Positions 1 through 64,000 of a stretch of 64,000 bases of DNA are shown one piece after another. Every line of letters starts with the position of its first letter. Within the stretch, counting starts at the first letter, position 1. Where the stretch lies: contig CAVUVQ010000050.1 of NCBI GenBank assembly GCA_963744875.1, positions 77,330 to 141,329 on the forward strand, given 5' to 3'. The translations under genes were made by a program, and so were the position numbers. This DNA is from an uncultured Chloroflexia bacterium. Lineage in GTDB: Bacteria; Chloroflexota; Ktedonobacteria; Ktedonobacterales; Ktedonobacteraceae. Under the pieces are notes generated by a model. That model made no database searches. It was not told the origin of the DNA and saw only the letters and a list, made by a program, of their open reading frames with translations.

Positions 1-108
1 GTGAAGATCTTCGGCGGTGAACTGTTCGAGGGAAATGACATCTTTCCCTGCATAATTGCCATTGATCGGCTTCACATCTTGTTGAAGATAGGGCATGATC
101 TGAGTCAT
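1..108 (-). CDS. 5' end of a gene running off the window; N-terminus resembles the aspartate/ornithine carbamoyltransferase family
   Basis: Reverse strand reads GGGAGG-tttt-ATG, then MTQIMPYLQQDVKPINGNYAGKDVISLEQFTAEDLH. The GKDVISLEQFTAEDL stretch resembles the conserved N-terminal segment of ATCase/OTCase proteins (recalled, not searched). Only 36 codons are visible. Confidence 0.3.
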   Translation of the reverse strand, partial: MTQIMPYLQQDVKPINGNYAGKDVISLEQFTAEDLH

Positions 109-253
109 AAAACCTCCCAATATTACTAACAACAGCTTGACAGGTCATCGTTTTATAATGCCCTGATCAACCAGACGACGCAAGATAGGGTGAACTGATA
201 GAGGGGCCACGTCGCCACTCTTACGCTGAAGGAGGGCAGTGGGCACGCATGTT

Positions 254-292
254 AAAAAAAATTCCTCACCCCTGGATAAATAGGGTGAGGAA
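254..292 (-). terminator. Intrinsic terminator-like hairpin (10-bp perfect stem, 11-nt loop) followed by U8 on the minus strand
   Basis: Plus strand shows A8 (254-261), TTCCTCACCC (262-271), loop ctggataaata, GGGTGAGGAA (283-292). Read on the minus strand this is stem-loop-T8. It lies about 150 nt upstream of the minus-strand start codon at 108, and no annotated gene feeds into it. Confidence 0.6.
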
Positions 293-512
293 GGAAAACA
301 CTTCTTAAAGGGAATACCAGGTCCGTCGTGCGAAAAAAGGAAACGCCGTTCTGTTACCTGTATTATAAATGCTTGCCTTTTTTTGAGCATGACAAAACCT
401 GTGCCTTTTCTACACTAAAATTTGCATGGGAACTTGTTTCAAATTGTTAAGAGTATACACGATACATAGAGACGCTGTCAAGGGGAAGCGATGCCAATTT
501 CTGTAAACTCTC

Positions 513-541
513 TTGACAAATTACTAACATATCAGTATACT
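513..541 (+). promoter_or_regulatory. Near-consensus sigma-70 promoter (TTGACA-17 nt-TATACT)
   Basis: TTGACA at 513-518, a 17-nt spacer, TATACT at 536-541. It would give a leader of about 220 nt ahead of the GH54 gene start at 766. Confidence 0.55.
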
Positions 542-765
542 TCTATTTAATCGCTTACATAGAAGGTTCATTGGCACTTTTCCATACAAAGTTGGTATGA
601 ACGCTTGCCAAAGGAGGTGAGATTCTTCTTCTCATGGATCACTGACCCTTCGGTTACGTCGAATTCCCTTCCCTGCTATGCTCGATGGATAGTGTCATGC
701 TATACCTGATCTGCTTATTGTTATAGGAATGTACTGTTTCCAGATATTGGAAAGGACACAAGGAC

Positions 766-1830
766 GTGAAACGCTCTACCTCATACTATCAATGTCTGTA
801 CTCTCACAGATGGAGAGGCATACTGGCACTACTTGCTGTTGTAGGTATCATTATCGGTGCGCTTGCTGTTTCTGGCACGCCAACCCTGGCAGCCGGGTCG
901 CTGCCTTGCGACATTTATGCTGCCGCTGGCACCCCGTGTGTCGCCGCACATAGCACTGTGCGAGCGCTTTTCTCCTCGTACAGTGGGAAGCTTTACCAGG
1001 TCAAACGCTCGTCGGATTCCGCGACTACCAACATTGGAACCCTGACCAGGGGAGGCTACGCCAACGCCGCTGCGCAAGATACGTTCTGCGCACGCACGAC
1101 ATGCATAATCACGATTATCTACGACCAGTCTGCAAGGCACAACAACCTCACCATCGAGGGACCCGGTCAGCACGGCGTACAGGATCACGGTGCAAACGCT
1201 ACCGCGTTGCCACTCACGGTTGGTGGTCATAGGGTCTACGGACTCTATGTGACCGCTGGCGTCGGCTACCGGGACAACTCCACATCGGGCGTTGCAAAGA
1301 ATGGTGCGCCCGAGGGCATGTACATGGTGACGAGTAGCACACATGTCAACAATCGGTGCTGCTTCGACTACGGGAACGCCGAGACAAACAATAGAGCCAA
1401 TGGTGACGGCCACATGGACGCGGTCAACTTCAGTACCGAGTGCTGGTTTCGTCCTTGTTCAGGAAAGGGTCCCTGGGTTCAGGCAGATCTTGAAAACGGG
1501 CTCTTTGCAGGAGCAAATGGGTCCGACACCAATAACAAGGGCAATTCCAGTGCGTTCGTCACGGCCCTGGTCAAGAATAATGGACAGACCAGATATGCCA
1601 TCAAGGGGGGCAACGCACAATCGGGTGGCCTGACCACCTGGTACTACGGAGCAGAACCCAAAGGATACTCCCCCATGCACCAGGAAGGGGCCATCGTCCT
1701 GGGAACTGGCGGTGACAACAGCAATGGATCAGTCGGCTCCTTCTTCGAAGGGGTCATGACGGCTGGCTACCCGACGGATGCGGCGGATAATGCTGTTCAG
1801 GCTAACATCGTCTCAGTTGGGTACAGGTAA
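766..1830 (+). CDS. Secreted glycoside hydrolase family 54 alpha-L-arabinofuranosidase B catalytic domain (no CBM42 arabinose-binding domain)
   Basis: 354-aa ORF with GTG start after AAGGA and an N-terminal hydrophobic signal/anchor (ILALLAVVGIIIGALAVSG). The mature part aligns by eye along its whole length with fungal AbfB: PCDIY..GTPCVAAHST.RAL.S...LYQ; DTFCA.TTC.ITIIYDQS; CCFDYGNAET; GPW..ADLEN.LF; GAI.LG.GGDNSNG..G.F.EGVMT.GYP. Confidence 0.85.
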   Translation: MKRSTSYYQCLYSHRWRGILALLAVVGIIIGALAVSGTPTLAAGSLPCDIYAAAGTPCVAAHSTVRALFSSYSGKLYQVKRSSDSATTNIGTLTRGGYANAAAQDTFCARTTCIITIIYDQSARHNNLTIEGPGQHGVQDHGANATALPLTVGGHRVYGLYVTAGVGYRDNSTSGVAKNGAPEGMYMVTSSTHVNNRCCFDYGNAETNNRANGDGHMDAVNFSTECWFRPCSGKGPWVQADLENGLFAGANGSDTNNKGNSSAFVTALVKNNGQTRYAIKGGNAQSGGLTTWYYGAEPKGYSPMHQEGAIVLGTGGDNSNGSVGSFFEGVMTAGYPTDAADNAVQANIVSVGYR

Positions 1831-1900
1831 ACAGCGGGACTGCCAACGGAACCGCAATCGGTGTGTAAACACCAACTTTAAACTGGTCATTCTTACCATC

Positions 1901-1948
1901 AGTATCCTGATGAGCAAACTGTTCGGATAGCTTGCTCACCAGGATACT
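1901..1948. terminator. 17-bp (1 mismatch) hairpin between convergent genes, likely bidirectional terminator
   Basis: AGTATCCTGATGAGCAA (1901-1917) pairs with TTGCTCACCAGGATACT (1932-1948) across a 14-nt loop. It lies between the GH54 stop (1830) and the sigma factor stop (2011). Confidence 0.5.
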
Positions 1949-2010
1949 TCTATGATTTTCGCTAGAACATGAAATGATTTAAAGAGGAAGCGAAGGAACC
2001 AGTCACAAGA

Positions 2011-3180
2011 TCAGTTCAAAAAATCTTGTAACTGGTTGATATGATCAGCAGCACGCAGTTTTTTGAGCGCTCTCACTTCTATCTGGCGGACACGCTCACG
2101 TGTTACGTGCAGAACCTGCCCCGCTTCTTCAAGAGTATGGCTTTTACCATCTAAAAAACCGAAGCGTAATTGAATAACCATACGTTCTCGCTCGTTCAAA
2201 TTCTGCCAGAGAGAGGCAATCTGTTCTCTAAGCGCCTGTTGATCAAGAACCTCTCCCACCGATAGTGACGATTGGTCCTCAATGAGATCACTCATAGAGG
2301 TCTCATTCTCCTCTCCTACAGGCATCTCCAGGCTGAGTGGTTCCTGCATGACATGACGAAATTCGTTGAGCTTCTCCGTGCTGATCTGCATCTGCCCGGC
2401 AATTTCTTCAGGAGTCGGTTCTCGCCCAAGCACTTGCAACAGATTTCGACTCACGGTATTCATCTGCTGCAGATGCTCGATAAGATATACGGGAAGACGA
2501 ATCGCTCGTGCCTGATTGGCAAGTGCTCGCGTGATAGCATGGCGAATGCTCCACGTTGCATAAGTTGCAAAACGATTGCCCTTCGTGTAATCAAATTTCT
2601 CCGCCGCCGCTATCAGGCCAATATTGCCTTCCTGAATAAGGTCTAGCAAACTCATTCCGTGTCCAGCATATTTTCTGGCAATGCTGACAACGAGGCGTAA
2701 GTTAGCCTCAATCAAGCGCCGTTGTGCGTTCTCACCATCTGCAAGCAGCATCGAATTCGGAGTTACGTTGCGCGTTTGTGCACGCATCTGTTCTATCCTT
2801 GCTCGTTCTATGCTTCGGCCCAGTTGGATTTCCTGTTCCGCTGTCAGTAAAGGCACGCGTCCCATCTCTCGTAAGTACATCTGAACTGCATCATCGATGT
2901 CGTTCCTCTCCTGGGAAATGCTAAGGTTCTGAGCAATGGCATTTTCTATAAAATCTTCTCCCTCTGGCAATGCGTCTTCTGATCGAGAAGAGCTCGAAGA
3001 GCCCATAGCAAGAACCATATCCTCTTCTCGATCCAACTCTTGCCCATGACTCTGGTCATCATCTGATCGCATTCCATCCGAAACTGTATCCAATACGTCA
3101 AGTGTCTGCACCAGATGTTGTTGTTCAGGAACTGGCACCTGGCGGGAATGTCTATGTAATTGTGTTTGCATTAGCGACAT
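2011..3180 (-). CDS. RNA polymerase sigma-70 family factor (RpoD/SigA-like, group 1/2)
   Basis: 389 aa. Region 1.2 is AVQMYLREMGRVPLLTAEQE. Region 2 is ANLRLVVSIARKYAGHGMSLLDLIQEGNIGLIAAAEKFDYTKGNRFATYATWSIRHAITRA. Region 3 is RLPVYLIEHL. Region 4.2 is LEEAGQVLHVTRERVRQIEVRALKKLR. The N-terminus is acidic and Ser-rich. Confidence 0.9.
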   Translation of the reverse strand: MSLMQTQLHRHSRQVPVPEQQHLVQTLDVLDTVSDGMRSDDDQSHGQELDREEDMVLAMGSSSSSRSEDALPEGEDFIENAIAQNLSISQERNDIDDAVQMYLREMGRVPLLTAEQEIQLGRSIERARIEQMRAQTRNVTPNSMLLADGENAQRRLIEANLRLVVSIARKYAGHGMSLLDLIQEGNIGLIAAAEKFDYTKGNRFATYATWSIRHAITRALANQARAIRLPVYLIEHLQQMNTVSRNLLQVLGREPTPEEIAGQMQISTEKLNEFRHVMQEPLSLEMPVGEENETSMSDLIEDQSSLSVGEVLDQQALREQIASLWQNLNERERMVIQLRFGFLDGKSHTLEEAGQVLHVTRERVRQIEVRALKKLRAADHINQLQDFLN

Positions 3181-3555
3181 AACAAATCCTCTCTAAACAC
3201 TTTATGAATAAATTAAAATATGCTACCTCGTACAAACGAAATAAATCACCTTTATATCGCTTATTTCGTTCCTTGTGTTATCGAAAAGAAGAGATGATAC
3301 GCCTCCTATCTTCATAGGGAAAATCTGGGAAAAGTGGAAGAAAGGGAACCTCGGCCTTTGATGAGGCATTCATAGCAGTTGCCTATATAAAAACATGGAA
3401 GCGGCGGGAACTATTCCCAATAAGAGGGGCTGTGTTACCTTTTTGCACTGAAGTTCGTGTCCCTGTCAAGGTGAAGTCTCTATCTTGACAGATATGAGAA
3501 TTGTGATGATGTACTTTAATGAGTATTCTCTGAATGGCTTAGAAAGGATGAGTCT

Positions 3556-6500
3556 ATGCCTGTATTTGCATCCCTCTTTGGCAAACTGGCTCAACGTGTT
3601 TCTCCCGCTGCAATAGGCGAAACATTGCGCACTCACGTAGGAGTCGTCCCCAATCCACCCAGCGAACGAACGAAACACCTGCAACCACGTATCCATGATG
3701 CGAAGATGTTCAAGAGCGTCTGCCCTTACTGTGCCGTTGGCTGCGGTCAACGCGTCTACGTCAAAGATGGTAAAGTCATCGACATCGAGGGTGACTACGA
3801 TAGTCCGATCAGCGGTGGTTGCCTCTGCCCCAAAGGTGCTGCAAGCTACCAATTAGATATCAATAGCCGGCGCTGGACAACCGTCAAATATCGTGCGCCA
3901 TACGCTACCGATTGGGAAGATAAAGCCTCTGGATTGGGCGATGGATCGGATCGCTCAACTCGTTTATGAGACGCGAGAAGCAACCTTCCAGGAGACAGAC
4001 GATGAAGGGCATCCCATCAATAACACGCTTGCAATCGGCTCTCTCGGTGGAGCAACGCTTGATAACGAAGAGAACTATCTCATCACCAAGCTCTTCCACT
4101 CTTTAGGAATGGTGTGTATCGAAAACCAGGCCCGTATTTGACACAGCGCTTCAGTGCCGGGTCTCGGTGCAAGCTTTGGGCGCGGTAGCGCCACCACCTT
4201 CCTACAGGACTTACAGAATAGTGACTGCATTTTAATCCAGGGCAGCAATTTCGCTGAATGCCACCCCGTGGGATTCCGCTGGGTCATGGCAGCGAAAGAA
4301 CGTGGTGCAACAATCATTCATGTTGATCCACACTTCTCACGCACCTCGCAACATGCCGACATCTATGCTCCTATTCGCGTAGGGACCGATATCGCCTTCA
4401 TCGGCGGTCTCATCAACTATATTCTTCAGAACGAACTCTACTTCAAAGAGTATGTGCAGGCATACACCAATGCAACTGCCATCATTGATGATGATTTCCA
4501 GGATGCGGAGGATCTGGAAGGGGTCTTCTCCGGCTTGAAAGTCTGATCAAAGCCACTATGATACTGCAAGCTGGCAGTACAAGATGACGGAGAAAGGGGA
4601 GTCACAAGAAGCAACGAGATGATGCTTCATCCAAAGCTTCTCAACCCTCATAAGGGTCATACGGACGAACACAATGAACAACATATCATGCCTGATGGTC
4701 AGGAAGGGCAGGGACTACTTCCACATGCTCATCCCAGCCAGATCGAGCACGATGATACGATGCAAGATCCACGTTGCGTCTTGCAAATTCTAAAACGACA
4801 CTATGCACGCTATACGCCAGAAGTTGTCGAGCAGATCTGTGGCGTCCCACAAGACATCTTCCTTAAGATTGCTGACACGCTGGTCAAAAACTCTGGACGC
4901 GAACGTACAACCAATCTCTCATATGCGGTTGGCTGGACGCAGCATGAAACAGGCGTGCAGATGATCCGCGCTGGTGGCATTTTGCAACTCCTCCTGGGCA
5001 ATATGGGTCGTCCCGGTGGTGGCGTCATGGCGCTGCGAGGGCATGCCAATATTCAAGGCTCGACCGATATTCCAACGTTGTACAATCTCCTGCCGGGCTA
5101 CCTGGTCATGCCAAGCGCATTGCGGAAAGAGTACGACTTCGATACTTACATGCAACATAATGCACAGGAAGCTGGCTGGTGGGTTCACTATCCAGAATAC
5201 TTTGTGAGCCTGATGAAGGCATGGTATGGTGACGCCGCTACAAAAGAGAATGACTTTCGCCTTTAACTACCTTCCTAAGATCGTTGAGGACCATTCCGAC
5301 CTCGCCATGTTCGTCACGATGAAGGATGGGAAGATGAAGGGCTTCTTCTCGATGGGCCAGAATCCCGCCGGAGGAGGCGTCAACGCAGGTTTCCATCGTG
5401 CGGCATTGCAAAAGCTGGAGTGGATGGTCGTGCGCGACCTCTTTGAAACGGAGACGGCAGCTTATTGGAAACGGCCCGGCGTTGATCCTACGAAGATTCC
5501 AACAGAGGTCTTTTTCCTTCCCGCGTCCTCCCACGTTGAGAAAGAGGGCAGCTTTACCAATACACAGCGCCTCGTCCAGTATCGTGAGCAAGCCATAGAG
5601 CCACCAGATGATGCTCGCTCGGAGAACTGGTTCTTGACGGAACTGTGTTTACGCATGAAAAAGCTCTATCAAGGACAGTACAAAGGAGCGCGATAAACCC
5701 ATTCAGGATGTGACCTGGAACTATCGGCGCGAGGGGCCATCCCAGGAACCAGTCGTTGATGATATCGTCAAGGAGATCAATGGCTATACGATCGCCGATG
5801 GCAAGGTTGTAAAAGGGTTTACTGAACTCAAATCTGATGGTAGCACCGCCTGCGGCGTCTGGATCTTCAGCGGCATTATGCCAGAGGAAGGGAAAAATCT
5901 ATCGCGTAGCCGACACGGTGACGACTACGTAAGCCTGGACTGGGGCTTTACCTGGCCTGCCAACCGCCACATTCTGTATAATCGTGCCTCAGCCGATCCA
6001 GAAGGCAAACCATGGTCTGAGCGCAAGAAATACATCTGGTGGGACCCAGAGCACGAGAATAGCGACGGTTCAAAGGGTCGTTGGGTTGGCTATGATATAC
6101 CCGACTTCCCTGAGACAAAGTCACCAGATACCAAAGCAGATCCCAATGGACATGGACTGGATGCTCACTCCGGTGCGGATCCATTTACGATGCAGAATGA
6201 AGGGCGTGCGCGGCTCTACGCTCCCAGCGGACTCACAGACGGCCCATTACCTACGTATTATGAGCCGACAGAGTCCCCGGTCACGAATATGCTCTATCCG
6301 CAGCATCCCATTAATCCGGTCGTGAAATACTGGAATCGACCGGATAATCCTCAAAATGGCCTGGGCAATCCTAAATATCCCTATACCATCACGACATATC
6401 GACTCACGGAACATCACGTGGGAGGAGCGATGTCGCGCTGGGTTCCCTGGCTCTCAGAACTACAACCAGAACTCTTCGCCGAGATCAGCGAGGAACTGGC

Positions 6501-6816
6501 GGCAGAAAAAGGTATCAACAAGGGAGACTGGATTACTATCTGGACGGCACGTGGTGAGATAGAAGCAAAGGCGATGGTTACTCATCGTATCAAACCGCTT
6601 CAGATCGAAGGTCGTACACTTCACCAGATCGGTCTACCGTTCCATTGGGGCTATCAAGGAGTCGTCACAGGTGATATCGCTAATGATCTCCTGCTGCTGA
6701 TCGCTGACCGCAATGTGAGTATGCATAACGCGAAGGCATTTAGCTGCAACATGCGTCCAGGCCGTCGCGCTCATCAAGGACAGGACGGCAGCAATGTAGC
6801 GCGTGAGAAACCATAA
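3556..6816 (+). pseudogene. fdnG: Formate dehydrogenase (FdnG/FdoG-type molybdopterin) alpha subunit, selenocysteine-containing; reading frame interrupted at 5 or more places
   Basis: Six ORF pieces (3556-3969, 3893-4141, 4154-4546, 4619-5266, 5226-5696, 5710-6816) are colinear by eye with E. coli FdnG. Matching segments include CPYCAVGCG, YRAP..W, NQARI-TGA-HSASVPGLGASFGRG, AECHPVGFRW, DPHFSRT, DPRCV..ILKRHYARYTPEVVE, GWTQHETG, LRGHANIQG, FVSLMKAWYGDAATKEN, WNY, WPANRHILYNRASAD..GKPW, YRLTEH, GLPFHWGY. Frame changes: 1->2 near 3921-3927; 2->3 near 4538-4541; 3->2 near 4595-4620; 2->3 near 5255-5262; 3->1 near 5660-5695. The TGA at 4139-4141 is the expected Sec codon, not a lesion. Confidence 0.85.
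4139..4170 (+). promoter_or_regulatory. In-frame UGA (selenocysteine) codon plus bacterial SECIS-like stem-loop
   Basis: The TGA aligns with the U of the FdnG motif QARV-U-HGPTV. Downstream, 4154-4170 (GUGCCG-GGUCU-CGGUGC) forms a 6-bp stem with two G.U pairs. Its apical GGUCU lies at +22..+26 from the U of UGA and there is a U at +17. As I recall, this is the same spacing as the E. coli fdhF SECIS (loop G23/U24, U17). Confidence 0.7.
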
Positions 6817-6835
6817 TGAGGAAGGAGCATCTACT

Positions 6836-7609
6836 ATGGGTAAAATGGGATTTTTTACCGACACGACGCTCTGCATTGGCTGCAAGGCCTGTGAGGTTGC
6901 GTGCAAACAATGGAATCAGTTACCGGCTGATGGCTATAAACTCACGAGTCATAGCTATGACAACACAACGCACCTTTCCTCTACAACCTGGCGGCACGTG
7001 GCCTTCGTGGAGCACAAACGCCCTTCGGAGGGAACAGGTAAAACCGTCAACTGGCTGATGCTGAGCGATGTGTGCAAACACTGCACCAATGCTGGCTGCC
7101 TTCAGTCATGTCCAACAGGAGCGCTTATTCGCAACGAGTTCGGCGATGTCTATGTGCAGCCGGATATCTGCAACGGTTGTGGCTACTGTGTCCCCTCATG
7201 CCCCTTCGGCGTGATAGATCGCAACGAAGATACCGGGATCGCTGCCAAGTGTACACTCTGCTATGATCGGCAAAAGGACGGCATGGAACCCGCCTGTGCC
7301 AAATCCTGTCCCACCGACTCGATTGTCTTTGGCGACCTGGATGAACTGAAAGCAAAGGCGAAGCAACGCGTCGGGACCTTGCACGAACGTGGCGAAACGG
7401 GTGCCTATCTCTATGGCGTCGATGAAGATACTACAGTGGGCGATCTGAACGCATTCTTCCTGCTCACGGATCGACCTTCCGTCTATAATCTTCCTGAGAA
7501 GCCTCATCTGCCGGAGGAGAATATCGTTCCTGGCTTTGTAGCCAGTCTGGTTGCCGCCTCGTTTTTGACAATCGCAACGGCCTTCTCGCTATGGAGCAAA
7601 AATAAATAA
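6836..7609 (+). CDS. fdnH: Formate dehydrogenase beta subunit, 4x[4Fe-4S] ferredoxin-type (FdnH-like) with C-terminal TM helix
   Basis: GAGGAAGGAG sits 7 nt upstream of ATG 6836. Cys clusters are CIGCKACEVAC, CKHCTNAGCLQSCP, CNGCGYCVPSCP and CTLCYDR...EPACAKSCP. The C-terminal hydrophobic segment is FVASLVAASFLTIATAFSLW. Confidence 0.9.
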   Translation: MGKMGFFTDTTLCIGCKACEVACKQWNQLPADGYKLTSHSYDNTTHLSSTTWRHVAFVEHKRPSEGTGKTVNWLMLSDVCKHCTNAGCLQSCPTGALIRNEFGDVYVQPDICNGCGYCVPSCPFGVIDRNEDTGIAAKCTLCYDRQKDGMEPACAKSCPTDSIVFGDLDELKAKAKQRVGTLHERGETGAYLYGVDEDTTVGDLNAFFLLTDRPSVYNLPEKPHLPEENIVPGFVASLVAASFLTIATAFSLWSKNK

Positions 7610-7620
7610 GGAGTGTGCTC

Positions 7621-8694
7621 ATGAGTCAAACAGAGCAAAGCGCACCGGTCAGATTAGGAGACACGTCTACCGTCGTCAACCCCGAATTGGGAGGGGCGAC
7701 GGCAGGACGCGCAGAAACATGGCTCGGCAAACCCAGTAATTACTATGGAATACCACTTATCCATAAGGCCGGATGGAGGTGGCAGATCATCCTCTACTTC
7801 TTTCTAGGCGGTATCGCTGGTGGATCGTATCTTGTAGCGACACTGGCAGACCTGCTCAATATAGACAAAAAGGAAGAGTTGGTGCGTTCAGGACGCTACC
7901 TTTCGTTTGCCTGCATTCTGATTAGCCCCGTCCTCCTGATTCTAGACCTGGGACGGCCTGAGCGTTTTCTGCATATGTTGCGCATCTTCAAACTGCGTTC
8001 CGTCATGTCGCTCGGCACCTGGGGTCTCAGCACATTTGGGATGTTCTGTGGACTGACCACAGCGCATCAGGCGGCAAAAGATGGCCTTCTAGACTGGTTT
8101 CCGCTGCTGGCACGACTTCTCAAAGCGATACCCATCAAAGCGGTAGAAGCAGTGGGAAGTCTATTTGGCCTGTTTGTGGCCTCATACACTGGCGTATTAC
8201 TCTCCTCTACAGCGGTCCCACTATGGGGACGTGCAAAGCACATTCTAGGACCACTTTTCCTCACGTCGGGCTTATCGACCGGTATGGCAAGCCTCTCGGT
8301 GCTACTTTCCCTGGGGCGTTCTAATCAGGAAACGCTAGAGCGGCTGGAACAGGCTGAAATTATCGCTATGACGACCGAACTGGGGCTGATCTCTGCGCTT
8401 CCACCCACACTCGGACCTTTGGGAAAGCCATTATTTCGGGGCAAGGTCGGTACATTCTTTAACATCGGCACGATTGGTGCCGGGCTGCTCGTACCTCTGC
8501 TAACACGACTTGGCTGGAAGTTCACGAAAAAGCCCACGCCTCGCTCCTTAAATCTTGGTCTCTCACTACTCGTCCTGGTAGGAGGCATGATTCTGCGCTA
8601 TGCATGGGTCGTCGCTGGTCGTGCATCTGCCGATGATCCTGAGGCGGTTCATTACTATAATGCGAAGGAGGAAGAGGAACGCAAGAGACGCTAA
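7621..8694 (+). CDS. NrfD/PsrC-family polytopic membrane (quinone-interacting) subunit of the formate dehydrogenase complex
   Basis: AAGGAG sits 7 nt upstream of ATG 7621 (the ORF track opens at GTG 7615). It has about 8 predicted TM segments, an NrfD-like start (WRWQIILYFFLGGIAGGSYL) and operon position directly after the beta subunit. Confidence 0.75.
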   Translation: MSQTEQSAPVRLGDTSTVVNPELGGATAGRAETWLGKPSNYYGIPLIHKAGWRWQIILYFFLGGIAGGSYLVATLADLLNIDKKEELVRSGRYLSFACILISPVLLILDLGRPERFLHMLRIFKLRSVMSLGTWGLSTFGMFCGLTTAHQAAKDGLLDWFPLLARLLKAIPIKAVEAVGSLFGLFVASYTGVLLSSTAVPLWGRAKHILGPLFLTSGLSTGMASLSVLLSLGRSNQETLERLEQAEIIAMTTELGLISALPPTLGPLGKPLFRGKVGTFFNIGTIGAGLLVPLLTRLGWKFTKKPTPRSLNLGLSLLVLVGGMILRYAWVVAGRASADDPEAVHYYNAKEEEERKRR

Positions 8695-8710
8695 GGCCAA
8701 AAATGGGAAA

Positions 8711-8757
8711 GCGGCAATTCATCCCCACGATGAACGTGTCAGGGGATTTCTTGCCGC
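8711..8757. terminator. Composite hairpin between convergent genes
   Basis: GCGGCAA-ttc-ATCCCC, a 15-nt loop, then GGGGAT-ttc-TTGCCGC. It lies between the nrfD-like stop (8694) and the stop of the minus-strand small gene (8772). Confidence 0.45.
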
Positions 8758-8771
8758 AAGCCTATCAAGCA

Positions 8772-9017
8772 CTACTTATTCTTGTTCATTAAATTTTTGG
8801 CATCATTCTCCATGCCGCCGACGCCCTTTTGCGCTTCCTGGTTGATCTCGCTATTGGCACCTTGATCGGCCTTCTGTTTGGCCGCCTGATCAATTTTCTG
8901 TCCTTCTGGCACATGCTGAGAGGCGCTATCGATGCCTTTATTGATTGCATTGTCAGCCGTGTTATCAATTCCAGACGTGTTTTGATTGTTCTGCTGATTG
9001 TTATTCTGGTCAGCCAT
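8772..9017 (-). CDS. Small hydrophilic Asn/Gln/Lys-rich protein (81 aa), function unknown
   Basis: The ORF reads MADQNNNQQNNQNTSGIDNTADNAINKGIDSASQHVPEGQKIDQAAKQKADQGANSEINQEAQKGVGGMENDAKNLMNKNK. It has no TM segment and is low complexity, stress-protein-like in composition only. I chose the internal ATG at 9017. Confidence 0.45.
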   Translation of the reverse strand: MADQNNNQQNNQNTSGIDNTADNAINKGIDSASQHVPEGQKIDQAAKQKADQGANSEINQEAQKGVGGMENDAKNLMNKNK

Positions 9018-9286
9018 AAACTGTTCCTTTCTTCTATAAAACAACTACTCTCTTGTCACGTTCTGGACTCCAGGATCGTCTCACTCCATGTCTGCCAGAT
9101 GCAAACGGAAACAAAAGAATATTCTCTTTGACCTCTCGCCCAATTTGTGGTATAATTAGAACAAGATTTCAATGTAATTTGTACACTAATAGGATTGATA
9201 CTTCCGCTTTTTGGGATGTTTGTAAGAATTTATAGGTAGACAGATAAAGAAGGGTTGCCCATAGAGGAAAGGGGGCACGTCACGCG

Positions 9287-9904
9287 ATGAGTATTATGCA
9301 ACTCACCCAGACCGTCCATATTATGCCATCTCCGCAGGTACGTTCCCGCAAGCGCCCGGTGCAGCAGACATTGCCAGGCCTGGAGCTTGAGATGAGCACG
9401 CCGCCACAGGTGACAAACCATCAGATCGCCGAGGTGCTCGCAGGCATCGCCGATCTACTCGAAGCGCAGAATAGTAATCCATATCGCATTCAAGCTTATC
9501 GCAATGCCGCGCGTGGCGTTCTGGATCTGGCAGAACCAGTTGCTCAGATTCTGGCACGCGGGGAAGACCTGCCCCTCTCCGGGGTGGGCGATCGTTTACG
9601 TGCCCACATTAACGAACTTGTCCAATTGGGAACCGTAACCTTCCAGAATGGTCTTTTGATGCAGACATTACCGCAAGGTGTGCGTGCATTGATGGCAGTT
9701 GAACACGTCGGACCCTACACCGCGATTCGCCTGCACGAAGAACTAGGCATCGATTCGCCGGAGAAGCTCCTACGCGCAGCTCAACAGCAGCGCATTCGCC
9801 AGCTTACCGGCTTTGGACCCCGTAGCGAAGCTCGTCTGAAAGAAGCCGCTCAACGACTGGTGAAAGAGAAGCGTCCAGAGCGCTCTCTGAGCGTCGTCGC
9901 GTAA
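9287..9904 (+). CDS. Helix-hairpin-helix protein resembling only the N-terminal 8-kDa/fingers part of family X DNA polymerases
   Basis: IAEVLAGIADLLEAQNSNPYRIQAYRNAARGVLDL ... LSGVGDRLRAHINELVQLGT ... HVGPYTAIRLHEELGI ... LTGFGPRSEARL. This is the typical PolX N-terminal pattern. No palm/nucleotidyltransferase or PHP domain follows (205 aa in total). Confidence 0.6.
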   Translation: MSIMQLTQTVHIMPSPQVRSRKRPVQQTLPGLELEMSTPPQVTNHQIAEVLAGIADLLEAQNSNPYRIQAYRNAARGVLDLAEPVAQILARGEDLPLSGVGDRLRAHINELVQLGTVTFQNGLLMQTLPQGVRALMAVEHVGPYTAIRLHEELGIDSPEKLLRAAQQQRIRQLTGFGPRSEARLKEAAQRLVKEKRPERSLSVVA

Positions 9905-9918
9905 TTTGTACAAAATGC

Positions 9919-10000
9919 GTAGGGGCGTCACCTTGCATGCGCTTGGTTCCAAGGAACATTGTCTATCAGGAACCCGACGCACGCAGGGTGACGCCCCTAC
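9919..10000. repeat. REP-like palindrome (GTAGGGGCGTCACC... type), 23-bp arms with 2 mismatches
   Basis: GTAGGGGCGTCACCTTGCATGCG (9919-9941) and CGCACGCAGGGTGACGCCCCTAC (9978-10000). It lies between convergent stops at 9904 and 10006. Confidence 0.85.
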
Positions 10001-10005
10001 ATTTA

Positions 10006-10326
10006 CTATTTGCGGTTGAACAAAACATTGATGATTATAACAGCGACATAAAACAAAACAAGTACAAAGATGAATGCCACAGCACCGATACTACCGACAT
10101 TTAAACCATACCCAAGCAATATCAAGCCCAGAGTCATAACCATGAGCATAGCCAGCGAGACGATTGCCAACGCTAAACGCTGACCCGTTGAGGGGGCTTT
10201 AAAGGACGCGTGATCCGAAATTTTCTGTCCATGTGAGCCTGTAGAATAGTCATAAGACATGGCAGTATAGCCAGTTCCTGGTGTACCGTGCTGGAACTCT
10301 CCATAGTTCATTTCCTGTTGAGACAT
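10006..10326 (-). CDS. Small membrane protein (106 aa, two C-terminal TM helices), unknown function
   Basis: AAAGGATGG precedes ATG 10326. The N-terminus MSQQEMNYGEFQHGTPGTGYTAMSYDYSTGSHGQ is followed by two hydrophobic helices. The longer ORF to 10485 runs into a palindromic repeat and was not used. Confidence 0.55.
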   Translation of the reverse strand: MSQQEMNYGEFQHGTPGTGYTAMSYDYSTGSHGQKISDHASFKAPSTGQRLALAIVSLAMLMVMTLGLILLGYGLNVGSIGAVAFIFVLVLFYVAVIIINVLFNRK

Positions 10327-10414
10327 GGCACCATCCTTTCGCTCTATGTAAGACAAAAACAAAATGAATGCTATCTTCTTCAATACGAGCAATGGAATGT
10401 AAAAGTTATAAAAA

Positions 10415-10522
10415 GCGACGGATTTGTGAACCGCGCCCCTACACCAGCGATGGAAGTCAGTACAAAAACAACCATTCATTTCCATCCCAATGGTGTAGGG
10501 GCGCGGTTCACAAATCCGTCGC
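10415..10522. repeat. 31-bp perfect inverted repeat with 46-nt loop; CCCCTAC/GTAGGGG motif faces the loop
   Basis: GCGACGGATTTGTGAACCGCGCCCCTACACC (10415-10445) and its exact reverse complement (10492-10522). The loop contains CCATTCAT, which also occurs in the loops of other repeat families here. Confidence 0.9.
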
Positions 10523-10542
10523 GTGGCACAACATTACCGACT

Positions 10543-11439
10543 TTATGCGCGTTGACCTGCCATCTGTTTCTGGAACTCTTTACGTCCCTGCTCATCGAGC
10601 GCAGCAAATTCTTCGTCGCTGAGCGAAACATTGACGGCATCCACATTTTCTTCCAGGTGCTTCACTTGACTGGTGCCAGGGATCGGCAATGTGACTGGAC
10701 TACGCTTAAGAATCCATGCCAACGCGACTCCACCGGGCGTTGTGTTTTGCTTTCTAGCAATTTCGTCGAGAAGCGAACCCGGTTGCGCCAGACTCCCCGA
10801 CGCGAGCGGGAACCAGGGGATAAAACCGATATTGGCGCGTGTACAGTACTCAAGAACATCTTCGCTCTGGCGCGTCACCAGATTATACATGTTCTGTACT
10901 GTGACTACAGGAAAGAACTTCTGTGCCGCCTCAATTTCTTCGGTATTGACTTCGCTCAGGCCAGCATGGCGAATAAGACCCTCCTGCTGCATCTGCTTGA
11001 TCATATCAAACTGCTCATCACGCGGCACCTTTGGATCAATGCGATGGAGTTGCCACAGGTCAATACGTTCAACACCCAACCGCCGCAAACTCATCAGAAC
11101 ACATTGGCGTAGATATTCAGGACGCCCCAATGGAGGCCAGACATTTGGTCCGTGACGGGTCAGGCCACCTTTGGTCGCTATAACCATACCTGTGTAGGGA
11201 TAAAGCGCCTCGTGAATCAAGTTTTCGCTCACCTCAGGACCATAACTATCGGCGGTATCAATAAAATTCACACCCAGTTCTGGCAACCGTTTCAATGTGC
11301 GCAGTGCTTCCTCACGATCATCTGGCTCACCCCAGATACCATTGCCCGTGATCCGCATAGCACCATAGCCAAGACGATTCACCGTCAGGTCTCCGCCGAT
11401 TTTGAACTGCCCACTGGCCGCTGCATTACCTTTATTCAT
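10543..11439 (-). CDS. Aldo/keto reductase family oxidoreductase
   Basis: 298 aa. Motifs [57 protein letters not shown] and LAWIL match the AKR fold signature pattern. Confidence 0.9.
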
Positions 11440-11686
11440 ATTCTTCTATCCTTTCCAATTCTGGTTGTTCTCTGCTTATTCAATCACCTCATAGAACCTT
11501 GCCTGAAAGCATAAGGAAATAAGAGGCGCTCTTTTTTGTCCATGAGAGAATTCAGACACAACATGGGGAGAAACTGCCTGGGCACGGCTCCTACCAAACA
11601 CTTACCCTTTATAACACGTTCGTCTCAGCTTCTTCGTTACTCCCAGTAAAGCACCACCTCAGACGAATGCAAAGACTCAATATGAT

Positions 11687-11729
11687 AGAATTAAATAGAG
11701 GATGTTTCTAACACCCTCTATTTAATTCT
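11687..11729 (+). promoter_or_regulatory. 15-bp perfect palindrome (13-nt spacer) 38 nt upstream of the gabT start codon
   Basis: AGAATTAAATAGAGG (11687-11701) and CCTCTATTTAATTCT (11715-11729). AT-rich arms with no T-run after them suggest an operator or RNA structure rather than a terminator. Confidence 0.35.
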
Positions 11730-11767
11730 AGCGAATCCTACCATCTACCCAACGCAGGAGGTACTTT

Positions 11768-13117
11768 ATGACCGACACAATTCCTTCTCTCAATACTCCT
11801 GGAGCATGTTCACGCGAACTACAGGCACGGCGTCAGGAGTTCGTTCCACGCGCCGTCTCCTCTACGATGAACGTCTTTGCGGCAAAGGCTGAGGGTGCTA
11901 TCATTGAAGACGTAGATGGTAACCGCTTTATCGATTTCGCCGGCGGCATCGGCGTTATGAACGTCGGACACAGTCGCCCGGAAGTCGTACAGGCCATCAG
12001 CGAACAGGCCGCAAAATTCACACATACCTGCTTTACCGTGATGATGTACGAGCCATACATTGCCCTGGCCGAGCGTCTCTGTAAGCTGCTCCCCGGCACT
12101 TCCCCTAAAAAAGCTCTCTTTCTCAATAGCGGTGCCGAAGCCGTGGAAAACGCCGTCAAGATCGCACGCTATGCCACCGGACGGCCCGCGATTATCGTCT
12201 TCGATAACGCCTATCATGGGCGCACACTACTGACGATGACCATGACGGCTAAAGTGAAACCCTACAAATATCGCTTTGGACCCTATGCACCAGAAGTCTA
12301 TCGCGCACCTTTTCCCTATCCTTATCGTATGAATATGTCCCCTGAAGAGGCCTCACAGGCCTGCATTCAGGAACTTGAGCGCATGTTCGTTGGCGAGGTC
12401 GCACCGGACCAGGTCGCCGCGATTGTCATTGAGCCTGTACAGGGCGAAGGCGGCTTTATGATCGCACCTCCCGGCTTTTTGCGTGCTCTGAGAGAACTTT
12501 GCGATAAGCACGGTATTTTGTTGATTGTCGACGAAATTCAGACTGGCTTCGGTCGTACAGGAAAAATGTTTGCCTTTGAGCATGACGGTATTGAACCAGA
12601 CTTAATAACGGTCGCCAAGTCGATGGGCGCAGGTATGCCTATCAGCGGCGTGATCGGACGCGCGGAGTTGATGGATGCTCCTCTACCGGGGATGCTTGGT
12701 GGAACGTATAGCGGCAATCCGGTTGCGTGCGCGGCGGCTCTAGCGGTGCTGGACATCTATGAAAAGGAAGATCTGGTTACTCGCTCACAGGAGATCGGCA
12801 CGACCATTCTGGAACATTTTGCGCAACTACAGGAGCGCTACGCCTGCATCGGCGAGGTGCGTGGTCTCGGCTGTATGATCGCCATGGAGCTGGTAAAGGA
12901 TCGCGCTACACGAGCACCTGATGCGCAGATTACGAGCGCACTGATGGCAGCGGCTCACAAGCATGGGCTGGTCCTCATCAAAGCTGGCATGTATGATAAC
13001 GTGTTGCGCGTGCTGGTACCTCTGGACATTACCAATGAACAACTACAAGAGGCAATGAACATCTTCGATGCAGCTTTTGCCGAGGTGGCTGGAGTAGTAC
13101 CTTCTCCTGTTTCATAA
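11768..13117 (+). CDS. gabT: 4-aminobutyrate--2-oxoglutarate aminotransferase (class III PLP aminotransferase)
   Basis: 449 aa, colinear by eye with E. coli GabT. Shared segments: FAGGIGVMNVGH, SGAEAVENAVKIAR, AYHGRT, IEPVQGEGGF, DEIQTGFGRTG, KS.G.G.P..GV.GRAE.MD, GGTY.GNP.ACAAAL, RGLG.MIA.EL, NVLR.LVPL. Confidence 0.88.
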   Translation: MTDTIPSLNTPGACSRELQARRQEFVPRAVSSTMNVFAAKAEGAIIEDVDGNRFIDFAGGIGVMNVGHSRPEVVQAISEQAAKFTHTCFTVMMYEPYIALAERLCKLLPGTSPKKALFLNSGAEAVENAVKIARYATGRPAIIVFDNAYHGRTLLTMTMTAKVKPYKYRFGPYAPEVYRAPFPYPYRMNMSPEEASQACIQELERMFVGEVAPDQVAAIVIEPVQGEGGFMIAPPGFLRALRELCDKHGILLIVDEIQTGFGRTGKMFAFEHDGIEPDLITVAKSMGAGMPISGVIGRAELMDAPLPGMLGGTYSGNPVACAAALAVLDIYEKEDLVTRSQEIGTTILEHFAQLQERYACIGEVRGLGCMIAMELVKDRATRAPDAQITSALMAAAHKHGLVLIKAGMYDNVLRVLVPLDITNEQLQEAMNIFDAAFAEVAGVVPSPVS

Positions 13118-13235
13118 GAGATTTTCCTGATTTAGCATAGCCACCTGCATATGGATATACAGGTGGCACTTTAATATCAGCCATTATAAATTCTTAAGCA
13201 AGAAGCAATGGAATGAGCAAAGAAAGATTTATATC

Positions 13236-13712
13236 ATGCTACGACAATACATTGATAAAGATCGCTCTTCTTGCATAAATATTCTGGAAAGTAATACTCC
13301 TCGCTACTTTGCACCACTAGATCGTGAAGACTTTCTGGCATTTCTCGATGCGCCTTCTGGTATCTACAGTGTTCTTGAAGACCATGAAGGTGTAATCGTT
13401 GGCTGTGGAGGAATTTCCACACGCAAGCAGGGAGAGGAGGGATTACTCACCTGGGGCATGATCCATGCAACACAACATAGCCAGGGATGGGGACGGCATC
13501 TCACCATTGTGCGTTTCTCTCAACTTTGCAAGATTGCTACGGTGAAGACTATTACCCTCAATACTAGTCAGGAAACAGTAGGCTTCTACGAAAAGCTAGG
13601 GTTTCGTAGAACTGCCTTTACTCCCGACTACTATAGCATTGGACTCCACCGTTATGACATGGAATTCGGCGTGGATGAGCAATTTCGCCAACAGATCTTA
13701 GCGCTATCCTGA
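13236..13712 (+). CDS. GNAT family N-acetyltransferase
   Basis: 158 aa with an acetyl-CoA binding-like segment (HATQHSQGWGRHL), a C-terminal FYEKLGFR motif and typical GNAT size. Confidence 0.7.
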   Translation: MLRQYIDKDRSSCINILESNTPRYFAPLDREDFLAFLDAPSGIYSVLEDHEGVIVGCGGISTRKQGEEGLLTWGMIHATQHSQGWGRHLTIVRFSQLCKIATVKTITLNTSQETVGFYEKLGFRRTAFTPDYYSIGLHRYDMEFGVDEQFRQQILALS

Positions 13713-13716
13713 GTGG

Positions 13717-14565
13717 TCAAAACTCTCCACGCTCAATCATCGCGATAAAACGCTGCTCCAAGTCATACGTTCGCGCTCCCGGCTTCCCATCGCCAATCGT
13801 CACGTCATCAATGCGCACAACGGGCGTGATCTCCTTTGAAGATGATGTGATAAAGGCTTCGTCAAACTGGGGAAGTTCAGTGAGCAAGATCGGGCGCTCT
13901 TCAACGGGAAAACGTCCCTTTGCAAGATCAAGTACCGTGCTACGCGTGACGCCCATCAGCACACCTTTCCCCGGTGTGATCAACGTATCGCCATGAAAGA
14001 CGAAGAAGTTGCTGCGCGTCCCTTCCAGAACATGCCCCCGCTCGTTGACGAAGAGCGCATCGCTGGCATCGTGCTTTTTCGCTTCCTTGAGCGCACGTAT
14101 CGCCGCTTCGTAGTTGGAGGTCTTAGCTTCGGGCGTCGTGCGTTGCAAAGATGTGGTAATCAACTTGATGCCCTGCGCAAAACGCTCCATGTCTCGTTCG
14201 CCAAGTGGTGTGACCAGCAGCGCTAATCCAGGCTGCTCCCCAGGCATTACACCGTCCTCGCTCTCGCCACCTGTGACAAGGATACGAATTGAGGCGTGGT
14301 GGTAGGTGTTGCGCTCAATTGCCTCATGTATGAGTTGCGCTACAAATTCTGATGCGAAAGGAATCTCCAACTCGATTAGCGCAGCCGAACGATACAGGCG
14401 TTGCAGGTGCTCTTTTAGATGAAAGGGACGCCGATCATATGTGCGCAATGACTCGAAGACGCTATAGCCACGCAAAACGGCCACATCGTTAATGGAGATG
14501 GTCGCTTCGTTGGGATGGACCCAGCGCCCATTGATATACCAGAGTGCGTTGTTATCTCTACTCAT
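13717..14565 (-). CDS. Class IV aminotransferase (branched-chain amino acid / D-amino acid aminotransferase family)
   Basis: 282 aa. Motifs VLRGYSVFESLRTY, HL.RL..SA, EAKTSNY and G.LEG.TR..V are typical of fold-type IV PLP enzymes. Confidence 0.8.
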   Translation of the reverse strand: MSRDNNALWYINGRWVHPNEATISINDVAVLRGYSVFESLRTYDRRPFHLKEHLQRLYRSAALIELEIPFASEFVAQLIHEAIERNTYHHASIRILVTGGESEDGVMPGEQPGLALLVTPLGERDMERFAQGIKLITTSLQRTTPEAKTSNYEAAIRALKEAKKHDASDALFVNERGHVLEGTRSNFFVFHGDTLITPGKGVLMGVTRSTVLDLAKGRFPVEERPILLTELPQFDEAFITSSSKEITPVVRIDDVTIGDGKPGARTYDLEQRFIAMIERGEF

Positions 14566-14568
14566 AAG

Positions 14569-14626
14569 TATTTACTTTCTTGCACTAGAGAACCTTATTA
14601 TTTACTTTCTTGCACTAGAAAACCTT
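14569..14626. repeat. Tandem direct repeat, 28 of 30 nt unit x2 (1 mismatch) plus partial third copy
   Basis: TATTTACTTTCTTGCACTAGAGAACCTT (14569-14596) and TATTTACTTTCTTGCACTAGAAAACCTT (14599-14626), period 30. It starts immediately upstream of the class IV aminotransferase start, and the second unit overlaps the last codons and stop of the EVE gene. Confidence 0.9.
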
Positions 14627-15016
14627 CTTTTCTTGCAACCACGCTACCACGTTAGTGGGTACGCTCATCGTTGAAAGACGACTCTGGCGCACCAGACTCC
14701 AATCGTCGAAGAGATGGCTCTCTTTAATCTCGCGCAAGGTAACGGGTTGTGCTAAACGGCGCACAAAGGCCACATCTACGACCCAGCTTTTGTCATCGTT
14801 TGGATCGGGCCGCGGCTCTGAGATTACACGTGCGAGTCCCACGATAGCTGCTTCACCCATACTATGATAAATAAAAACATCATCGCCCGTATGCATTGAG
14901 CGAATTACAAGTCGCGCCGCTGGACTGCGTACACCATCCCACGTCGTCTCTTTGTCATGCTCAAGGTGCGCCAGTGAGTAAGTCTCAGGGTCCGTCTTCG
15001 CTAGAAAATACGCCAT
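14615..15016 (-). CDS. EVE (PUA-like) domain protein
   Basis: GGAAGGTGG sits upstream of ATG 15016. MAYFLAKTDPETYSL..L......WDGVR...A...IRSM..GD.VFIYHS......IVG.A.V... is the classic EVE N-terminal pattern. Confidence 0.8.
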   Translation of the reverse strand: MAYFLAKTDPETYSLAHLEHDKETTWDGVRSPAARLVIRSMHTGDDVFIYHSMGEAAIVGLARVISEPRPDPNDDKSWVVDVAFVRRLAQPVTLREIKESHLFDDWSLVRQSRLSTMSVPTNVVAWLQEKKVF

Positions 15017-15339
15017 AATATCGCCACCTTCCTCGTCATACTTTATTGGATGCATTGCAATTTATTTTATCATCATAATGAATAACATAATAAAAAAATT
15101 TGAGACAAACTTGTGACCAATTTTCTCTAACCAACTCCCCCTTGTCTCCGTATACACTTATGTAGCCGTAATAATATTAGATGAGCTACGACATAGGACA
15201 ACATACGCTAGAGGTTATATCCGATTTCGGTAGGATTGGGCCAGTAGTGAAGCCATAGTGCTCATTCTCTACTGGAAAAGATACTGTACAGTATAAGAGC
15301 GTAATACAGAGAAAAGAAAGAGAAAGGTACAATACTATT

Positions 15340-15693
15340 ATGACACAGACAGATCCTAACAACATTGAGCAGCGCACAGGCTATGGCGTTGAAGAGTTGC
15401 AGGTCATGGGCGAGCAGTTACTCTCCAAGGTGAAAGAAGTCATCCACGAGGGCAACGTCCGTCGCCTGATTATCAAGCAGGATGGCCGCACATTGTTGGA
15501 GATTCCTCTGACAATCGGCGTTGCAGGCGTGGTTCTGGCTCCAGTATGGGCCGCAATCGGCGTCCTTGGCGCATTGATTGCACAATGCTCGATCGAGGTC
15601 GTACGCTCAGAGTCTCCTGCCGAGGCGGTGAAAGATGCCATCCAAACTACGTATGATAACATCACTCCTCCTGAGAACCCTGCATCGTTCTAA
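15340..15693 (+). CDS. DUF4342 domain protein
   Basis: LLSKVKEVIHEGNVRRLIIKQDGRTLLEIPLTIGVAGVVLAPVWAAIGVLGALIAQCSIEVVR matches the remembered DUF4342 core (HEGNVRR.II......L.EIPLT.GV). Confidence 0.8.
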   Translation: MTQTDPNNIEQRTGYGVEELQVMGEQLLSKVKEVIHEGNVRRLIIKQDGRTLLEIPLTIGVAGVVLAPVWAAIGVLGALIAQCSIEVVRSESPAEAVKDAIQTTYDNITPPENPASF

Positions 15694-15953
15694 AAGACGT
15701 GGGTGAACATTCGTAAAGCGGGGTCTGCATGCTACTTTGTGCAGGCTCCGGGCTTATTCCACTTGCCCACCACGTATCTCCCCTCAAGAACAAATCCCCA
15801 CCACACATCTCCACACCTACGCTAATAGCGTATAATGTAAATAGAAAAGAGTATCAACTCAACCATACTCAATATATGGAGAAAATTGGGCGTGCTCTCT
15901 TCGTATTACCAATAGTATTGCAATAACACATATTTTTAAGCACACATCGAAAG

Positions 15954-16445
15954 GTGATTTCGGCATGCCGATCGCAACATCCTGCACAAATTGAACGCTA
16001 TGAAATGGCCCCTTCACTAGTTATAGCTACTCTAAAGGGACTGGACGAAGCGCAGATGCAACAGATCCCGACAGAGGGAGAATGGAGCATTCACGAGATC
16101 GTTATTCACCTGGCCGATAGCGAGACAATGGGCTACTGGCGGATACGCAAAACGTTGGCAGAAGCAGGCTCCACTCTCCCAATTTATAATGAGGCGGCCT
16201 GGGCACAGAAACTCTCCTATCATTCTCAGGAACGCGCACTGGCATTGGCACTCTTCAGCAGTTTGCGAGCTTCTACCACTGCTCTACTACGCTCGCTTCC
16301 TGCCGCAAGTTGGGAACTTACCAGCAACCATCCAGAACATGGTAAAATTATGGTCTACGATCTCTTCAATATCTATCTGGAACATGGTGAGATCCACCTG
16401 CAACAGATTGAGCGCGTCAAACACCTATTTTCAACAATTGCATAA
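15954..16445 (+). CDS. DinB family protein
   Basis: IERYE....L....L.E.Q......GEWSIHEIVIHLADSE ... HLQQI follows the DinB_2 His-triad pattern. The GTG start is assumed, so the start is uncertain. Confidence 0.7.
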   Translation: MISACRSQHPAQIERYEMAPSLVIATLKGLDEAQMQQIPTEGEWSIHEIVIHLADSETMGYWRIRKTLAEAGSTLPIYNEAAWAQKLSYHSQERALALALFSSLRASTTALLRSLPAASWELTSNHPEHGKIMVYDLFNIYLEHGEIHLQQIERVKHLFSTIA

Positions 16446-16469
16446 CATGTATTGGTCGGGGGAGGCATA

Positions 16470-17003
16470 ATGACAGGTACTATGGCCGCACGCGCCGCAC
16501 ACACGAACAGGTTACGTCAAACATATACATTGCTCGGATTGGGCGTCGTCTTTATTCTGGCCGCTTTGATTTTGCGCTTGAACTCCTATGAATATCCACT
16601 GGGCGTTTTCTTGCTTGGCATCGGCCTACTCATCGGCGCATTCATCTACCCACCGCGCCTGATGATTGCAGGATGGTTGGTAACACCTTTAGGGTTTGCT
16701 GTCTTTCTTACATTCAAGCGTTTTATTCCGGGGAGCCAGGTGCTTGCCTTCTTCATTCTCGCACTCGGTGTTGGCCTGCTGGCAATTTCTCTCGTCGGGC
16801 GCAGGGGCTACGTTGGCAAGGGGGCAATATCGCCCGCGATCCTTGTCCTGGTCGTGGGCATCGTCGAACTATTGCTGGCCCGTGGCCTTACACCAGCAGG
16901 TTTTATTCCCTTCATGCTCTCCCTCTGGCTACCAGGCATCGGATTACTTGTCGTTGGCCTCGCCTACCTGCTCACCAATGGGAGAGGCGGATACGCATTT
17001 TAA
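16470..17003 (+). CDS. Polytopic membrane protein, unknown function
   Basis: GGGGGAGG precedes ATG 16470. The 177-aa protein is almost entirely hydrophobic helices. Confidence 0.5.
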   Translation: MTGTMAARAAHTNRLRQTYTLLGLGVVFILAALILRLNSYEYPLGVFLLGIGLLIGAFIYPPRLMIAGWLVTPLGFAVFLTFKRFIPGSQVLAFFILALGVGLLAISLVGRRGYVGKGAISPAILVLVVGIVELLLARGLTPAGFIPFMLSLWLPGIGLLVVGLAYLLTNGRGGYAF

Positions 17004-17032
17004 GATCCATGAGTTGTTACTTCAGAGGAGTT

Positions 17033-17842
17033 CTAAAGTGGTTTTGTTGCTTTCAATGAAAAGGTCATTGGAACCAGGTTCTCTTTCTGAGGATCTTTCA
17101 TCCTGAAAAATCTATCCTCACCTTTTACCATGTCTGGAAAGTTTTCCCAGCCACAGAAAGGGAACTCGTGAAAGAACTCTATTTTTAGACCTGCCGAGAT
17201 GAGGGACATAAAAATTTCGCTCAGAGGATGATTCCACCCATACGTGACTGTGTGGATCTTTTTTGCGCTCCGATCAGCGTATGTTCCCTCTTCTTCGCTC
17301 TTAATAGGCTCAGGCGAAAAATAGGAGTAGGCAACCTGGAAATCAGTCGACTTGTCATCAAGCGTCCACATAAAGGGATGGGCCTCGACAATATAGAAGA
17401 ACCCGCCCGGCTTGAGATAATCAGCGATGATTTTGCCCCAGGGAAGCAGGTCAGGAAGCCAGCCAATCACTCCATATGAGGTATATACAATGTCGAATGT
17501 CCCTGAAAGAACCTGGGGGAGTTGATAGATGTTGGATTGGATAAAGGTAGCATCCAGGCCTGTCTCTTTACTTAACGACCGGGCTAACATAATGGCTTTC
17601 TCTGAGAAATCGACTCCCGTGACCGTGGCACCCAACCTTGCCCAGGACAAAGTATCCATGCCAAAGTGACATTGCAAATGCAGCAACGACTTTCCGGCGA
17701 CATCTCCCACCTCTTCTCGTTCAAGATTTTTGAGCTTCGATATGCCTGCTTTAAAGCTTTCTAGCAGGTAGGTATCACCTTGCGCATGGATATCTACCGC
17801 TTCGTTCCACCATGCGAGATTGGCTTCTGTGTATTTGTCCAT
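17033..17842 (-). CDS. Class I SAM-dependent methyltransferase
   Basis: Motif I is LLHLQCHFGMDTLSWARLG; the post-I motif is VTGVDFS. The length and fold pattern are typical. Confidence 0.8.
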   Translation of the reverse strand: MDKYTEANLAWWNEAVDIHAQGDTYLLESFKAGISKLKNLEREEVGDVAGKSLLHLQCHFGMDTLSWARLGATVTGVDFSEKAIMLARSLSKETGLDATFIQSNIYQLPQVLSGTFDIVYTSYGVIGWLPDLLPWGKIIADYLKPGGFFYIVEAHPFMWTLDDKSTDFQVAYSYFSPEPIKSEEEGTYADRSAKKIHTVTYGWNHPLSEIFMSLISAGLKIEFFHEFPFCGWENFPDMVKGEDRFFRMKDPQKENLVPMTFSLKATKPL

Positions 17843-17888
17843 AGACGTTGTCCTTTCTTACACACAGATACAGGGAAAGCCAAATTCG

Positions 17889-18602
17889 TTAATCTAACCC
17901 TCCCAGCCGCTCTTTCAACTCTACCAGGTGCTCCCATTCATGCTCAAGCATCCTGCGTACCATTCTACGCACAGTTTGCACCTGCTTGCCATGTGTGACG
18001 ATCTCTGAAAGTTCTTGCGCATTGAAAGAACGCAGCTTCTCGATCTCAGCTCTACGCATCTGCTCCATACGCACGAGAAGTTCGTCCTTTGGCAGATGCT
18101 CAATCGAACCAGGGCCACGTACCCCCTCTATTTTCCCAAGGTTACGCACATATGAGTACTCGGCCCCAAAAACATGTTCAATGATTGAGCGCACCGATCT
18201 CCCTTTTTGCTGTGGCTCTTCCGCTAATTGTTCCTCGCTCAAGCCATTGATAAGAGAGAGTAACTCCAGGCGTGACCATTGCAGGTGCTGAAGATGTTCT
18301 TCCAGTTCTTGCGCTGTGAGTGGCTCAAGATCAGCCTGGAACACGACGTAAGGACTCCCATGGCCGAGCCACTCTCCCTCGGTAATATGTTGTGCGATCT
18401 GTAGCTGGATATCCTGAGTGCTGTCAACATCTGCTCCGTGGCGCTGTAGGAAACGGAGATACGTACGGATCGCTTCCGGCGTACTCTCCAGGGCTTTTTC
18501 AGTGGTTGGACCCGCAGCAATACATCCCAACAGATCAAAAACGTGCACCATTGTTGTTTTATGTTTTGGACCCGATTCAAGATAAAGATTATAAAGCGTC
18601 AT
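17889..18602 (-). CDS. DinB family protein with an N-terminal HicB-like/UPF0150-like module
   Basis: AAAGGTGG precedes ATG 18602. The N-terminus is MTLYNLYLESGPKHKTTMVHVFDLLGCIAAGPTTEKALE. The C-terminal half has the DinB-like features SIIEHVFGAEY and HEWEH. Confidence 0.6.
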   Translation of the reverse strand: MTLYNLYLESGPKHKTTMVHVFDLLGCIAAGPTTEKALESTPEAIRTYLRFLQRHGADVDSTQDIQLQIAQHITEGEWLGHGSPYVVFQADLEPLTAQELEEHLQHLQWSRLELLSLINGLSEEQLAEEPQQKGRSVRSIIEHVFGAEYSYVRNLGKIEGVRGPGSIEHLPKDELLVRMEQMRRAEIEKLRSFNAQELSEIVTHGKQVQTVRRMVRRMLEHEWEHLVELKERLGGLD

Positions 18603-18804
18603 ATGGTCGCCACCTTTCTTACAGCGCCAGGGCGGGGCGATCAATCGCACGGACCCGCCCGCGCTCACCACCTACAATTGCCCACCACCTACAATTTGAG
18701 CATAGACACAATACGCCCATCCACCAGCGTGACCCCTTTGCGTGCCCTGGTGAAGGCCTTCACATCCCTTGCTTTAACGACGGTTGTTTGTTGCTCACCG
18801 TTTG

Positions 18805-21159
18805 CTACCTGTAGACAGTCACGAGCAATGTATCCTCTTCGCTGATGAGCATGCTTAGCAAGATATGTTCGCGGTCCGTTAATTCGGTTGTGACTACACC
18901 TGCAGTTGCACGCCCCTTTTGTGGATACTGGCTCGTGGGCACTTTCTTGACCAGACCGCTATCTGTCACAACCAGGAAGTTCACCAGTCCCTCTTGTTGA
19001 CTGGAGAGGACGGATGCACTGATCACCGTCGCTCCCTTGCCCAGCGCCATCGCAGCGACTCCCTGACCAACACGTCCTTGAGCACGTAGCGTCTCGTCAC
19101 TGAAGCGCAGCGTCTGTCCGCTATTCGTCGTTACAAAGTATTCGCTCTGCCCATCAGAGATTAATGCGGCTACGATACTATCGCCATCCGCAAGCTTCAT
19201 ATCCTGTAAACCGTCAACATCTGCTGTCTTATACTCGCTAAGAGGCGATTTCTTGACCTTACCCAGTTTGCTGAAGGTGACCAGATAGCGATTCTCGTCG
19301 TACGCTTCGATGGGAAGAATTGCTACAACCTCTTCTCCCGCCGCTAATTCCAGGAGTTTGCGCAAAGGTTCGCCCTTCGTTGAGCGCGTGCCAGCCGGAA
19401 TGCGGTGCGTGGCGATCTGAAATACACGTCCACTGGAAGCAACACAGAGAAGGTAATCCTGCGAGGTGGTCGCGATAATCTGGCGCAGTTGCTCATCGCC
19501 ACGTACAGGAGTGTAAGTAGTATTACCGTTTTTGCCGCGCGGTTTGAATGTATCAGCAGGCAAGGCTTTGATTGACCCGGAACGCATGACGGCAATGGTT
19601 ATTTGCTCACGATCATGCAGCATCTCAACCACGGTGACAGGCGCGTGAAGCTGACCCTCAACATCAATGATGGTGCGACGCTCATCGCTGAACTGCTTGA
19701 TCAGTTGCTGCATCTCTTTTTTCAGCGAGGAGATCAGCGCTTTACGATCTGACAGCAGGCTTTCTAATTCGGCGATACGGCCTTGCAGATCCTCTTTTTC
19801 CTTCACATATTTGCCCGCATCCAGGCGTGTCACCTGGGCCAGCGTCATTGAGGCGATCACGTCAGATTGGATGGAGGTAAGAGAATACTTCGCCTCGATC
19901 TCTTTGCGAGCAGCGGCCCGATCTTCTGCTTGCTGGAATATCTTGACGATCTGCTCGGCATTGGCACTACCAATGATGAGGCCTTCGACAACGTGCAGGC
20001 GCTCACGAGCTTTGCGCAGATCAAACTCAGCTCTACGGGTGAGGATATCAATCTGATGGTTATTCCAATAGTTCAGCAATTCGAGCAGGCCAACTTGCTT
20101 CGGCTGACGAGCGGCCTGCATCGGCGAACCAAAGAGAAAGACCATCTGAAACGAAAGACCGATCTGCAGGTCTGTTTCGTTAAAAAGGAGCGAGAGCATC
20201 TGGGCTGCATCGGCATCTTTACGCAGGTCCAGAACGATGCGCATCCCCTTCTCGGTATCGCTTTCGTCGCGCACATCGGGCATCAAACCTTCGAGTTTAC
20301 GCGCATTAATGGCTTTGACGATCGAGGCTTTGATCCTGTCTCTCCCAATTGGGGGGATCTGGGTAATGATCAGCGAACGATTGCGCGGCGTCTCCTCCAG
20401 GCGCACTTCAGCACGCACAATGATGCGTCCCTTGCCATTGGTAAAGTAGTCTTTGATGCCATCAGTGCCGATAATGCGCCCACCCTGCGAGAAATCTGGT
20501 CCCTGGATATAACCCCTCAGTTGCTCAACGCTCATGTCAGGCTTATCCAATAGCGCAATGCAAGCACGTAACACCTCACCCAGATTATGCGGCGGGATAT
20601 TGGTAGAGAGACCTACGGCAATGCCACTCGATGGATTGACGATGGGTGGAATGCGCCCAGGTAGATAATCCGGCTCAACCACCTTCGGGTCCTGCTTATA
20701 GGTTGGATGCAGCGGGACGGTCTCTTTTTCCATATCGGCCATCAACGCATCAGCTAATGGCGAGAGACGCATCTCGGTATAACGATAGGCTGCAGGCGCA
20801 TCACCATCCTCACTGCCCATATTGCCCTGACCCTCGATCAATGGATAGCGCATCGTGAAAGGCTGAGCCATGCGCACCGCTGCATCATACACGGAGGTAT
20901 CACCGTGTGGATGATAGTTACCGAGAATCAGCCCCACGATCTCGGCACTCTTCACCGTTGGACGCGTGGGGAGATAGCGTGCCTCACGCATACCAGCCAG
21001 AATACGCCGCTGCACAGGTTTGAGACCATCACGAGCATCAGGCAGGGCACGATCAGTTACAACTGAGAGGCCATAGGTCGCAAATGCCTGCGATAGGATG
21101 ACCGAAAAATCTTCGCGATCAATGCCAGTTTCTACAATTTCTTCCGGTGTACGAGCCAT
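18805..21159 (-). CDS. gyrA: Type IIA topoisomerase subunit A (DNA gyrase GyrA, or ParC-like)
   Basis: 784 aa. DGLKPVQRRIL, NYHPHGDTSVYDAAVRMAQPF, active-site AAYRYTEMRL, and a six-blade-like C-terminal domain. The position of the GyrA box (QRRGGKG) reads KPRGKNG, so gyrase versus topo IV is not settled. Confidence 0.85.
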   Translation of the reverse strand: MARTPEEIVETGIDREDFSVILSQAFATYGLSVVTDRALPDARDGLKPVQRRILAGMREARYLPTRPTVKSAEIVGLILGNYHPHGDTSVYDAAVRMAQPFTMRYPLIEGQGNMGSEDGDAPAAYRYTEMRLSPLADALMADMEKETVPLHPTYKQDPKVVEPDYLPGRIPPIVNPSSGIAVGLSTNIPPHNLGEVLRACIALLDKPDMSVEQLRGYIQGPDFSQGGRIIGTDGIKDYFTNGKGRIIVRAEVRLEETPRNRSLIITQIPPIGRDRIKASIVKAINARKLEGLMPDVRDESDTEKGMRIVLDLRKDADAAQMLSLLFNETDLQIGLSFQMVFLFGSPMQAARQPKQVGLLELLNYWNNHQIDILTRRAEFDLRKARERLHVVEGLIIGSANAEQIVKIFQQAEDRAAARKEIEAKYSLTSIQSDVIASMTLAQVTRLDAGKYVKEKEDLQGRIAELESLLSDRKALISSLKKEMQQLIKQFSDERRTIIDVEGQLHAPVTVVEMLHDREQITIAVMRSGSIKALPADTFKPRGKNGNTTYTPVRGDEQLRQIIATTSQDYLLCVASSGRVFQIATHRIPAGTRSTKGEPLRKLLELAAGEEVVAILPIEAYDENRYLVTFSKLGKVKKSPLSEYKTADVDGLQDMKLADGDSIVAALISDGQSEYFVTTNSGQTLRFSDETLRAQGRVGQGVAAMALGKGATVISASVLSSQQEGLVNFLVVTDSGLVKKVPTSQYPQKGRATAGVVTTELTDREHILLSMLISEEDTLLVTVYR

Positions 21160-21162
21160 TAT

Positions 21163-23247
21163 CTATACATCCAATTCCTTAATTTTGCGCGAGTGCTCGG
21201 CCAGGAATAGACGGCGGCGCTCCGCGTTCTTGTCTTCCATCAATTCTGTCACCAACTTTGCCGCCAGGACGCCATCCTCCATGGTCACACGCTTCAACAC
21301 ACGACGAGCTGGATCAAGCGTCGTATCGCGCAGCTCTTTGGGGTTCATCTCACCCAGGCCTTTGAAGCGTTTGAACTCTAGATTCTGCGCATCAGCATGT
21401 GTATCCACAAACTGATCGCGCTTCTCATCATTCAGCAACCAGACCACTTTCCCCTTATACTTGACCGAATAGAGTGGGGGACAGGCGATATAGACATGGC
21501 CGCGCTCGATCAGATCGCTGAATTCTTGATGAAAGAGCGTCAGGAGCAGGCATTGAATATGCAACCCGTCCACGTCGGCATCGGTGGCGATGATGACGCG
21601 ATTAAATTTGAGTCTGCTGATATCGAAAACATCACGCGTGCCAGTGCCCAGAACGTTGATAATCGTGCGAATCTCTTCGTTTTCGACGATACTTTTCAGA
21701 TCCGCCTTCGCGACATTCAACGGCTTACCCTTGAGTTTGAGCACAGCCTGAAAATCGGAGAAGCGTCCCTGACCAGCACTTCCACCAGCGGAGTCGCCCT
21801 CAACAATGAAGAGTTCCGCTCGCGAAGCATCAGATGTGTTACAACGCAAGAACTTTTTGGAGAGCGTGGTATCAATCAACTCGCCATTTTTCTTGTTGCC
21901 AGCTCGCGCCAGTTCCTCGACCAGTTGCGCTTCGTTGCGGGCCTTCTGCATCTGCAAGATCTTCTTAAGCCACTCTTTGCCTGCAACGGGATTACTTTCA
22001 AACCAGTCCTTCAATCCTTCGTCGACGATCGAGCGCACCATACCCTCGACGGGTGCGTTGTTCAGGCGATCTTTGGTCTGGCCCTGGAATTGCGGATTGG
22101 TCAACTTGACCGAGATGACCACGTTCAAGCCTTGCTGAATCACTTCCGGCTTGAAGGCTTCTTTCTCACGGCTTTTGATCACGCTCAACTTGAGTGCGTA
22201 ATCATTCACGACTTTCGTCAAGGCCGCTTTAAAGCCCGTTTCATGCACGCCACCATCACGCGTGCGTACAGCATTGGCATAACTATACATCGTGATTTTA
22301 TAGCCACTGGTCGGCTGTAGGGCCACCTCAACGCGTACATCGTCCTTCTCTTTGGCAATGGCGATGACATGCTTGAAAAGTGGCGTGTTGGTGCTGGCCG
22401 TCAGTTCACGTACATAGTCGGGTAAGCCATCACGCGAATAAAAGAGACGCGTTACCTGCTCGTCGCGCTCGTCGTCCCAGGCGTCCAGATGGAATGAGAC
22501 GCCGCGATTGAGAAATGCAGAAGCGCTCAGGCGACTCTCAATGGCCGCCAGCTCATAATAGGCATCAGGATCAAAGATTGAGCGATCATACAACCAGCGC
22601 AACTGTGTACCATGCAACTTTGGATCACAGGCCACCACCTGATGAGGCATGGCAAAGCCACGACTGAACGTCTGGGTAAACTGCTGTCCATCCTTCCAGA
22701 TGGTTAATTCCAGCTTTTCTGAGAGAGCATTGATAACAGTTGAACCAACACCATGCAGGCCACCGGCTGTCTTATACGCACCCTCGGAGAACTTGCCACC
22801 CGAATGTGGGACCGTGAGAATTACCGTCGCCGCCGGAAGATAATCACCCTGGTAGAGCATCAGGTCAAAGGGCATACCTCGCCCCTCATCGCGTACAGTG
22901 ACCCAACCTTCACGATCAATACTCGCCCAGACATCCTTCCCAAAACCCGCCACCGCTTCATCGACGGCGTTATCCAGCGCCTCCCAGATGAGGTGAAGCA
23001 GGCCGGAGGTAGATGTCGAACCAATATACATTCCAGGACGATGACGAATCGCAGCAATCCCCTCCAGCACCTGAATATCAGCGGCTGAATAGGCTATATT
23101 TGTTTGTTTCTTTGCCTTCGGCACAGTTTTTACCCCCGATGGCTCAGAGCTTTTCTCACTAGCGTTATTCGTAAAAAGTGAAAGTTGTTCCTGAACGATA
23201 GCAGCTTCATCTTGCATGGGCAGGGGAACCTTCGAGGAACGGGACAT
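21163..23247 (-). CDS. gyrB: Type IIA topoisomerase subunit B (DNA gyrase GyrB, or ParE-like)
   Basis: 694 aa. LEGIAAIRHRPGMYIGST, GLHLIWEALDNAVDE, HSGGKF, GGLHGVGS, the Toprim motifs EGDSAGGSA and TDADVDGLHI, and GLGEMNP. A roughly 55-aa N-terminal extension precedes the ATPase domain. Its stop lies 3 nt before the subunit A start. Confidence 0.88.
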   Translation of the reverse strand: MSRSSKVPLPMQDEAAIVQEQLSLFTNNASEKSSEPSGVKTVPKAKKQTNIAYSAADIQVLEGIAAIRHRPGMYIGSTSTSGLLHLIWEALDNAVDEAVAGFGKDVWASIDREGWVTVRDEGRGMPFDLMLYQGDYLPAATVILTVPHSGGKFSEGAYKTAGGLHGVGSTVINALSEKLELTIWKDGQQFTQTFSRGFAMPHQVVACDPKLHGTQLRWLYDRSIFDPDAYYELAAIESRLSASAFLNRGVSFHLDAWDDERDEQVTRLFYSRDGLPDYVRELTASTNTPLFKHVIAIAKEKDDVRVEVALQPTSGYKITMYSYANAVRTRDGGVHETGFKAALTKVVNDYALKLSVIKSREKEAFKPEVIQQGLNVVISVKLTNPQFQGQTKDRLNNAPVEGMVRSIVDEGLKDWFESNPVAGKEWLKKILQMQKARNEAQLVEELARAGNKKNGELIDTTLSKKFLRCNTSDASRAELFIVEGDSAGGSAGQGRFSDFQAVLKLKGKPLNVAKADLKSIVENEEIRTIINVLGTGTRDVFDISRLKFNRVIIATDADVDGLHIQCLLLTLFHQEFSDLIERGHVYIACPPLYSVKYKGKVVWLLNDEKRDQFVDTHADAQNLEFKRFKGLGEMNPKELRDTTLDPARRVLKRVTMEDGVLAAKLVTELMEDKNAERRRLFLAEHSRKIKELDV

Positions 23248-23702
23248 CTTCTCTATACCTCATTTCAAAACACTTTCTATGCTGCTTTTCAGCATACAGC
23301 CTTCTCTGAAGAAAGTCAATACGGTTATAGACCAAAAGTTCTAATTTTAAAAAAGCCGCTTTCGGCAAACACTCTTCCAACCCTTTCTCCCTTTACTCTT
23401 CTTTTGGTAGTAGAAACGAACGGAAGTGAGCAGTTATTCCCTTTTTGTATATATGATAGAACGAAGAAAGTGCTTCGTCTTCACTCCTGGTTCTGTTTAC
23501 TTATTACTCTAGCACTTCTCATCATAACTTTTCCACTTCATACGCATGTGATTTCTATACATTGGCTACATTCACAACAATTTCACAGACGGGATTGTAT
23601 TTTCTCTCGCGTTCGATTATAATTACTCCAATTGTTATATACTATCTTATTGTTTATGCTTATTCTTATTTTTATTTTACGTAGGAAGGATTATATAGGG
23701 TT

Positions 23703-25040
23703 ATGCCTCGCCCATCTAAATATATCTCACCCGATACCCTTGGAGGCCACATCAGGGCCGCTCGTGAAAGCCTTCAACTTTCTCTTGCAGAAGTTGCCGA
23801 TGGACACTATAGCACCAGCCTTCTCTCACAAATAGAGCGCAATCGCCTTGATCCCTCCCCCGAGAGCTTACGTTTCCTTGCAGCACGCCTGCAACTCCCA
23901 CTCGAAGATCTGGAAATCCTGGCTCAACGACATCGTAATACAAATATCGAAGATAATCACTATAAATCTTATGAGGAGTTGCGGGTAGAAGTTTTTCAAT
24001 ATCTAGCGAATAAAGATTGTCATCACGCTCTGGCTATTTTAAAGGACCTCCATTTTTCTCACATCCCCTATGCACAACGCTGGCGTCTGGCCGCACTACG
24101 CGGTCACGCTTACTTTGAACAACGCAAATTTTTAGAGGCACAACAGGACTTCATGTACGCCCTTAATGAACTGCCAGGTGCTGAAGATGTGCCGGATGAT
24201 CAGCAGCAGGAATTACTGCTTCTGCACCTGCATCTGGGTGGAACACATCGCGAATTGCAACGCCTGGAAGCAGCACAGGAACAATATCAGCTCGCACTCC
24301 AATTGATCAACGAGAAGACTCCTTTCGGGCAGGTTGCTGAAACACATTGGGGTCTGGCGTTACTCGGCTATGCGAAAGCCAATACGCTCTATAGCGATCC
24401 TGAACGCTATGCAAATTATCGAGATGCTATCTTACGTCAGTCACTAGAACACGCTGAAACAGCTTACTTCCTCTATCACTCCATGGGTGATCAGTTACAG
24501 GCCGCCACCGTCACCTGCGAGATTGCCCACATTGAGAAGATGCTGGGTGAGGTTGATAAAGCACGCATACACCTGAAAAAAGTTCTTTCCACCTGGTCCT
24601 CCTCGCAGGACGCATCCTCAGATAAACCTCGTTCGCAGGATAAGGCAAATGTGATCTCGGCTGCCGCCTGTTCGCTGGCCGCTATTGAGTTGGAAGAACG
24701 GCATTATGAGGCAGCCCTGCAATATGTGGAAATGGCGCTAGAGGCTGGCAAACAGAGTTACAAATTGCGACGTGCCAATGCTTATTCGATGCGTGGTCGT
24801 ATATTGGAGGCAATCAATTCCAAAAACCCTGCTGCTGAAGAATCGTTCCGGCAGGCAACGCTGGAACTGGCTGATACTCATCGTATCGGTGCCCGTATCA
24901 GTGCTCATGTCCGTCTCGGTCATCATCTCCTGATAATTGGGAAAATAAGCGAGAGCGAGCAGGAATTGGAACAGGCCCGTCACCTTTCAGACCTGGTATC
25001 TACTATAGTGACGGAAGATACGACCACTATACTTGAATAA
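23703..25040 (+). CDS. XRE-family helix-turn-helix transcriptional regulator fused to a TPR-like repeat domain
   Basis: The N-terminal LGGHIRAARESLQLSLAEVADGHYSTSLLSQIERNRLDPSPESLRFLAARL fits the HTH_3 pattern. About 380 aa of helical repeats follow. It is a paralog of the gene at 49631. Confidence 0.75.
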   Translation: MPRPSKYISPDTLGGHIRAARESLQLSLAEVADGHYSTSLLSQIERNRLDPSPESLRFLAARLQLPLEDLEILAQRHRNTNIEDNHYKSYEELRVEVFQYLANKDCHHALAILKDLHFSHIPYAQRWRLAALRGHAYFEQRKFLEAQQDFMYALNELPGAEDVPDDQQQELLLLHLHLGGTHRELQRLEAAQEQYQLALQLINEKTPFGQVAETHWGLALLGYAKANTLYSDPERYANYRDAILRQSLEHAETAYFLYHSMGDQLQAATVTCEIAHIEKMLGEVDKARIHLKKVLSTWSSSQDASSDKPRSQDKANVISAAACSLAAIELEERHYEAALQYVEMALEAGKQSYKLRRANAYSMRGRILEAINSKNPAAEESFRQATLELADTHRIGARISAHVRLGHHLLIIGKISESEQELEQARHLSDLVSTIVTEDTTTILE

Positions 25041-25311
25041 TCCTTCCACTTTCCTGGTATTTCCGCACTTTGCGAGCCTCTGGTCTCGTCGTTGCTGCTT
25101 TGGAGGAACCGGAACCAACTGAGGAATTTCTGGCGAGTTCAGAGCAGGGACACTGGATTGCTGAAATTCCACTTCATTGTGTCATCGAAGCCTGGAAGGT
25201 CAGGGACCTTTTACCGCTCCAGGGATAATTCTAAGATCCCCTCCATACAGGATTGTTCCTGCCCGCTTTCGCTGCTATCATATCGATAGATGAAAAGAAA
25301 GGAATAACTCT

Positions 25312-26160
25312 ATGTCAAACACAGAGCACGTACAGACAGGTTTTGCAGCAGTAAATGGCACAACATTGTATTATGAGGTTGCTGGTACGGGGCATCCATT
25401 CGTGCTGGCGCATGGACACCTTCTGGATAGAAGATCGTGGGACGATCAGTTCTCCGTCTTCGCTCAACGCTATAAGGTCATTCGCTACGATCAGCGAGGC
25501 TTTGGGGATTCAGGACTGGTTACAAAAGGTGAGTCTTATTCTGATCGTCAGGATCTCTACGAACTGATGAAATTCCTGGGCATCGAGAGCGCTTATATCA
25601 TGGGTGTCTCCGGAGGAGGTGCGCTGGCTATCGATTTTACGCTTGAACACCCTGAGATGGTTGACGCGCTAATCCCGGTCACCGCAGGCGTAAGCGGATT
25701 TCATCCATCAGAAGAAATGATGAAACAATATCCAGATGTCGCGCGAATGTATATGAATCTAAACGAGGCATTTGAGAAGCACGATGTTCCACGAGCAGTT
25801 GAAATCTCGCTCGAATTGTGGACGGATGGGCCGGGTCGGCTTCCAGGGCAGGCTGCTCCCAACGTGCGCGAACGGGTACGCGAGATGTCAACGCGCAATT
25901 GGGAGCGCCCAGATGATAAGGTACAGGCTGAGACGCCGCCAGTGCCATTAGAACCGCCAGCGATTGGCCGTTTGGCGGAGATTAAAGTGCCGACGCTCGT
26001 CATTCTAGGAGAATTAGACGGTCCAAATCCGCTGGAGCAACTGGTCGCAGAGATACCAGGAGCAAAAAAGGTGGTTATGGCAGGGACAGCGCATCATCCT
26101 TTTATGGAGAAGCCAGTCGAGTTCAACCAGATCGTGCTGGATTTTCTGGGAGCACTGTAA
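25312..26160 (+). CDS. Alpha/beta hydrolase fold protein
   Basis: HG at 'VLAHGHLLD', nucleophile elbow GVSGGG, a C-terminal His in AGTAHHPFMEKP, 282 aa. Confidence 0.8.
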   Translation: MSNTEHVQTGFAAVNGTTLYYEVAGTGHPFVLAHGHLLDRRSWDDQFSVFAQRYKVIRYDQRGFGDSGLVTKGESYSDRQDLYELMKFLGIESAYIMGVSGGGALAIDFTLEHPEMVDALIPVTAGVSGFHPSEEMMKQYPDVARMYMNLNEAFEKHDVPRAVEISLELWTDGPGRLPGQAAPNVRERVREMSTRNWERPDDKVQAETPPVPLEPPAIGRLAEIKVPTLVILGELDGPNPLEQLVAEIPGAKKVVMAGTAHHPFMEKPVEFNQIVLDFLGAL

Positions 26161-26425
26161 ACATACAGATCCATGAACGAGTACGGATACACAAAAATTA
26201 GGACAAGAAACAGCTACGAAGCAAAATGCGCTATAATAGACTATGTATATTATAGCGATGGGCGTCATAATGCTGTTAAAAAAATACATGTGGGTATCGG
26301 TACGATGGTTCCAGGGACCGATCACTGTAGGGAAGCCATTTATTATTCCGGGGTGCGATGACGAACCGATATCCACATGTATTTTTTAAATTGCATAATG
26401 CAGCCCGTACCGTCTGAGGTCTAGT

Positions 26426-27190
26426 ATGAAACCAGTTACAGGACAATATGAATACGTGCATCGATCTGGCATCGGACTTGACTACTTCACGTCCCGGATC
26501 GATCGCCTTATAGTGCAGGGAAATGGGCGCTTCTCGTTGCTTCTGCAAGAGCACAGCCGCGCCACCGGAGCGGCTCAATCGCTGCTTAACGGACAACAGG
26601 TTTCAGCCGCCGCGCCTGAGATCCGGCGCGAGGGCAGCTATACGCAGCAGGAGGCAGTGCTCTTCCTCAATTTTGATGATGGAACACAGGAGCAGGGGCA
26701 ACTCTCCTGGAATGGCGATGGGGTCCAGATCGGCAAGAACTTTTTCACGAAAGTCTCCGATTCGACGCTGCTACCCCCTACGCACCGTATGAAGCAGGAT
26801 ATGGATGATATCGCAAAGGGATTGAAAATCGCCAGCACGCTTGGTGGCTTTGCCGTAAAGGCTGTAAAAACGATTAATGACACGATCCAGACAACGAAAG
26901 ATCCAGGCGTTGGTCCATCTCAAAATGCTCCGTCTCCTGCCCAGCCAATGCAGCCACCAGCAGCTCAGCCATATCAACCAATCCAGAACGACGGCAGACC
27001 GATGCCACAACAACCAATTCAGAACAATGCGGGGTCGATGCCACAACAACCTCCAACATATCAACCTGTGCCACCCCAACCGTCACAAAATCCGCCCGTG
27101 GGACAACCTGCCCTCTTTTGCGACCAGTGTGGAGCACGTACCCGTCCAGGCAAGCGCTTCTGTAATAACTGTGGTGCCCGACTCGTCTAA
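26426..27190 (+). CDS. Hypothetical protein with Pro/Gln-rich linker and C-terminal zinc-ribbon
   Basis: The C-terminus is FCDQCGARTRPGKRFCNNCGARLV (double CxxC). The linker reads PAQPMQPPAAQPYQPIQNDGRPMPQQPIQNN. The N-terminal 150 aa were not recognised. Confidence 0.5.
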   Translation: MKPVTGQYEYVHRSGIGLDYFTSRIDRLIVQGNGRFSLLLQEHSRATGAAQSLLNGQQVSAAAPEIRREGSYTQQEAVLFLNFDDGTQEQGQLSWNGDGVQIGKNFFTKVSDSTLLPPTHRMKQDMDDIAKGLKIASTLGGFAVKAVKTINDTIQTTKDPGVGPSQNAPSPAQPMQPPAAQPYQPIQNDGRPMPQQPIQNNAGSMPQQPPTYQPVPPQPSQNPPVGQPALFCDQCGARTRPGKRFCNNCGARLV

Positions 27191-27194
27191 ACAA

Positions 27195-27482
27195 TTATGT
27201 GCGGGTGTAGTCCTTCATCAGAAATTCGTAAGCGGCAATGATACGTTGCATCTGCCGCTGATCGCCACCGAGGTCGGGATGATAGCGTTTAGCAAGTGAG
27301 CGATAACGGCGCTTGATCTGCTTGGGAGTCGCCGTTGGAGGCAATCCCAACACAGCTAACGCCTGCTGACGCTGAATGACCGTGCGTGCAGGATTGCCAT
27401 TGCTATGCCAGATTGTGTGCGCACTGACGCGCAGAATATCCCATAGTATGCCAACAAATGATTTTGGAGGTCGTGCGCTCAT
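27195..27482 (-). CDS. Small J-domain (DnaJ-like) protein
   Basis: AVLGLPPTATPKQIKRRYRSLAKRYHPDLGGDQRQMQRIIAAYEFL contains the HPD motif. The protein is only 95 aa, with no G/F or zinc-finger region. Confidence 0.8.
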   Translation of the reverse strand: MSARPPKSFVGILWDILRVSAHTIWHSNGNPARTVIQRQQALAVLGLPPTATPKQIKRRYRSLAKRYHPDLGGDQRQMQRIIAAYEFLMKDYTRT

Positions 27483-27720
27483 TGATTCTTTCTTCCCGGC
27501 AGATTGAACAAGTGATATAGAATAAATATACGCTATTCCGCATCAATACACAACAAAACATTCCCTCAAAACGACACTCAGCATTTCTTATGAAACGTAA
27601 CAACTCGTTGAGCCGTAACACACTTACAGGATACTATCATTCGAAATCATTGCGCATTTTATTGTAGTACTAGAAAAGATGAGATGGAAGATAGAAAGCA
27701 CCTGGAAGGAGGATGTACTT

Positions 27721-28983
27721 ATGGCTGCAACAACACAAAAACAAAACGTTGGGTCTTCGTCCGATCCGAAGGCAGAACTGATCAAAGACGTACAGAAAGA
27801 TGTCAAACCAGCTCAGAAGTTTCTTAACAAATTTAACAACGACTGGGTGATGAACTTTGCAGGTATCATGGCCTATAACTTGATGCTGGCAATATTTCCT
27901 ATCGTTATCGCCATTCTTGGTATTACTGGCCTGATTCTAAGATGGCAATCCAATTTTAGAACAGAATATTATTGCTCAGGCGGGTAAGATAGCTGGCTTA
28001 GGAAGTCTCGTGACCCTGGCTGCCAGCTCAGCTTAAAAAAGATGGCGGTATCCTGGTGATAATTGCGATTCTTACCGCTGTTTTTGGTGGTTCACGACTA
28101 TTCGTGACTCTGGAAGGAATTCTGGATCTACTCTATCGTGTACGACCACGACCAGTCATTCGCCAGAATATCGTCGCAATAGCTATGCTGTTACTGTTCG
28201 TCATTCTTATCCCAATTATGGTTACTGTTTCTATCATCCCTACAATTTTCTCAAACATTGCTCAATAATCCGACATTGAAAAGTGTTCCCGTTCTCGGCA
28301 CCATTACAGGCGGTGTAGGTGGGATAATTCTCGTTGACATTGTAAGTGCATTAGTTGGTCTACTGGTTGCATTCATTCTATTCGAGTCGATCTACTTCGT
28401 AGTGCCCAACCAGAAGATAAGCTGGCGTAATAGCTGGAAGGGTGCAATAGTAGCAGCCGCTCTGCTTGAAATATTCCTGTTGGCCTTCCCATTTTATACC
28501 AAATTCTTTCTACGTGGCTATGCAGGTCAGATCGGCCTCGTAATCATCCTGCTCATTTTCTTCTACTACTTTGCAGTGATCCTGCTGCTGGGTGCTGAGG
28601 TCAATGCCTTCTTCTCAGAGAAGGTTCAGCCCTTGCCGAATGATCTGGTGACCTTTGTCAGTACGATGGGTGGCAAGCTTAATCGTGACATTCCTCAAGC
28701 TGAGTCTGATGCCCATGTCAATACCCGCCCAACCGACTCGGCGGATAAAGCGCACGTTTCGGATGAGCTTCAACACGAGGAAAAGGTACAAACGAGAAAC
28801 AAGCACGTTCAACACCAGATTGCTTCCGCAGCTCGTAGTAATGATGAGGCCCGCGATGCTGCAAAAGAGCGAAAGAAACAGGCACAAGGTTCAGGAAAAT
28901 TAACTGCAATACTGAGTGCGGTCGCTGGAACGGCGCTTGCGTTCCTCTTCCAGATATTACAGGTGCGCCACCACGGAAAGTAA
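27721..28983 (+). pseudogene. YihY/BrkB ('ribonuclease BN-like') family membrane protein, frame broken about 3 times
   Basis: GGAAGGAGG precedes ATG 27721. Pieces in three frames (27721-27987, about 27941-28036, 28014-28268, 28258-28983) give the family pattern F..D..M..AG.MAYN.MLAIFP ... GGSRLF..LE..L..LYRV..RP ... F..VP......W......GA...A.L.E.......Y. Frame changes lie near 27941-27950, 28014-28036 (next to an A6 run) and 28250-28262. Confidence 0.7.
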
Positions 28984-29799
28984 GCGTCCCGCAATTTCTG
29001 CGCTGCGTCCGAGACCGGAGATGCCTGAGGCAAGAATGGAAGCTCCAATCGCACCTTCAAAGCCCTCCGGCTCGCTCTCAACGCGCGGGAAGAGATAGAA
29101 TTGATAGCTCTCTCCCAGGCGCTCAATAGCAGTTTGCTCTCTATTAGCCGCATGATAATCCTTGATAACAATATCTTGCATTTGATAGAGAGCAATTAAA
29201 CCCGCCAGATCCTGTCTCAGGCGCTCCCAGAAGGCCTGTGCCCTATCCTCTTCATCTACTGCTTCTGCATACCCAATAGAAACGTCACCAATACCATCAA
29301 CAATATATCCATCCTTGATCACAGTAATACTATGCGATACCACACCAATCTCCAGGTAGAGAAATTGCATTTCGGACCACGGCGCATCCTGCTGCCGCAT
29401 CCCATATAACAAAGTGGCAACAGAACAAAGCTTTTCCGCATCACCTAGAGAAGGGTATTTGAGACGACGATAGCGTGGCACTTGAGGCAGATATTTTATC
29501 GCCGGAAGTTGATACCCCTTCAATTCAGCGGCATTGATCAAATGCAAGAAATTTTGTACATCTTTATACTCATTTTCGTTCATCATTTGCTCATAAATAA
29601 CCGTATGGAAAGGTAAAAAAGGGACTTCTTGTGGAGAAGATAGCATAATGAGTGTATCGGGATGAGCGGTGCAAATAGAGTTTATATAAGAAAATATGCT
29701 CTGCACATCTGTAAAAGTGGAAAACTCCTGGCTGTGTCCATTTTCTGCCAGGCAGGTCTTCCAATGGTCCGAACTATACTCGATACCGATACTCGTCAT
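28957..29799 (-). CDS. Hypothetical protein, possibly ASKHA/actin-like ATPase fold (DUF1464-like)
   Basis: 280 aa. The N-terminal SIGIEYSSDHWKTCL loosely resembles the phosphate-1 motif (IGID.G) of sugar-kinase/actin-fold proteins. This recognition is weak. The 3' end overlaps the yihY-like 3' end by 27 nt. Confidence 0.3.
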   Translation of the reverse strand: MTSIGIEYSSDHWKTCLAENGHSQEFSTFTDVQSIFSYINSICTAHPDTLIMLSSPQEVPFLPFHTVIYEQMMNENEYKDVQNFLHLINAAELKGYQLPAIKYLPQVPRYRRLKYPSLGDAEKLCSVATLLYGMRQQDAPWSEMQFLYLEIGVVSHSITVIKDGYIVDGIGDVSIGYAEAVDEEDRAQAFWERLRQDLAGLIALYQMQDIVIKDYHAANREQTAIERLGESYQFYLFPRVESEPEGFEGAIGASILASGISGLGRSAEIAGRLLSVVAHL

Positions 29800-30088
29800 A
29801 ATCTATGTCTCCTGAAGTTTTACGCCTGAGCCACGGCTGCAAGGCTGGCGTGAATATAGAGCATTGTATCACAAGACTCCTGCGAGACGATGAATAGTAC
29901 AGGCATACTTTTCTACAATCAAAGCAGGCGTTACTAGAGAATAAATCCTTGACGTGACACTATTGATCTGTTAAACTTTGAGTCAACTAGATAAACACGC
30001 CCCTGTCGCCTTTAAGCACCTGTATCAAAAGTGCATTCTAATCCGTTTGCTCTTATATCGGAGATAACTTCCGGAAGAGGTCACGAAT

Positions 30089-33001
30089 ATGCCTGGCGAA
30101 AGTCCTTTCCATACCAGCAAACAAGAACACCAGCAATTGCTCAAGGCACTGCGTGAAAGCGAACTGCTGCGCGAATTTTCTGAGTTGCTGGCCTCCTCTC
30201 TTGACCCCACTCATATTCTACAGGTACTGGTGAGACGCACAACCGAAGTGTGTGAAGTTGAACGTTGTGCAGTCTGGTTGCTAGATACAACGCGCGATAT
30301 CTTTCTCCCTTCCGCCTATCACGTCTCCTCACAGCATTTACATGGAAAAGATTTGCAGATCGCCGACAAATTATGGCAACGCAGTTCTTTGCCCTTTAAC
30401 GATCCCCTGGTTCACCGCCTGTTCCAAAATAACGGTATGCTGGCTCTGGAAGATCTAACTCCCGAAGCAAGCCCATCCATTCATGTGGTCACTGGCAAAT
30501 TTCTGGTCCGCTCAATTTTGCTGGTTGCCCTCGTGCGAGAAGGACGCCCGGTCGGCATGATGTCACTGGATACTCCCGGCCAGAGTCGCACATTTTCGCC
30601 CGAGCAACAGCAATTTGTGCGTGCTATCGGGCAACAGGCAGCGGTTGCCATTGATAATGCACAACTTTACCAGGAAGCTCAAAAAGAACGTAATCGCGCC
30701 GAACGCCTGATCGAGCGTGCACAATCCACCTATCAGGTGGCAACGAGCGTTAATTCAGGGAAGCCTCTTTCAACAGTTTTAGAGATCGCAACCAGATATC
30801 TTATCAGTGGGGCGGAAGCGACAGGTGCCGCCATCGCCCTCCTCACTAACGATACTGTAACTCTTGCTCACACAAATAGCCTCCACGCTCATCTCTCCAG
30901 GCATAAACTAGCCACCCCACTACCTGATCTTCCCCATTGCTATGATGCGGCGCTAACGGGAAAAAGTGTGTTCGTGACGTATGAAGCGACGGAGGGTAAA
31001 GAACGCCACTGGTATGAACAGGTCGGATTGGAACATGTGCTGATCGTGCCGCTGATGATCGGCACCCAGAACCACAAACGACGCAAAGAGCTGGATAAGA
31101 ATGAGATACCGCAAACACATTGTGCAGGCTTTGCCTTCATCAATTATCCTCCTTCACTCCACCATCCACCACAGAGGCACTATGCCTTTGCGCTGGATAT
31201 CGCTACACAATGCGCGTTAGCAATTGAGAAAGACCAGATCCTGGAAAAAGTTCGCCATACAGCTCACCTGGCAACCGAACGTGCACATACGTTGGACGCG
31301 GTCCTCAATGCAATGAACGAGGGCATCATCGTTCTTGATATGGATGGTCGCGTGATCGTCAACAATAGCACTGTAGCTCATTTCCTGGGCCTGACCGGGA
31401 ACAGTGAAGAATCCTTGCTGACTATCTTTCAACGTCAACCTGCTTATACATTAGATGGTCGCCTGCTCTCTCTCGAAGATTTCCCCCTTACACGTGCACT
31501 CAATGGAACCCCTATTCGCAATGAACGCTTTATGGGTCAACGCACAACCGATAATTCTGAGCGTGTCGTCGAGGTCAATAGTGTCCCGCTCTTTGATGAT
31601 GAGGCGCAGCAGGTTGGTATCGTCTGTGCATTTCGCGATATTACAGAGCAGGTGCGCGTTGAACGACGCATCCGCAACGTATTAGATGCCCTGCTACACG
31701 CGGCAGAGGTTGTCTCCAATGCAGATGAAATCAAAGAGATCCTCCATCGTATCCTCGTTATGTCATTGAACGCGCTCTATTGCGAACGCGGAGTCGTGCA
31801 AAGTTATGATCAAGAAACTCAGAGTTTTACACCGCTATTAGCACTCGGCTTCGCTAATGGAGATGACATACGATGGTTGAATGAACAAAAACACTGGTTA
31901 GAAGCGACAGAGGATAGCTCAAGCTTCAGGAGCCAGATCCTGGCCGGACATGCAACGCTGGTGAACGAAGAGCAAAGCCCCGATCATCCCGAACGCTTCA
32001 AAGATACGATGATTTTTGCCGCCCCCATCATCTATAATAACCACCTCTTTGGCGTAATGATGCTCGACCGCTCACCTCAACCTACAAAAAATCAACCAAT
32101 GATCGCCGGCACTTCTCCCAGGCGGACCTTTAATGTCTGGGAGATCGCCGTCGTCGAGGGCATCGCGCAATTCGCAGGTTTAGCTATCGAGCAGACACGC
32201 TGGCAGCAGGAGGCCAAGATTGCACGCACCAACGAGGCAACCATGCGCGAATCGAATGAACTGAAGGATGAATTTCTGGCAATTACCGCACATGAGTTTC
32301 GCACACCATTGACCATCATTCTCGCTCATAGCCAGATGATGGCACGCCTCCTGCATCGCCTTCCAGAACAAGATCAAAATACGACCGCACGCTTCCACGA
32401 AAGTATTACAAGCGTCGAAACACAGACGCGCCAGCTAACTAATATTGTCAACACCTTTTTAGAAGTTACGCGCCTCAACCGTGGACAGATCACGCTCACG
32501 AAGGAAATAATCGACCTGGAAGAGATTCTCGCCGAAGCGGTTAGTAGCCACAGCACAACTTCGGCCTTGCATGACATCAGTTATAGGGTTGAGCCAGCCA
32601 AACGCCCTTATATAGTCAATGGCGATCGCGCACGCCTGCTCCAGATCTTTGCCAACCTGCTACAAAATGCCATAAAGTATAGCCCGCCAGAAGGGGCTAT
32701 TACCATTACCTTAAAGCAGATTAGGAGCAGAAAGGGGTCGTCAGTAGTCGAGGTAAGTGTACAAGATCAGGGCATCGGCATTCCTAAGGAGGACCAATCG
32801 CGCCTCTTTGAGCGTTTCTATCGTGCCCCAAATATCGTCGGTAGTCAGACGCGAGGAGTGGGATTGGGCCTCTACATTGTCGCGGAATTTTTGCGCCTGC
32901 ACGGCGGCAGCATTCGCGTCGAGAGTAGAGGGATTTTAGGAGAAGGGAGCCGTTTCATTTTTACGCTCCCATTATTAGAAATCGAGGATACCAACTCCTG
33001 A
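30089..33001 (+). CDS. Multi-sensor histidine kinase (GAF-GAF-PAS-GAF-HisKA-HATPase_c)
   Basis: 970 aa. The H-box is ITAHEFRTPLT, the N-box is LLQNAIKYSP, and the G-boxes are DQGIGI and GVGLGLYIV. GAF-like segments start at LREFSELLASSLDP. The PAS segment is LNAMNEGIIVLDMDGRVIVNN. Confidence 0.9.
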   Translation: MPGESPFHTSKQEHQQLLKALRESELLREFSELLASSLDPTHILQVLVRRTTEVCEVERCAVWLLDTTRDIFLPSAYHVSSQHLHGKDLQIADKLWQRSSLPFNDPLVHRLFQNNGMLALEDLTPEASPSIHVVTGKFLVRSILLVALVREGRPVGMMSLDTPGQSRTFSPEQQQFVRAIGQQAAVAIDNAQLYQEAQKERNRAERLIERAQSTYQVATSVNSGKPLSTVLEIATRYLISGAEATGAAIALLTNDTVTLAHTNSLHAHLSRHKLATPLPDLPHCYDAALTGKSVFVTYEATEGKERHWYEQVGLEHVLIVPLMIGTQNHKRRKELDKNEIPQTHCAGFAFINYPPSLHHPPQRHYAFALDIATQCALAIEKDQILEKVRHTAHLATERAHTLDAVLNAMNEGIIVLDMDGRVIVNNSTVAHFLGLTGNSEESLLTIFQRQPAYTLDGRLLSLEDFPLTRALNGTPIRNERFMGQRTTDNSERVVEVNSVPLFDDEAQQVGIVCAFRDITEQVRVERRIRNVLDALLHAAEVVSNADEIKEILHRILVMSLNALYCERGVVQSYDQETQSFTPLLALGFANGDDIRWLNEQKHWLEATEDSSSFRSQILAGHATLVNEEQSPDHPERFKDTMIFAAPIIYNNHLFGVMMLDRSPQPTKNQPMIAGTSPRRTFNVWEIAVVEGIAQFAGLAIEQTRWQQEAKIARTNEATMRESNELKDEFLAITAHEFRTPLTIILAHSQMMARLLHRLPEQDQNTTARFHESITSVETQTRQLTNIVNTFLEVTRLNRGQITLTKEIIDLEEILAEAVSSHSTTSALHDISYRVEPAKRPYIVNGDRARLLQIFANLLQNAIKYSPPEGAITITLKQIRSRKGSSVVEVSVQDQGIGIPKEDQSRLFERFYRAPNIVGSQTRGVGLGLYIVAEFLRLHGGSIRVESRGILGEGSRFIFTLPLLEIEDTNS

Positions 33002-33065
33002 TATACTCCTGTCAACCTCCCATATCGGGGCCAGGAGCATAATGAACAGATGTTTTTGGGAAAGG

Positions 33066-34109
33066 TCAGTAAGTGGAAGTTGCCACAGATGGTTCCCCCG
33101 GCAACATAACATAATTGAACGCTGTGCGTGTCGTTACCGGCGCTGTCAGGTGGACAGTAAACCCTACCTGTGGCTGTAAAGAAATATACTGCACTACGAC
33201 CGGGCCTGGATTTGTTGTTAAGGTTACCAACACAACGCTTGAGGCGGTTACCAGCGTATTAGCGATCATTATCTCACTTTGCTCATTCTCAAAAGCTCCA
33301 GACCCATAGGCGGGAACAGGCACGAGGGGAAGATTGCGCCCTGGCATACCAGGAGACTGTTCGTTCAGTGCATTCCTCACGTCTGCCAGTAGTGTTGCGC
33401 CTGTTTCCTGTTCCTCCACACGTGGAGGCTGTGAGACCTTCGTTATTGCCGGTTGCTCAGTCGTTTGCAGGAGCACTTTTCCGTTACGCTTCAATGAGCG
33501 CCGCTTCTGAGGTGGGGCATGTGTCTCCTTTTCGGCAGGATCAGGGGGCGAAGACATAACAGTATCAATCACCCGCACGAGAGGAGGATCAGCAGAGACC
33601 AGAGGCACGGAACGTTGATTTCCGGCGGGCCCTGATTGATACACGTCCATTATGTCCTGGTTCAATGATGGTGTGGAGGATACAAATGCTGTCTGTTGGT
33701 GAGGAATCTCTGCTTTCACAGCGCTAAAAGATGATGTGAAACGCCGGGCCAGGCGTGCTAACATCCCAGAAGGTTGGGAAGATGGCACTGATTGTTGCTC
33801 CCCCTCCCCTGTACTATAAGAAGATGTTGCTTGATAGGCATCCGTTATCGTCGTCACAGCACGTTCAGGCTGTACTGCGGGTAGCATTCTCGATTGTAAG
33901 CTTAAACGCGGCGGCACAAGTCCCGTCCCACCTGTGACAGGCTGAGCATCTTCTTGCTCAGCGAGATCCTCATCCCATTGCGACGCAACGACGTGACCAT
34001 TATCCAGCAGTGCGGCCTCTACCGAAGCCGAAAGATCAAGCCGTTCTCGTTCAACGCGAGCACGCCATGCCTGACTATTTTGTTCGTTACGCTCTTCACG
34101 TAAAGCCAT
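33066..34109 (-). CDS. Hypothetical protein, largely disordered with a C-terminal beta-rich domain
   Basis: ATG at 34109 (MALREERNEQ...). The protein is rich in Ser, Pro and Gln. The last roughly 80 aa (LVTASSVVLVTLTTNPGPVVVQYISLQPQVGFTVHLTAPVTT) look like a small beta sandwich. No family was recognised. Confidence 0.4.
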   Translation of the reverse strand: MALREERNEQNSQAWRARVERERLDLSASVEAALLDNGHVVASQWDEDLAEQEDAQPVTGGTGLVPPRLSLQSRMLPAVQPERAVTTITDAYQATSSYSTGEGEQQSVPSSQPSGMLARLARRFTSSFSAVKAEIPHQQTAFVSSTPSLNQDIMDVYQSGPAGNQRSVPLVSADPPLVRVIDTVMSSPPDPAEKETHAPPQKRRSLKRNGKVLLQTTEQPAITKVSQPPRVEEQETGATLLADVRNALNEQSPGMPGRNLPLVPVPAYGSGAFENEQSEIMIANTLVTASSVVLVTLTTNPGPVVVQYISLQPQVGFTVHLTAPVTTRTAFNYVMLPGEPSVATSTY

Positions 34110-34395
34110 CACAACTCCCATAACACATTTTTTATAAACTAACGATACATGTTGAAACACACAGGCATAGTATAACACAACCCTGACACAAGACTACCAG
34201 GAATAGCATATTTGGCTATCCACCTTTCCCCTATTCAAATTCTATAGGAATTTCGGGAAGTTAGTGCGAGCTTACTTGCCAGCGAGGCTGGAAACCATTA
34301 CAATGATGCTCTGATCGTAGTGATCAACATAAGCATATTACCTGTACTCGTGTACGGGTAGCATATTTTGTGCTATACAAGGAAGGATTTCTAAG

Positions 34396-34830
34396 ATGAA
34401 ACTTAGTGGTACACATAAGTTCAAAGCATCAAGCACACAGGTATTTAACGCAATACTGAACCCCGAAGTGCTCAAGTCTTGCATTCCTGGCTGCAACTCA
34501 ATCGAATATCTTGACAACAGTCACATCCAGGCCAACCTGGCTCTGCCTTTGCCTGGTCTGAAGGGTCCATACGGGGTCGTAATCAATATCGCCAATCAGC
34601 AAGCTCCGAACTACCTGGAACTACAGGTACAACGCAATGGTCGCGGTGGTTCGGTCAATGCAATTAGCCAGATCAATCTCGCGGATGAAGCAGATGGGGC
34701 AATGCTCTCTTACAATGCCAATGCCGACCTCTCCGGTACAATCGCTCTCGCCAATAATCCTATCGGTGAAGGTGCGGCCAAAAATGCTCTTGGCACGTTC
34801 TTCAAGAACCTGGATAAGACAATAGGCTAA
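34396..34830 (+). CDS. SRPBCC/CoxG family protein (carbon monoxide dehydrogenase subunit G-like)
   Basis: 144 aa. F.A....VF.A.LNPEVLK.CIPGC.S.E ... A.A.LSG..A......I.G.AK......F fits the CoxG pattern. Confidence 0.7.
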   Translation: MKLSGTHKFKASSTQVFNAILNPEVLKSCIPGCNSIEYLDNSHIQANLALPLPGLKGPYGVVINIANQQAPNYLELQVQRNGRGGSVNAISQINLADEADGAMLSYNANADLSGTIALANNPIGEGAAKNALGTFFKNLDKTIG

Positions 34831-34856
34831 CGCAACTGTATTCTATACAATATTAT

Positions 34857-34891
34857 GACGCCCATGTGTCACTGGTCTACACATGGGCGTC
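34857..34891. terminator. 13-bp perfect hairpin between convergent CoxG-like genes
   Basis: GACGCCCATGTGT (34857-34869), loop cactggtct, ACACATGGGCGTC (34879-34891). Confidence 0.6.
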
Positions 34892-34956
34892 GTCAATGCG
34901 GCTCTACACCGACGTATTTCGTGCATTGGCAACCACAGCAATGGTGGAATGTTGCG

Positions 34957-35412
34957 TTACTCTGCTACCGTGGATGTCTGCAATTTCGCCTTTAAACAGT
35001 CAAAAAACTGTCCGGTTAACTTCTCGGCGGTCCCATTCATAAGACGCGCTCCTACGCTGGCAATAGTTCCACTCACTACGACGTGGGCACTCCAATCCAT
35101 CTGTGTCTTTTCGGCATCGATTGCGGTAAGATGCATATTGCCCGCCAATTCAACTGCACTACCCGGTGCTTTGCCACGCCCTTTGACGATCATCACATCC
35201 GGTTCCTGCATCTCACGCGTCACGTCCAGCGTAAACTTTGCCTTGACCGGTCCAACACCCACGGCAATAACCGCCTTCCAGTGCTCCTCACCCAATACCT
35301 CCAGGCTCTGAAAACCGGGTGCACATTCTGCTACCTTGTTGACATCATATAAATAGGCCCATACGTCCTTTTGTGATGCTTCCATCGTCTGAGTCCCTGA
35401 AAATTCCATCAT
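34957..35412 (-). CDS. SRPBCC/CoxG family protein (second copy, convergent)
   Basis: 151 aa. VWAYLYDVNKVAECAPGFQSLE..GE..W......GVGPVKAKF ... VSGTIASVGARL...TAEKL..QFF.CL fits the CoxG pattern. Confidence 0.75.
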   Translation of the reverse strand: MMEFSGTQTMEASQKDVWAYLYDVNKVAECAPGFQSLEVLGEEHWKAVIAVGVGPVKAKFTLDVTREMQEPDVMIVKGRGKAPGSAVELAGNMHLTAIDAEKTQMDWSAHVVVSGTIASVGARLMNGTAEKLTGQFFDCLKAKLQTSTVAE

Positions 35413-35604
35413 ATTTCCCCTTCTTTAGCCCCGAATGTGACCTGATAGTATCAGAGCAAAAATCCACGGCGCTGTGTGGTTGTTTGCATCATATCACAAT
35501 TTGTGTTGCCTGCTTTTTCCAGTATAAACAAGACTCCTGCTAAGCTCCAAAGCGGGTAAAATGAGGACATAAGTCATCCAGACGAGAGGTTTTTTAGAAG
35601 ACCA

Positions 35605-36435
35605 TTATACGTCCTTGCTCATCTCAGCAAAGACCTGTTCGATGGCCCTGGGCAAGCGTTCTTCGGTACCACGAGGAGCGACCTCTTGCATCTGTTGAGC
35701 AACTTTTGTGATTGTCGTCTCACGGTCCCAACCACTCGCGATGGCTTCACCGACCTGTGCTCTCAACGTAATAAACCAATGACGCAGATCAGCAAGCGCG
35801 GCAGGCGTCTGGATCGGACCATGGCCGGGGATAGCATACGCCGCCTCCAATTGCTCTAATTGTTCCAGGGCATGAACCCAATGCTCTGTATTTCCCCCCG
35901 GCGGTGTCGCTGGCACAATTGCGTTGAAGAGAAGATCGCCCGTGAACAGCACACGTGATTGCGGCAACCACGCTACACTGTCGCTCGGACTATGGGCGAT
36001 ACCCAGATACAGAAGCTGCACTTCGATGTCACCGATGAATAGGGTCATCTTGTCTTGAAATGTAACGGTAGGAGGCGTGATTATTACATCACTGACGAAG
36101 GCACCCATGCGTGGATTCTGCTTCCAATTGGCAAGCGTCTGCTCACCATTGGCAACAAGATCATTGCGCACTCCCTCATGTGCGATAATCGGGCAATCGG
36201 CAAAAACCTGGTTCCCATAAACATGATCACCATGCGGATGCGTATTAAAAAGATAGAGCGCTCCCTCTTTACGATATTCCTGCGTGGCAGCACGCAAAGG
36301 AGTGGCCTCGACGGCGGCAATACCAGAATCCACGACGAGCACGTTCCCACCCTCGCTGATGATGCCACGATTGCAGACACCACCCAGCGCAGCATTGACT
36401 CCCGGTACTATTTCTTGTATGCTAAGATCAGACAT
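35605..36435 (-). CDS. MBL-fold metallo-hydrolase
   Basis: HPHGDHVYGN (HxHxDH motif), a later HSPSD, and GHG near the C-terminal third. 276 aa. Confidence 0.85.
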   Translation of the reverse strand: MSDLSIQEIVPGVNAALGGVCNRGIISEGGNVLVVDSGIAAVEATPLRAATQEYRKEGALYLFNTHPHGDHVYGNQVFADCPIIAHEGVRNDLVANGEQTLANWKQNPRMGAFVSDVIITPPTVTFQDKMTLFIGDIEVQLLYLGIAHSPSDSVAWLPQSRVLFTGDLLFNAIVPATPPGGNTEHWVHALEQLEQLEAAYAIPGHGPIQTPAALADLRHWFITLRAQVGEAIASGWDRETTITKVAQQMQEVAPRGTEERLPRAIEQVFAEMSKDV

Positions 36436-36765
36436 AGTTTTTCCTTCTTTTCAATTTTTTCTCAAACATTAGTCTCTTTATTTCATACCACATATTTTCG
36501 TTTACGTCTATGTTAAACTTAGTTCACACCTCAATCCATCGTAGATGGACACGTTGGTAGTTTTCTGGACCCCGGACAAATCAGTTAAAATTCATACGTA
36601 AAAATCTATTAGAAAGTTTGCAACATGTGCTGAGAGGCTGATGAAAAAGAGAAACATTGTATTAGCACACGTGCTGATGAGGAGGGTGAACATGAGACGT
36701 TGAAAGCGGATGCGATAGAGACTTATCCCATTTATCCTACTGATGATGAAAAAATATGATGTCTG

Positions 36766-36805
36766 GTGGGAAACCCTTGTGAAGAGTCCAGCAGGGGCTT
36801 CCCAC
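36766..36805 (-). terminator. Hairpin downstream of the double-glycine precursor gene
   Basis: GTGGGAAACCC (36766-36776) pairs with GGGGCTTCCCAC (36794-36805). On the minus strand a T-rich tract (tcatatttttt) follows about 10 nt later. Confidence 0.4.
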
Positions 36806-36811
36806 TAGACA

Positions 36812-37204
36812 TTATGGAAAGTCATTCTTGAAATTATTTATATCAAGATGACTTATGATATCTCGTGAGAAAAGGTATGGTAAGCATATTCTCCTACCAG
36901 TTGCATCCTGGTCTACCCTCGAAGGATGGGCCACCCTCGAAAGACGGTCCACCGAAACAGGATGGGTCACCCTCGAAAGATGGTTCACCAAACAAGATGG
37001 TCCACCCTCGAAAGACGGTCCACCGAAACAGGATGGGCCACCATAGCCAAAGAAGGGGTATCCACCGGTATCCCGGTCATTGTGACGCCAGCGATGATGA
37101 CCCCAATCATTGTCATCATGCTCACCTCTCCACCCACCAACGACGTTTTTCAGATCACTATCATTCAGTTCGAAGGCTATGACCTGCTCTTCATTTAAAT
37201 TCAT
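36812..37204 (-). CDS. Double-glycine-leader precursor peptide (bacteriocin/RiPP/pheromone-like) with Gly-Pro-Ser-Cys/Phe hexapeptide repeat core; 3' part probably frameshifted
   Basis: GAAAGGAAAC precedes ATG 37204. The leader MNLNEEQVIAFELNDSDLKNVVGG fits the double-glycine consensus (L-12, D-8, L-7, V-4, G-2, G-1). The core is WRGEHDDNDWGHHRWRHNDRDTGGYPFFGYGGPSCFGGPSFEGGPSC... As given, the ORF runs to 36812. Restoring one missing nt near 36989/36990 keeps the repeat register and ends the ORF at TAG 36894-36896. Confidence 0.65.
   Translation of the reverse strand: MNLNEEQVIAFELNDSDLKNVVGGWRGEHDDNDWGHHRWRHNDRDTGGYPFFGYGGPSCFGGPSFEGGPSCLVNHLSRVTHPVSVDRLSRVAHPSRVDQDATGRRICLPYLFSRDIISHLDINNFKNDFP
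36910..37034. repeat. Seven tandem 18-nt units (one unit only 17 nt) inside the precursor peptide gene
   Basis: Units start at 36910, 36928, 36946, 36964, 36982 (17 nt: GGTTCACC-AAACAAGAT versus GGTCCACCGAAACAGGAT), 36999 and 37017. On the minus strand they encode alternating G-x-P-S-C-F and G-x-P-S-F-E. Confidence 0.9.
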
Positions 37205-37533
37205 GTCAACAGTTTCCTTTCTTCTTACAAGAGAGAACAGCAATGAGTATCTCTTGTATCATTGATCAGGTGCGGAAAGCGTTTACATAAATATATCATA
37301 CATTTTTCTCTTTTACCATCTTATCGTATCCACGAAGTCTATATTAATATATCCTCTGTATACGTCTTTGAGTGCACCTATATTTATTATACTCGCAGGT
37401 GTATAAATAGGAAACAAAGTATTTTTTAAGGGGAGGTAGAATGCCCCAAAAGAGAGGTTGATTTGCGTTTCTTTCAACTATCCATTATAGTAAATCAATA
37501 GTATTGCAACAAAAAGGATATTTTTAAAAGCGT

Positions 37534-39921
37534 ATGGATAACGATAAACAACAGCAACCACCACAATCTCCCCAATGGGTATATAATCAAGATCAACCAC
37601 AGGCACCGCAAGCGGTGCCATTTAATGCTTATAATAACTATCCTCCACCAGAGAATAATCAACAATTCCCATCAGCGCCGTTACCTTATGACTATGATCC
37701 GAACCTGACGATGGATATGGGCAACTCCCTGAGCTATGGGCAGACCATGGACTTCCATGCCAGTAGTATGCCTCAGCCCACCCATTCCATACCTCGCATA
37801 CGTGAGAGACGCTTTAAGGAACTGCGTGAGAAACGGACGCGCAATAAACCAGTTCGCGGCTACCCGGATGTTGAAGCTCTTCAGCAACAACGTAAAGCTT
37901 CAGGCTTGCTGGCAAATGATAATACGCTCATTCCCGGTAAAAACATCATCGGCTCTTTATTTGGAAAAGGCAAGGCAAATAATCGTGGAACCAGACCAGG
38001 AACGCCAGAGAACTGGAGTGGCTCGGGAGTACATGGGATGCCAGGAGACTGGAGTGGCTCGGGAGTGCATGGAACACCTGCGGATTGGAGCAACTCGGGA
38101 GTGTATGGGATGCCAGGAGACTGGAGCGGTTCAGGGGTATATGGAGCATCAGAGACGGCAGTGGCAGAACCACATCCGCCCACACAAGGACAGGCGCATG
38201 GAACATTGGTGGCGGCGGCCACAGGGGCGCAAGATACAGGGATGATCCAACGCGTCAAGGTTGCACGCGCGGCATTCCTGATTACCAGGCGCATTTATGT
38301 TCAGCAGCGTTCTTGGACTGGTGCGCACATTCCTTTTTCCTTATGTCTTTGGGGTTAGTGGTATTTCTGACGCGTATGTACAAGCATACATTATTCCAAA
38401 TTTGCTGTATACAGTTATTGCAGGAGGTGCGCTTAGCTCGGCGTTTATTCCAGTCTTTACGCGCTATGCAGAGGGTTTGAAAGACGAGAATACTGCGTGG
38501 CATATTGCGAGTAGCGCACTGAATATTTCTGTGGTTATGATGTTGGCTTTTCTATCATTGCGATGATTCTTGCACCGATAATCGTGCCAATTTATGCTCC
38601 GGTGAGTGATGTTTTTACACCCGCTGACCAGAATTGGCATGACTCTGACACGTATCATACTGGTTCAGGCAATTGTTCTTGGTTCAGGTGTTATAGTTAG
38701 TTCTGTCCTCAATGCCAAACAGCATTTCACTCGTACCTCAATCGGTGCCGTCCTCTACAATGTGGGTCAGATTATTGGCTTTCTTCCTGGCGTCTTCCTC
38801 TCATCTCATTCACGAAGTAGCAATCCCAGCGATTTCGCCATCTATTCAGCTACGTGGGGTATTGTGCTGGCTGCTATCCTCCAGATTAGCGTACAAATCC
38901 CTGGCCTGTTCAAAGTGAAGATGCACTATACATTCTCTTTCGATTGGCGACATCCAGGAGTTAGACAGATCGGGCGGCAAATGGTGCCACGCGCTATTAA
39001 CGCTGCCATGCTCTCGTTCAGTACCGCATTGTGATCGCTTTCTCCTCTCTTTTCTAGTTGCAGTGGCAGGTGCTCAGGCGGTCGCTGGGCCTGTCAACAG
39101 AATATTTACAGGCTTTTTCTATCCTTATATTGCCCGTCTCGATCTTTGGCTCTTCTGTCTCGACAGCCGCTTTCCCAACTCTGGCAAGCTATGTAGCGCG
39201 TGAACGCTTCGACCGCGTACGTAGTATCATTATGGAAACATTACGCAGCATCCTTTTCCTCTCCATTCCCTCCTGCGTTGGCCTCATTATTCTGGCATTA
39301 CCAATCATCCAGGCGCTCCTGGAGCATGGTCGTTTTACACTAGGAAACGCTCAGCTCACAGCAGTTCCCCTGATTTTTTTTGCAGTGGGCCTACCCGGTC
39401 TGGCTGCTGTCGAGATCCTTACCCGCGCCTTCTATGCCTTGCGCGATAGTAAAACTCCTGTCGTTATCAGCATCATCCAATTTATCCTGAAGATCGCACT
39501 CAGTATCGTTTTGATCAATCTCTCAGTCTTCGGTCTGCAATGGGGTGTTGCAGCTCTGGCCTTTTCAACGTCGGTCGCCAGTTTTCTTGAGGCGGTCGTG
39601 CTGTTCATTTTGCTGTATCGGCGTATTGGTGGGTTCGATCTACGCGCCTTTGTCAGTTTTCTTGGACGTGCTCTGGTTGCTTCGCTTGGAATGGGCGTCG
39701 TGCTCTTTATTGTACGTAACATACTCGATCGCATGATTAATACAACGACCAGCCATACGCTCTCCGTGAGTGGGATTTTCCTGGCCCTCATCAAGCTACT
39801 GATCGAGCTGGGTATTGGCTCTCTGGTCTTTCTGATCATTGCCCGCCGTCTCAATATCGAAGAAATGGAGTCCGGCCCGGTACGCAAGATCCTCAATCGG
39901 TTACGCATCTCGTGGCTTTGA
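37534..39921 (+). pseudogene. murJ: Lipid II flippase MurJ (MviN family) with a roughly 250-aa low-complexity N-terminal extension; frame broken about 5 times
   Basis: Pieces in three frames read colinearly as MurJ: FMFSSVLGLVRTFLFPYVFGVSGISDAYVQAYIIPNLLYTVIAGGALSSAFIPVF; GFSIIAMILAPIIVPIYAP; LTRIILVQAIVLGSGVIVSSVLNAKQHF; VPRAINAAMLSFSTAL/DRFLLSFLVA; YLQAFSILILPVSIFGSSVSTAAFPTLA; LEHGRF; PGLAAVEILTRAFYALRDSKTPV. Frame changes lie near 38282-38300, 38540-38548, 38625-38640, 39020-39035 and 39090-39105. Confidence 0.75.
38008..38151 (+). repeat. Four tandem 36-nt (12-aa) repeats in the MurJ N-terminal extension
   Basis: ENWSGSGVHGMP / GDWSGSGVHGTP / ADWSNSGVYGMP / GDWSGSGVYGAS. Units start at 38008, 38044, 38080 and 38116. 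Confidence 0.9.
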
Positions 39922-39927
39922 TATGCC

Positions 39928-40001
39928 GCCCGATTGATCGCGCCCGCGTGTGGCATGATGAATGGTTCCACATACGCGGGCGCGATCAATCAGGCCCCTA
40001 C
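39928..40001. repeat. REP-like palindrome (GATTGATCGCGCCC type), left arm truncated
   Basis: GCCCGATTGATCGCGCCCGCGTGTGG (39928-39953) pairs with CCACATACGCGGGCGCGATCAATCAGGCCCCTAC (39968-40001). The terminal CTAC supplies the TAG stop (39998-40000) of the minus-strand kinase gene. The element starts 7 nt after the murJ stop. Confidence 0.85.
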
Positions 40002-42214
40002 ATTCCGGCGGTCATGGGCACCTGTGCCCCCACATTCTCCGCGTCCAGATCTGGTTGTTCAGCATTATTGATAACAGGCACCAGCGGCAGGTAGAGAGTA
40101 AATGCACTCCCCTGGCCTGGATTACTGACAAGCTTTAAAGTGCCTCCTAACAGGAAGCTTAACTGGTGCACAATCGAGAGGCCCAGCCCGGTGCCACCAT
40201 ATTTACGAGTTATACTACTATCGCCCTGATAGAACGCATCAAAAATGTGTTCCTGAACTTCTGGCGCAATTCCAATGCCAGTATCTTTCACCGTCAGGGC
40301 AATGCACTTCTCTTCATTATCTGGGAGGAACGCATGCGTCACTTCCACACAAACCTCCCCTTGCTCTGTGAACTTGATGGCATTGGAGAGTAAGTTGAGC
40401 AAAATCTGGTGGAGCTTGTCTGGATCGCTCTCGATCTCGTCGATACCCTGGGCAAAGTGAGTCAGCAGAGATACCTTTTTTTCGCTTGCCAGAGGACGAA
40501 TTTCTTCAATAATATCCGAGATGAGCGTAGACAACTGCACCGTACAGATATTCACGTTCATACGTCCAGCTTCAATCTTGAGTAGATCCAGCGTATCATT
40601 GATCAGGCTCAGCAGATGATTGCCGTTTTTGATGATGCGCCCGATGTTGTCCCGGTTGCGTTGCTCGTTGTGCGGCCTACATTCCAGATCGCGCAAGATA
40701 ATCTGGCTGAACCCTAGAATGGCTGTTAAGGGAGTGCGCAGTTCGTGCGTCATCGTTGACAGAAATTGGGTACGGGCTTTATTAGCTTCTTCAAGCGTTC
40801 CATTGAGCATACGGAGTTCGTTCCGCTGAATGCGCAAAGAAACGTTCATCTGCTCCTGCTCACGATTTTTAGCAATCAGTTCCTCGGCCTGAGCTTGAAT
40901 ATGTTCATAAGCTTTCGTATGACTGATGACAGTGGAGAGATTGCTGGAGACGACCGTGAGAATGTTGCGTGCCTGTTCAGTCATTGAATAAAGCGAACCA
41001 AACACCATGACGCCCAACAGGTCTTTCCCCTGAATCAATGGCAGATGGTACATACTGCCAGGTAAAACTTTCCCCAGCACTGTTTTAGCGATGAAATTGC
41101 CCGCTTCACTCGGTACAGGAGCGCGTATATAGAAAGGTGAACGCTTCAATGCCGTGCTACCAATCATACCTTCACCCATCGCAAACTCCTGCGTCAGTTC
41201 CGCAAAGTCAAAGCCCTGCGCACCCACCAGTACCAGGCGCTCTTTACGCACATCATACAGGTACAGAGCCGCAAGTTGCAGATGAAGCAAGGTCAACGCC
41301 TTATCCAGAAAAGTGGTGACCAATGTATCAAAATCAAGGGTGCTGGTGAGCAATGTGTTGAGCTGGAGTACGCTCTCCATAACATCACGATCTTTTTGCG
41401 CCGCACTTTGCTGCTGTAAAGCCGTTGCCATCGCATTAAAGGTTTTACCCAATTGGGAGAGTTCCAGGCTCTCTAACTCAGGAACACGGATAGCAAAATT
41501 GCCTTCCCCTAAACTATTGGAAGTATCCTCCAGAATGGCTAGCTGACGATAAAGCGCATCGGCAAAACGGATAAACATGCGCCAGAGAAGTAGAATAACA
41601 AGGAGTGAGAGGAGGAGTGAGATACTGGTAGCAACTAAGTTGAGCGCATCCATCCAGCTTTGTTGCTGCTCCACATCAAGACGAGATGCATCTTGTAAAT
41701 GGGCTGCCACCAGACGATAGTGATCAAAAAGCAATTTTCCTTGCTGGATAGTGCTTTCGGTCAGCACAAGCGTTCTCCGCCCATTGCGCATATTCGCTAG
41801 CTGAACCTGCGCATAATTTTCGTACCACGTATCAGCCTGAACCTCTACCTCCGGCAAAGCTGCCCGTGTATTACTAAAGTTATGCGTGTCAAGCAGTTCA
41901 TGCACTTGACCCAACATGGTTAGATACGTCTCATGACCACGATAAAATGGTTCGAGGAAAATCGTATTAGCGGTCGCGATATAACCACGTATCCCTGTTT
42001 CTTGATCGATCATCGCGCTCTGGAGGCCATTAATATCGTCACGTAATGTCAGGCTGTCGATGCTTGCGTTATGTTGTAGAGCAGAGGTAAGAATACTCGC
42101 GCTAAGATGGATTATCAGAACAACGAGCAAAAGCCCCATGTTGAAGAAGAGACGCGTGCGTATCTGCGTCACTAAGCTGCCGCGCTTTTCATGTGTAGAA
42201 AAGAGATGTTCCAT
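39998..42214 (-). CDS. Sensor histidine kinase with CHASE3-HAMP-GAF-HisKA-HATPase_c architecture
   Basis: GAGGGAGA precedes ATG 42214. One TM helix is followed by the CHASE3-like ETGIRGYIATANTIFLEPFYRG, a second TM helix, HAMP (ALYRQLAILEDTSNSLGEGNFAIRVPE), GAF, the H-box MTHELRTPLTAILG, the N-box LLSNAIKFT, and the G-boxes DTGIGI and GGTGLGLSIV. Confidence 0.88.
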   Translation of the reverse strand: MEHLFSTHEKRGSLVTQIRTRLFFNMGLLLVVLIIHLSASILTSALQHNASIDSLTLRDDINGLQSAMIDQETGIRGYIATANTIFLEPFYRGHETYLTMLGQVHELLDTHNFSNTRAALPEVEVQADTWYENYAQVQLANMRNGRRTLVLTESTIQQGKLLFDHYRLVAAHLQDASRLDVEQQQSWMDALNLVATSISLLLSLLVILLLWRMFIRFADALYRQLAILEDTSNSLGEGNFAIRVPELESLELSQLGKTFNAMATALQQQSAAQKDRDVMESVLQLNTLLTSTLDFDTLVTTFLDKALTLLHLQLAALYLYDVRKERLVLVGAQGFDFAELTQEFAMGEGMIGSTALKRSPFYIRAPVPSEAGNFIAKTVLGKVLPGSMYHLPLIQGKDLLGVMVFGSLYSMTEQARNILTVVSSNLSTVISHTKAYEHIQAQAEELIAKNREQEQMNVSLRIQRNELRMLNGTLEEANKARTQFLSTMTHELRTPLTAILGFSQIILRDLECRPHNEQRNRDNIGRIIKNGNHLLSLINDTLDLLKIEAGRMNVNICTVQLSTLISDIIEEIRPLASEKKVSLLTHFAQGIDEIESDPDKLHQILLNLLSNAIKFTEQGEVCVEVTHAFLPDNEEKCIALTVKDTGIGIAPEVQEHIFDAFYQGDSSITRKYGGTGLGLSIVHQLSFLLGGTLKLVSNPGQGSAFTLYLPLVPVINNAEQPDLDAENVGAQVPMTAGM

Positions 42215-42364
42215 AGATATTCTCCCTCGGTTGCTCTCTCCAACAAGCAACTAGATGTACCATAAAAAGTATACGCCTGCCACAAAAAGCTGAGGTTTTC
42301 GTGGCGACTATACTGAAAACAGGAAAAGGGAAAAAGGTAGTTTTCTAGTAAGGAGCTGTGTTCT

Positions 42365-42871
42365 ATGACACTTTTTTATCCTGAAGGGACTGCAGTTCAG
42401 GTATTGGATCCCACTAAGGAGACAGAACCCTCTGTACAAGAAGCTATGAGTGGACATGGGCAGCAGGAAAAAACAATTCTGATCGTTGAAGATGATGAAG
42501 ATCTGGGCGCACTGATTCTAGAAGCATTGCAGCAGGAGAGCTTCTATACGGGTATCCACTACCGCACACTGCTGGCTATTGATGGTATGGAAGCGCTAGG
42601 GATCATCGAGGATACGTTTCCCGATCTCTTTCTACTCGATTACTACCTCCCGCGCATCAATGGGCTGGATCTCTATGATCGCATGCATGCAATAGAGACG
42701 CTCTCCCAGGTGCCAACGATCTTCATGAGTGCCAACCCCCCATTCAAGGAACTCCGTAAGCGCAACCTGCTCAGTATTCGTAAACCGTTTAATTTGCGGG
42801 AGCTACTGGATACGATTGAGCGGGCATTGGCCGAACACCACATGCCCTTACCCGGCATAACCGATCAATAG
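42365..42871 (+). CDS. Single-domain response regulator (receiver)
   Basis: KTILIVEDDEDLG ... DLFLLDYYLPRINGLDLY ... PTIFMSA ... KPF. The conserved DD, D and K positions are present and there is no output domain. Confidence 0.85.
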   Translation: MTLFYPEGTAVQVLDPTKETEPSVQEAMSGHGQQEKTILIVEDDEDLGALILEALQQESFYTGIHYRTLLAIDGMEALGIIEDTFPDLFLLDYYLPRINGLDLYDRMHAIETLSQVPTIFMSANPPFKELRKRNLLSIRKPFNLRELLDTIERALAEHHMPLPGITDQ

Positions 42872-42961
42872 CCTACTACTCTGGCAAACATCATTGCACT
42901 CCTATTTGGAAGACTAATTGAGGGACCATCGCGTCTCTCCTGGTAGGGGCGTGTGCTTGCC

Positions 42962-43174
42962 CATTGACTCCAACTCTTTCGGAAAAAAATGACGCAAGCA
43001 CGACAGAATGCCTGCAATGCGCGGAAAACGGTAGGGACCCGATTGCATCGCGTCCGCCATTCATGGAATCGTGGCCCACGGGTGATCAATCACGGACGCG
43101 ATGCAATCGGGTCCCTACCGTTTTTCATGCTTTTCTGTGTTTTAGGCGCATCTTTCAATTTGTTGGAGTCAATG
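42962..43174. mobile_element. 213-bp MITE-like non-autonomous element: 13-bp perfect terminal inverted repeats and 9-bp target-site duplication, inserted into the arm of another palindrome
   Basis: TIRs are CATTGACTCCAAC (42962-42974) and GTTGGAGTCAATG (43162-43174). The flanking direct repeat is GTGCTTGCC (42953-42961 and 43175-43183). Removing the element plus one repeat copy restores a left arm GGTAGGGGCGTGTGCTTGCCACCGCCCGC that is exactly complementary to 43222-43250. The element has no coding capacity. Confidence 0.7.
43029..43120. repeat. REP-like hairpin, family A copy 1 (28-bp perfect arms, 36-nt loop)
   Basis: CGGTAGGGACCCGATTGCATCGCGTCCG (43029-43056) and its exact complement (43093-43120). 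It is flanked by AAAA on the left and TTTTT on the right. Confidence 0.9.
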
Positions 43175-43285
43175 GTGCTTGCCACCGCCCGCGTGCCAGA
43201 AAAGCATCGTGTATCGGCTCTGCGGGCGGTGGCAAGCACACGCCCCTACCCAGCCCTGAAAAGCGCAATGACCTTTGCCAGAGCA

Positions 43286-44206
43286 CTACGTGGGCAATGA
43301 TGGACGCGTATCAAGTGCATGCTGAATGATACGCTTTGTCGTCTCAAGCTCTGCACCTGCCAGCTCCAGGCGCGGAGCACGCACACGGGCACTACCCACC
43401 CCGGCCATCTCCTGGGCGAGCTTAATATATTGTACAAACTTTGGACCCGTATCCAGACGTAACAGAGGCAGAAACCAGTTGTAGAGCGCATCGATGCTGG
43501 CGGCATCTTTTTCTCCCTTGCGCACCTGCATGGCAAGTTCAAATAATGCAACCGCTTCCCTGGGAAAGACGTTCGCGAGGCCAGCCACCCACCCAACTGC
43601 ACCAGCCTGGATGCTCTCCACAATGCAATCATCAACTCCGGCGAGCAATGCAAGATGATCCTGTAGCAACGCACGGAGCGCGGTAATACGCCGCACATCG
43701 GCACTGGATTCTTTGACGGCCTCAAGGTTCGCGTTCTCATGTGCCAGTTCGGCAATCTGCTCTGGCAAGAAATCTGTTGTATACGCTGGTGGATTATTGT
43801 AAAGCATCGTGGGAAGGGCTGTGGAGGCGATGACGGTTGCTACATGTGCTTTCATCTCACGCCAATCGGTGGAGTAGACATAGGGCGGCAGAACCATCAG
43901 GCCACTGCATCCCGCCGCTTGAGCGGTATACGCCAGGCGGACGGCTTCGGCGGTTGAAAGTGCTGCAACGCCGCAAAGCACTGGCACTCGATCTCCCACC
44001 GCACGCACAGCCGTTTCCAGCAATGCAACCTTCTCCTGAAAACTCAGAGTTGCACTTTCACCTAGCGACCCCGGCGTGATCAGCCCGACGCAGCCCGCAT
44101 CGACTAACAAACGGCAATGATCGGCGAAAAACCCGTGATCAATGCTGTAATCCTGGTGAAAACGGGTTGTGATGGCAGGAATAACGCCTCTCCAGGTAAC
44201 TTTCAT
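43286..44206 (-). CDS. Dihydrodipicolinate synthase/N-acetylneuraminate lyase family (DapA-like class I aldolase)
   Basis: GVIPAITTRF......D...F..H...L...G..G....GSLGE..TLS..EK plus the later MLYNNP and K (VAVKES) are typical of the DHDPS family. ATG 44206 has GGAG 6 nt upstream; ATG 44212 is an alternative start. Confidence 0.8.
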   Translation of the reverse strand: MKVTWRGVIPAITTRFHQDYSIDHGFFADHCRLLVDAGCVGLITPGSLGESATLSFQEKVALLETAVRAVGDRVPVLCGVAALSTAEAVRLAYTAQAAGCSGLMVLPPYVYSTDWREMKAHVATVIASTALPTMLYNNPPAYTTDFLPEQIAELAHENANLEAVKESSADVRRITALRALLQDHLALLAGVDDCIVESIQAGAVGWVAGLANVFPREAVALFELAMQVRKGEKDAASIDALYNWFLPLLRLDTGPKFVQYIKLAQEMAGVGSARVRAPRLELAGAELETTKRIIQHALDTRPSLPT

Positions 44207-44243
44207 TGTCATCTCCAAAGGCTCTATGAACTTTGACAAAACA

Positions 44244-47200
44244 CTACATTTGGGATTCCAACGGCAACGCAAAGAAAAAGGTGCTCCCCTGACCAGGTTT
44301 ACTTTCCAGCCACATGCGACCCCCGTGCTGCTTCACGATGTTATGAGAGATATAAAGGCCCAGACCCAGACCATCAACTGACCCTTGCATATCGGCATGC
44401 ACACGGTAAAAACGTTCAAAGAGGTGCACCTGGTCTTCCGCCTCAATACCATCCCCCTCATCACACACTGCTACAACAACTTCGTTGCTGGCAGGTCGTC
44501 GTTCTACCGTTACCTCAATGGGGCTTCCAGCAGGGCTATACTTGTCAGCATTGCTCAGCAGGTTATTCAAAACCTGTTCTATGCGATCCTTATCCGCAGT
44601 TATCAGAATGGCTTCTTCACCAATTTGCACAGAGACAGGATGCTTTTGCAATGCTTGCTGATCAACAACGCTACGAACCAACTCCACTAAATCAACATTT
44701 TCCTGCTTATGCAACTCGAAGATTTCCCCCTGGAGACGAGTGACATCCAGCATGTCAGTGACAAGACTATTCATATTGCTAAGTTGGTGGAGAATACGCT
44801 CGATCTGGGTAAGGCTCTGGTCGAGATGCTGCTCACGCGTCTGGGCCTGACCAAGAGAAGTGGTATGCCTTATTAAAGTTCGCTGCAAAAGCTGGGTATT
44901 TGCCTGAATAGTAGTTAGAGGAGAACGTAACTCATGCGCTACTAATGAAAGAAAATCATCTCTCATCAGTTCAATCTGTTCGAGGTTTTTGCGTGCACTT
45001 ACCTGCTCCGTGATCTCCACAGCAGAAACGAGCATGTAGCGCACAGCATCCAATTCTGTATCGATAATGGCGGTGAGGTTATAATCCCAGACCGTTGCAG
45101 ATCCATCTCCCGCAAACGAAAGGGTAAGCTCCGGAATACGGAACGTAGCACGATCCTCGACCACTCTTTTCCAGGTCAGTATAGGATCTTCGTCGGGCAG
45201 CAGTAATGGCATCTCCTGCCAGGTATGACCTGGGACGCTATCTGGAGCTGCTTGATGCGCCTGGGCAACCAGTTCAAGATAACGCGGACTTCCCATCAGT
45301 AATGCCTCAGTCCGCCCATCATAAAGAGCCAATGCCACGGTTCGCGTATTAGCAAAGACCGTTTTGAGCTGGGCGAGTTCCTCCTGGAGTTCCTGCGCAT
45401 GCTGCTCCGTCTCATCTGACGCGTAGATGATCACGCCATCCACGCGGCCTGAAGCGTTATGAGAAGGGACAAGCGTATACGAAAAATAGCCTTCCTTTTG
45501 CTCATCTGATACCTTACTTTGTGTCCCAGGTATAATAGTACGAATACGCGATAACGTTTTTGGCAATTCTTTCACGTAAACTTCACGCGCAAGGTGCATT
45601 AAAGCAAAACCTGCCTTCGGTTCCCAGAACAGATTGATCACGTCCTCTAACGCGTGCCCCTGGACACTCGCTTCTTCCAATAAACGCGCATAGCGCGGAT
45701 TGTATGCTTCGACCACCAGAGCAGGACCACGCAAAACAAGAATATAAAATGGTGCGAACTCCACCATCTCGGAGAGGCGTACATGCTCATTCTCCAGGGA
45801 GGTCGTCAGTTCTTGCAGTTCACTGGTGCGAGCACGTAGTTCATCGTTGGTCGTCTCTAACTCCTCATTGGTGGCCTGCAACTCCTCGTTATTTGTTTCC
45901 AGCTCCTCGTTGGTCGCTTGCAACTCCTCGTTGGTCGTTTCAAACTCCTCAATACTTGCCTGTAACTCCTCGTGTGTTAACATGAGTTCCTCGTTGGCAA
46001 CTTGCAACTCTTCGTTGGCATCCATAAGCTCTTTATTCATATCGCTCAGGCGTTTGTTAGCTGTACTCAGCTCTTGCATCAACTGCAACTGTTCACTGTG
46101 GACACTCTCCAATTGGCGACGGATATGGACCTGATCAGTTACATCGCTGATACTGATCGCTGCAAGATCCGGTAAACTGGCATCCAGTTGCATTACGGCG
46201 ATAGAGAGACTCACAAAGCGTCCATTGCCACCCGCGGATACTTCAAGTTCTACTTCTGGCAAAGTAATAGAATTGCGCTCACGGAAAACCGTATCGATAG
46301 CCGCACGCGTCCCATGATAAGGAATACCATGCACCGTGTGCAAAAAATCCTGATCTATAGCAACATCACGTAGACCAAGCAAACGACGAGCAGAATTGTT
46401 GGCAGTCAAGATATGGTAGGTACGATCGATAATTATGACACCAAGAGGAAGAAAACGCAGCAGAAGCTCGTTGAAACGACGCAGTTGCCCCAACTCCAAC
46501 GAGAGAGATAACGGCTCCTGCTGATCCGCATGTGTTCTTCCTGATGATCGCAGTGAGCGATCCATAACGTTCCTCTCCTGCGAAGGTGCTTTTTTCTCCG
46601 AAAGACTACGTTGATTGGCTGAAGGAAGCGCATTACCAATACAGCGATATATTTTCCAGAGCTTATTCTCCAGCATGTAAAATAACTGCGCAGGGCGTAC
46701 CGTTTCCGCTTTCCCTAGAAAGAGAAATCCATTGGGATTGAGAGAAAAGGCAAACTGATTGAGCACATAATCCTGTAGTTCGGCTGTAAAATAGATCAAA
46801 ACATTGCGGCAGAGCACCAGGTCTATATGCGGAAAAGGGGCACTATGGCTAAGATCTTGCCGTCCAAATATGACCATTTGCCGCAGCGTTTTTGAAATGC
46901 GATAGCCATGATCGACCCGTTCAAAGAACCGCTCCTGATAATCACGTGGCACTCCTTTGAGCAGATTCTCGGAATAGATCCCACGCCGGGCGAAGGTAAT
47001 TGCAGCTTCATCTAGATCTGTTGCAAAGATCTTGATACTCCATTCGGGCAGTTCCACACTCAGAAGATCTGTGAGCAGCATTGCAAGTGAATAAGGTTCT
47101 TCCCCTGTTGCACAGCCTGCCGTCCAGAAGCGCAAGACGTGATCACGCTGGCGGCCATCCGCAATTAAAGCAGGCAAAATATCACTTCTAAGATAGGCAA

Positions 47201-48059
47201 AGGCATCAGCATCACGAAAAAACTGCGTGACATTGATGAGAAAAGCCTTGACTAGCTCGCCTACCTCCTCAGGATGAAGCCTCAGATAATTTGCGTATTC
47301 CTGGATAGTCTTATTATGCGTCACAGTCATGCGTCGACCGACACGACGCAGAATAGTCGACGTTTTGTAGGGATGAAAATCAATACTCGCCTGTTGACTC
47401 ACCAACTCAAGAATATCGTGCAAAACATCCTCGGTTCGCTCCTCTGTCAGCGGAATATTCACGCCATTTAGCAATTCATACAGCAACGGGCCAATACGTT
47501 CAATATTCACTTCAAAATCGATGATGGTGGGAGGAAGTGCTAGCGGCATAGAGGGATAACGCGCTGTCTGAGGATCCTGCACAATAACGGTTCCACCTGC
47601 ATTTTTTACGTCGACCGCGCCCGCAGCCCCATCCGACCCGGAACCAGTCAAAATAACCGCAATCAGGTGCTCTCCATAGGATTCAGCAGCAGAGGAGAGC
47701 AGGGTATCGACAGAGGGACGGGGCCGCTTCTTGCGATCCTCCATCAAATAGACATGGTGATCCCTTATAGAAACATGACGATTTGCAGGTACGACATAAA
47801 TTCGACCCGGATACAATTTTGTATTCTCTTGCACAATCTCAACGACCAGGTTGGTACGTTTTCGCAATATAATATCAAGTGAACTGGGACGATTGGGGTC
47901 AAGATGTTGTGCCAGTACCAGGGGCGCTGGAAAGTCTTCAGGCAAGGTACTCACCAGAATGGAGAGCGCTTCAATACCTCCTGCTGAAGAGCCAACTACG
48001 ATCAGATCACTCGATTGAACAGTATCTTGCTCAATAGTATCTTGCTCAATAGTATCCAC
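44244..48059 (-). CDS. CheB methylesterase-CheR methyltransferase fusion joined to PAS, heptad coiled coil, PAS, HisKA and HATPase_c (1271 aa)
   Basis: CheB domain: VVGSSAGGIEAL...LTGSGSDGA.G...K.AGG.VIVQDP. CheR domain: FFRD...F..L...ILP......R.WTAGCATGEEPYSLAML...IFATD.D..A...AR.G.Y ... CRNVLIYF. Eleven heptads of xxEELxx follow (residues about 680-756). The kinase core has VAHELRSPLTT, LLSNADKYSP, DEGDGI and GLGLGLYI. Confidence 0.9.
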   Translation of the reverse strand: MDTIEQDTIEQDTVQSSDLIVVGSSAGGIEALSILVSTLPEDFPAPLVLAQHLDPNRPSSLDIILRKRTNLVVEIVQENTKLYPGRIYVVPANRHVSIRDHHVYLMEDRKKRPRPSVDTLLSSAAESYGEHLIAVILTGSGSDGAAGAVDVKNAGGTVIVQDPQTARYPSMPLALPPTIIDFEVNIERIGPLLYELLNGVNIPLTEERTEDVLHDILELVSQQASIDFHPYKTSTILRRVGRRMTVTHNKTIQEYANYLRLHPEEVGELVKAFLINVTQFFRDADAFAYLRSDILPALIADGRQRDHVLRFWTAGCATGEEPYSLAMLLTDLLSVELPEWSIKIFATDLDEAAITFARRGIYSENLLKGVPRDYQERFFERVDHGYRISKTLRQMVIFGRQDLSHSAPFPHIDLVLCRNVLIYFTAELQDYVLNQFAFSLNPNGFLFLGKAETVRPAQLFYMLENKLWKIYRCIGNALPSANQRSLSEKKAPSQERNVMDRSLRSSGRTHADQQEPLSLSLELGQLRRFNELLLRFLPLGVIIIDRTYHILTANNSARRLLGLRDVAIDQDFLHTVHGIPYHGTRAAIDTVFRERNSITLPEVELEVSAGGNGRFVSLSIAVMQLDASLPDLAAISISDVTDQVHIRRQLESVHSEQLQLMQELSTANKRLSDMNKELMDANEELQVANEELMLTHEELQASIEEFETTNEELQATNEELETNNEELQATNEELETTNDELRARTSELQELTTSLENEHVRLSEMVEFAPFYILVLRGPALVVEAYNPRYARLLEEASVQGHALEDVINLFWEPKAGFALMHLAREVYVKELPKTLSRIRTIIPGTQSKVSDEQKEGYFSYTLVPSHNASGRVDGVIIYASDETEQHAQELQEELAQLKTVFANTRTVALALYDGRTEALLMGSPRYLELVAQAHQAAPDSVPGHTWQEMPLLLPDEDPILTWKRVVEDRATFRIPELTLSFAGDGSATVWDYNLTAIIDTELDAVRYMLVSAVEITEQVSARKNLEQIELMRDDFLSLVAHELRSPLTTIQANTQLLQRTLIRHTTSLGQAQTREQHLDQSLTQIERILHQLSNMNSLVTDMLDVTRLQGEIFELHKQENVDLVELVRSVVDQQALQKHPVSVQIGEEAILITADKDRIEQVLNNLLSNADKYSPAGSPIEVTVERRPASNEVVVAVCDEGDGIEAEDQVHLFERFYRVHADMQGSVDGLGLGLYISHNIVKQHGGRMWLESKPGQGSTFFFALPLESQM

Positions 48060-48248
48060 AGGATTCCACTCTCTTCTCTATTCATCACGTAAAAAAGTGA
48101 GCGGGCCGCATCTTCTTCGATCCGCTCTCAACATATACCATTACTATAGACTTCTTTGATACTACTGTCAATATATTTTTGAGCCCTCGTTCCGCCTGGA
48201 GCAAACATTGAGGCCGTTGGTAGGGCGTCACCCAATAGCGTTCAATGC

Positions 48249-49301
48249 CTATGGCTCTAACGAAGCTGAATCAACATCTTTCAAAGCAGGAATTTCTTTT
48301 CGTGTGAGCACCTGGCGCAATAAAATTGCACGTTGTTCTGCCTCCTGTACCCTGACATTCAGACGCTCCGCAAGCCATCCATGCCCGTTCTGTAAGGCCT
48401 GCTTTGCCATACGACGCGAAAGGCTGGCGTTCTCGTCCAGCGTTTTTAACGCAACCCATAACGCCTGCTCAATCTTCTCGGTTTGCTCCGCAAGGGCGCT
48501 ATCAGGTGAGAATGCATGCCCCGTACGGCAACGAAAGCGCGTCAGCTCATCATCATGCAATTCCCACAATACACCACCACATTCTGGACAAGAATACGCC
48601 GATGGACTCCCTACCTGTTCATTCTCACTCAATGGATTTGTCTCCATTTCAGCAATTCTCACTTCTCGCTTCATATCCTCTGAAGCTGAGGGAATATTTT
48701 CTTGCACAATCTCCTCACGAGCCAATTGCGCCAGGGTCAACCCTATCTGGGCAAGTGGTAAACAATAATCAACATTTACATGAGCCAGTGCACTTTTCGG
48801 CATATCGGGATAGAGGGCATTTGTTGGGTCTTGCACGACCGCTACTCCACCACGCTGTTTAATAGCAAGCAACCCGGCAGTGCCATCGTCCAACGAGCCT
48901 GTCAACACTACACCAATAACCTGTGAACCATAAGCAACGGCTGCAGAACGGAAGAGAGGATCAATGGCTGGCCGATGACGGTTCTCCCTGGGGCCTCGCA
49001 CAACTCGCATAAACCCACTCTCGATGAGCAAATGATGATCTGGTGACGCAACATAAATACGTCCACGCTCGATCCGCTGATAATCTACAGGTTGCTCTAC
49101 TTTTATAAAAGTAGAGCGATTGAGAATTTCAGCCAATAGGCTGGGACTCTGCGCTGGAATATGTAATACAATGAAGACACTGGCTGAAAAGTTCACCGGG
49201 AATTCACGTACTACTTGTATGAGCGCTTCCACACCACCCGCAGAAGCCCCTACAACGATGATTTCATGTCCTGACACAAAAATCTCCCCTCCTGACATCA
49301 T
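48249..49301 (-). CDS. CheB-type protein-glutamate methylesterase domain protein with C-terminal zinc-ribbon/helical extension (no receiver domain)
   Basis: IIVVGASAGGVEAL ... HIPA.SPS.LAEIL ... VVLTGSLDDGTAGLLAIKQRGGVAVVQDP, then CPECGGVLWE...FRCRTGHAFS. It lies directly upstream of, and on the same strand as, the CheB-CheR kinase. Confidence 0.8.
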   Translation of the reverse strand: MMSGGEIFVSGHEIIVVGASAGGVEALIQVVREFPVNFSASVFIVLHIPAQSPSLLAEILNRSTFIKVEQPVDYQRIERGRIYVASPDHHLLIESGFMRVVRGPRENRHRPAIDPLFRSAAVAYGSQVIGVVLTGSLDDGTAGLLAIKQRGGVAVVQDPTNALYPDMPKSALAHVNVDYCLPLAQIGLTLAQLAREEIVQENIPSASEDMKREVRIAEMETNPLSENEQVGSPSAYSCPECGGVLWELHDDELTRFRCRTGHAFSPDSALAEQTEKIEQALWVALKTLDENASLSRRMAKQALQNGHGWLAERLNVRVQEAEQRAILLRQVLTRKEIPALKDVDSASLEP

Positions 49302-49630
49302 GAAACAGCATAATTAATTATCTTATCAGGTACACGCTTGAACCCTGCAAATCGTCGCACCACTCTCCCCATCAGACACATCTCCCACCGAAAAAGTCAT
49401 CCCTATCATGAACTCTTCCACAAACGGTTTCCTTAGAATTCCTTAGAATTTACTGTAAAAAGGAAGGTTTTATCGAAAATCCCTTGCTCATTCCACCAAT
49501 GTGCGCTACAATATACAAAATATCGTTACCTATCTCTACCATATGCCCAACCTGGAGGATTTATAGTAGTAACTAAGAGTATAACTTCAAAACAGGCGCA
49601 ATGGAAGTATTGTTCGTCAGAAAGGGCTTT

Positions 49631-51328
49631 ATGCAAACGCCAATTAGCGAATATATTCGACAGTTACGACGACAACGAGGAATGACCCAGACCGAATTGG
49701 GTGGAGAACACTTCTCAAAATCCTATGTTAGCGCCGTTGAACGTGAGAAAATCGTTCCATCTTATGCTGCTCTACGCTTCTTTGCCGAGCAACTCGATCA
49801 GTCGGCTGACTACTTTCAAGAACTTGCTGAACAACCTGTACCTCTTCCACAAAACACGACTCAGCTCGTCTCCTCCTTTGAGAATGAGGACGATGATGAG
49901 CTAGATGAGAGCATTGAACTGCTGGACATGGTCCTGGAGGGTTCAGAATTACAACATACTTCTTTCTCACAGAAGGTATCTACACTTCCTCTGGAAGCAC
50001 TGATGCGCCTTCCATTTCAGAAGCAGGCTCGCTATTGCTTGATGAAAGGATTAATCTTGCAAGAACAGGGAAATCTTGCGGATGCCCAATCTCTTCTGGA
50101 ACGCGCCCTCGTCCTTTCCCCCACAAAAAACCAATCCGCTATTCTCGATGCCCTGGGGACGAATTACTCCCTCGCCTTCAGCTATCAAACGGCATCAAGC
50201 TATCATCAACGTGCATTGCACCTCTTAGACCTCGATGAAACTGATAGGAAAACCTCTGCCCTTTTCCTAAAAATAAAGCTTCACTGTGGAGATGACCAGC
50301 GAGCACTCAATAGACACGCAGAGGCACTTGAACACTATGAGCATGCACGCCAATCTTTACGCTCAACCAGTAATATGGACATAGCAGCACAGGTCTATAT
50401 AGGGTTGGGCTACTGTACTTATGCATCAGTCTACCAGAACCCGACAGCTACAAAGGTCTCTTATGAAGAAAAGGAACGTCGGCTACAACAGGCTGCGACC
50501 TTCCTCCTCCAAAGCCGTACCCTCTACCAGATCAGTAGTAACCGCACTGGCGAAGCGAAGGCTCGCCTGCTGCACGCCAGCGTTTTGCTTAGCATCTGTT
50601 CACTACGTCGCCATGCTGCATTGGAACGTGCACAGGATGGAGAGGCTATACGATCTTTGCAATGTGCCACCCTACTCGATGAAGCAGGAGAGCAATGCCG
50701 CCAGGTACTTCTGGTCTGGAACGAGACAATGCTCATTAGCAATCAGTCCTCCTCTGACCTGGAAATTGTGTTATATACGGCTCTCTCTACCCTCGTCAGC
50801 ACCTATATACAACGTGCAGTCATAGCTCGTCTGGAAGGGTATAACGATACAGCCCTGCATGACCGCGCATATGCAGCCCATCTTTGCCAGCAGATCCTCG
50901 ATACATTAACAAAACCTGAGCTTCTACATTCACTAACACGCGATGCTCTTGCGCCGGAAATCAGGGGAATATACAGCAGTCAGGCATTACCTCGCCTGCC
51001 AGATCTGGATAAAAACGTGCCGCCCCATCATCCCATGAGCATAGCAATCATATTCTCGGCAGCAGGAGAAGTTGCTGAAGAATTAGGACGCTTCGCCACA
51101 AATTCAGTCTATGCCGCCACTTGTTATGCCCATGCCAATACATGTTTCAAAACTTCCTTACGGATAGACCGCCAATCTACGTTCTCAAAAGAACATGATG
51201 CAAGCTTTCTCATGCGTCGTTGTCAACACTACATCACACTTATCGAAGAACGTCTTCAGTCCACAACTGAAAACACAGAAGAGACCTGCAAGATGATACT
51301 TGATCTCTTCAAAGATACCGTGTATTAA
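49631..51328 (+). CDS. XRE-family helix-turn-helix regulator fused to a long TPR-like domain (paralog of 23703-25040)
   Basis: ISEYIRQLRRQRGMTQTELGGEHFSKSYVSAVEREKIVPSYAALRFFAEQL is followed by about 490 aa of helical repeats. I preferred ATG 49631 (AAAGGG upstream); the ORF track opens at 49601. Confidence 0.75.
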   Translation: MQTPISEYIRQLRRQRGMTQTELGGEHFSKSYVSAVEREKIVPSYAALRFFAEQLDQSADYFQELAEQPVPLPQNTTQLVSSFENEDDDELDESIELLDMVLEGSELQHTSFSQKVSTLPLEALMRLPFQKQARYCLMKGLILQEQGNLADAQSLLERALVLSPTKNQSAILDALGTNYSLAFSYQTASSYHQRALHLLDLDETDRKTSALFLKIKLHCGDDQRALNRHAEALEHYEHARQSLRSTSNMDIAAQVYIGLGYCTYASVYQNPTATKVSYEEKERRLQQAATFLLQSRTLYQISSNRTGEAKARLLHASVLLSICSLRRHAALERAQDGEAIRSLQCATLLDEAGEQCRQVLLVWNETMLISNQSSSDLEIVLYTALSTLVSTYIQRAVIARLEGYNDTALHDRAYAAHLCQQILDTLTKPELLHSLTRDALAPEIRGIYSSQALPRLPDLDKNVPPHHPMSIAIIFSAAGEVAEELGRFATNSVYAATCYAHANTCFKTSLRIDRQSTFSKEHDASFLMRRCQHYITLIEERLQSTTENTEETCKMILDLFKDTVY

Positions 51329-51329
51329 A

Positions 51330-51420
51330 CGGTAGGGACCCGCTTGCATCGCGTCCGCCATTCATGGAATCGTGCCCCAGGTTGATAAATCACGGACGCG
51401 ATGCAAGCAGGTCCCTACCG
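51330..51420. repeat. REP-like hairpin, family A copy 2, immediately after a stop codon and followed by T5
   Basis: CGGTAGGGACCCGCTTGCATCGCGTCCG (51330-51357) pairs with CGGACGCGATGCAAGCAGGTCCCTACCG (51393-51420) with 1 mismatch. TTTTT follows at 51421-51425. The element starts 2 nt after the TAA at 51326-51328. Confidence 0.9.
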
Positions 51421-51552
51421 TTTTTCGCGCGTTTCTCCATTTTTGACGAATTCCTCTTGCACCGATCCTTGCCTTTATAAAATGCATCTTGTATACTTAA
51501 AGCAGATTTCCATAAACTTTTTCCATATTCTCCCAGAAGGAAGGAACAGCAA

Positions 51553-51861
51553 ATGCAAATGCAAATAGAAAGATTGGCACAACAAATATTTGTTCCCACG
51601 CCACCTATTCAACGTATCACAACCAGGCAAACCATGGGAAAAGTTCAGATTGCCCCATTAAAGCAGCCGGATAGTATCTGCGGCATCGCTCAACGCGTAG
51701 GCTATACGGGAAAAGGGAACGAGGATCTTGCAACCTATCGACTCAAAATTAAAACAGAACGCTCAAAAACATTTGTAACGCTTCCTTCCGTCTTCGTCGT
51801 GGAGAATGGCATATTTGTTGATTATGATACATGGTTCTCAAATCACCCAGGTGAAAATTAA
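51553..51861 (+). CDS. Hypothetical protein (102 aa)
   Basis: The ORF has ATG starts (MQMQIERLAQQ...) after GGAAGGAA. No recognisable domain, signal peptide or TM helix. A hairpin follows it. Confidence 0.4.
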   Translation: MQMQIERLAQQIFVPTPPIQRITTRQTMGKVQIAPLKQPDSICGIAQRVGYTGKGNEDLATYRLKIKTERSKTFVTLPSVFVVENGIFVDYDTWFSNHPGEN

Positions 51862-51873
51862 AACAGACACAAA

Positions 51874-51911
51874 GAAAGCAGCCGGATCAGTGAGGTCACC
51901 CGGCTGCTTTC
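51874..51911. terminator. 12-bp perfect hairpin between convergent genes
   Basis: GAAAGCAGCCGG (51874-51885), a 14-nt loop, CCGGCTGCTTTC (51900-51911). Confidence 0.6.
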
Positions 51912-51927
51912 TCGCTGTGTACTCTAT

Positions 51928-52326
51928 CTAGACTGTCGCGCGTGTTTCGGTATACTCACGTACAAAGAAACCGACGATAATCGCAGCTAATGCGATGACC
52001 CAGTGCAACACATTATCAGCAGCATTTACATGCATCAGACCGAGCAATCTTCCATCAAAGTAGAGCGCGGGAATCAGTCCGGCAAGCGCCACTACCAGAT
52101 AGATGATCCCAAAAATCTGGTTGAAACGCCGTGACCAGCCACCATAGACAGATGCAAGAGCCACCAGCCCGGTAAGCAGATGAATAATGTTATGGACAAC
52201 ATCAACGTCAAATCCAAGCAGGTTTCCCGGCGACATACTTGACGAAACAAAGAAACCCATAATACCGACTAATGTCAAGACGATACCAAGCACTAAGGCA
52301 AGAATACGATTGGGAGTCCAGGTCAT
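51928..52326 (-). CDS. DUF4383-like small membrane protein (4 TM)
   Basis: AGGAGGG precedes ATG 52326. NRILALVLGIVLTLVGIMGFF ... VVHNIIHLLTGLVAL ... DNVLHWVIAL follows the DUF4383 pattern as I recall it. Confidence 0.6.
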   Translation of the reverse strand: MTWTPNRILALVLGIVLTLVGIMGFFVSSSMSPGNLLGFDVDVVHNIIHLLTGLVALASVYGGWSRRFNQIFGIIYLVVALAGLIPALYFDGRLLGLMHVNAADNVLHWVIALAAIIVGFFVREYTETRATV

Positions 52327-52574
52327 ATAACCCTCCTTTTTTCTAAAAAACGTCCTATTTCCAGTAGGTCTTTCCAGTGAATGACACGTCCCACATACAA
52401 AGTTGGTTACAATGAATTCCATAATATTCTCCTTTTGAGCAGGAAATAGGCATAGTTAACCCCATATATAACATCTACTACAAAATAGTTGTGCTTGCAT
52501 AAAACGAAGAGAGAGGTATATGATGAACTGGAAATCTATGGAATTCTTCTACTCAACAAAAGGAGCGTGACGCC

Positions 52575-53039
52575 ATGGCAGGTTTTCATCTAGACGATAT
52601 GATGATAGAACATAAACCTGTTTTTATTCCTTACATAATGATCATCGAAAGCGATGCTGAACTAAGCACTATGCTTCAGCAAACATTGAAACAAGAATTG
52701 AAAATCGGGACTATTTTCGCTCGAACGATGGGTGACGCGCTCAATATTACGCAAGCACTCTGTCCTGCCCTATTCCTGATCAATCAGCATTTAATTGGTG
52801 GCGATGGCTTGATGCTCTCTGACATACTTCGTCAGAATATCCTGCTCGCCTCTGTCCCTATACTACTTTTAACGACCGATCTTCCTACCACTCAGAAACC
52901 TGCCCAGGAACGTGGCATTACCTGTCTTCCTATTCCTGATGAGCTTGACGATCTTCTTTCCGTCATCAAAAATCACCTATCAGTTTCTGCTCTTCCCGAA
53001 GAAAGGCAAAAAACAAAGACTGAGTTCGCTCAGGGTTGA
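52575..53039 (+). CDS. Receiver-like (pseudo-receiver) domain protein
   Basis: It has a CheY-like beta/alpha pattern (IMIIESDAEL ... ALFLINQHLIGGDG ... PILLLTTD). The position of the phospho-acceptor Asp reads N (LFLINQ). Confidence 0.55.
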   Translation: MAGFHLDDMMIEHKPVFIPYIMIIESDAELSTMLQQTLKQELKIGTIFARTMGDALNITQALCPALFLINQHLIGGDGLMLSDILRQNILLASVPILLLTTDLPTTQKPAQERGITCLPIPDELDDLLSVIKNHLSVSALPEERQKTKTEFAQG

Positions 53040-53052
53040 TAAGGAATAAAAA

Positions 53053-53592
53053 ATGAGACAGGAAGCAAGTTACATCGCAGACGAGTTTGAAATAATTGGA
53101 CGCCAGATTATAGCTCAGTGTGAGGATTTACCAGAATATATTCTCCATTGGCCGCCTCCTTTTCCTAAAGGATGCTCATTATTCACGCTCGCCCTGGAAG
53201 CAATTACAGTCATTGAGGAATGGATTATGCTTCCTATCGGTGGCACATCATTCTCAACGCTTCCATGTTCAAAAAAATCTAGCATGGATACCTTTGCTCA
53301 TCTACAGGCAGGCTACATACAATGGATACAAGAGATCCATAGACTTCTAGATATCCTACCTAACTCCTTACTGGACTGTTACATTGAACATGGATCGCTT
53401 CCAGAGAAAAGAAGAGCAGTGGACAAAAACGATGCACTCAGTATTCGTTCCTGCCTCTTGCACGCTCTGGTCCAGCTTGGCATTATAGCTGGTGAGATGC
53501 AGCTATTACATCAACTTTTTGTAGATGGAAAAAGAACATTAGAGGAACTCACAGAGCATATTCATCTAGATGAATTCACACAACGTATATAG
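53053..53592 (+). CDS. Hypothetical protein (179 aa), possibly DinB/four-helix-bundle-like
   Basis: The ORF has an upstream AAGGA. It is helical with scattered His residues. No family was confidently recognised. Confidence 0.35.
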   Translation: MRQEASYIADEFEIIGRQIIAQCEDLPEYILHWPPPFPKGCSLFTLALEAITVIEEWIMLPIGGTSFSTLPCSKKSSMDTFAHLQAGYIQWIQEIHRLLDILPNSLLDCYIEHGSLPEKRRAVDKNDALSIRSCLLHALVQLGIIAGEMQLLHQLFVDGKRTLEELTEHIHLDEFTQRI

Positions 53593-53593
53593 G

Positions 53594-54013
53594 TCAACCC
53601 TCGGAAGGTGAGGATGGGGGTGGAAGCATCTGATATACGGCCTGTAGGATCTCATCTTTTTCCATGGGGGCAAACAGAAGAAGAATATTTTTGCGCCTGA
53701 AATATTCTTCTTTGTCAAGAAAGATATGTAATGGTGCCATACAAAGAATGAGGGGAATATGCGCTATCGCTTCCCTGAGCCTGATCATTTTAAGCAGTTG
53801 CCACTCTTCGGGCCTCCCCTCGCGCTCAAAATCGAGAATAACCAGGTCAGGTTGTAAGCGCTCAATGGTATGGATGCCTTCAAACGCATAGTTCGATAGC
53901 TCGACATCGTATCCTTGCTCGTCCAGAATATCATGAAAGAGGTTCAAAATATCAAGCGAGGCATTGATAACAAGAATAAGCGGTTCTTTTCTTTGTGTGT
54001 TCATAGGTATCAT
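53594..54013 (-). CDS. Single-domain response regulator (receiver)
   Basis: LILVINASLD ... PDLVILDFEREGR..EW.LL ... IPLILC fits the CheY-like fold with the acceptor Asp present, although the first acidic pair is degenerate (NAS). Confidence 0.65.
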   Translation of the reverse strand: MIPMNTQRKEPLILVINASLDILNLFHDILDEQGYDVELSNYAFEGIHTIERLQPDLVILDFEREGRPEEWQLLKMIRLREAIAHIPLILCMAPLHIFLDKEEYFRRKNILLLFAPMEKDEILQAVYQMLPPPSSPSEG

Positions 54014-54389
54014 CCTTTTTCAGTGTTTTCTGGTTCTTTACAAGAGAAAAGTACTGAAGATATGGTCGTTATATCTTTAGTACGTAGAAGGGAGCACGGA
54101 AGATACGGCAATGTTTTCCTACACCTCTATCTGGTTTCCGTCTTTCCTGAAGAAACATCGGTGAAGCAGGGCATCTCATACCATTTCCACTATTACCGAC
54201 AAAAAATAGGTGTATCCGGGACTGTGTTGATAGATGTACTATCTATGGATCTCATCAACGCAGTCTCTCCCCTATCACCTTTGTGAAACGTTTCCCGCTC
54301 AATCTACGTGTATGCAACAGTTTGCTCATCCTCTCGCAGACATAATGAGCATCTCTCTATTTACTCTTACGTTTAAAGAAGGATTGATC

Positions 54390-55589
54390 GTGAAGCGTAC
54401 ATATAGACACCATTGGAGATGGCTCCTGCCAATTCCGGCCTTTCTTGTGATCCTTTTCCTCTCCCACACACACGTTCAGGCCGATGGTGGGGCACCCAAC
54501 CTGGCTTATGTGGCTGGAACCGCTCATGGTATCAGCACCATCGATATTAGCCAGCAAAAGATCGTAGATACCCTTCCGGTCAATAGCAGACCAGATACGA
54601 TCCTGCTCAGCATCGATGGACGACTTCTCTTCGTCACTCAGCCAGAAGCCAACAGGCTCACTGTGATCGCACCAAAGACAAAACAGACCGTCTGCACACA
54701 ACAGATCGCTGGAAATCCATCTTTACTTACGCTTGACCCCGGAACCGACATCCTCTATGTCGCAGGAAATGGCGCAGGGACGGTAACGGGCATTGATCCA
54801 ACAACGTGCCATATTGTGCGCACACTCCACACACAAAGCGGAGTGTATGGATTGGCGGTCGCGACAATAGGAAGTGGCATCTCTGGCGGGAATGGAAATC
54901 AGATCTGGGTCGCTGGAACGCAAGGATTAACCATCTTCGATGGCAATGGCAATCAGCAGGCAACACTTCCCATACCCGGCAAGCCGCTTTACCTGTGCAT
55001 TCCTTCCGGTCAGACCGTGTACGTTGTAACACAACAGGGAAGCGTCGAGGCTGTAGATCTTGCATCACATCGCTTATTGCCGCCGTTGCTTACGGGAAGC
55101 CACTTCGGACCAATGGATTATAACGCGCTCACCGGACAGATCTATGTGCCCGACCTCGATAGACAACGCATCGACGTTCTTGCCCCTGTAAGTATTGGCA
55201 ATACGCAGCCGGTCCATCAGCCCGTACGCACAATTGCATTTGATGCGGCTCCCCAATCCATTGCGATCACCAGTGACGGACAATTCGGCTTTGTCGCATT
55301 GGAGAATGGAACGGTTGCCATGCTCGATCTTCCAGGCCGACAGATAATCAACACTTTTCACGTTGGTGGCTCACCGCGCTTCATCATCACCGGCCTCTAT
55401 CCAACTCTCTTCAGCCTCACACCGCAGCAATCATCAGTTCTGACATGGCTGGCAAATGCTTCTCACTACCTCGCTATAGGAGCCATCGCAATTGTCACTC
55501 TTATCCTCATTTTTATGCCTAAACCGCGCCGACCCGCAAAGTTGGAGCCTATGCCAGAGCAAGATAAAAAGAGCAATCGCAATGGATAA
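54390..55589 (+). CDS. YVTN/YncE-type beta-propeller repeat protein with N-terminal signal-anchor and C-terminal TM helix
   Basis: GAAGGA lies 7 nt upstream of GTG 54390; ATG 54345 is an alternative start. Repeated motifs include ...YVAG...G.S.IDI....VDTLPV, LFVTQPE.N.L.VI, LYVAGNG.GTVTGIDP, YVPD....RIDVL and GFVALENGTVAMLD. The C-terminal hydrophobic helix is followed by a basic tail. Confidence 0.7.
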   Translation: MKRTYRHHWRWLLPIPAFLVILFLSHTHVQADGGAPNLAYVAGTAHGISTIDISQQKIVDTLPVNSRPDTILLSIDGRLLFVTQPEANRLTVIAPKTKQTVCTQQIAGNPSLLTLDPGTDILYVAGNGAGTVTGIDPTTCHIVRTLHTQSGVYGLAVATIGSGISGGNGNQIWVAGTQGLTIFDGNGNQQATLPIPGKPLYLCIPSGQTVYVVTQQGSVEAVDLASHRLLPPLLTGSHFGPMDYNALTGQIYVPDLDRQRIDVLAPVSIGNTQPVHQPVRTIAFDAAPQSIAITSDGQFGFVALENGTVAMLDLPGRQIINTFHVGGSPRFIITGLYPTLFSLTPQQSSVLTWLANASHYLAIGAIAIVTLILIFMPKPRRPAKLEPMPEQDKKSNRNG

Positions 55590-55914
55590 AATAGCTGATG
55601 AGGAAAAGGTGCTCTCGATCAATCGCCTGCGTCCCCTGCTCGCAATCTGGTTCTTTGCTGGCATGCCCTTAAATATGTTGTTAAGCTGGCTCTATTTTTT
55701 CGTGGGTGGCCCCCTTCCAGGTGTACTCTTTCTGCTCTCCAGCCTGGTTTACCTGAGTGGTGGCCTATTAGGAACATTATGGAGCTTAGAAAGCTTACGA
55801 AAGCAGACATCAATACGTTGGGATAGCCTGGGAGCTTTACTGGTGCTTATCGTAAGCGTCGGATTTCTTTATCTGGGAGTTCTTTTTGCACTCAATGGGC
55901 TACGACGACTTTGA
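55582..55914 (+). CDS. Small membrane protein (110 aa, 3 TM), translationally coupled to the beta-propeller gene
   Basis: ATG 55582 overlaps the upstream TAA (55587-55589) in the sequence ATGGATAA. The protein is hydrophobic. Confidence 0.5.
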   Translation: MDKIADEEKVLSINRLRPLLAIWFFAGMPLNMLLSWLYFFVGGPLPGVLFLLSSLVYLSGGLLGTLWSLESLRKQTSIRWDSLGALLVLIVSVGFLYLGVLFALNGLRRL

Positions 55915-55986
55915 ACATTTTTTTGGTTGTCATGCAAAGAATACCCCTCCATAAATTGGCACACGCCATAATGCGTGCCAGAAATG

Positions 55987-56085
55987 GTAGGGACTCGGTT
56001 CGACCGCGTCCGCGATTTATCGATCATTCCGTGTGGGAAACGCACCAACCGATGAATCGCGGACGCGGTCGAACCGGGTCCCTAC
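55987..56085. repeat. REP-like hairpin, family B (36-bp arms, 2 mismatches) overlapping the 3' end of a gene
   Basis: GTAGGGACTCGGTTCGACCGCGTCCGCGATTTATCG (55987-56022) pairs with CGATGAATCGCGGACGCGGTCGAACCGGGTCCCTAC (56050-56085). Confidence 0.9.
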
Positions 56086-56607
56086 TTGATGCCGCCAGTA
56101 AAGGATACCGATAATTAACACCACAAGTGCAAGCAGATCAAAGACGATCTCATAGGGAATATCATTGCGGCAAAAACCAAGGATCGTATCACTGCGACTG
56201 GCCGGCGTCAGGCACACCAGTTCGTTGACCTGGTGCAGATGGAGGATGGCGTGCTGAATAATACCATCATAGAGATTAAAGCCTCCCGCTCCAATGATGA
56301 TGGCCGCGACGATCAATTCGCGGAATGGTGAGATCCATGTGTCACGACCACGCCAGAGACGTAAGGCTCCCCATAACAACAAAAGCGTACTGAAGGCATG
56401 AAAGAGTCCATCGCTGAGAATACGTCCATGCTGATCAGTATTCCAGTAAAACGTATGCCACTGCAATAACTGATGAAGCAGCGTCTCATCCAGAAATGCC
56501 ATGATGCCAACACCTAACAGGATGCCCGTCCAGAAAGCCGAGCGCACAGTCTTGCGTGACGCGACATCAATCTTTGCTGTCTGTGTATGTTCACCTTCTA
56601 CCTTCAT
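56017..56607 (-). CDS. DUF2243-like membrane protein; the last roughly 23 codons and the stop lie inside a REP-like element
   Basis: GAGGAG precedes ATG 56607. FLDETLLHQLLQWH ... GGFNLYDGIIQHAILHLHQV resembles DUF2243. The tail QVGTRFDRVRDSSVGAFPTRNDR is encoded by 56085-56017, within the repeat. Confidence 0.6.
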   Translation of the reverse strand: MKVEGEHTQTAKIDVASRKTVRSAFWTGILLGVGIMAFLDETLLHQLLQWHTFYWNTDQHGRILSDGLFHAFSTLLLLWGALRLWRGRDTWISPFRELIVAAIIIGAGGFNLYDGIIQHAILHLHQVNELVCLTPASRSDTILGFCRNDIPYEIVFDLLALVVLIIGILYWRHQVGTRFDRVRDSSVGAFPTRNDR

Positions 56608-56693
56608 AATCTCCTCACTATTTGTTGCTACAAAATCACGACACGAAAGGAAATCGCGATAGTCAAACGTCATTGGACACCTTTTCTGGTGGA

Positions 56694-56809
56694 GCCCGGG
56701 TTTGTTCGCTCCGCTCACTGCACCCCTACATTGGCATGGGGAGTCGCCCTGGCAAAGGAAGTGATGATCCAATGTAGGGGTGCAGTGAGCGGAGCGAACA
56801 AACCCGGGC
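56694..56809. repeat. 41-bp perfect inverted repeat with 34-nt loop; CCCCTAC/GTAGGGG faces the loop
   Basis: GCCCGGGTTTGTTCGCTCCGCTCACTGCACCCCTACATTGG (56694-56734) and its exact complement (56769-56809). Confidence 0.9.
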
Positions 56810-56882
56810 CTTCCCGACAATCCGTTGCCTCAGCAAACCCATTGCCTTTGCCAAAAAATGTCCAATGATGTTTGACAGAGTG

Positions 56883-56929
56883 GTAGGGACCCGGTTCACC
56901 GCGTCCGCGATTTATCGACCTGGCCCTAC
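56883..56929. repeat. Truncated family B REP-like element (left arm plus terminal CCCTAC only)
   Basis: GTAGGGACCCGGTTCACCGCGTCCGCGATTTATCGACC, then tggCCCTAC. It closely matches the left arm of 55987-56022 but has no right arm. Confidence 0.75.
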
Positions 56930-56950
56930 CCATAACGGATGCATCAATCA

Positions 56951-58120
56951 TCAAGGTTTGAACACGATGCGCAGGCACTCATCTTCTTTATGTTTGAAGG
57001 TTTCATATGCCTCGTGGGCATGCTCCAGATCCATGCGATGCGTCACCACTTCGGCTGGATCGATCTCTCCACGCGCAACCCGCTCTACCAGCATCGCCAC
57101 GTAACGTTGAGCATGCATCTGCCCCATCCTGAAGGTCAAACCCTTATTAAACGCAACACCCAACGGAAACTTGTTGACATAACCACCATAGACACCCATG
57201 ATGGAGACCGTGCCACCTTTGCGGCAAGCCACAATAGCCTGACGCACGACATTGATACGGTCGGTCTCCAGGCGTAAGAACTGCTCAACTTTGTCATAGA
57301 CTCCCATGAAGCTGGCTCCATGCGACTCCATGCCGACCGCATCAATACAGGCATCTGGTCCCATACCGCCTGTCATCTGCTTTAACTCTTCGACTACATC
57401 AGTTCCTTCATAGTTCAGCACCTCTGCATGCCCAAATGTTTGCGCCATGCGCAGGCGTTCGGGAAAACGATCGATGGCAATCACGCGCTCGGCTCCCAAC
57501 ATATAGGCGCTGCGCATTGCAAACAGGCCTACCGCGCCTGCTCCCCAGACGGCCACCACATCGCCGGGACGGATCGAGCAGTTGTCTGCTCCCATATAGC
57601 CTGTGGGGAAGGCATCAGATAGGAACAATGCCTGCTCATCGGTGACCCCATCGGGGATCTTGACCGGACCGATATCAGCAAAGGGAACACGGATATATTC
57701 GGCCTGGCTCCCTGCATAGCCACCAAACAAATGCGAATATCCATAAATGGCCGCCGTGCTAAAACCAAATCCCGCTTCCATCATCGCAGCATTGGGGTTA
57801 GAATTGTCGCATAATGACCAGAGGTTGTTGCGGCAGAAGTAACAACGCCCACACGAGATGACAGATGGCACGACGACACGATCTCCTATCCTGAGATTGG
57901 TGATCTCTTTGCCAACCTCGACCACCTCGCCCATAAACTCGTGACCAAGAATATCGCCCTTTTCCATTGAAGGAATATAGCCATCATAGAGGTGCAGGTC
58001 AGAACCACAGATCGTGGTCGCTCCCACTTTTACGATGATATCGCGCGGATTTCTAAGCGTTGGATCCGGAACCGTTTCGGTACGGACATCATGGATACCA
58101 CGCCAGCAGACTGCTTTCAT
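56951..58120 (-). CDS. Zinc-dependent alcohol dehydrogenase family (glutathione-independent formaldehyde dehydrogenase-like)
   Basis: GGAAGGAG lies 8 nt upstream of ATG 58120. MKAVCW ... ICGSDLHLY.G ... GHEFMGEVVEVG ... the structural-zinc Cys cluster CGRCYFCRNNLWSLC ... VWGAGAVGL. Confidence 0.88.
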   Translation of the reverse strand: MKAVCWRGIHDVRTETVPDPTLRNPRDIIVKVGATTICGSDLHLYDGYIPSMEKGDILGHEFMGEVVEVGKEITNLRIGDRVVVPSVISCGRCYFCRNNLWSLCDNSNPNAAMMEAGFGFSTAAIYGYSHLFGGYAGSQAEYIRVPFADIGPVKIPDGVTDEQALFLSDAFPTGYMGADNCSIRPGDVVAVWGAGAVGLFAMRSAYMLGAERVIAIDRFPERLRMAQTFGHAEVLNYEGTDVVEELKQMTGGMGPDACIDAVGMESHGASFMGVYDKVEQFLRLETDRINVVRQAIVACRKGGTVSIMGVYGGYVNKFPLGVAFNKGLTFRMGQMHAQRYVAMLVERVARGEIDPAEVVTHRMDLEHAHEAYETFKHKEDECLRIVFKP

Positions 58121-58144
58121 GTACAAAGCTCCTTCCAGGCAGAT

Positions 58145-58951
58145 TTATTTTTTGCGTTTTTGTTTACTTAGATATTGGCCCTCGCCCACAGGCTGCTCGG
58201 AGAGTGTGGGGATCTCCCCTGCCTCCATCAGTTGTTTGAAACGGCGCAGGTTTTCGCGTACAAATTGTTCAGGAATACGACCGAGCAACTTTGCCAGGCT
58301 GACACCCGGCGCTCCAGCAGGTTGATAGTAGTAAATTTCAGAGATGACCGTCGTCCCTTTGGTATCGGGCGCGGGCACAAAGCGGACGCGACCCGCCTGA
58401 CCGGCGAGAGGAACACCACTAACGGCCTTCCAGGCAAGCGATTGATTGGGGAGATCCTCGGTAATCTCGGAGTCCCATTCGATATTTTGGCCCGTAGGCA
58501 ACTGGGCAACCCAGTGAGAGGTCTTATCATCAAGCACCTGGACGGACTGGACCATCTGCATATATTGTGGTGCCATCTCTAGATCGCGCCAGAAGCGATA
58601 GAGATCTTCAGGCGTCCCCTCAATCGTCATTGCTCGTCGCACCGCAATGCCACTATTCCCAGGTAGAGCCTCAAGGGTTGCAGGGTGATCGGAAACAGTA
58701 TTCACATCGAGAAAGCGATAGAGATAATCCTGACCCGTAATGCCGCGCCGAATCAGCTCGCCGCCAAGAGCTGCCAGCACGATGCCACGTACGCTAAAGC
58801 GTCTCAGCCCATACGTAACCAGGCTGCCACCTCCAATAACTGAGAGGAGGCGTTCTAACTGCCCGACATTGATGCGATCGGCCCGGCGGGGATCATGTCG
58901 GGCATCAGTCATATATGTCGGCGTAGTGGATGTCGTTGGTGTTGATACCAT
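58145..58951 (-). CDS. DUF2892 (YgaP-like membrane) N-terminal segment fused to an SRPBCC/cyclase-dehydrase domain
   Basis: NVGQLERLLSVIGGGSLVTYGLRRFSVRGIVLAALGGELIRRGITG is followed by an SRPBCC-like fold (LYRFWRDLE..P.YM....SV...D...SHW.A). Confidence 0.65.
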   Translation of the reverse strand: MVSTPTTSTTPTYMTDARHDPRRADRINVGQLERLLSVIGGGSLVTYGLRRFSVRGIVLAALGGELIRRGITGQDYLYRFLDVNTVSDHPATLEALPGNSGIAVRRAMTIEGTPEDLYRFWRDLEMAPQYMQMVQSVQVLDDKTSHWVAQLPTGQNIEWDSEITEDLPNQSLAWKAVSGVPLAGQAGRVRFVPAPDTKGTTVISEIYYYQPAGAPGVSLAKLLGRIPEQFVRENLRRFKQLMEAGEIPTLSEQPVGEGQYLSKQKRKK

Positions 58952-59062
58952 CTTTCTTGCTCCTTCAAAGCTTCCTGAACATACATTCTTGAGAAAAGTT
59001 GTATCTCAAACATTCAGTGGTGACTTCAAAAGTAGCACGTTTATGCAAAACAGAATGTAACT

Positions 59063-59311
59063 GTGCCAAAGGACGATATATCCTTGCAAATGCCTTACAA
59101 AATAGCCCCTCTTTCGTGTACTATTAGCACTATACGTAGCAAACAGGCGCACATCTCTGAAACGCTAGTCTCCTATGGGCAGTGGCTCTTCTGGATCGGT
59201 GGAATTGGTATACTCTCACTTATCGTGGGGATCATCCTCTTCTTTGTTGGTCAGAGAACGGTCAAAAAAGACGTGAGCGATGAGGAGATTATCGCACAGG
59301 TAACAACATAA
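59063..59311 (+). CDS. Hypothetical small protein with one TM helix (weak call)
   Basis: 82-aa ORF with a non-ATG start and no clear RBS. It contains the TM segment WLFWIGGIGILSLIVGIILFFVG. It could be non-coding. Confidence 0.25.
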   Translation: MPKDDISLQMPYKIAPLSCTISTIRSKQAHISETLVSYGQWLFWIGGIGILSLIVGIILFFVGQRTVKKDVSDEEIIAQVTT

Positions 59312-59314
59312 CAC

Positions 59315-59400
59315 GTAGAGGCCAGATTGATCGCGCCCACGGGTGTGTGATGTAATGAATGGTTTCACACACCCGTGGGCGCGATCAATCTGGCCTCTAC
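59315..59400. repeat. REP-like hairpin, family C (36-bp perfect arms, 14-nt loop)
   Basis: GTAGAGGCCAGATTGATCGCGCCCACGGGTGTGTGA (59315-59350) and its exact complement (59365-59400). The terminal CTAC provides the TAG stop (59397-59399) of the minus-strand TetR gene. Confidence 0.92.
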
Positions 59401-60005
59401 CGTTCCAGTCCCGTAGCGAAAATATCCTCGAACATAGCCGCAATGCTCTGCGGCGTGTAGTTCCCAGCCGCCCGATACCATTGAGAGAGCGAATTGCACA
59501 TACCAAGCAGGCCAAAGGCAACCATCTTCGCATCCATATCCGCCTTGAAAACACCCGCCCGCTGACCTTCCTCAATGATACGTTCAAAGTAGCGCTCGTA
59601 GACTTTTCTACGTAGTAATATCTCTTTCGCAAACGGACCCGTGAGATGATGTTGCTCACGGAAGAAGACCGTCATGGCTGGTGAGCGATCGGCTGCTACG
59701 GTCGTCTGATGCTCTATGGCTCGTCGCAGCTTCTCTTGCGGAGCCGTATCAGCTTCGACGATGTGTCGCAACGGCTCTTCACTGACCGTTAAGACCGTCA
59801 GGTAGATCAGGCGCAGGATCTCTTCTTTGTTTTTGACATGATAGTAAAGCGCACCCTTCGTCGCCCCCAATACATCTGCGATATCTTCAAGACTGGTTGC
59901 TCCAAATCCCTTCTGGGCAAACAATCTGGCGGCGGCAGCCACAATCGCCTGTTGGGTGATACGTTCGCGCTTGACGGGCTTATTCGGGAATGCAGCGGGC
60001 GTCAT
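59397..60005 (-). CDS. TetR/AcrR family transcriptional regulator
   Basis: The N-terminal HTH is ITQQAIVAAAARLFAQKGFGATSLEDIADVLGATKGALYYHVKNKEEIL. 202 aa. Confidence 0.9.
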   Translation of the reverse strand: MTPAAFPNKPVKRERITQQAIVAAAARLFAQKGFGATSLEDIADVLGATKGALYYHVKNKEEILRLIYLTVLTVSEEPLRHIVEADTAPQEKLRRAIEHQTTVAADRSPAMTVFFREQHHLTGPFAKEILLRRKVYERYFERIIEEGQRAGVFKADMDAKMVAFGLLGMCNSLSQWYRAAGNYTPQSIAAMFEDIFATGLER

Positions 60006-60284
60006 AAATGTGGCCCCTACGATCGCGTCCTTATCTTTGTGATCTTCGATTTTGGGTGCTCCATTTCAACAAATATATTTGATCATGTCCATATGATTTC
60101 TACCCATTGTTTAAATTAATGGTAATCGTAAATTGGCGTTTTGTCAATAGGATAACCCTTGCTTTTTCTCTTTCCATAAGGTATAAACATACTAAGCGTT
60201 CAAAAACTCGTAGATAAATGCAGGACGAGAACAGGATAGGAACATCAATTTGCATGCTCTAGATATCTACAAATGTTCGTAAAA

Positions 60285-60375
60285 CGGTAGGGACCCGATT
60301 GTATCGCGTCCGCCATTCATGGGATAGGACCCTGGATCGATCAATCACGGACGCGATACAATCGGGTCCCTACCG
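60285..60375. repeat. REP-like hairpin, family A copy 3 (28-bp perfect arms)
   Basis: CGGTAGGGACCCGATTGTATCGCGTCCG (60285-60312) and CGGACGCGATACAATCGGGTCCCTACCG (60348-60375). It differs from copy 1 by a compensated C->T / G->A pair. Confidence 0.9.
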
Positions 60376-60428
60376 TATTGGATACATAGCGGGTATATGC
60401 AGTTTTTTCATGACATAAAGGAGAAATT

Positions 60429-61391
60429 ATGGCTTCTCTTGCCCCGGTCAAGTTACAAAGCGAAGAGGCTGTACTCGAACGTCTGCGTAAGCAGCAGTTA
60501 GTTGAGTCGCTTGAACATATGAGTCCCATCTATCTTGAGGGCATTAAACGCATCCTCACAGTTTCAGCCGATACCGAGCTGATTAGCGCACCCGCTTACT
60601 ATCACGCCGCCGTTTATGCACCCACCCTCAATAACTTTGGGTCAGCCGTCTCCATTATCCAGGACGAACTTGGACATGCACATATCGCCTATCGCCTGCT
60701 CCGTGACCTGGGCGTCGATACGGATAAACTGATCTTTGAGCGTGCCCCACGCGACTTTAAATATCCCTACGCATTTGATGTGGCCCTGGATAGCTGGGTT
60801 GAGATGATTGTGGCGAATGCATTCTATGATCGCGCAGGCTACACCTTGCTGGGGGATATCTATCGCAGCACAACGTTCGGCCCCTGGAAGCGTGCCCTGG
60901 TCAAGGTTGATAAGGAAGAGACATTCCACCTGCGCCACGGTGAGCAGAACATGCGTAAAATCAATCAGACGCCGGAGGGTCATGAGGCTTTGCAGCGAGC
61001 GGTAGATTGGATGTTTATGCTTACAGTCGAATGGTTTGGCTTGCCCGATGATCTGAAGAAACATAGCGAACAGCTCGACTATGGTTTTAAGGGTCACAGC
61101 AACGATGAACTACGCCAGATCTGGATGACCACTGCGGTTCCACTGTGCAGCGAACTACACCTCAATGTGCCCGCACATTATGATGAAGAACAGAAAAAAT
61201 ACGTCATTGATTGCCCATTCCCTGCCCATTTCGATGCAAAGGCGAAACGCTGGCTGCTCGAAGACGGAGCCTGTAGCTGGAACGATGTCATGAAGCGCTG
61301 GAAAGCTCGTGGACCGATGAACGAGGAGTTTGTTGGATTGGTCCAGCGCGGACGACGCGAGATGTTACGTCTATTGGAGCAAGAGGCATGA
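60429..61391 (+). CDS. paaA: 1,2-phenylacetyl-CoA epoxidase subunit A
   Basis: 320 aa with AAAGGAG upstream. Ferritin-like di-iron ligand pattern (IIQDELGHAHIAY ... EETFHLRHGE) and the operon context with paaB/paaC. Confidence 0.85.
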   Translation: MASLAPVKLQSEEAVLERLRKQQLVESLEHMSPIYLEGIKRILTVSADTELISAPAYYHAAVYAPTLNNFGSAVSIIQDELGHAHIAYRLLRDLGVDTDKLIFERAPRDFKYPYAFDVALDSWVEMIVANAFYDRAGYTLLGDIYRSTTFGPWKRALVKVDKEETFHLRHGEQNMRKINQTPEGHEALQRAVDWMFMLTVEWFGLPDDLKKHSEQLDYGFKGHSNDELRQIWMTTAVPLCSELHLNVPAHYDEEQKKYVIDCPFPAHFDAKAKRWLLEDGACSWNDVMKRWKARGPMNEEFVGLVQRGRREMLRLLEQEA

Positions 61392-61741
61392 CTACAACAT
61401 ATCCATCACTGCAAACACCATACGCCACCGCTACATCCTGCCCACACTTGTGGGATGCCTTGCGCGACGTAATGGACCCCGAAATCCCGATCAGTGTAGT
61501 CGACATGGGCCTGATCGTCGATCTACAGGCATCCGAGGGGATCGTGCAGGTAAAACTCACCTTCACCGCCATGGGTTGTCCGGCAACAGACTTCATTCTC
61601 GAGGATGTGCGTACACGCCTGCTGCAAGAACCCGGCGTCAAAGATGTGCAGATCGAGATCGTCTGGAGTCCCGTCTGGAGCAAAGAGCGGCTCAGCGAGG
61701 AAGGGATCGATATTATGCGCACCTGGGGGATATCAGCATGA
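61388..61741 (+). CDS. paaD: DUF59/MIP18-type domain protein corresponding to the N-terminal half of PaaD
   Basis: LWDALRDVMDPEIPISVVDMGLIVDL ... LTFTAMGCPATDFILEDVR ... IVWSPVWSKERLSEEG aligns by eye with E. coli PaaD residues about 10-110. The start overlaps the paaA stop (ATGA). Confidence 0.75.
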   Translation: MTTTYPSLQTPYATATSCPHLWDALRDVMDPEIPISVVDMGLIVDLQASEGIVQVKLTFTAMGCPATDFILEDVRTRLLQEPGVKDVQIEIVWSPVWSKERLSEEGIDIMRTWGISA

Positions 61742-61971
61742 GCCAGCCTACACATACCATACCAAACAGGCGCGAGGCCAGCACCGAAAGCCATGTCTGG
61801 CAGGTCTACGCACGCCGCAAATACGATGAGCCGCTCTATGAAGTCGGGAACGTGATGGCGGATGATGTTGAGCTGGCAAAAGTCTACGCACGCAGCATAT
61901 TCGACGAATTTAGCTGGATTGAGATGGTCATCATACCACGCGAGACCATTGTCACCGTTATCGCATCATAG
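61738..61971 (+). CDS. paaB: 1,2-phenylacetyl-CoA epoxidase subunit B
   Basis: ATG 61738 overlaps the preceding TGA (ATGA). VWQVYARRKYDEPLYEVGNVMADDVELAKVYARSIFDE...EMVIIPRE is the PaaB signature as I recall it. 77 aa. Confidence 0.8.
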   Translation: MSQPTHTIPNRREASTESHVWQVYARRKYDEPLYEVGNVMADDVELAKVYARSIFDEFSWIEMVIIPRETIVTVIAS

Positions 61972-62093
61972 TTTTATTTCAGTACCCTCAAACGGGTCGA
62001 GGAGAAATGGTAGCTCCAACCTCCTTCAGCGAGGAAAGTATACCTCTCAAACCCGCAGAGGCCAAGTGGAAATGCAATAAATAGGGAGTACAT

Positions 62094-62849
62094 ATGGCAA
62101 CAGGCACACGTATCGACAACGCCGCGCTTTTCGCGCTGCTCTCATCGCTTGCCGATAACAAACAGGCCATCGCACGACGCTACGCCTACTGGAGCAATGG
62201 CGCTCCGGCCCTGGAAGCTGCCGTCGCCGCCGCCGCCATGACACAGGATGAACTGGGTCATGCCCGTACCCTGTATCCTCTTTTAGAGGATTTTGCTCAG
62301 GCAACGCAAGATCCAGCACAGGTCGATCCAACTACACGCACGCTCCACTATCATCTATCCTATCTGGACCATGATTTTCAGGGCTGGTCCGACTTCGTGG
62401 CAACAAACTTTCTATTGGATACCGCGCTGACTACCTTCTTTGAGGCGGCGCAGAACTCCAGCTACGAACCATTGAGCCAGCGAGCACGCAAAGTGATACA
62501 GGAAGAACGCGTCCATTTTGTGCATGGCGAAGGTTGGGTGCGCCGTTTAGCACATATGGGTGGTGGAGTACGCACCTCTCTCGTCGCGTCACTCACCCGC
62601 CTCTGGGATGAAACCCTCTGCTGGTTCGGTCCCGACGACGATCCTGGTATGCAACGCTTATACCAGGCAGGAATTCTCGATGCATCTCCCGACGAACTGC
62701 GCAGCCGCTATCTCTACAAGATTATGCCCACATTGAGCGATCTGGAGATAGGCGTTTCCGTCTCCTTCAATGCCACCAAAAAAACCTGGGAGCCAACTCA
62801 CGAGCTTCCCTGGTCAAACTGGGACGCCACCACCAGGAGGTTACAATAA
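62094..62849 (+). CDS. paaC: 1,2-phenylacetyl-CoA epoxidase subunit C
   Basis: 251 aa. LADNKQAIARRY..W...AP.LE..VA.AAM.QDELGHAR.LY.LL ... QEERVH. It is ferritin-like and follows paaB. Confidence 0.8.
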   Translation: MATGTRIDNAALFALLSSLADNKQAIARRYAYWSNGAPALEAAVAAAAMTQDELGHARTLYPLLEDFAQATQDPAQVDPTTRTLHYHLSYLDHDFQGWSDFVATNFLLDTALTTFFEAAQNSSYEPLSQRARKVIQEERVHFVHGEGWVRRLAHMGGGVRTSLVASLTRLWDETLCWFGPDDDPGMQRLYQAGILDASPDELRSRYLYKIMPTLSDLEIGVSVSFNATKKTWEPTHELPWSNWDATTRRLQ

Positions 62850-62852
62850 ATT

Positions 62853-63059
62853 ATGGAAACCAATTGGGAAACCAATCCTATCCCATCTGAGACAACGCCA
62901 ACAGTCACTTGCCCTTATTGCAGGTCAACCAATACCGAATTCTTTTCACTGTTCGGCCAACAACTGCTGACCGAACAGCACTATTGCAACAACTGTCGTA
63001 CGCCCTTTGAGTACATTAAAGACGATGTACACGTTATTCCCGAAAGGAAAAATGCATGA
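62853..63059 (+). CDS. paaD: Small zinc-ribbon protein corresponding to the C-terminal part of PaaD
   Basis: VTCPYCRSTNTEFFSLFGQQLLTEQHYCNNCRTPFEYIK parallels E. coli PaaD VRCPRCASVHTTLISEFGSTACKALYRCDSCREPFDYFK. Confidence 0.7.
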   Translation: METNWETNPIPSETTPTVTCPYCRSTNTEFFSLFGQQLLTEQHYCNNCRTPFEYIKDDVHVIPERKNA

Positions 63060-63856
63060 CCACCACAAGCGAGCGCCTTCTGGTAAACTATACGGTTACC
63101 GATGGAGTCGCGATCATTGAGTTAAACAACCTGCCTGCCAACACCTATAGCTATGAGATGATGCGACAACTCGACGATGCGATTATACAGGCACGCTTCG
63201 ATGAGAAGGTATTCGTCATCCTATTGCGCGGTGCAGGCGAGAAATTCTTCAGTGCCGGTGCGGAGATCAGCATGTTGAACTCCGTCACGCCAGAGTTCAA
63301 ATATTATTTTTGCCTCCACGCGAACGAGACGCTGATACGCCTGGAACAAACACCCAAAATCGTGATCGCCGCACTGAACGGGCACACGGTCGGCGGTGGT
63401 TTAGAGATCGCGCTCGCCTGTGATATCCGCATCGCCCGTAAGGGTGGAGGCAAAGTTGGCTTGCCTGAAGTGAATCTTGGCGTACTCCCCGGCACGGGCG
63501 GCACACAACGCCTGGCACGCGCACTTCCCAAAAATAAAGCGATTGAAATGATGACCGAAGGCAAACTCATCAGCTTTGAAGAGGCGGCAGCATTAGGCCT
63601 TATCAACTATGTCTACGAATCGGAGACTTATTGGGACGAAGTTATGAATTACGCTCGTTCCTTCTGCCCACCCAACAAAGCGGCAAGGGCCGTTGGACGT
63701 ATCAAGCGTTCAGTGCAATCTGGCTCCGAAGTCTCATTCTCCGAGAGCCTGGCAATCGAGCGCGAGATGCAACAACTCCTCTTCCAGAGCGAAGACGCCA
63801 AAGAAGGTATTGCCGCCTATATCGAAAAACGTACCCCCTCATTTAAAGCACGCTAA
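63056..63856 (+). CDS. Enoyl-CoA hydratase/isomerase (crotonase) family, PaaF/PaaG-like
   Basis: 266 aa. VAIIELNN...N ... FSAGAEI ... IAALNGHTVGGGLEIALACDIR.A ... GLPEVNLG..PG.GGTQRL. The start overlaps the preceding stop (ATGA). Confidence 0.88.
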   Translation: MTTTSERLLVNYTVTDGVAIIELNNLPANTYSYEMMRQLDDAIIQARFDEKVFVILLRGAGEKFFSAGAEISMLNSVTPEFKYYFCLHANETLIRLEQTPKIVIAALNGHTVGGGLEIALACDIRIARKGGGKVGLPEVNLGVLPGTGGTQRLARALPKNKAIEMMTEGKLISFEEAAALGLINYVYESETYWDEVMNYARSFCPPNKAARAVGRIKRSVQSGSEVSFSESLAIEREMQQLLFQSEDAKEGIAAYIEKRTPSFKAR

Positions 63857-63969
63857 ACTTGAATGGCCTTTGTAGGAACAGGGATGAGGCCAATTGAAAT
63901 TTGCCATATCACCCAGGTGTCATTCATTGTCGAATGTTTTTCTTACGAGAGGAAAAGGGGGTATCGTTC

Positions 63970-64000
63970 ATGTCCACCGTCGCATCTATTCCCAATATTG
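63970..64000 (+). CDS. Start of a gene running off the window (unknown)
   Basis: GAGGAAAAGGGGG upstream, then ATG 63970 (MSTVASIPNI...). Only 10 codons are visible. Confidence 0.3.
   Translation, partial: MSTVASIPNI

Follow-up and report, generated by a model that had tools for sequence, protein, structure and literature searches.

The GTAGGG-headed palindromes in the window, a 64-kb stretch of DNA from a member of the Ktedonobacteraceae (Chloroflexota; genome of 7.3 Mb in 55 contigs), are very probably GTAG-type REPs whose inverted dimers resemble REPINs and which form part of a REP/RAYT ("REPtron") system in this host. The assignment to a classical REP/RAYT system follows from the presence of genuine REPs together with RAYT-type transposase genes elsewhere in the genome. 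These genes code for HUH-Y1 proteins related to TnpAREP and have arrays of these REPs on both sides. The sequence-only reading, which had proposed a REP system from the window, had named three findings that would speak against it, and in each case the opposite was found, as the copies are many, a Y1 enzyme exists and the GTAG holds its position. Its remark that no RAYT was in sight is correct for the window, but genome-wide there are two REP-flanked RAYT loci.

The REP unit and its genomic distribution

The window contains 19 copies of the motif GTAGGGRC, whereas shuffled sequences averaged 1.84 copies and had 6 at most (0 of 100 shuffles reached 19), an enrichment of approximately 10-fold. 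Genome-wide, approximately 955 modules (about 950–955) of at least 25 subfamilies were counted, bearing out the abundance that had been suspected, and the 22 family-assigned modules of the window compare with a genome mean of approximately 8 per 64 kb. The unit spans approximately 25 nt and consists of an unpaired 5' GTAG followed by an imperfect hairpin of 8–9 bp. In copies picked by the hairpin core alone the GTAG stands at a fixed offset in 80–100% of cases, in agreement with the positional conservation claimed for REP-type elements, and conservation drops upstream of it, except for an AAAACG that is kept within family 0. Compensatory changes between subfamilies keep the hairpin intact: 89.6% of cells are paired versus 26–49% with slid pairing, and double-change cells number 71 versus 25 in shuffles, none of 500 of which reaches 71.

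Head-out dimers, with the GTAG on the outside, number 200, and head-in dimers, in which the GTAG is turned towards the loop, number 74; a further 99 tandem pairs and 293 singletons were counted. The orientation of the dimers is specific to the family. These arrangements bear on the explanation that the palindromes are ordinary MITEs, whose arms would be the terminal inverted repeats of a DDE transposase and whose insertion would yield target-site duplications. A genuine MITE of that kind is present in approximately 36 copies and does carry a family 0 dimer; however, the modules also stand alone, in tandem and in either dimer orientation, which TIR elements do not do, and each arm alone is a conserved hairpin with covariation. 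No target-site duplications were found at 187 head-out dimers (direct repeats at 0–6 of the 187, the chance level, for every offset and length tried), and the only genes consistently flanked by the repeats are Y1 HUH genes, all of which makes the MITE explanation highly improbable.

With regard to location, 84% of the modules lie outside ORFs, which make up 82% of the genome, and the REP share of intergenic regions is 12.9% for convergent, 7.5% for tandem and 5.7% for divergent gene pairs, so that the enrichment between convergent genes, which had been put forward as a check, is present.

Elements in the window

Every palindrome listed in the sequence-only reading is present. Family 0 is represented by head-out dimers at 51332–51418 (palindrome 51327–51423; arm 39 nt, 90% complementary), beginning 4 nt past the stop of an HTH-TPR gene (49601–51328), and at 60287–60373 (palindrome 60281–60379; arm 40 nt, 90%), which is placed between divergent genes for a TetR protein (59397–60005, minus strand) and a PaaA-like protein (60429–61391, plus strand), as well as by a variant with a GGTTCGACC core at 55987–56085 (arm 36 nt, 94%), the right arm of which overlaps the last codons of a minus-strand DUF2243 gene. 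The earlier statement that all copies are intergenic or at gene 3' ends needs correction in that the palindrome at 60281–60379 is not at a 3' end and the dimer at 55987–56085 reaches into codons. Two head-out dimers belong to family 1 (GTAGGGGCCyGATTGATCGCGCCC), one at 39928–40001 (palindrome 39928–39995; arm 25 nt, 92%) with a degenerate left head, flanked by convergent genes for a MurJ-like protein (39058–39921) and a CHASE3 kinase (39998–42250), and the other, with GTAGAG heads, at 59315–59400 (arm 36 nt, 100%) at the 3' end of the TetR gene. A head-out dimer of family 4 (GTAGGGGCGTCACCTTGCGTGCGCCC type) at 9919–10000 (arm 32 nt, 84%) starts 15 nt past the stop of an HhH gene (9287–9904).

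Head-in dimers are found at 10402–10535 (family 8; heads at 10442 on the minus and 10495 on the plus strand; arm 45 nt, 87%), directly downstream of a minus-strand aldo/keto reductase gene (10543–11439), and at 56694–56809 (family 7, GTAGGGGTGCAGTGAGCGGAGCGAACAAACCCGGGC; arm 41 nt, 100%). It has to be noted that the arms, described earlier as often perfect, are so in two of the nine listed hairpins, which makes that description an overstatement. A single module or half-site of family 13 (GTAGGGACCCGGTTCACCGCGTCC) lies at 56883–56929 on the plus strand, and a weak, degenerate solo half-site outside the assigned families (GTAGGGCGTCACCC) at 48220–48240, also on the plus strand. Two further single modules had been overlooked: one of family 12 (GTAGGGAAGCCATTTATTATTCC) at 26327–26352 on the plus strand, within a larger unrelated palindrome (26260–26406), and one of family 22 (GTAGGGGCCACATTTATGACGCCC) at 59995–60020 on the minus strand.

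The two arms within one dimer are near-identical and co-vary, and either template-switch correction or selection for a long hairpin may hold them so. Such near-identity reflects homogeneity within the dimer and not recent copying. The left and right arms of family 0 dimers have distinct, defined tails (…GTCCGCC versus …GTCCGTG), which suggests that these dimers were copied as a unit. Between copies, the loops are poorly conserved or unrelated in most families and unrelated in head-in dimers. The nearest copy of a whole dimer is mostly less than 95% identical, near-identical copies being few, which makes very recent activity doubtful. The low dimer identity and the unrelated head-in loops fit old or locally formed dimers better than a REPIN burst. 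The earlier description of the system as active or recently active thus draws weak support from the family sizes and from the differences at orthologous sites described below, with the dimer identities speaking against it.

RAYT genes and their relatives

Two RAYT loci were detected by tblastn and a custom HMM, both outside the window and each bracketed by REP arrays, the families concerned being the two most abundant. One encodes an intact protein of 184 aa (G000:C20:373746-374297, minus strand) with family 3/11 arrays on both sides, and the other (G000:C9:282178-282750, plus strand), with arrays of family 0 on both sides, contains two frameshifts at G-runs and reads colinearly through to an intact 185-aa homologue at 92% identity; in this assembly the RAYT adjoining the largest REP family is thus the frameshifted one. 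The sole NCBIfam match of both is REP_Tyr_transpos (NF047646; E 1e-13 and 9e-15), at 51.5 and 54.9 bits and hence below the curated cut-off of 80, and a genome scan with Pfam Y1_Tnp (PF01797) gave no match and missed the RAYTs, the protein scoring 20.7 versus a cut-off of 23. The HxH and YxxxNP residues are invariant across 33–44 homologues, and the top 29 fold matches of an AF2 model (pLDDT 86.8) are all IS200/IS605 TnpA or TnpAREP. The best PDB match of the RAYT profile is the TnpAREP structure 4ER8, which ranked third by E-value in the fold search and had the lowest rmsd.

The REPtrons of E. coli, Stenotrophomonas maltophilia and Marinomonas (Ton-Hoang 2012, PMC3333891; Messing 2012, PMC3479197; Corneloup 2021, PMC8266576) likewise have a small HUH-Y1 protein (~185 aa) that carries HxH and, towards the C-terminus, the catalytic tyrosine in a YIxxNP motif, a gene bracketed by inverted REPs, and several REPtrons with different REPs per genome; the RAYTs described here differ in being only approximately 16% identical to 4ER8 and in falling below the NCBIfam and Pfam thresholds. 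By analogy with the biochemistry of these three systems (PMC3333891, PMC3479197, PMC8266576), the RAYT would bind the single-stranded REP hairpin, with GTAG as recognition and guide sequence, and its catalytic tyrosine would cut near the REP before the DNA is rejoined. REPs or dimers could in this way be copied into further intergenic positions, the replication fork probably supplying the single-stranded DNA.

Another conceivable origin of the repeats is as orphan ends or derivatives of IS200/IS605 palindrome-associated transposable elements, which a conventional TnpA(IS200) would mobilise, perhaps with a link to TnpB; the local proteins do share the HUH-Y1 fold, and TnpA genes of that type (PF01797, 100–160 bits) are common in relatives, occurring in 34 of 41 genomes. 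This origin is nevertheless very unlikely, since PF01797 finds nothing in the present genome, its only Y1 genes are RAYT-like and match the REP-associated model alone, and their flanks are symmetric REP arrays, whereas distinct left and right ends would be expected of an element with tnpB.

Among relatives, 16 of 20 RAYT loci carry a GTAGGG REP type of their own on the flanks. Sister species of the genus diverge 10- to 100-fold in the size of their REP families, the size of the expanded family tracking the resident cognate RAYT, and in three of these species the intergenic sites orthologous to those of the window lack its REPs. These observations have to be set against the view that the hairpins serve host functions (as terminators, mRNA 3'-end stabilisers or protein-binding sites), being dead, no longer mobilised REPs that selection maintains and recombination or duplication multiplies, their link to RAYTs being incidental or historical. 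Such a view would accommodate the enrichment at gene 3' ends and between convergent genes, the G-T wobbles of the stem (13 GU at pair 5-25), the nearest-copy identities, the frameshifted RAYT and the lack of a RAYT for several families in this genome. Only two RAYT loci face at least 8 REP super-families, with families 4, 12 and 6/8 having no cognate RAYT in this assembly (a 55-contig draft with an estimated completeness of 84.6%), which speaks against the REP/RAYT assignment. The host-function view is, however, unlikely in the face of copy numbers that follow the resident RAYT, REP content that differs at orthologous sites, an intact RAYT with invariant catalytic residues and a frameshifted one that is colinear with its intact homologue, and exaptation would in any case be compatible with mobility.

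A nested MITE and comparison with known systems

In addition to the proposed copying by a RAYT, the TIR/TSD-type MITE of approximately 226 bp provides a second vehicle for REP dimers. It inserts at a fixed place in REP hairpins of several families with duplication of 9–10 bp, and its flanks are inverted instead of direct in about a quarter of the copies; a transposase-bearing partner was not found in the assembly. In the window, a 213-bp copy (42962–43174; TIR CATTGACTCCAAC/GTTGGAGTCAATG, 9-bp target duplication GTGCTTGCC) carries a family 0 (GTAGGGACCCGATTGCATCGCGTCC) head-out dimer at 43031–43118 (palindrome 43016–43133; arm 49 nt, 86%) and interrupts a family 15 head-out dimer within its left arm. 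The 5' part of that arm is at 42943–42961 (plus strand); what remains of it is followed by loop and right arm at 43175–43249 (head at 43249, minus strand). What had been listed as a palindrome at 42942 is therefore the left arm of a MITE-split dimer that extends, with its right arm, to 43249, and part of the mosaic appearance of the families is attributable to such nesting. Since its cargo is a family 0 dimer, some copies of this largest family have spread as MITE; of the family 0 dimers, roughly half are carried in this way and could have spread via the transposase of the MITE, not the RAYT. Insertion sequences that target REPs (IS1397, ISKpn1, ISPpu9/10) were reportedly described by Tobes and Pareja in 2006; the MITE likewise inserts in the REP hairpin but is non-autonomous and itself bears a REP dimer.

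The REPINs of Pseudomonas fluorescens SBW25, which Bertels and Rainey are said to have described in 2011 as long hairpins made from two inverted REPs, share with the present dimers the paired inverted arrangement and the co-variation of the arms, whereas here most families have poorly conserved or unrelated loops, near-identical copies are few and head-in dimers are common. GTAG REPs have already been reported in the phylum Chloroflexi, namely GTAG-23 of Thermomicrobium roseum (Di Nocera, De Gregorio and Rocco 2013, PMC3733652), and the suggestion that no such system was described for this kind of genome consequently fails at the level of the phylum, although no description of a REP/RAYT system was found in the literature on Ktedonobacteria. 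The GTAG super-family, with 24 published families (PMC3733652), and the present repeats have in common an unpaired terminal GTAG beside a short stem-loop, many subfamilies per genome, the occurrence as singletons, HH (GTAG outside), TT (GTAG inside) and HT dimers and clusters, a bias to unidirectional and convergent intergenic regions, the flanking of RAYT genes, and the location of some elements (here family 4) inside small host palindromes. The present repeats are distinguished by the host class Ktedonobacteria, by stems whose sequences appear to differ, by the longer head GTAGGG(A/G)C, by an unusually large diversity (at least 25 subfamilies, ~955 units) and by an HH or TT habit that is strictly family-specific.

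Architecture and census of the REP modules

The repeated unit of this genome is a module of ~25 nt, and not the long palindrome, in which an unpaired GTAG is followed by an imperfect hairpin whose stem has eight pairs and one conserved mismatch, e.g. GTAG-GGAC·C·CGAT-TGC-ATCG·C·GTCC. In a covariation alignment of 54 distinct modules from nine subfamilies, the stem columns pair in 89.6% of the cells, as against 26-49% after a shift of the 3′ partner by 1-3 columns, and in five of the eight stem pairs both positions have changed (AU 29/GC 22; GC 29/CG 18/UA 5; AU 32/GC 13/CG 7). Cells with a double change number 71, compared with 25 ± 5 after shuffling, with none of 500 shuffles reaching the observed value. 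The sequence-only reading had made its interpretation depend on a GTAG of constant position, and this was borne out with copies that had been located by their hairpin core only, so that the GTAG was not imposed: G, T, A and G occupy a fixed offset in 80-100% of the copies in seven families. Positions upstream of the GTAG decay toward background, with the exception of family 0, where AAAACG is conserved within the family. It is by this architecture, an unpaired GTAG together with an imperfect hairpin, that GTAG-type REPs are defined.

The genome (G000) is a draft assembly of 7.32 Mb in 55 contigs, with a GC content of 49.7%, an estimated completeness of 84.6% and apparent frameshifts; the window is C50:77330-141329 of it. 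A hairpin scan with a minimum arm of 18 nt gave 666 hairpins; in 201 of them the arms reach 40 nt or more, and 178 of these 201 carry GTAG[AG]G. The same scan caught a CRISPR-like array with the repeat GTCGTCCCCTTCGCGAAGGGGACTGAAAT at ~19890-21000 of contig C13; a palindromic repeat cluster (AGTTTGGGTCGCTCGACCCAAACT) with a spacing of ~90-140 bp at 356336-357117 of contig C36 is unrelated to the REPs. Clustering of the 34 nt from each GTAG, with subfamilies of four members or more retained, gave ~955 modules, the biggest subfamilies comprising 274, 107, 87, 77, and 52, in agreement with the genome-wide abundance on which the sequence-only reading depended; this count demanded GTAG[AG]G and thus misses degenerate copies. 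Average linkage was adopted because single linkage fused 1062 modules into one network and was therefore dropped, and the family boundaries vary with the threshold.

The modules occur as 200 head-out dimers, with the GTAG on the outside and a median spacing of 87 bp, as 74 head-in dimers, with the GTAG facing the loop (49 bp), as 99 tandem neighbors (80 bp), and as 293 singletons, and tandem arrays of at least six modules adjoin RAYT (REP-associated tyrosine transposase) genes. The orientation of the dimers is set by the family, being head-out in families 0, 1, 2, and 4 and head-in in families 3, 6, 7, 8, 10, and 11. The two arms of a dimer resemble each other more than random members of their family do (e.g. 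0.6 vs 5.2 differences for family 2, 0.3 vs 3.2 for family 3), a likeness that none of 1000 partner permutations reached. Based on crude longest-ORF calls, which are heuristic, 84% of the modules lie outside ORFs in a genome of which ORFs make up 82%, and REPs occupy 12.9% of the convergent, 7.5% of the tandem, and 5.7% of the divergent intergenic regions, which is an enrichment between convergent genes. In a collection of genomes from 185,579 species, matches to the exact family 0 pattern are limited to MAGs labeled Ktedonobacteraceae, Ktedonosporobacter, or uncultured Chloroflexia.

Within the window, GTAGGGRC occurs 19 times, as against a mean of 1.84 and at most 6 occurrences in 100 dinucleotide-preserving shuffles. 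An inverted-repeat scan recovered all of the palindromes of the sequence-only reading (9919, 10402, 39928, 43016, 51327, 55987, 56694, 59315, and 60281), with arms of 25-49 nt and a complementarity of 84-100%, so that the description of the arms as often perfect applies to just two of those listed. The half-site at 56883 was also found, as was a degenerate one at 48220, and two overlooked modules, at 26327 and 60020, have to be added; modules assigned to a family amount to 22 in the window. The one at 26327, a single family 12 REP, is surrounded by an AT-rich palindrome with 45-nt arms (26260-26406) that is unrelated to the REP families and may be another nested element.

RAYT genes and their REP families

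The claim that no RAYT was in sight holds for the window and fails for the genome, in which tblastn with the RAYTs of relatives and an HMM of 123 homologues run on the six-frame translation both led to exactly two RAYT loci, each flanked by REPs on both sides. A scan of the whole genome with the Pfam profile Y1_Tnp (PF01797) had given no match, and the absence that it implied was discarded as a false negative; in practical terms, standard Y1_Tnp scans overlook these RAYTs. The first locus, at C20:373746-374297(-), is an intact frame of 184 aa and is flanked by family 11/3 modules; a head-in dimer (373645/373694) adjoins one end, and three modules, at 374423, 374609, and 374658, lie beyond the other end. 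The second, at C9:282178-282750(+), is spread over three frames by two frameshifts and is flanked by family 0, with six tandem modules and two more upstream and five downstream. Each of the two frameshifts coincides with a run of G (GGGGCGGGCC and CAGGGGGAT), and reading through them gives a sequence colinear with a 92% identical, intact protein of 185 aa, which makes a homopolymer error of the assembly as likely, judging from the sequence, as a real and very recent pseudogene. Gene pairs of the window at 4619-5266/5226-5696, 54234-55589/55492-55914, and 43246-43755/43286-44272 also appear to be split by frame. Taken with the frameshifts on C9, they suggest that homopolymer errors may be common in this assembly, which could explain its completeness estimate.

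The sole NCBIfam match of both proteins is NF047646, "REP-associated tyrosine transposase" (E 1e-13 and 9e-15), at 51.5 and 54.9 bits, under the curated cut-off of 80 bits, and the PF01797 score of 20.7 bits is under its cut-off of 23 bits, while a RAYT of the same genus reaches 76.8 bits to NF047646 and has a weak match to NF033573. By these sequence scores the proteins are divergent relatives of the RAYT family, and numerous database homologues are labeled "REP element-mobilizing transposase RayT" by JGI. The residues that correspond to H89, H91, and Y160 of the C20 protein do not vary among 33 homologues. A single-sequence phmmer search of the PDB returned noise only; the profile of 33 sequences has as its best PDB match the E. 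coli TnpAREP (4ER8, E 1e-4), with H89/H91 and Y160 aligned to its HMH (HxH) and YIxxNP motifs. For a homologue with 97% identity, an AlphaFold (AF2) model (pLDDT 86.8, pTM 0.81) was compared with the PDB by Foldseek, and its best 29 matches are all either TnpA of IS200/IS605 or 4ER8, the latter with the lowest rmsd (4.3 Å, TMq 0.50). The predicted fold is thus of the IS200/IS605 HUH-Y1 type.

Of 151 genomes sampled from the class, 73 have matches to the RAYT profile (E ≤ 1e-15), nearly all of these genomes being in the same family, Ktedonobacteraceae, with 1-6 copies per genome. In the relatives, PF01797 detects mainly high-scoring IS200/IS605 TnpA and a few weak matches (~38-47 bits) to ORFs 180-209 aa long, three of which, in genomes G004, G006, and G018, are RAYT-like genes bracketed by GTAGGG modules. 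They are to be added to the 16 of 20 fetched RAYT loci of relatives that have repeated GTAGGG modules near the gene, mostly on both sides, the stem sequence of the REP being distinct at each of these loci.

Within the genus, the size of a REP family tracks the resident RAYT. Family 0 has 200 copies in the studied genome and 14, 1, and 4 in the sister species G003, G004, and G005, respectively, and families 3/7/11 have 100, 6, 16, and 36, families 0 and 3/11 being those that flank the RAYTs of the studied genome. Family 12 flanks the RAYT on contig C69 of G003 and numbers 163 copies there, compared with 13 in the studied genome, 3 in G004, and 13 in G005. Family 4 flanks the RAYT on contig C10 of G004, with 75 copies there and 28, 52, and 82 in the studied genome, G003, and G005. 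The relatives G001 and G002 have none of these families. The strongest indirect evidence that RAYTs drive REP amplification is this correspondence between family size and the resident RAYT, a correlation of copy numbers that rests on four genomes. It has to be noted that many contigs of G003, a short-read MAG, start 2-10 bases ahead of a REP of family 4, so that REPs probably break short-read assemblies.

These elements are not of a new kind, the REP/RAYT system being already known elsewhere. Every essential feature of the Ktedonobacteraceae REPs has been described for GTAG REPs by Di Nocera et al. (2013, PMC3733652), including GTAG-tagged stem-loops, their head-out, head-in, and tandem dimers and clusters, a preference for intergenic regions between convergent or unidirectional genes, and the bracketing of RAYT genes by GTAG repeats; the taxa concerned are Proteobacteria, Cyanobacteria, the PVC group, and Chloroflexi (T. 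roseum). The TnpAREP proteins of E. coli, Stenotrophomonas, and Marinomonas recognize single-stranded REP, for which GTAG is essential as a recognition and guide sequence, and cut next to the hairpin, at a CT or CA dinucleotide (PMC3333891, PMC3479197, PMC8266576). By analogy, the Ktedonobacteraceae RAYTs would recognize single-stranded REP, with the GTAG for recognition and guidance, and would cleave beside the hairpin. No description of REPs or RAYTs from Ktedonobacteria came up in the literature searched. The present findings add the large-genome, actinomycete-like Ktedonobacteraceae to the range of a system that has been investigated nearly exclusively in Proteobacteria, and the match there between the expanded family and the resident RAYT offers a natural comparative system for RAYT specificity and the co-evolution of REP populations.

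A nested MITE and the formation of dimers

Part of what had been read as a mosaic of families, at 42943-43250, is a head-out dimer of family 15, the left hairpin of which is split by an element of 213 bp (42962-43174) with perfect 13-bp TIRs (CATTGACTCCAAC) and a 9-bp duplication (GTGCTTGCC), which itself carries a family 0 dimer (43031-43118). This MITE has ~36 near-full-length copies in the genome, e.g. at C11:39684-39908 and C48:108359-108583, with a consensus of 226 bp. It enters REP hairpins of several families at one fixed position, the flanks being recognizably a REP module in 22 of 26 copies among those listed, and its insertions show direct duplications of 9-10 bp, with the flanks inverted instead in about a quarter of the copies. 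Searches of the assembly for long pairs of TIRs and for end-only BLAST matches gave no autonomous partner. The GTAGGG dimers themselves were also considered as TIR/TSD MITEs, a view that was rejected, since target-site duplications surround none of 187 such dimers, with direct flank identity at chance, and are a feature of the 226-bp CATTGACTCCAAC element only. Of the 106 family 0 head-out dimers, 55 lie within MITEs. Since the MITE enters a REP hairpin and brings a REP dimer with it, each of its jumps may destroy one REP and seed two new ones, a route that may have given about half of the largest REP family.

The palindrome frequently continues beyond the GTAG heads. In family 4, perfect extensions of at least 4 nt are present in 11 of 14 dimers, with a sequence that differs in every copy; head-out dimers on C13, C10, C6, and other contigs (e.g. 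C13:102492-102598) extend for 4-13 nt past the heads. These extensions suggest either insertion into pre-existing hairpins or an inverted duplication of the target, and an inverted duplication by template switching at the insertion site, as opposed to the copying of a pre-formed REPIN (an inverted REP pair), would fit them. REPs of T. roseum have been noted inside small palindromes (Di Nocera et al. 2013, PMC3733652). That two mobilization systems are coupled, by way of a MITE entering REP hairpins with a REP dimer as its cargo, and that family 4 dimers in addition form in place, is a tentative reading to which we give rather less than even chances; either route, if true, would be a mode of REP propagation undescribed for proteobacterial systems.

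With regard to age, neither the window REPs at 39928 nor the 410-bp cluster at 42943-43250 are present at the orthologous sites between genes in G003, G004, and G005, where coding DNA is 76-85% identical, and one of these sites has a different REP. Most whole dimers are less than 95% identical to their nearest copy, often with differing loops, and just 8 of 51 family 0 dimers outside the MITE have a relative at 95% or above. The proposal of an active or recently active system is therefore unsupported as far as a very recent burst is concerned. For REPINs, inverted pairs copied as one unit with a conserved spacer and a master-sequence population, would speak the likeness of the two arms of a dimer and the distinct left and right tails of the family 0 arms, whereas the low identity of whole dimers and their differing loops would speak against them.

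Other features of the window

REPs give rise to spurious ORFs, and their clusters have created or lengthened long ones at 56017-56820(-), 10006-10485(-), and 42989-43300(+) of the window. In the first, a frame of 267 aa, the DUF2243 domain covers residues 99-244 only, the upstream extension crosses the dimer at 56694-56809, and the last codons enter the dimer at 55987-56085. Adjacent GyrB-like and GyrA-like genes at 18805-23247(-) represent topoisomerase IV or a second gyrase pair, and many multi-domain sensor kinases are encoded in the window, one of them a CheB-CheR-PAS-HK fusion (44244-48059).

What the first reader, a model, noticed from the sequence alone, without database searches (positions are those of the whole stretch)
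36766..37204. Orphan double-glycine-leader precursor peptide with a Gly-Pro-Ser-Cys/Phe hexapeptide-repeat core
Seen in sequence:
- The minus strand has an RBS, ATG 37204 and a 24-aa leader MNLNEEQVIAFELNDSDLKNVVGG.
- The leader fits the double-glycine consensus position by position (L-12, acidic -8, L-7, V-4, G-2, G-1).
- The predicted core starts with a His/Trp/Asp/Arg-rich stretch (WRGEHDDNDWGHHRWRHNDRDTGGYPFFGY).
- It then becomes a strict hexapeptide repeat, GGPSCF/GGPSFE.

Established knowledge: this leader type is used by class II bacteriocins, ComC-type pheromones and many RiPPs that are cleaved and exported by C39-peptidase ABC transporters.

What is unusual:
- I do not recognise this core as any described bacteriocin or RiPP class.
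- Gly-rich repeats with Ser-Cys pairs recall azole or thioether substrates. However, no cyclodehydratase, Lan enzyme, radical SAM enzyme or C39 transporter lies within 10 kb on either side. The neighbours are an MBL hydrolase and murJ.

Inference: it could be a new secreted repeat peptide whose processing genes are encoded elsewhere.
Basis: partly seen in the sequence, partly recalled or inferred. Interest (0 to 1): 0.78.

Follow-up and report, generated by a model that had tools for sequence, protein, structure and literature searches.

The report
Orphan double-glycine-leader repeat peptide gene
This is a real, selected small gene found only in Ktedonobacteraceae soil bacteria; it encodes a peptide with a textbook export-and-cleavage leader and an odd acidic repeat-rich body, but the copy here has a one-base frameshift (probably an assembly error) and no exporter or modifying enzyme is nearby.

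Summary
The start codon, the 24-aa leader and the His/Trp/Asp-rich stretch are exactly as described. The 36-nt (12-aa) tandem repeat is real. As assembled, though, the ORF loses frame after about 2.8 hexapeptide units through a 1-nt deletion near 36990. Three homologs restore the frame: they share start and stop codons, all their length differences are multiples of 3, and dN/dS is 0.07-0.30.

The family has only four distinct members among about 15 billion proteins. All placeable members are Ktedonobacteraceae, and one MAG has two paralogs. Every member keeps L-12, D-8, L-7, V-4, G-2 and G-1, the published C39/PCAT recognition pattern. The match to TIGR01847 is borderline.

The gene is a self-contained cassette (TATAAT box, conserved ~180-nt 5' region, CDS, covarying 3' hairpin) found in four unrelated neighbourhoods. 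In syntenic relatives an MFS transporter gene occupies its place. No PCAT, Lan, YcaO or radical-SAM gene lies in the 64-kb window or in what is visible of the other loci.

The window's repeat cysteines are Tyr in the homologs, so the thioether/azole idea is not supported. The best reading is a new family of GG-leader secreted peptides served by an exporter encoded elsewhere. Export and function are inferred, not shown.

The parts
37386..37391 (-). Invariant TATAAT (-10-like) box, within the motif GAGTATAAT
   Evidence: Identical in the window, L001, L004 and the divergent paralog L008 (alignment A3). Coordinates. Promoter function is inferred. The consensus scan did not call a promoter here because there is no good -35.
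37205..37385 (-). Conserved 5' region or 5' UTR, about 180 nt between the TATAAT box and the ATG
   Evidence: Mean column identity is 81% across the four loci. The Jukes-Cantor distance is 0.055-0.43, against dS of 0.24-1.17 for the same pairs, so it evolves more slowly than synonymous sites. There is no Rfam match.
37227..37257 (-). Hairpin ACAAGAGAT...TCTCTCTTGT just 5' of the ribosome-binding site
   Evidence: Predicted by RNAalifold. Most pairs are invariant and one is compensatory (A-U to G-C, two sequences each). The evidence is weak because only four sequences are available.
37215..37219 (-). Shine-Dalgarno-like AAGGA
   Evidence: Read from the sequence. It is invariant in A3.
36894..37204 (-). 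Peptide gene in its corrected frame: 103 aa plus TAG, with one base missing in the assembly
   Evidence: Start and stop are shared with the homologs. All indels are multiples of 3 except 71 (= 72-1) nt in the window (A1). dN/dS is 0.07-0.30.
37133..37204 (-). 24-aa double-glycine-type leader, MNLNEEQVIAFELNDSDLKNVVGG
   Evidence: L-12, D-8, L-7, V-4, G-2 and G-1 are invariant in all four members. TIGR01847 matches residues 12-24 and ends at GG, scoring 12.3-14.2 bits in the full peptides and 16.9 bits for the leader alone, against a 15.7-bit cut-off. The determinants are taken from PMC6363468.
37043..37132 (-). His/Trp/Asp/Arg-rich N-terminal part of the predicted mature peptide, ending GGYPFFGY
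   Evidence: The pattern [ED]HDD..GHH.W.HH...GGY.FF is conserved. P0003 carries an extra 12-aa copy of this part (36-nt in-frame insertion).
36897..37042 (-). Hexapeptide repeats G-G-P-S-[C/F]-[F/E]: 7 units plus the terminal GRPGCNW. Built from a 36-nt tandem repeat
   Evidence: TRF finds period 36, 3.4 copies, 85% matches and 2% indels. The homologs have 3-4 units of GGPS[FY][EY].
36988..36992 (-). Site of the 1-nt deletion (TGT TT^G GTG where TGT TTC GGT is expected) that breaks the frame
36748..36810 (-). Conserved long 3' hairpin (36810-36761) followed by ATCATATTTTTT; probable terminator or stabiliser
   Evidence: The MFE of the 146-nt 3' region is -43 kcal/mol, z = -6.2. All four loci have the same hairpin architecture: 18 pairs, 5 with compensatory double changes, covariation term -2.38.
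36453..37438 (.). Interval that is not homologous to the syntenic relatives. The cassette sits here where L009 and L010 carry an MFS transporter gene
   Evidence: blastn of window 35000-40500 against L009 and L010.

Best explanation
The locus is a stand-alone, monocistronic cassette made of a TATAAT promoter, a constrained 5' UTR of about 175 nt, a 103-codon ORF and a 3' hairpin. It encodes a member of a very small Ktedonobacteraceae-specific family of double-glycine-leader peptides.

Shown here:
- The gene is real and under purifying selection.
- Its start and stop are conserved.
- The leader carries every known C39 recognition determinant.
- The core evolves by in-frame gain and loss of 12-aa and 6-aa repeat units.
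- The cassette moves as a unit between unrelated neighbourhoods.

[quoted passage not shown] V-4, L-7 and L-12 sit in the hydrophobic groove of its C39 domain. The transporter cuts after Gly-Gly and exports a 54-79-residue peptide.

The predicted product is acidic (pI 4.5-5.2) and intrinsically disordered. It has no Lys and almost no aliphatic residues, and it is rich in Gly, Pro, aromatic residues and His. It is probably not enzymatically modified, apart from disulfides between its even number of cysteines.

Its extracellular role is unknown. Competition, signalling or metal binding through the HH/D-rich segment are all possible.

The frameshift in this particular copy is most likely an error of an indel-prone long-read assembly.
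For: - Coding and selection: dN/dS is 0.07-0.30 over all six pairs, with dS 0.24-1.17. All length differences are in frame except the window's 71 nt. The TGG-TAG stop is shared.
- True start: L008 has an in-frame stop 7 codons upstream, and the upstream frames are not conserved.
- Leader determinants: L-12, D-8, L-7, V-4 and GG are invariant. The 2-aa insertion in P0004 lies N-terminal to the motif and preserves its spacing.
- Published criteria: ComA and LahT recognise L-12, E/D-8, L-7, V-4 and GG, with Asp tolerated at -8 (PMC6363468).
- Model match: TIGR01847 aligns so that it ends exactly at the GG.
- Chance: about 0.01 such motifs are expected per window.
- Structure: the only AlphaFold secondary structure is a helix at residues 15-22, which is -10 to -3 (low confidence).
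- Not a Sec or Tat signal: the N-terminus has net charge -4.5.
- Cysteine parity: the Cys count is even in all members, 4, 2, 2 and 2.
- Exporters in the lineage: K. racemifer has two C39-LanT homologs, and one of them (Krac_11909) is not associated with any precursor (PMC3951391).
- Cassette nature: homology to the other loci is confined to the gene and its UTRs. The neighbours differ in each locus. The cassette is absent from the syntenic relatives.
- Assembly error: murJ, 0.3-1.9 kb away, has 5 mixed +1/-1 frame switches but is still 78-85% identical to intact homologs. It is broken at different places in two related assemblies. A molybdopterin oxidoreductase at 3556-6816 also appears split: five consecutive + strand ORFs, of which only the last matched a Pfam molybdopterin domain.
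Against: - No PCAT or other exporter lies next to any of the four distinct loci or anywhere in the 64-kb window. Its presence in this genome could not be checked.
- Most homolog contigs end less than 1 kb upstream of the gene, so their upstream context is unseen.
- TIGR01847 scores fall below the curated cut-off for the full-length peptides.
- The acidic core, with almost no aliphatic residues, is unlike typical cationic, amphiphilic class II bacteriocins.
- No immunity-like gene is conserved downstream.
- The AlphaFold model is uninformative (pLDDT 43).
- There is no expression or peptide evidence.
Confidence: 0.5

Rival explanations
1. RiPP precursor. The GG leader also directs remote tailoring enzymes (for example LanM-type thioether formation or YcaO azole formation on Ser/Cys) before a PCAT cleaves and exports the peptide. 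Prochlorosin precursors scattered away from ProcM work this way.
For: - The window copy has three Ser-Cys pairs in its repeats.
- GG leaders are used by class II lanthipeptides, and K. racemifer has LanM clusters with a C39-LanT (PMC3951391).
- That precursors can be encoded far from their enzymes is established knowledge for prochlorosins (my own knowledge).
Against: - The repeat Cys are not conserved. PSCF in the window corresponds to PSYY in P0002, P0003 and P0004. Only the C-terminal Cys is invariant.
- No Lan, YcaO, radical-SAM or other tailoring gene lies in the window or near any homolog.
- The leader is only 24-26 aa, with no Nif11 or NHLP similarity.
Confidence: 0.1
2. Intracellular small disordered protein, for example a metal-buffering, stress-related or spore-associated structural protein. 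Its N-terminal helix only resembles a GG leader by coincidence and is never cleaved.
For: - There is no exporter in any context.
- The core is acidic and rich in His and Asp, with HH pairs, and its Gly/Tyr/Pro repeats recall structural or metal-binding proteins.
- TIGR01847 scores are below the cut-off in the full-length peptides.
- AlphaFold finds no fold.
Against: - All six recognition positions are invariant across members whose synonymous sites are saturated (dS up to about 1.2).
- The leader is the best-conserved part of the protein, and the boundary with the core is sharp in composition.
- The insertion in P0004 preserves the spacing of the motif.
- The chance expectation for the motif is about 0.01 per window.
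- The even Cys count suggests an oxidising, extracellular destination. This is weak evidence from four sequences.
Confidence: 0.25
3. In this genome the gene is a true pseudogene. The 1-nt deletion is real, and the locus is a decaying remnant of an acquired cassette.
For: - The assembled sequence is frameshifted.
- The cassette is accessory and absent from the syntenic relatives.
- Many long genes in the same window are intact (3.8, 2.9 and 2.3 kb), so errors are not uniform.
Against: - Five further frame switches lie within 2.1 kb, in murJ. MurJ is normally essential (my own knowledge), and the fragments remain 78-85% identical to intact homologs.
- murJ is broken at other positions in two related assemblies with long contigs, and a Mo-oxidoreductase at 3556-6816 also appears fragmented. 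This is the pattern of consensus indel errors.
- Downstream of the deletion the repeat units and the stop are still intact in the shifted frame.
Confidence: 0.2
4. Not a protein-coding gene. The conserved ~620-nt unit is a non-coding RNA and the ORF is incidental.
For: The 5' and 3' flanks are conserved and structured: the 5' UTR evolves more slowly than synonymous sites, and the 3' hairpin covaries.
Against: - dN/dS is 0.07-0.30.
- In-frame indels of 6, 36 and 72 nt, and a conserved ATG, SD and stop.
- No Rfam family matches. The only weak hit, AdoCbl at 22.9 bits against a 50-bit threshold, is the antisense of the 3' hairpin and lacks the B12 box.
Confidence: 0.03

Closest known systems
Double-glycine (GG) leader peptides exported by peptidase-containing ABC transporters (AMS/PCAT): class II bacteriocins and ComC/BlpC-type pheromones (NCBIfam TIGR01847 bacteriocin_sig)
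   Same: The leader is 24-26 aa, acidic, and ends in GG, with L-12, D-8, L-7 and V-4. There is a short predicted helix at about -10 to -3. The predicted mature peptide is under 10 kDa. There is no Sec signal.
   Different: No adjacent PCAT, immunity, accessory or two-component genes. The core is acidic, with almost no aliphatic residues, and repeat-built, rather than cationic and amphiphilic. At 54-79 aa it is much longer than ComC-type pheromones. TIGR01847 scores are just below the cut-off in the full-length peptides.
Class II microcins of Gram-negative bacteria (PMC12219008)
   Same: A GG signal sequence, a small Gly-rich and often anionic core, extreme sequence diversity, and no extensive modification (class IIa).
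   Different: The host is a Ktedonobacteraceae (Chloroflexota), described as Gram-positive in PMC3951391. No PCAT, MFP or immunity gene lies nearby. There is no Ser-rich C-terminal tail for siderophore attachment. The hexapeptide-repeat architecture is not a described microcin feature.
Class II lanthipeptide precursors with GG leaders (e.g. the K. racemifer LanM cluster; prochlorosins)
   Same: The GG cleavage motif. The lineage encodes C39-LanT transporters. Precursors can be remote from their enzymes.
   Different: The Cys and Ser/Thr pattern is not conserved. The leader is short and not Nif11- or NHLP-like. No LanM lies in any context.
Eukaryotic Gly/His-rich antimicrobial or metal-binding peptides (shepherins, histatins). 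Compositional analogy only, from my own knowledge
   Same: Gly-, His- and aromatic-rich, disordered and repeat-based.
   Different: There is no homology. Those peptides are cationic, whereas this family is strongly acidic. The biogenesis is different.

Membership tests
GG-leader / PCAT-substrate peptides | N-terminal leader of about 15-30 aa ending in Gly-Gly (or GA/GS), directly followed by the core | tested here: met
   The leader is 24 aa (26 in P0004) and ends V-[VF]-G-G | W in all four members.
GG-leader / PCAT-substrate peptides | Recognition pattern Leu(-12)-X3-Glu/Asp(-8)-Leu(-7), with a hydrophobic residue at -4 (PMC6363468) | tested here: met
   L-12, D-8, L-7 and V-4 are invariant. 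The criteria were read. Chance expectation is about 0.01 per window.
GG-leader / PCAT-substrate peptides | Match to the curated leader model TIGR01847 above its cut-off (15.7 bits) | tested here: inconclusive
   The full peptides score 12.3-14.2 bits (E 0.05-0.2). The leader alone scores 16.9 bits. The alignment ends at GG.
GG-leader / PCAT-substrate peptides | Leader residues about -4 to -11 able to form a two-turn helix | tested here: inconclusive
   AlphaFold places its only helix at residues 15-22 (-10 to -3), but pLDDT is about 50.
GG-leader / PCAT-substrate peptides | A cognate C39-peptidase ABC transporter, usually adjacent | tested here: not met
   This result concerns adjacency only. 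No ABC ATPase motif occurs in any frame of the 64-kb window. No Peptidase_C39 or ABC domain was found in the annotated ORFs or in the homolog loci. Presence elsewhere in the genome cannot be tested with these tools. The lineage does have such transporters (PMC3951391).
GG-leader / PCAT-substrate peptides | Cleavage after GG and export, shown experimentally | not testable with these tools
   This needs peptidomics or an in vitro C39 assay.
RiPP precursors (lanthipeptide or azole-containing) | Conserved modifiable residues (Cys with Ser/Thr) in the core | tested here: not met
   The repeat Cys of the window are Tyr in the three homologs. Only the C-terminal Cys is invariant.
RiPP precursors (lanthipeptide or azole-containing) | Co-localised or co-occurring tailoring enzyme (LanM/LanBC, YcaO, radical SAM) | tested here: not met
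   None lies in the window or in L001-L008. Genome-wide co-occurrence was not testable.
Class II microcins | GG signal plus neighbouring PCAT and MFP (and immunity) genes in a diderm host | tested here: not met
   No such neighbours are present. The host family is Ktedonobacteraceae, described as Gram-positive in PMC3951391.
AdoCbl riboswitch (RF01482), weak hit at 36729-36888 on the + strand | Score at or above the gathering threshold, with a B12 box and a paired P1 helix | tested here: not met
   22.9 bits against 50. P1 is unpaired and the B12 box is absent. The hit is the antisense of the peptide gene's 3' hairpin.

The most novel reading that the evidence does not exclude
The family could be the first example of a new functional class of PCAT-exported peptides. 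These would be acidic, disordered, repeat-built peptides whose HH/Asp/Trp segment binds metal ions, or which act as a developmental or surface signal in filamentous, sporulating Ktedonobacteria. They would be expressed from a mobile monocistronic cassette with its own conserved regulatory 5' UTR and served in trans by an 'orphan' C39 transporter such as the Krac_11909 type.
Probability: 0.15. Interest if true: 0.6.

Novelty: new member of a known kind. Interest (0 to 1): 0.35.

Why it matters
If the peptide is exported, it gives a candidate substrate for the 'orphan' C39 ABC transporters reported in Ktedonobacteria. This group is little studied and rich in natural products.

It would also add a GG-leader cargo of unusual chemistry. 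The cargo is acidic, has almost no aliphatic residues, is rich in His, Trp and Tyr, and changes length by adding or losing repeat units.

The cassette is compact: promoter, constrained 5' UTR, ORF and covarying 3' hairpin. That makes it easy to test in a heterologous host.

In practical terms, the case shows how an indel-prone assembly mis-annotates a small gene. The deposited 130-aa product, P0001, is a frameshift chimera.

Tried and rejected
- Pfam and NCBIfam scans of the peptides gave no hit except the borderline TIGR01847 match.
- An exhaustive HMMER profile search of 1.84 billion representatives added one true member, P0004. The other three hits are low-complexity GNP/GGP repeat proteins and are not homologs.
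- The genome-contig scan returned one locus, the same MAG. The metagenome-contig scan returned none.
- An exact look-up of P0001 found no gene record, so the window's organism name could not be retrieved that way. The family was inferred from MurJ homologs instead.
- AlphaFold with a 4-sequence alignment gave pLDDT 43 and pTM 0.13. I did not run a fold search, because it would be meaningless at that confidence.
- Rfam at gathering thresholds found nothing. The weak AdoCbl hit was examined and rejected as the antisense of the 3' hairpin.
- I looked for a conserved downstream immunity-like gene. The 33-aa hydrophobic ORF at 36592-36693 was not compared directly with the other loci. The 164-aa ORF downstream in L001-L003 is absent from L004 and L008.
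- I searched the syntenic relatives L009 and L010 for an uncalled copy of the peptide. None is present.
- I could not obtain a Ktedonobacteraceae PCAT sequence, or scan the source genome, to test whether an exporter is present.
- The literature searches did not surface a description of this peptide family.
Full report
**1. What is in the sequence**

On the minus strand an ATG at 37204 is preceded by AAGGA at 37219-37215. It opens MNLNEEQVIAFELNDSDLKNVVGG, followed by WRGEHDDNDWGHHRWRHNDRDTGGYPFFGY and then GGPSCF GGPSFE GGPSC. Tandem Repeats Finder reports a 36-nt unit, 3.4 copies, 85% matches and 2% indels at 36923-37042.

The assembled ORF then leaves the repeat frame. TGT TTG GTG AAC appears where the other copies read TGT TTC GGT GRA. 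The ORF runs on as unrelated sequence to a stop at 36814-36812. This 130-aa product is what public databases hold (P0001). The repeat continues in the neighbouring frame...FGEPSFEGDPSCFGGPSFEGGPSFEGRPGCNW*, to TAG at 36896-36894.

However, the "strict repeat core" exists only after adding one base at 36988-36992. The stated end coordinate, 36766, matches neither stop.

**2. The corrected frame is the real gene**

A search of 5.8 billion proteins with the corrected 103-aa peptide found P0001 and two homologs. P0002 (85 aa) comes from soil metagenome samples. P0003 (91 aa) comes from Ktedonobacteraceae MAGs. An exhaustive profile search of 1.84 billion representatives added one more, P0004 (80 aa), and otherwise only low-complexity look-alikes.

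In the DNA alignment all four genes share the ATG and the TGG-TAG stop. All length differences are multiples of three (6, 36 and 72 nt), except that the window's extra block is 71 nt.

Nei-Gojobori dN/dS on the corrected alignment is 0.07-0.30 for all six pairs, with dS 0.24-1.17.

The start is genuine. L008 has an in-frame stop seven codons upstream with no alternative start between. A 1-nt indel in the upstream region changes the upstream frame between loci.

So the ORF is a selected protein-coding gene. It is neither part of a larger protein nor a non-coding RNA.

**3. The frameshift is probably an assembly artefact**

murJ lies 0.3 kb upstream and is transcribed divergently. Aligned to intact Ktedonobacteraceae MurJ proteins, it switches frame five times, at about 38290, 38546, 38632, 39030 and 39085, with a mix of +1 and -1 shifts. 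Every fragment still shows 78-85% identity to the intact homologs.

In two syntenic relatives with long contigs murJ is also split, but at different places. L009 is ERZ25039475 contig_9760, 1.03 Mb. L010 is GCA_963731415.1, 0.45 Mb.

A molybdopterin oxidoreductase at 3556-6816 also appears fragmented. It is five consecutive + strand ORFs, of which only the last (5710-6816) matched a molybdopterin-binding Pfam domain. BrkB and DUF1464 match only parts of their Pfam profiles.

Other long genes, of 3.8, 2.9 and 2.3 kb, are intact, so the errors are patchy. I put about 0.75-0.8 on an assembly error and about 0.2 on a real, recent pseudogene. Only the reads can decide.

**4. The leader**

All four members have L-12, D-8, L-7, V-4, G-2 and G-1. 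The 2-residue insertion in P0004 lies N-terminal to this block and keeps its spacing.

[quoted passage not shown] Residues -4 to -11 form a two-turn helix, and Asp is tolerated at -8 (PMC6363468).

NCBIfam TIGR01847 (bacteriocin_sig) aligns to residues 12-24 and ends at the GG. The scores are 12.3-14.2 bits for the full peptides and 16.9 bits for the leader alone, against a 15.7-bit cut-off. This is borderline.

The strict motif in a leader-like position is expected about 0.01 times per 64-kb window. The N-terminus has net charge -4.5, so it is not a Sec or Tat signal. AlphaFold gave no confident model (pLDDT 43). Its only helix covers residues 15-22, which is -10 to -3.

**5. The core**

The predicted mature peptides are 54-79 aa and acidic (pI 4.5-5.2, net charge -6 to -9). 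They contain no Lys and almost no aliphatic residues. They consist mostly of Gly, Pro, Ser, Phe, Tyr, Trp, His, Asp, Glu and Arg.

They have three parts:
- An [ED]HDD..GHH.W.HH segment, of which P0003 carries an extra 12-aa copy.
- A conserved GGY.FF segment.
- Three to seven hexapeptide units G-G-P-S-[F/Y/C]-[E/Y/F], ending P-[RG]-C-x-[WC].

The homologs have PSYY at those positions. Only the C-terminal Cys is invariant. The Cys count is even in every member (4, 2, 2, 2), which is weakly suggestive of disulfides.

**6. A self-contained, mobile cassette**

Nucleotide homology between the window and the other loci runs from about 37274 to 36886. Weaker but clear similarity extends back to an invariant GAGTATAAT (TATAAT at 37391-37386) and forward to a long hairpin at 36810-36761.

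The 5' region of about 180 nt diverges less than synonymous sites do. For example, for L001 versus L008 the figures are 0.24 against dS 1.17. It contains a hairpin just before the SD, with one compensatory pair.

The 3' hairpin is present in all four loci, with 18 pairs. Five pairs have compensatory double changes. In the window a T-run follows it.

The flanking genes differ in every case:
- MBL hydrolase and murJ in the window.
- A 164-aa ORF plus a DedA/VTT gene in L001-L003, with IS66 and Tn3 transposases and an integrase within 10 kb of L001.
- DedA/VTT directly in L004.
- MFS plus TetR in L008.

P0003 and P0004 are two paralogs in one MAG, GCA_013695595.1.

In the syntenic relatives L009 and L010, the interval between the MBL gene and murJ holds an MFS transporter instead of the peptide gene. 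No copy of the peptide exists within 10 kb on either side of the murJ fragment that anchors each locus.

**7. No processing genes nearby**

Pfam annotation of 40 ORFs across the window found sensor kinases, CoxG, MBL, MurJ, DHDPS, a CheB/CheR-kinase fusion, gyrase, aminotransferases and others. It found no Peptidase_C39, ABC transporter, LanB/C/M, YcaO or radical-SAM domain. No Walker A motif occurs in any of the six frames.

None of the homolog loci shows such genes either, although most of those contigs end less than 1 kb upstream.

The lineage does encode C39-domain transporters. K. racemifer has two LanT homologs, and one of them (Krac_11909) is not associated with any precursor (PMC3951391). 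Whether the window's genome has one could not be tested here.

**8. Interpretation**

The best-supported model is a new, very narrowly distributed family of GG-leader peptides processed in trans by a PCAT encoded elsewhere (confidence about 0.5). The gene, its selection, the leader pattern and the cassette structure are shown. Cleavage, export, disulfides and any biological activity are inferred.

The rivals are:
- An uncleaved intracellular disordered or metal-binding protein (0.25).
- A remote-enzyme RiPP (0.1). This is weakened by the non-conserved Cys and the absence of enzymes in every context.
- A non-coding element (0.03).

Independently of these, there is about a 0.2 chance that this particular copy is a real pseudogene.

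**9. Novelty and score**

GG-leader peptides are a well-known kind with famously diverse cargo, and orphan precursors are common in genome mining. This is best filed as a new member of a known kind. Its notable features are the acidic repeat-built core, the narrow distribution and the conserved UTRs. The literature searches did not surface any description of it.

Interest is 0.35. It would rise to about 0.6 if the peptide proved to be a metal-binding or developmental signal exported by an orphan PCAT. I put about 0.15 on that.

Noticed in passing
window 37534-39921 (+): murJ is split by five frame switches (about 38290, 38546, 38632, 39030 and 39085, mixed +1 and -1), although every fragment is 78-85% identical to intact homologs. 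It is also split, at other positions, in the related assemblies L009 and L010. This looks like long-read consensus error rather than gene decay.
   Followed up: yes
window 37534-38290 (+): MurJ appears to carry an N-terminal extension of about 250 aa with no family match. It is Q/P-rich and contains tandem 12-aa repeats, WSGSGV[HY]G[MT]P[GA]D. The homologous DNA is present upstream of murJ in L009 and L010.
   Followed up: partly
window 3556-6816 (+): Five consecutive same-strand ORFs (137, 130, 215, 156 and 368 aa) look like one molybdopterin oxidoreductase cut by frameshifts. Only the last has a Pfam hit (Molydop_binding). Intact Fer4_11 and NrfD subunit genes follow at 6803-8694.
   Followed up: no
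window 36729-36888 (+): A weak full-length match to the AdoCbl riboswitch model (22.9 bits against a gathering score of 50, E 0.05-0.09). It is the antisense of the peptide gene's conserved 3' hairpin, has no B12 box and has an unpaired P1. I judged it noise.
   Followed up: yes
window 37205-37385 (-); L001 717-897, L004 57-237, L008 949-1129 (approximate): The 5' region between the invariant TATAAT and the ATG evolves 1.4-5 times more slowly than synonymous sites. The effect is clearest among the L loci and is only 1.4-2 times for pairs that include the window. The region has no Rfam match. A CU-rich tract (TTCTCTCTT) pairs with an upstream AAGAGA arm but could alternatively pair with the purine-rich SD, which suggests a possible translational switch. 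This is untested speculation.
   Followed up: partly
window 36453-37438 versus L010 6333-8337 and L009 about 4604-8351: A variable slot between the MBL hydrolase gene and murJ. The window has the peptide cassette there, L010 has an MFS transporter, and L009 has an MFS transporter plus HTH_5 and short-chain dehydrogenase genes.
   Followed up: yes
window 44244-48059 (-): A single 1271-aa ORF fuses CheB methylesterase, CheR methyltransferase, PAS, HisKA and HATPase domains. A separate CheB gene lies next to it (48249-49301). The relatives show the same genes, split into pieces.
   Followed up: no
L001 6759-11173: The P0003 copy lies within 10 kb of an IS66 transposase, a phage-type integrase and a Tn3-family transposase. 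This fits the peptide cassette residing in mobile or accessory DNA.
   Followed up: no
L009 1-3514: A large ORF combines TIR domains with Type ISP restriction-modification domains (N6_Mtase, Eco57I, Type_ISP_C). It may be a defence fusion and is unrelated to the finding.
   Followed up: no
window 36592-36693 (-): A 33-aa very hydrophobic ORF (MFTLLISTCANTMFLFFISLSAHVANFLIDFYV) lies between the peptide cassette and the MBL gene. It is immunity-protein-like in character. I did not compare it with the other loci, whose downstream gene content differs, so it is probably spurious.
   Followed up: partly

Follow-up and report, generated by a model that had tools for sequence, protein, structure and literature searches.

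The window analysed here, the whole 64-kb stretch of Ktedonobacteraceae DNA, has a GC content of ~50%, and close homologues of its proteins carry names that assign it to this family, in the phylum Chloroflexota. It contains many long hairpins with GTAGGG...CCCTAC at their ends, and every arm consists of a GTAG head followed by a small imperfect palindrome of its own. The motif GTAGGGRC is present in 19 copies where 1.8 would be expected, lying between ORFs in the examples inspected. One such palindrome, 87 bp long and REPIN-like, is located in a 415-bp spacer between convergent genes for a response regulator (42365-42871, plus strand) and a DHDPS-family protein (43286-44206, minus strand). Its right REP is intact and its left REP is interrupted by a 213-bp element. 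The features of this site, and two further copies of the hairpin at the core of the element, are as follows.

42942 to 42952, plus strand: head of the host REP-like palindrome, GGTAGGGGCGT (GTAG head and the bases up to the cut site), seen as an inverted repeat
42953 to 42961, unstranded: left 9-bp target-site duplication, GTGCTTGCC, a direct repeat
42962 to 42974, plus strand: left terminal inverted repeat (TIR), CATTGACTCCAAC, identical in ~25 copies elsewhere
42975 to 43023, plus strand: MITE left arm, an IRL-like end, ~90% identical to the copy on contig L048
43024 to 43125, unstranded: core hairpin ('family A'), AAAACG and GTAGGGACCCGATTGCATCGCGTCC ..., then the inverted copy and CGTTTT
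43126 to 43161, plus strand: MITE right arm, from alignments
43162 to 43174, minus strand: right TIR (GTTGGAGTCAATG on the plus strand), from the repeat finder
43175 to 43183, unstranded: right 9-bp target-site duplication, GTGCTTGCC, a direct repeat
43184 to 43221, plus strand: rest of the interrupted left REP (ACCGCCCGC), then the 29-nt loop of the host REPIN-like palindrome
43222 to 43250, minus strand: intact right arm of the host palindrome, a built-in empty-site template that matches the reconstituted arm perfectly
51327 to 51455, plus strand: core hairpin copy 2 (hairpin part 51327-51424) and ~34 nt similar to the right arm of the MITE; TIRs not recognisable
60282 to 60379, plus strand: core hairpin copy 3, with no TIRs

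The repeat finder matched the left TIR to its exact reverse complement at all 13 of 13 positions, and neither CATTGACTCCAAC nor its reverse complement has a further zero-mismatch copy within the 64-kb window. The TIRs are directly abutted by the two copies of the 9-bp repeat. According to the same program, the pieces of the host arm left on either side (42942-42961 and 43175-43192) both show 100% complementarity with 43222-43250, and removal of the element with one repeat copy restores a perfect 29-nt hairpin arm, the element-free reading of the site across 42953|43184 being GGCGTGTGCTTGCCACCGCC. The reconstituted 29-mer has its sole match in the window at 43222-43250 (minus strand, 0 mismatches), where none is expected by chance. 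A preliminary description of this DNA had claimed a 213-bp element with 13-bp TIRs and a 9-bp duplication whose removal restores a hairpin, and we reproduced each of these features in the sequence. A candidate reading with a 14-bp TIR and a 7-bp duplication, which takes in the C/G pair adjoining the TIRs, was ruled out since the base there differs among other copies of the element; 13 bp and 9 bp is thus the correct reading.

The element has no coding capacity, as the preliminary description also held: the ORFs that overlap it extend out into the flanks and were judged spurious, and a gene caller run on a 99%-identical contig (L001) placed no gene over it. The whole 213 bp folds into a single long hairpin (-66.8 kcal/mol, z = -11.4). 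Size (below the ~300-400 bp usual for prokaryotic MITEs), non-coding character and TIRs are all those of a prokaryotic MITE, and the same holds for a family-typical duplication, occurrence at several sites and a cognate IS with the same ends, described below. The element is therefore a real MITE and had been correctly recognised as such.

Copies elsewhere were sought with a 22-nt pattern composed of the TIR and degenerate subterminal bases, in one genome per GTDB species and in JGI metagenomes. The former scan returned nine loci, of which seven are real (six in Chloroflexia MAGs and one, L008, in an Anaerolineaceae MAG) and two are chance matches, and the latter 26 loci, ~19 of them real. Altogether, ~25 further copies with an identical 13-bp TIR are present in MAGs and metagenomes of Ktedonobacteraceae and other Chloroflexota. 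The window's own locus was not among the matches in the GTDB one-genome-per-species scan, and its genome is therefore no species representative there. L002/L022, L004/L037, L005, L020, L027, L030 and L034/L035 were rejected as chance matches to the pattern, having no second TIR and an unrelated composition. MITE copies delimited at other loci are listed below.

L003: 265 bp, 10-bp duplication ACGCAAGGTG
L006: 229 bp, 10-bp duplication with 1 mismatch
L008: 356 bp, 10-bp duplication GTTCCAAACC
L009: 227 bp, 10-bp duplication CATTTATAAG
L033: 226 bp, without direct duplication
L024: 227 bp, right TIR at the contig end
L028: 149 bp, without direct duplication
L011: 130 bp, without direct duplication
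L023: 122 bp, without direct duplication

The duplication is 10 bp long in five of the six elements that have one (L003, L006, L008, L009 and L039) and 9 bp in the window copy, so that 10 bp is typical of the family and the 9 bp seen here a minor variant. The preliminary description had looked to 9-bp duplications at other sites for confirmation; duplications do occur there, at the length of 10 bp. Alignments of sister copies show the TIR conserved at 13 of 13 positions whereas the arms have clearly diverged. The left arm of the window copy is recognisably related in alignment to those of L033 and L024, and a left-arm nhmmer profile matches 42962-42991 with E = 5e-6. A 224-bp sister MITE with perfect TIRs (L048, 6922-7145) has a left arm ~90% identical to that of the window copy. 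Its contig shares its ENA sample with L001, matches window positions 60422-64000 at 97.7% identity and reaches ~9.9 kb past the window. The sister copy thus lies ~3.3 kb beyond the end of the window, in a strain 97.7-99% identical. Copy number in this lineage is accordingly judged from one sister copy in a near-identical strain and two TIR-less core copies. In the ENA assembly (ERZ25039523), contig L001 ends at ~51525 and L048 begins at ~60422, right at hairpin copies 2 and 3, which suggests that the family A repeat is abundant enough to break assembly. This is also of practical concern, as contig ends that coincide with such repeats indicate that they break metagenome assemblies.

Full-length IS copies of 1.37-1.57 kb carry the identical TIR (L031, L039 and L010), only the first being intact, and L036 and L043 are further IS copies with this TIR. 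A single-copy element with no related IS had been named as the outcome that would speak against the transposon interpretation; the family is instead multi-copy, with a sister copy in the same lineage and an IS sharing its ends. The intact IS (L031, 121-1602) is 1482 bp long with the same perfect TIRs and one ORF of 481 aa, which scores 129.1 bits against NCBIfam NF033592 'IS4 family transposase' (cut-off 115) and 55.4 bits against Pfam PF01609 (DDE_Tnp_1; cut-off 23). The IS4 family is defined by the motif Y-(2)-R-(3)-E-(6)-K around the catalytic E. We read this signature from the translations as YARRWDIELAFGVLK in L031 and YARRWDIELAFKLVK in L010. With ends beginning CATTGAC, a single ORF and 9-10-bp duplications, the parent IS has the characters of that family (a TIR starting 5'-CA and duplications of ~9-12 bp). 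The copy at L010 (3627-5194, 1568 bp, same perfect TIRs) has a transposase disrupted by frameshifts together with six perfect tandem duplications, its C-terminal fragment matching DDE_Tnp_1 and IS4-family models, and L039 is a frameshifted 1373-bp copy with the 10-bp duplication GGGCGGTGGA. These copies fall into two transposase subgroups (L031/L039/L026 and L010/L036/L043) that share 43% protein identity and an identical 13-bp TIR. The right end of the window MITE equals the 3' end of the L039-type IS for 20 nt inward from the tip, and by eye the left arm of its subfamily resembles the 5' end of the L010-type IS. The earlier proposal of a DDE-type insertion with a built-in empty-site control thus agrees with the TIRs, the duplication, the intact partner arm and the IS4 DDE transposase encoded by full-length copies. 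It had also been noted that the window encodes no transposase able to mobilise the element, and a tblastn search for a cognate transposase in the 64 kb gave a best E-value of only 0.33. The closest annotated IS in plasmids are IS4-family transposases of Nostoc, with only 33% identity, and a search for solved structures related by sequence to the IS transposase found none.

Several observations were made in passing on these IS copies. The tandem duplications at L010 (4278-5110) have periods of 9-18 bp and up to six copies, which could reflect a slippage-prone history or an artefact of long-read assembly. Distant IS4-family relatives, identified by tblastn, occur at L012 (3364-5935) and L013 (3880-4873), with transposases 48-50% identical to that of L031, and an IS5-like element with the TIR GAGGCCTGGTCATAAATG is inserted at the right end of the former.

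The position of the insertions is not random. In all six elements with a duplication, the duplication begins exactly 10 nt after the G of the head, counting [G/A]TAG-type heads and, in L006, the variant CTATGGG, and in the clearest cases (window, L003 and L008) it straddles the tip of the REP's own stem-loop. A head lies 19-20 nt from the TIR tip at 19 of the 36 observable element ends, against ~0.1 expected from background frequency (18 in the script's own count of heads at -19/-20, because its regex does not allow overlaps and passed over the L009 head at -20). Most of the head-less ends border the far-side half of a REP, as would be expected if a single asymmetric REP is split. Elements occur in both orientations relative to the head. 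The distant relatives at L012 (TIR CATAGATGCCAAC) and L013 (TIR CATCTGTTCCAAC) lie exactly 20 nt from a GTAGGGGC head, that is, at the same spacing. Most copies are thus found in REP palindromes at a defined position, as in other REP-targeting IS, and insertion is site-specific, with the duplication starting 10 nt after the G of the GTAGGGRC head of a REP-like palindrome. The preliminary description was right in placing the element inside the arm of another palindrome. Its presence there is not due to chance, as members of the family enter REP-like palindromes with a GTAG head at one fixed position.

Both the targets and the core of the MITE have the hallmarks of REP/REPIN sequences, namely a GTAG head with an imperfect palindrome, arrangement in inverted doublets, and over-representation. 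A second targeted REP family, GTAGGGGCGTCACCTTGC, was seen both empty (window 9919-10000, L003 2153 and L032 1763) and filled (L003 and L048). The REP family of the window host (GTGCTTGCCACCGCCCGG...) was found in one other place, L019:1-290, where it is likewise occupied by a MITE at the same position. That insert belongs to a different subfamily, lies in the opposite orientation and represents an independent insertion at an unrelated locus in a JGI metagenome, with the partner arm intact. Had all host palindromes held the same internal segment, the segment would have been part of the repeat, as the preliminary description had pointed out; the two known copies hold different ones. As a separate observation, L048 contains a BIME-like cluster at 5175-5370, with two direct copies and one inverted copy of GTAGGGACCCGGTTCTACCGCGTCCGCGATTTATCGACCC.

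These observations bear on the view that no transposition took place, and that a composite BIME-like mosaic, built by REP/RAYT activity or by replication fold-back, comprises the TIRs, the 9-bp repeat and the hairpins as its layers, the apparent duplication being part of the repeat unit. The density of palindromes in the spacer, which includes an extra outer inverted repeat (42874-42900 / 43262-43288), the folding of the whole 213 bp as a single hairpin (with the z-score given above), and the L019 copy of the host palindrome being filled at the same position all lend themselves to such an account. We nevertheless regard it as extremely improbable: the same TIRs bound elements with unrelated 10-bp duplications in different REP families as well as IS copies encoding an IS4 DDE transposase, the L019 insert is of another subfamily and orientation, and the GTAGGGGCGTCACCTTGC family exists in both states.

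A direct duplication is lacking in L010, L028, L033, L048, L011, L023 and L031. In L048, L028 and L010 the flanks are two inverted 'head + 9-10 nt' copies from one REP family, in L033 two heads of different families, in L023 two far-side halves, and in L031 a head and an unrelated far-side half. Inverted flanks of the form 'GTAG head + 9-10 nt' next to perfect TIRs were recorded at L048:6902-7165, L028:172-360, L010:3608-5213 and L033:3403-3667; the 20-nt flanks in L048 are perfect reverse complements, as if the element had replaced the interior of a REPIN. For the double-head flanks, insertion in one step into a REPIN folded as a cruciform or hairpin was considered and dropped, no consistent product being derivable from it. 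Recombination between copies predicts these flank patterns and is the simpler account; it might have proceeded by inversion or deletion, or by two insertions in both REPs of one REPIN followed by deletion of the intervening DNA. Since the duplication is missing in several members, extra rearrangement steps are assumed for those.

The core hairpin (43030-43119) is a REPIN-like doublet of two GTAG-headed REPs that recurs in the window at 51331-51419 and 60286-60374, and in alignments no other internal part of the element is as well conserved, the arms being visibly more divergent. The preliminary description had seen it as the innermost of three nested generations of repeats. Read in this way, the locus would have undergone three successive insertions, a plain MITE entering the host palindrome and a family A REPIN then entering the MITE, for example via a RAYT-type tyrosine transposase. 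The core hairpin does occur without recognisable TIRs at 51327-51424 and 60282-60379, and other subfamilies have different GTAG hairpins (L006/L007, L008 and L041) or none (L011 and L023), implying repeated hairpin acquisition in the wider family. We consider a nested origin in the present subfamily to be quite unlikely, because the core is found at the same position (~nt 69-156) with the same AAAACG/CGTTTT junctions in L048, L033, L024, L032 and L038, all at unrelated sites. Moreover, L028, L029 and L021 resemble internal deletions of hairpin-bearing copies, and copy 2 in the window continues past its hairpin into ~34 nt of MITE right arm. From its shared position in sister copies, the hairpin would predate this insertion and have moved along with the MITE; judged by these sequence comparisons, it is an integral core of the window's subfamily rather than a later nested insertion, and the inner layer of the nesting falls away. 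Acquisition of hairpins in the wider family would have been earlier and probably took place more than once, given that other subfamilies carry other hairpins or none.

Copies 2 and 3 of the hairpin may represent MITEs in decay. Profiles built from the arms only gave a marginal E ~0.1 for the right arm of copy 2 and no match for the left arm of either copy. The idea fits the remark that truncated MITEs which lose their TIRs come to resemble REPs (PMC10969869). With respect to the core itself, we observed that its loop is flipped in orientation between sister MITEs (window 43056-43093 compared with L048:7015-7052, and L033 compared with L038), which is consistent with inversion between inverted REP arms.

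Heads of the core type, GTAGGGAC, serve as targets in L028, L033 and L040. Because such heads are themselves targets, each insertion would split one target and deliver two new potential ones. This raises the tentative and on balance doubtful idea that REPIN-like hairpins have spread as cargo of a REP-inserting DDE-type MITE, and not (only) by RAYT, with targets that renew themselves and TIR-less family A hairpins representing decayed MITEs. If true, a self-renewing target supply could account for layered palindrome mosaics.

At the level of the locus, the insertion is shared by the ENA metagenome contig L001, which is 99% identical over window positions 32367-51525 and differs within the element by one internal indel. 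In relatives with DHDPS genes 81-94% identical, the spacer measures 0-63 bp and the host palindrome was found in none; the 415-bp mosaic is therefore specific to this lineage. With the site occupied in the 99% strain and the whole spacer missing in more distant relatives, the evidence for insertion at this site consists of the intact partner arm and the behaviour of the family. Between the same convergent genes, one relative with a DHDPS gene 93% identical carries another hairpin, headed by ATAGGGGC (L045:3422-3484); together with the 0-46 bp spacers of other relatives, this marks the site as one where such repeats have landed repeatedly. The host palindrome is enclosed by an outer, imperfect inverted repeat, GCAATGA..TTTG.CAGAG..TA.G (42872-42900 / 43262-43288), which recurs at 56860-56887 beside a single GTAGGGAC REP at 56883. 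Given this extra repeat, the whole 415-bp spacer may be a four-layer mosaic.

The setting between convergent genes also brings up the possibility that the element is an immobile relic, kept as a bidirectional terminator or mRNA-stabilising hairpin between the response-regulator and DHDPS-family genes. The core is flanked by AAAACG...CGTTTTT and has a very stable fold, and in the related species represented by L045 this spacer contains another GTAG hairpin. A simple promoter/terminator scan did not call the core as a terminator, and an Rfam scan of 42700-43400 with permissive filters returned only sub-threshold hairpin-type miRNA/sRNA matches and no known RNA family. Relatives manage with spacers of 0-46 bp and no hairpin, and perfect TIRs with a perfect duplication point to a recent insertion. 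As an explanation of the element, such a relic is unlikely; it is at the same time compatible with a MITE and not exclusive of it, and the element may have a second function in terminating transcription of the convergent genes in both directions.

Taken as a MITE, the 213-bp element very probably derives from an IS4-family IS of Ktedonobacteraceae/Chloroflexota, is mobilised in trans, targets REPs and carries an inherited REPIN-like core. A DDE transposase from full-length copies elsewhere would bind the 13-bp TIRs, as family membership implies, and would move the element by cut-and-paste, by analogy with IS10 and IS50. The transposase would presumably recognise the head as duplex DNA. The stagger of the cut, 9-10 bp, is shown by the duplications, and so is its place, the head-proximal cut falling 10 bp past the G of the GTAGGGRC head and the duplicated bases straddling the tip of the REP stem-loop. 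The MITE would have retained the IS ends and carried the inherited double-REP hairpin as its core. In the window, the event would have been an insertion into the left REP of the 87-bp REPIN-like palindrome between the convergent genes, with the right REP spared.

IS1397 and ISKpn1 are IS3-family elements with two ORFs and 3-4-bp duplications, and they insert in the palindrome loop. They resemble the present family in transposase-determined insertion into REP palindromes, and differ in belonging to the IS3 transposase family and having no known MITE, whereas the family described here is of the IS4 type and has one. Their insertion in enterobacterial REP/BIME palindromes is backed by experimental evidence for target specificity (cited in PMC1525189). 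REP targeting has been reported in the IS3, IS110, IS4, IS256 and IS5 families (PMC1525189), and ISRm22, an IS4-family element of Sinorhizobium meliloti, was located in REP elements in 10 of 10 copies (Tobes & Pareja 2006, PMC1525189). By its description, to which the likeness is confined, ISRm22 is an IS4-family DDE element found in REPs, as here. Unlike this proteobacterial autonomous IS, the present family belongs to Chloroflexota, has a 10-nt spacing from the GTAG head and includes a hairpin-carrying MITE. The 213-bp element is also like Correia, RUP, Chunjie, QMITE and MIC231 in being non-autonomous, keeping IS ends and folding into a hairpin. Of these, MIC231, an IS231-derived mobile insertion cassette, is an IS4-family example. 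IS-derived MITEs such as Correia, RUP, Chunjie and QMITE consist of IS ends only, are mobilised in trans, are mostly intergenic and often form long hairpins (PMC10969869).

GTAG-tagged REPs have been reported in Chloroflexi (Di Nocera 2013, PMC3733652). The targets and the MITE core share with GTAG-tagged REPs and REPINs (PMC3733652; Bertels & Rainey 2011, PMC3116915) the GTAG head, the imperfect palindrome and the inverted doublets. The current view is that RAYT tyrosine transposases move REPINs with no target duplication, whereas here a REPIN-like hairpin lies inside a DDE-type MITE. The element thus unites two kinds already known, IS4-derived MITEs and REP-targeting IS. The survey of REP-targeting IS (PMC1525189) mentions no MITE derivative of such an IS, the 2024 review of prokaryotic MITEs (PMC10969869) reports no REP-targeting or REPIN-cored MITE and mentions neither IS4, REPIN nor nested elements, and a REP-targeting MITE with a REPIN-like core is described in neither.

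A single insertion has in this way led to a defined and apparently unnamed IS4-family IS/MITE group with a simple rule of insertion (GTAG head, 10-bp spacing, 9-10-bp stagger). REP targeting by IS has so far been known mainly from Proteobacteria and autonomous IS; here it extends to Ktedonobacteraceae and other Chloroflexota, and to a MITE that itself bears REP-like sequences. The element links MITEs and REP/REPINs, which are usually treated apart, and provides one possible account of the way in which nested palindrome mosaics accumulate in intergenic DNA. Its significance would be greater only if DDE-driven spread of REP-like hairpins proved general in the phylum. Other repeats in the window include imperfect tandem repeats at 36907-37042, 37999-38142 and 45841-46008, with periods of 18, 36 and 21 nt, respectively, the last of which lies in the coiled-coil part (NEELQATNEELE...) of a CheB/CheR-PAS histidine kinase gene.
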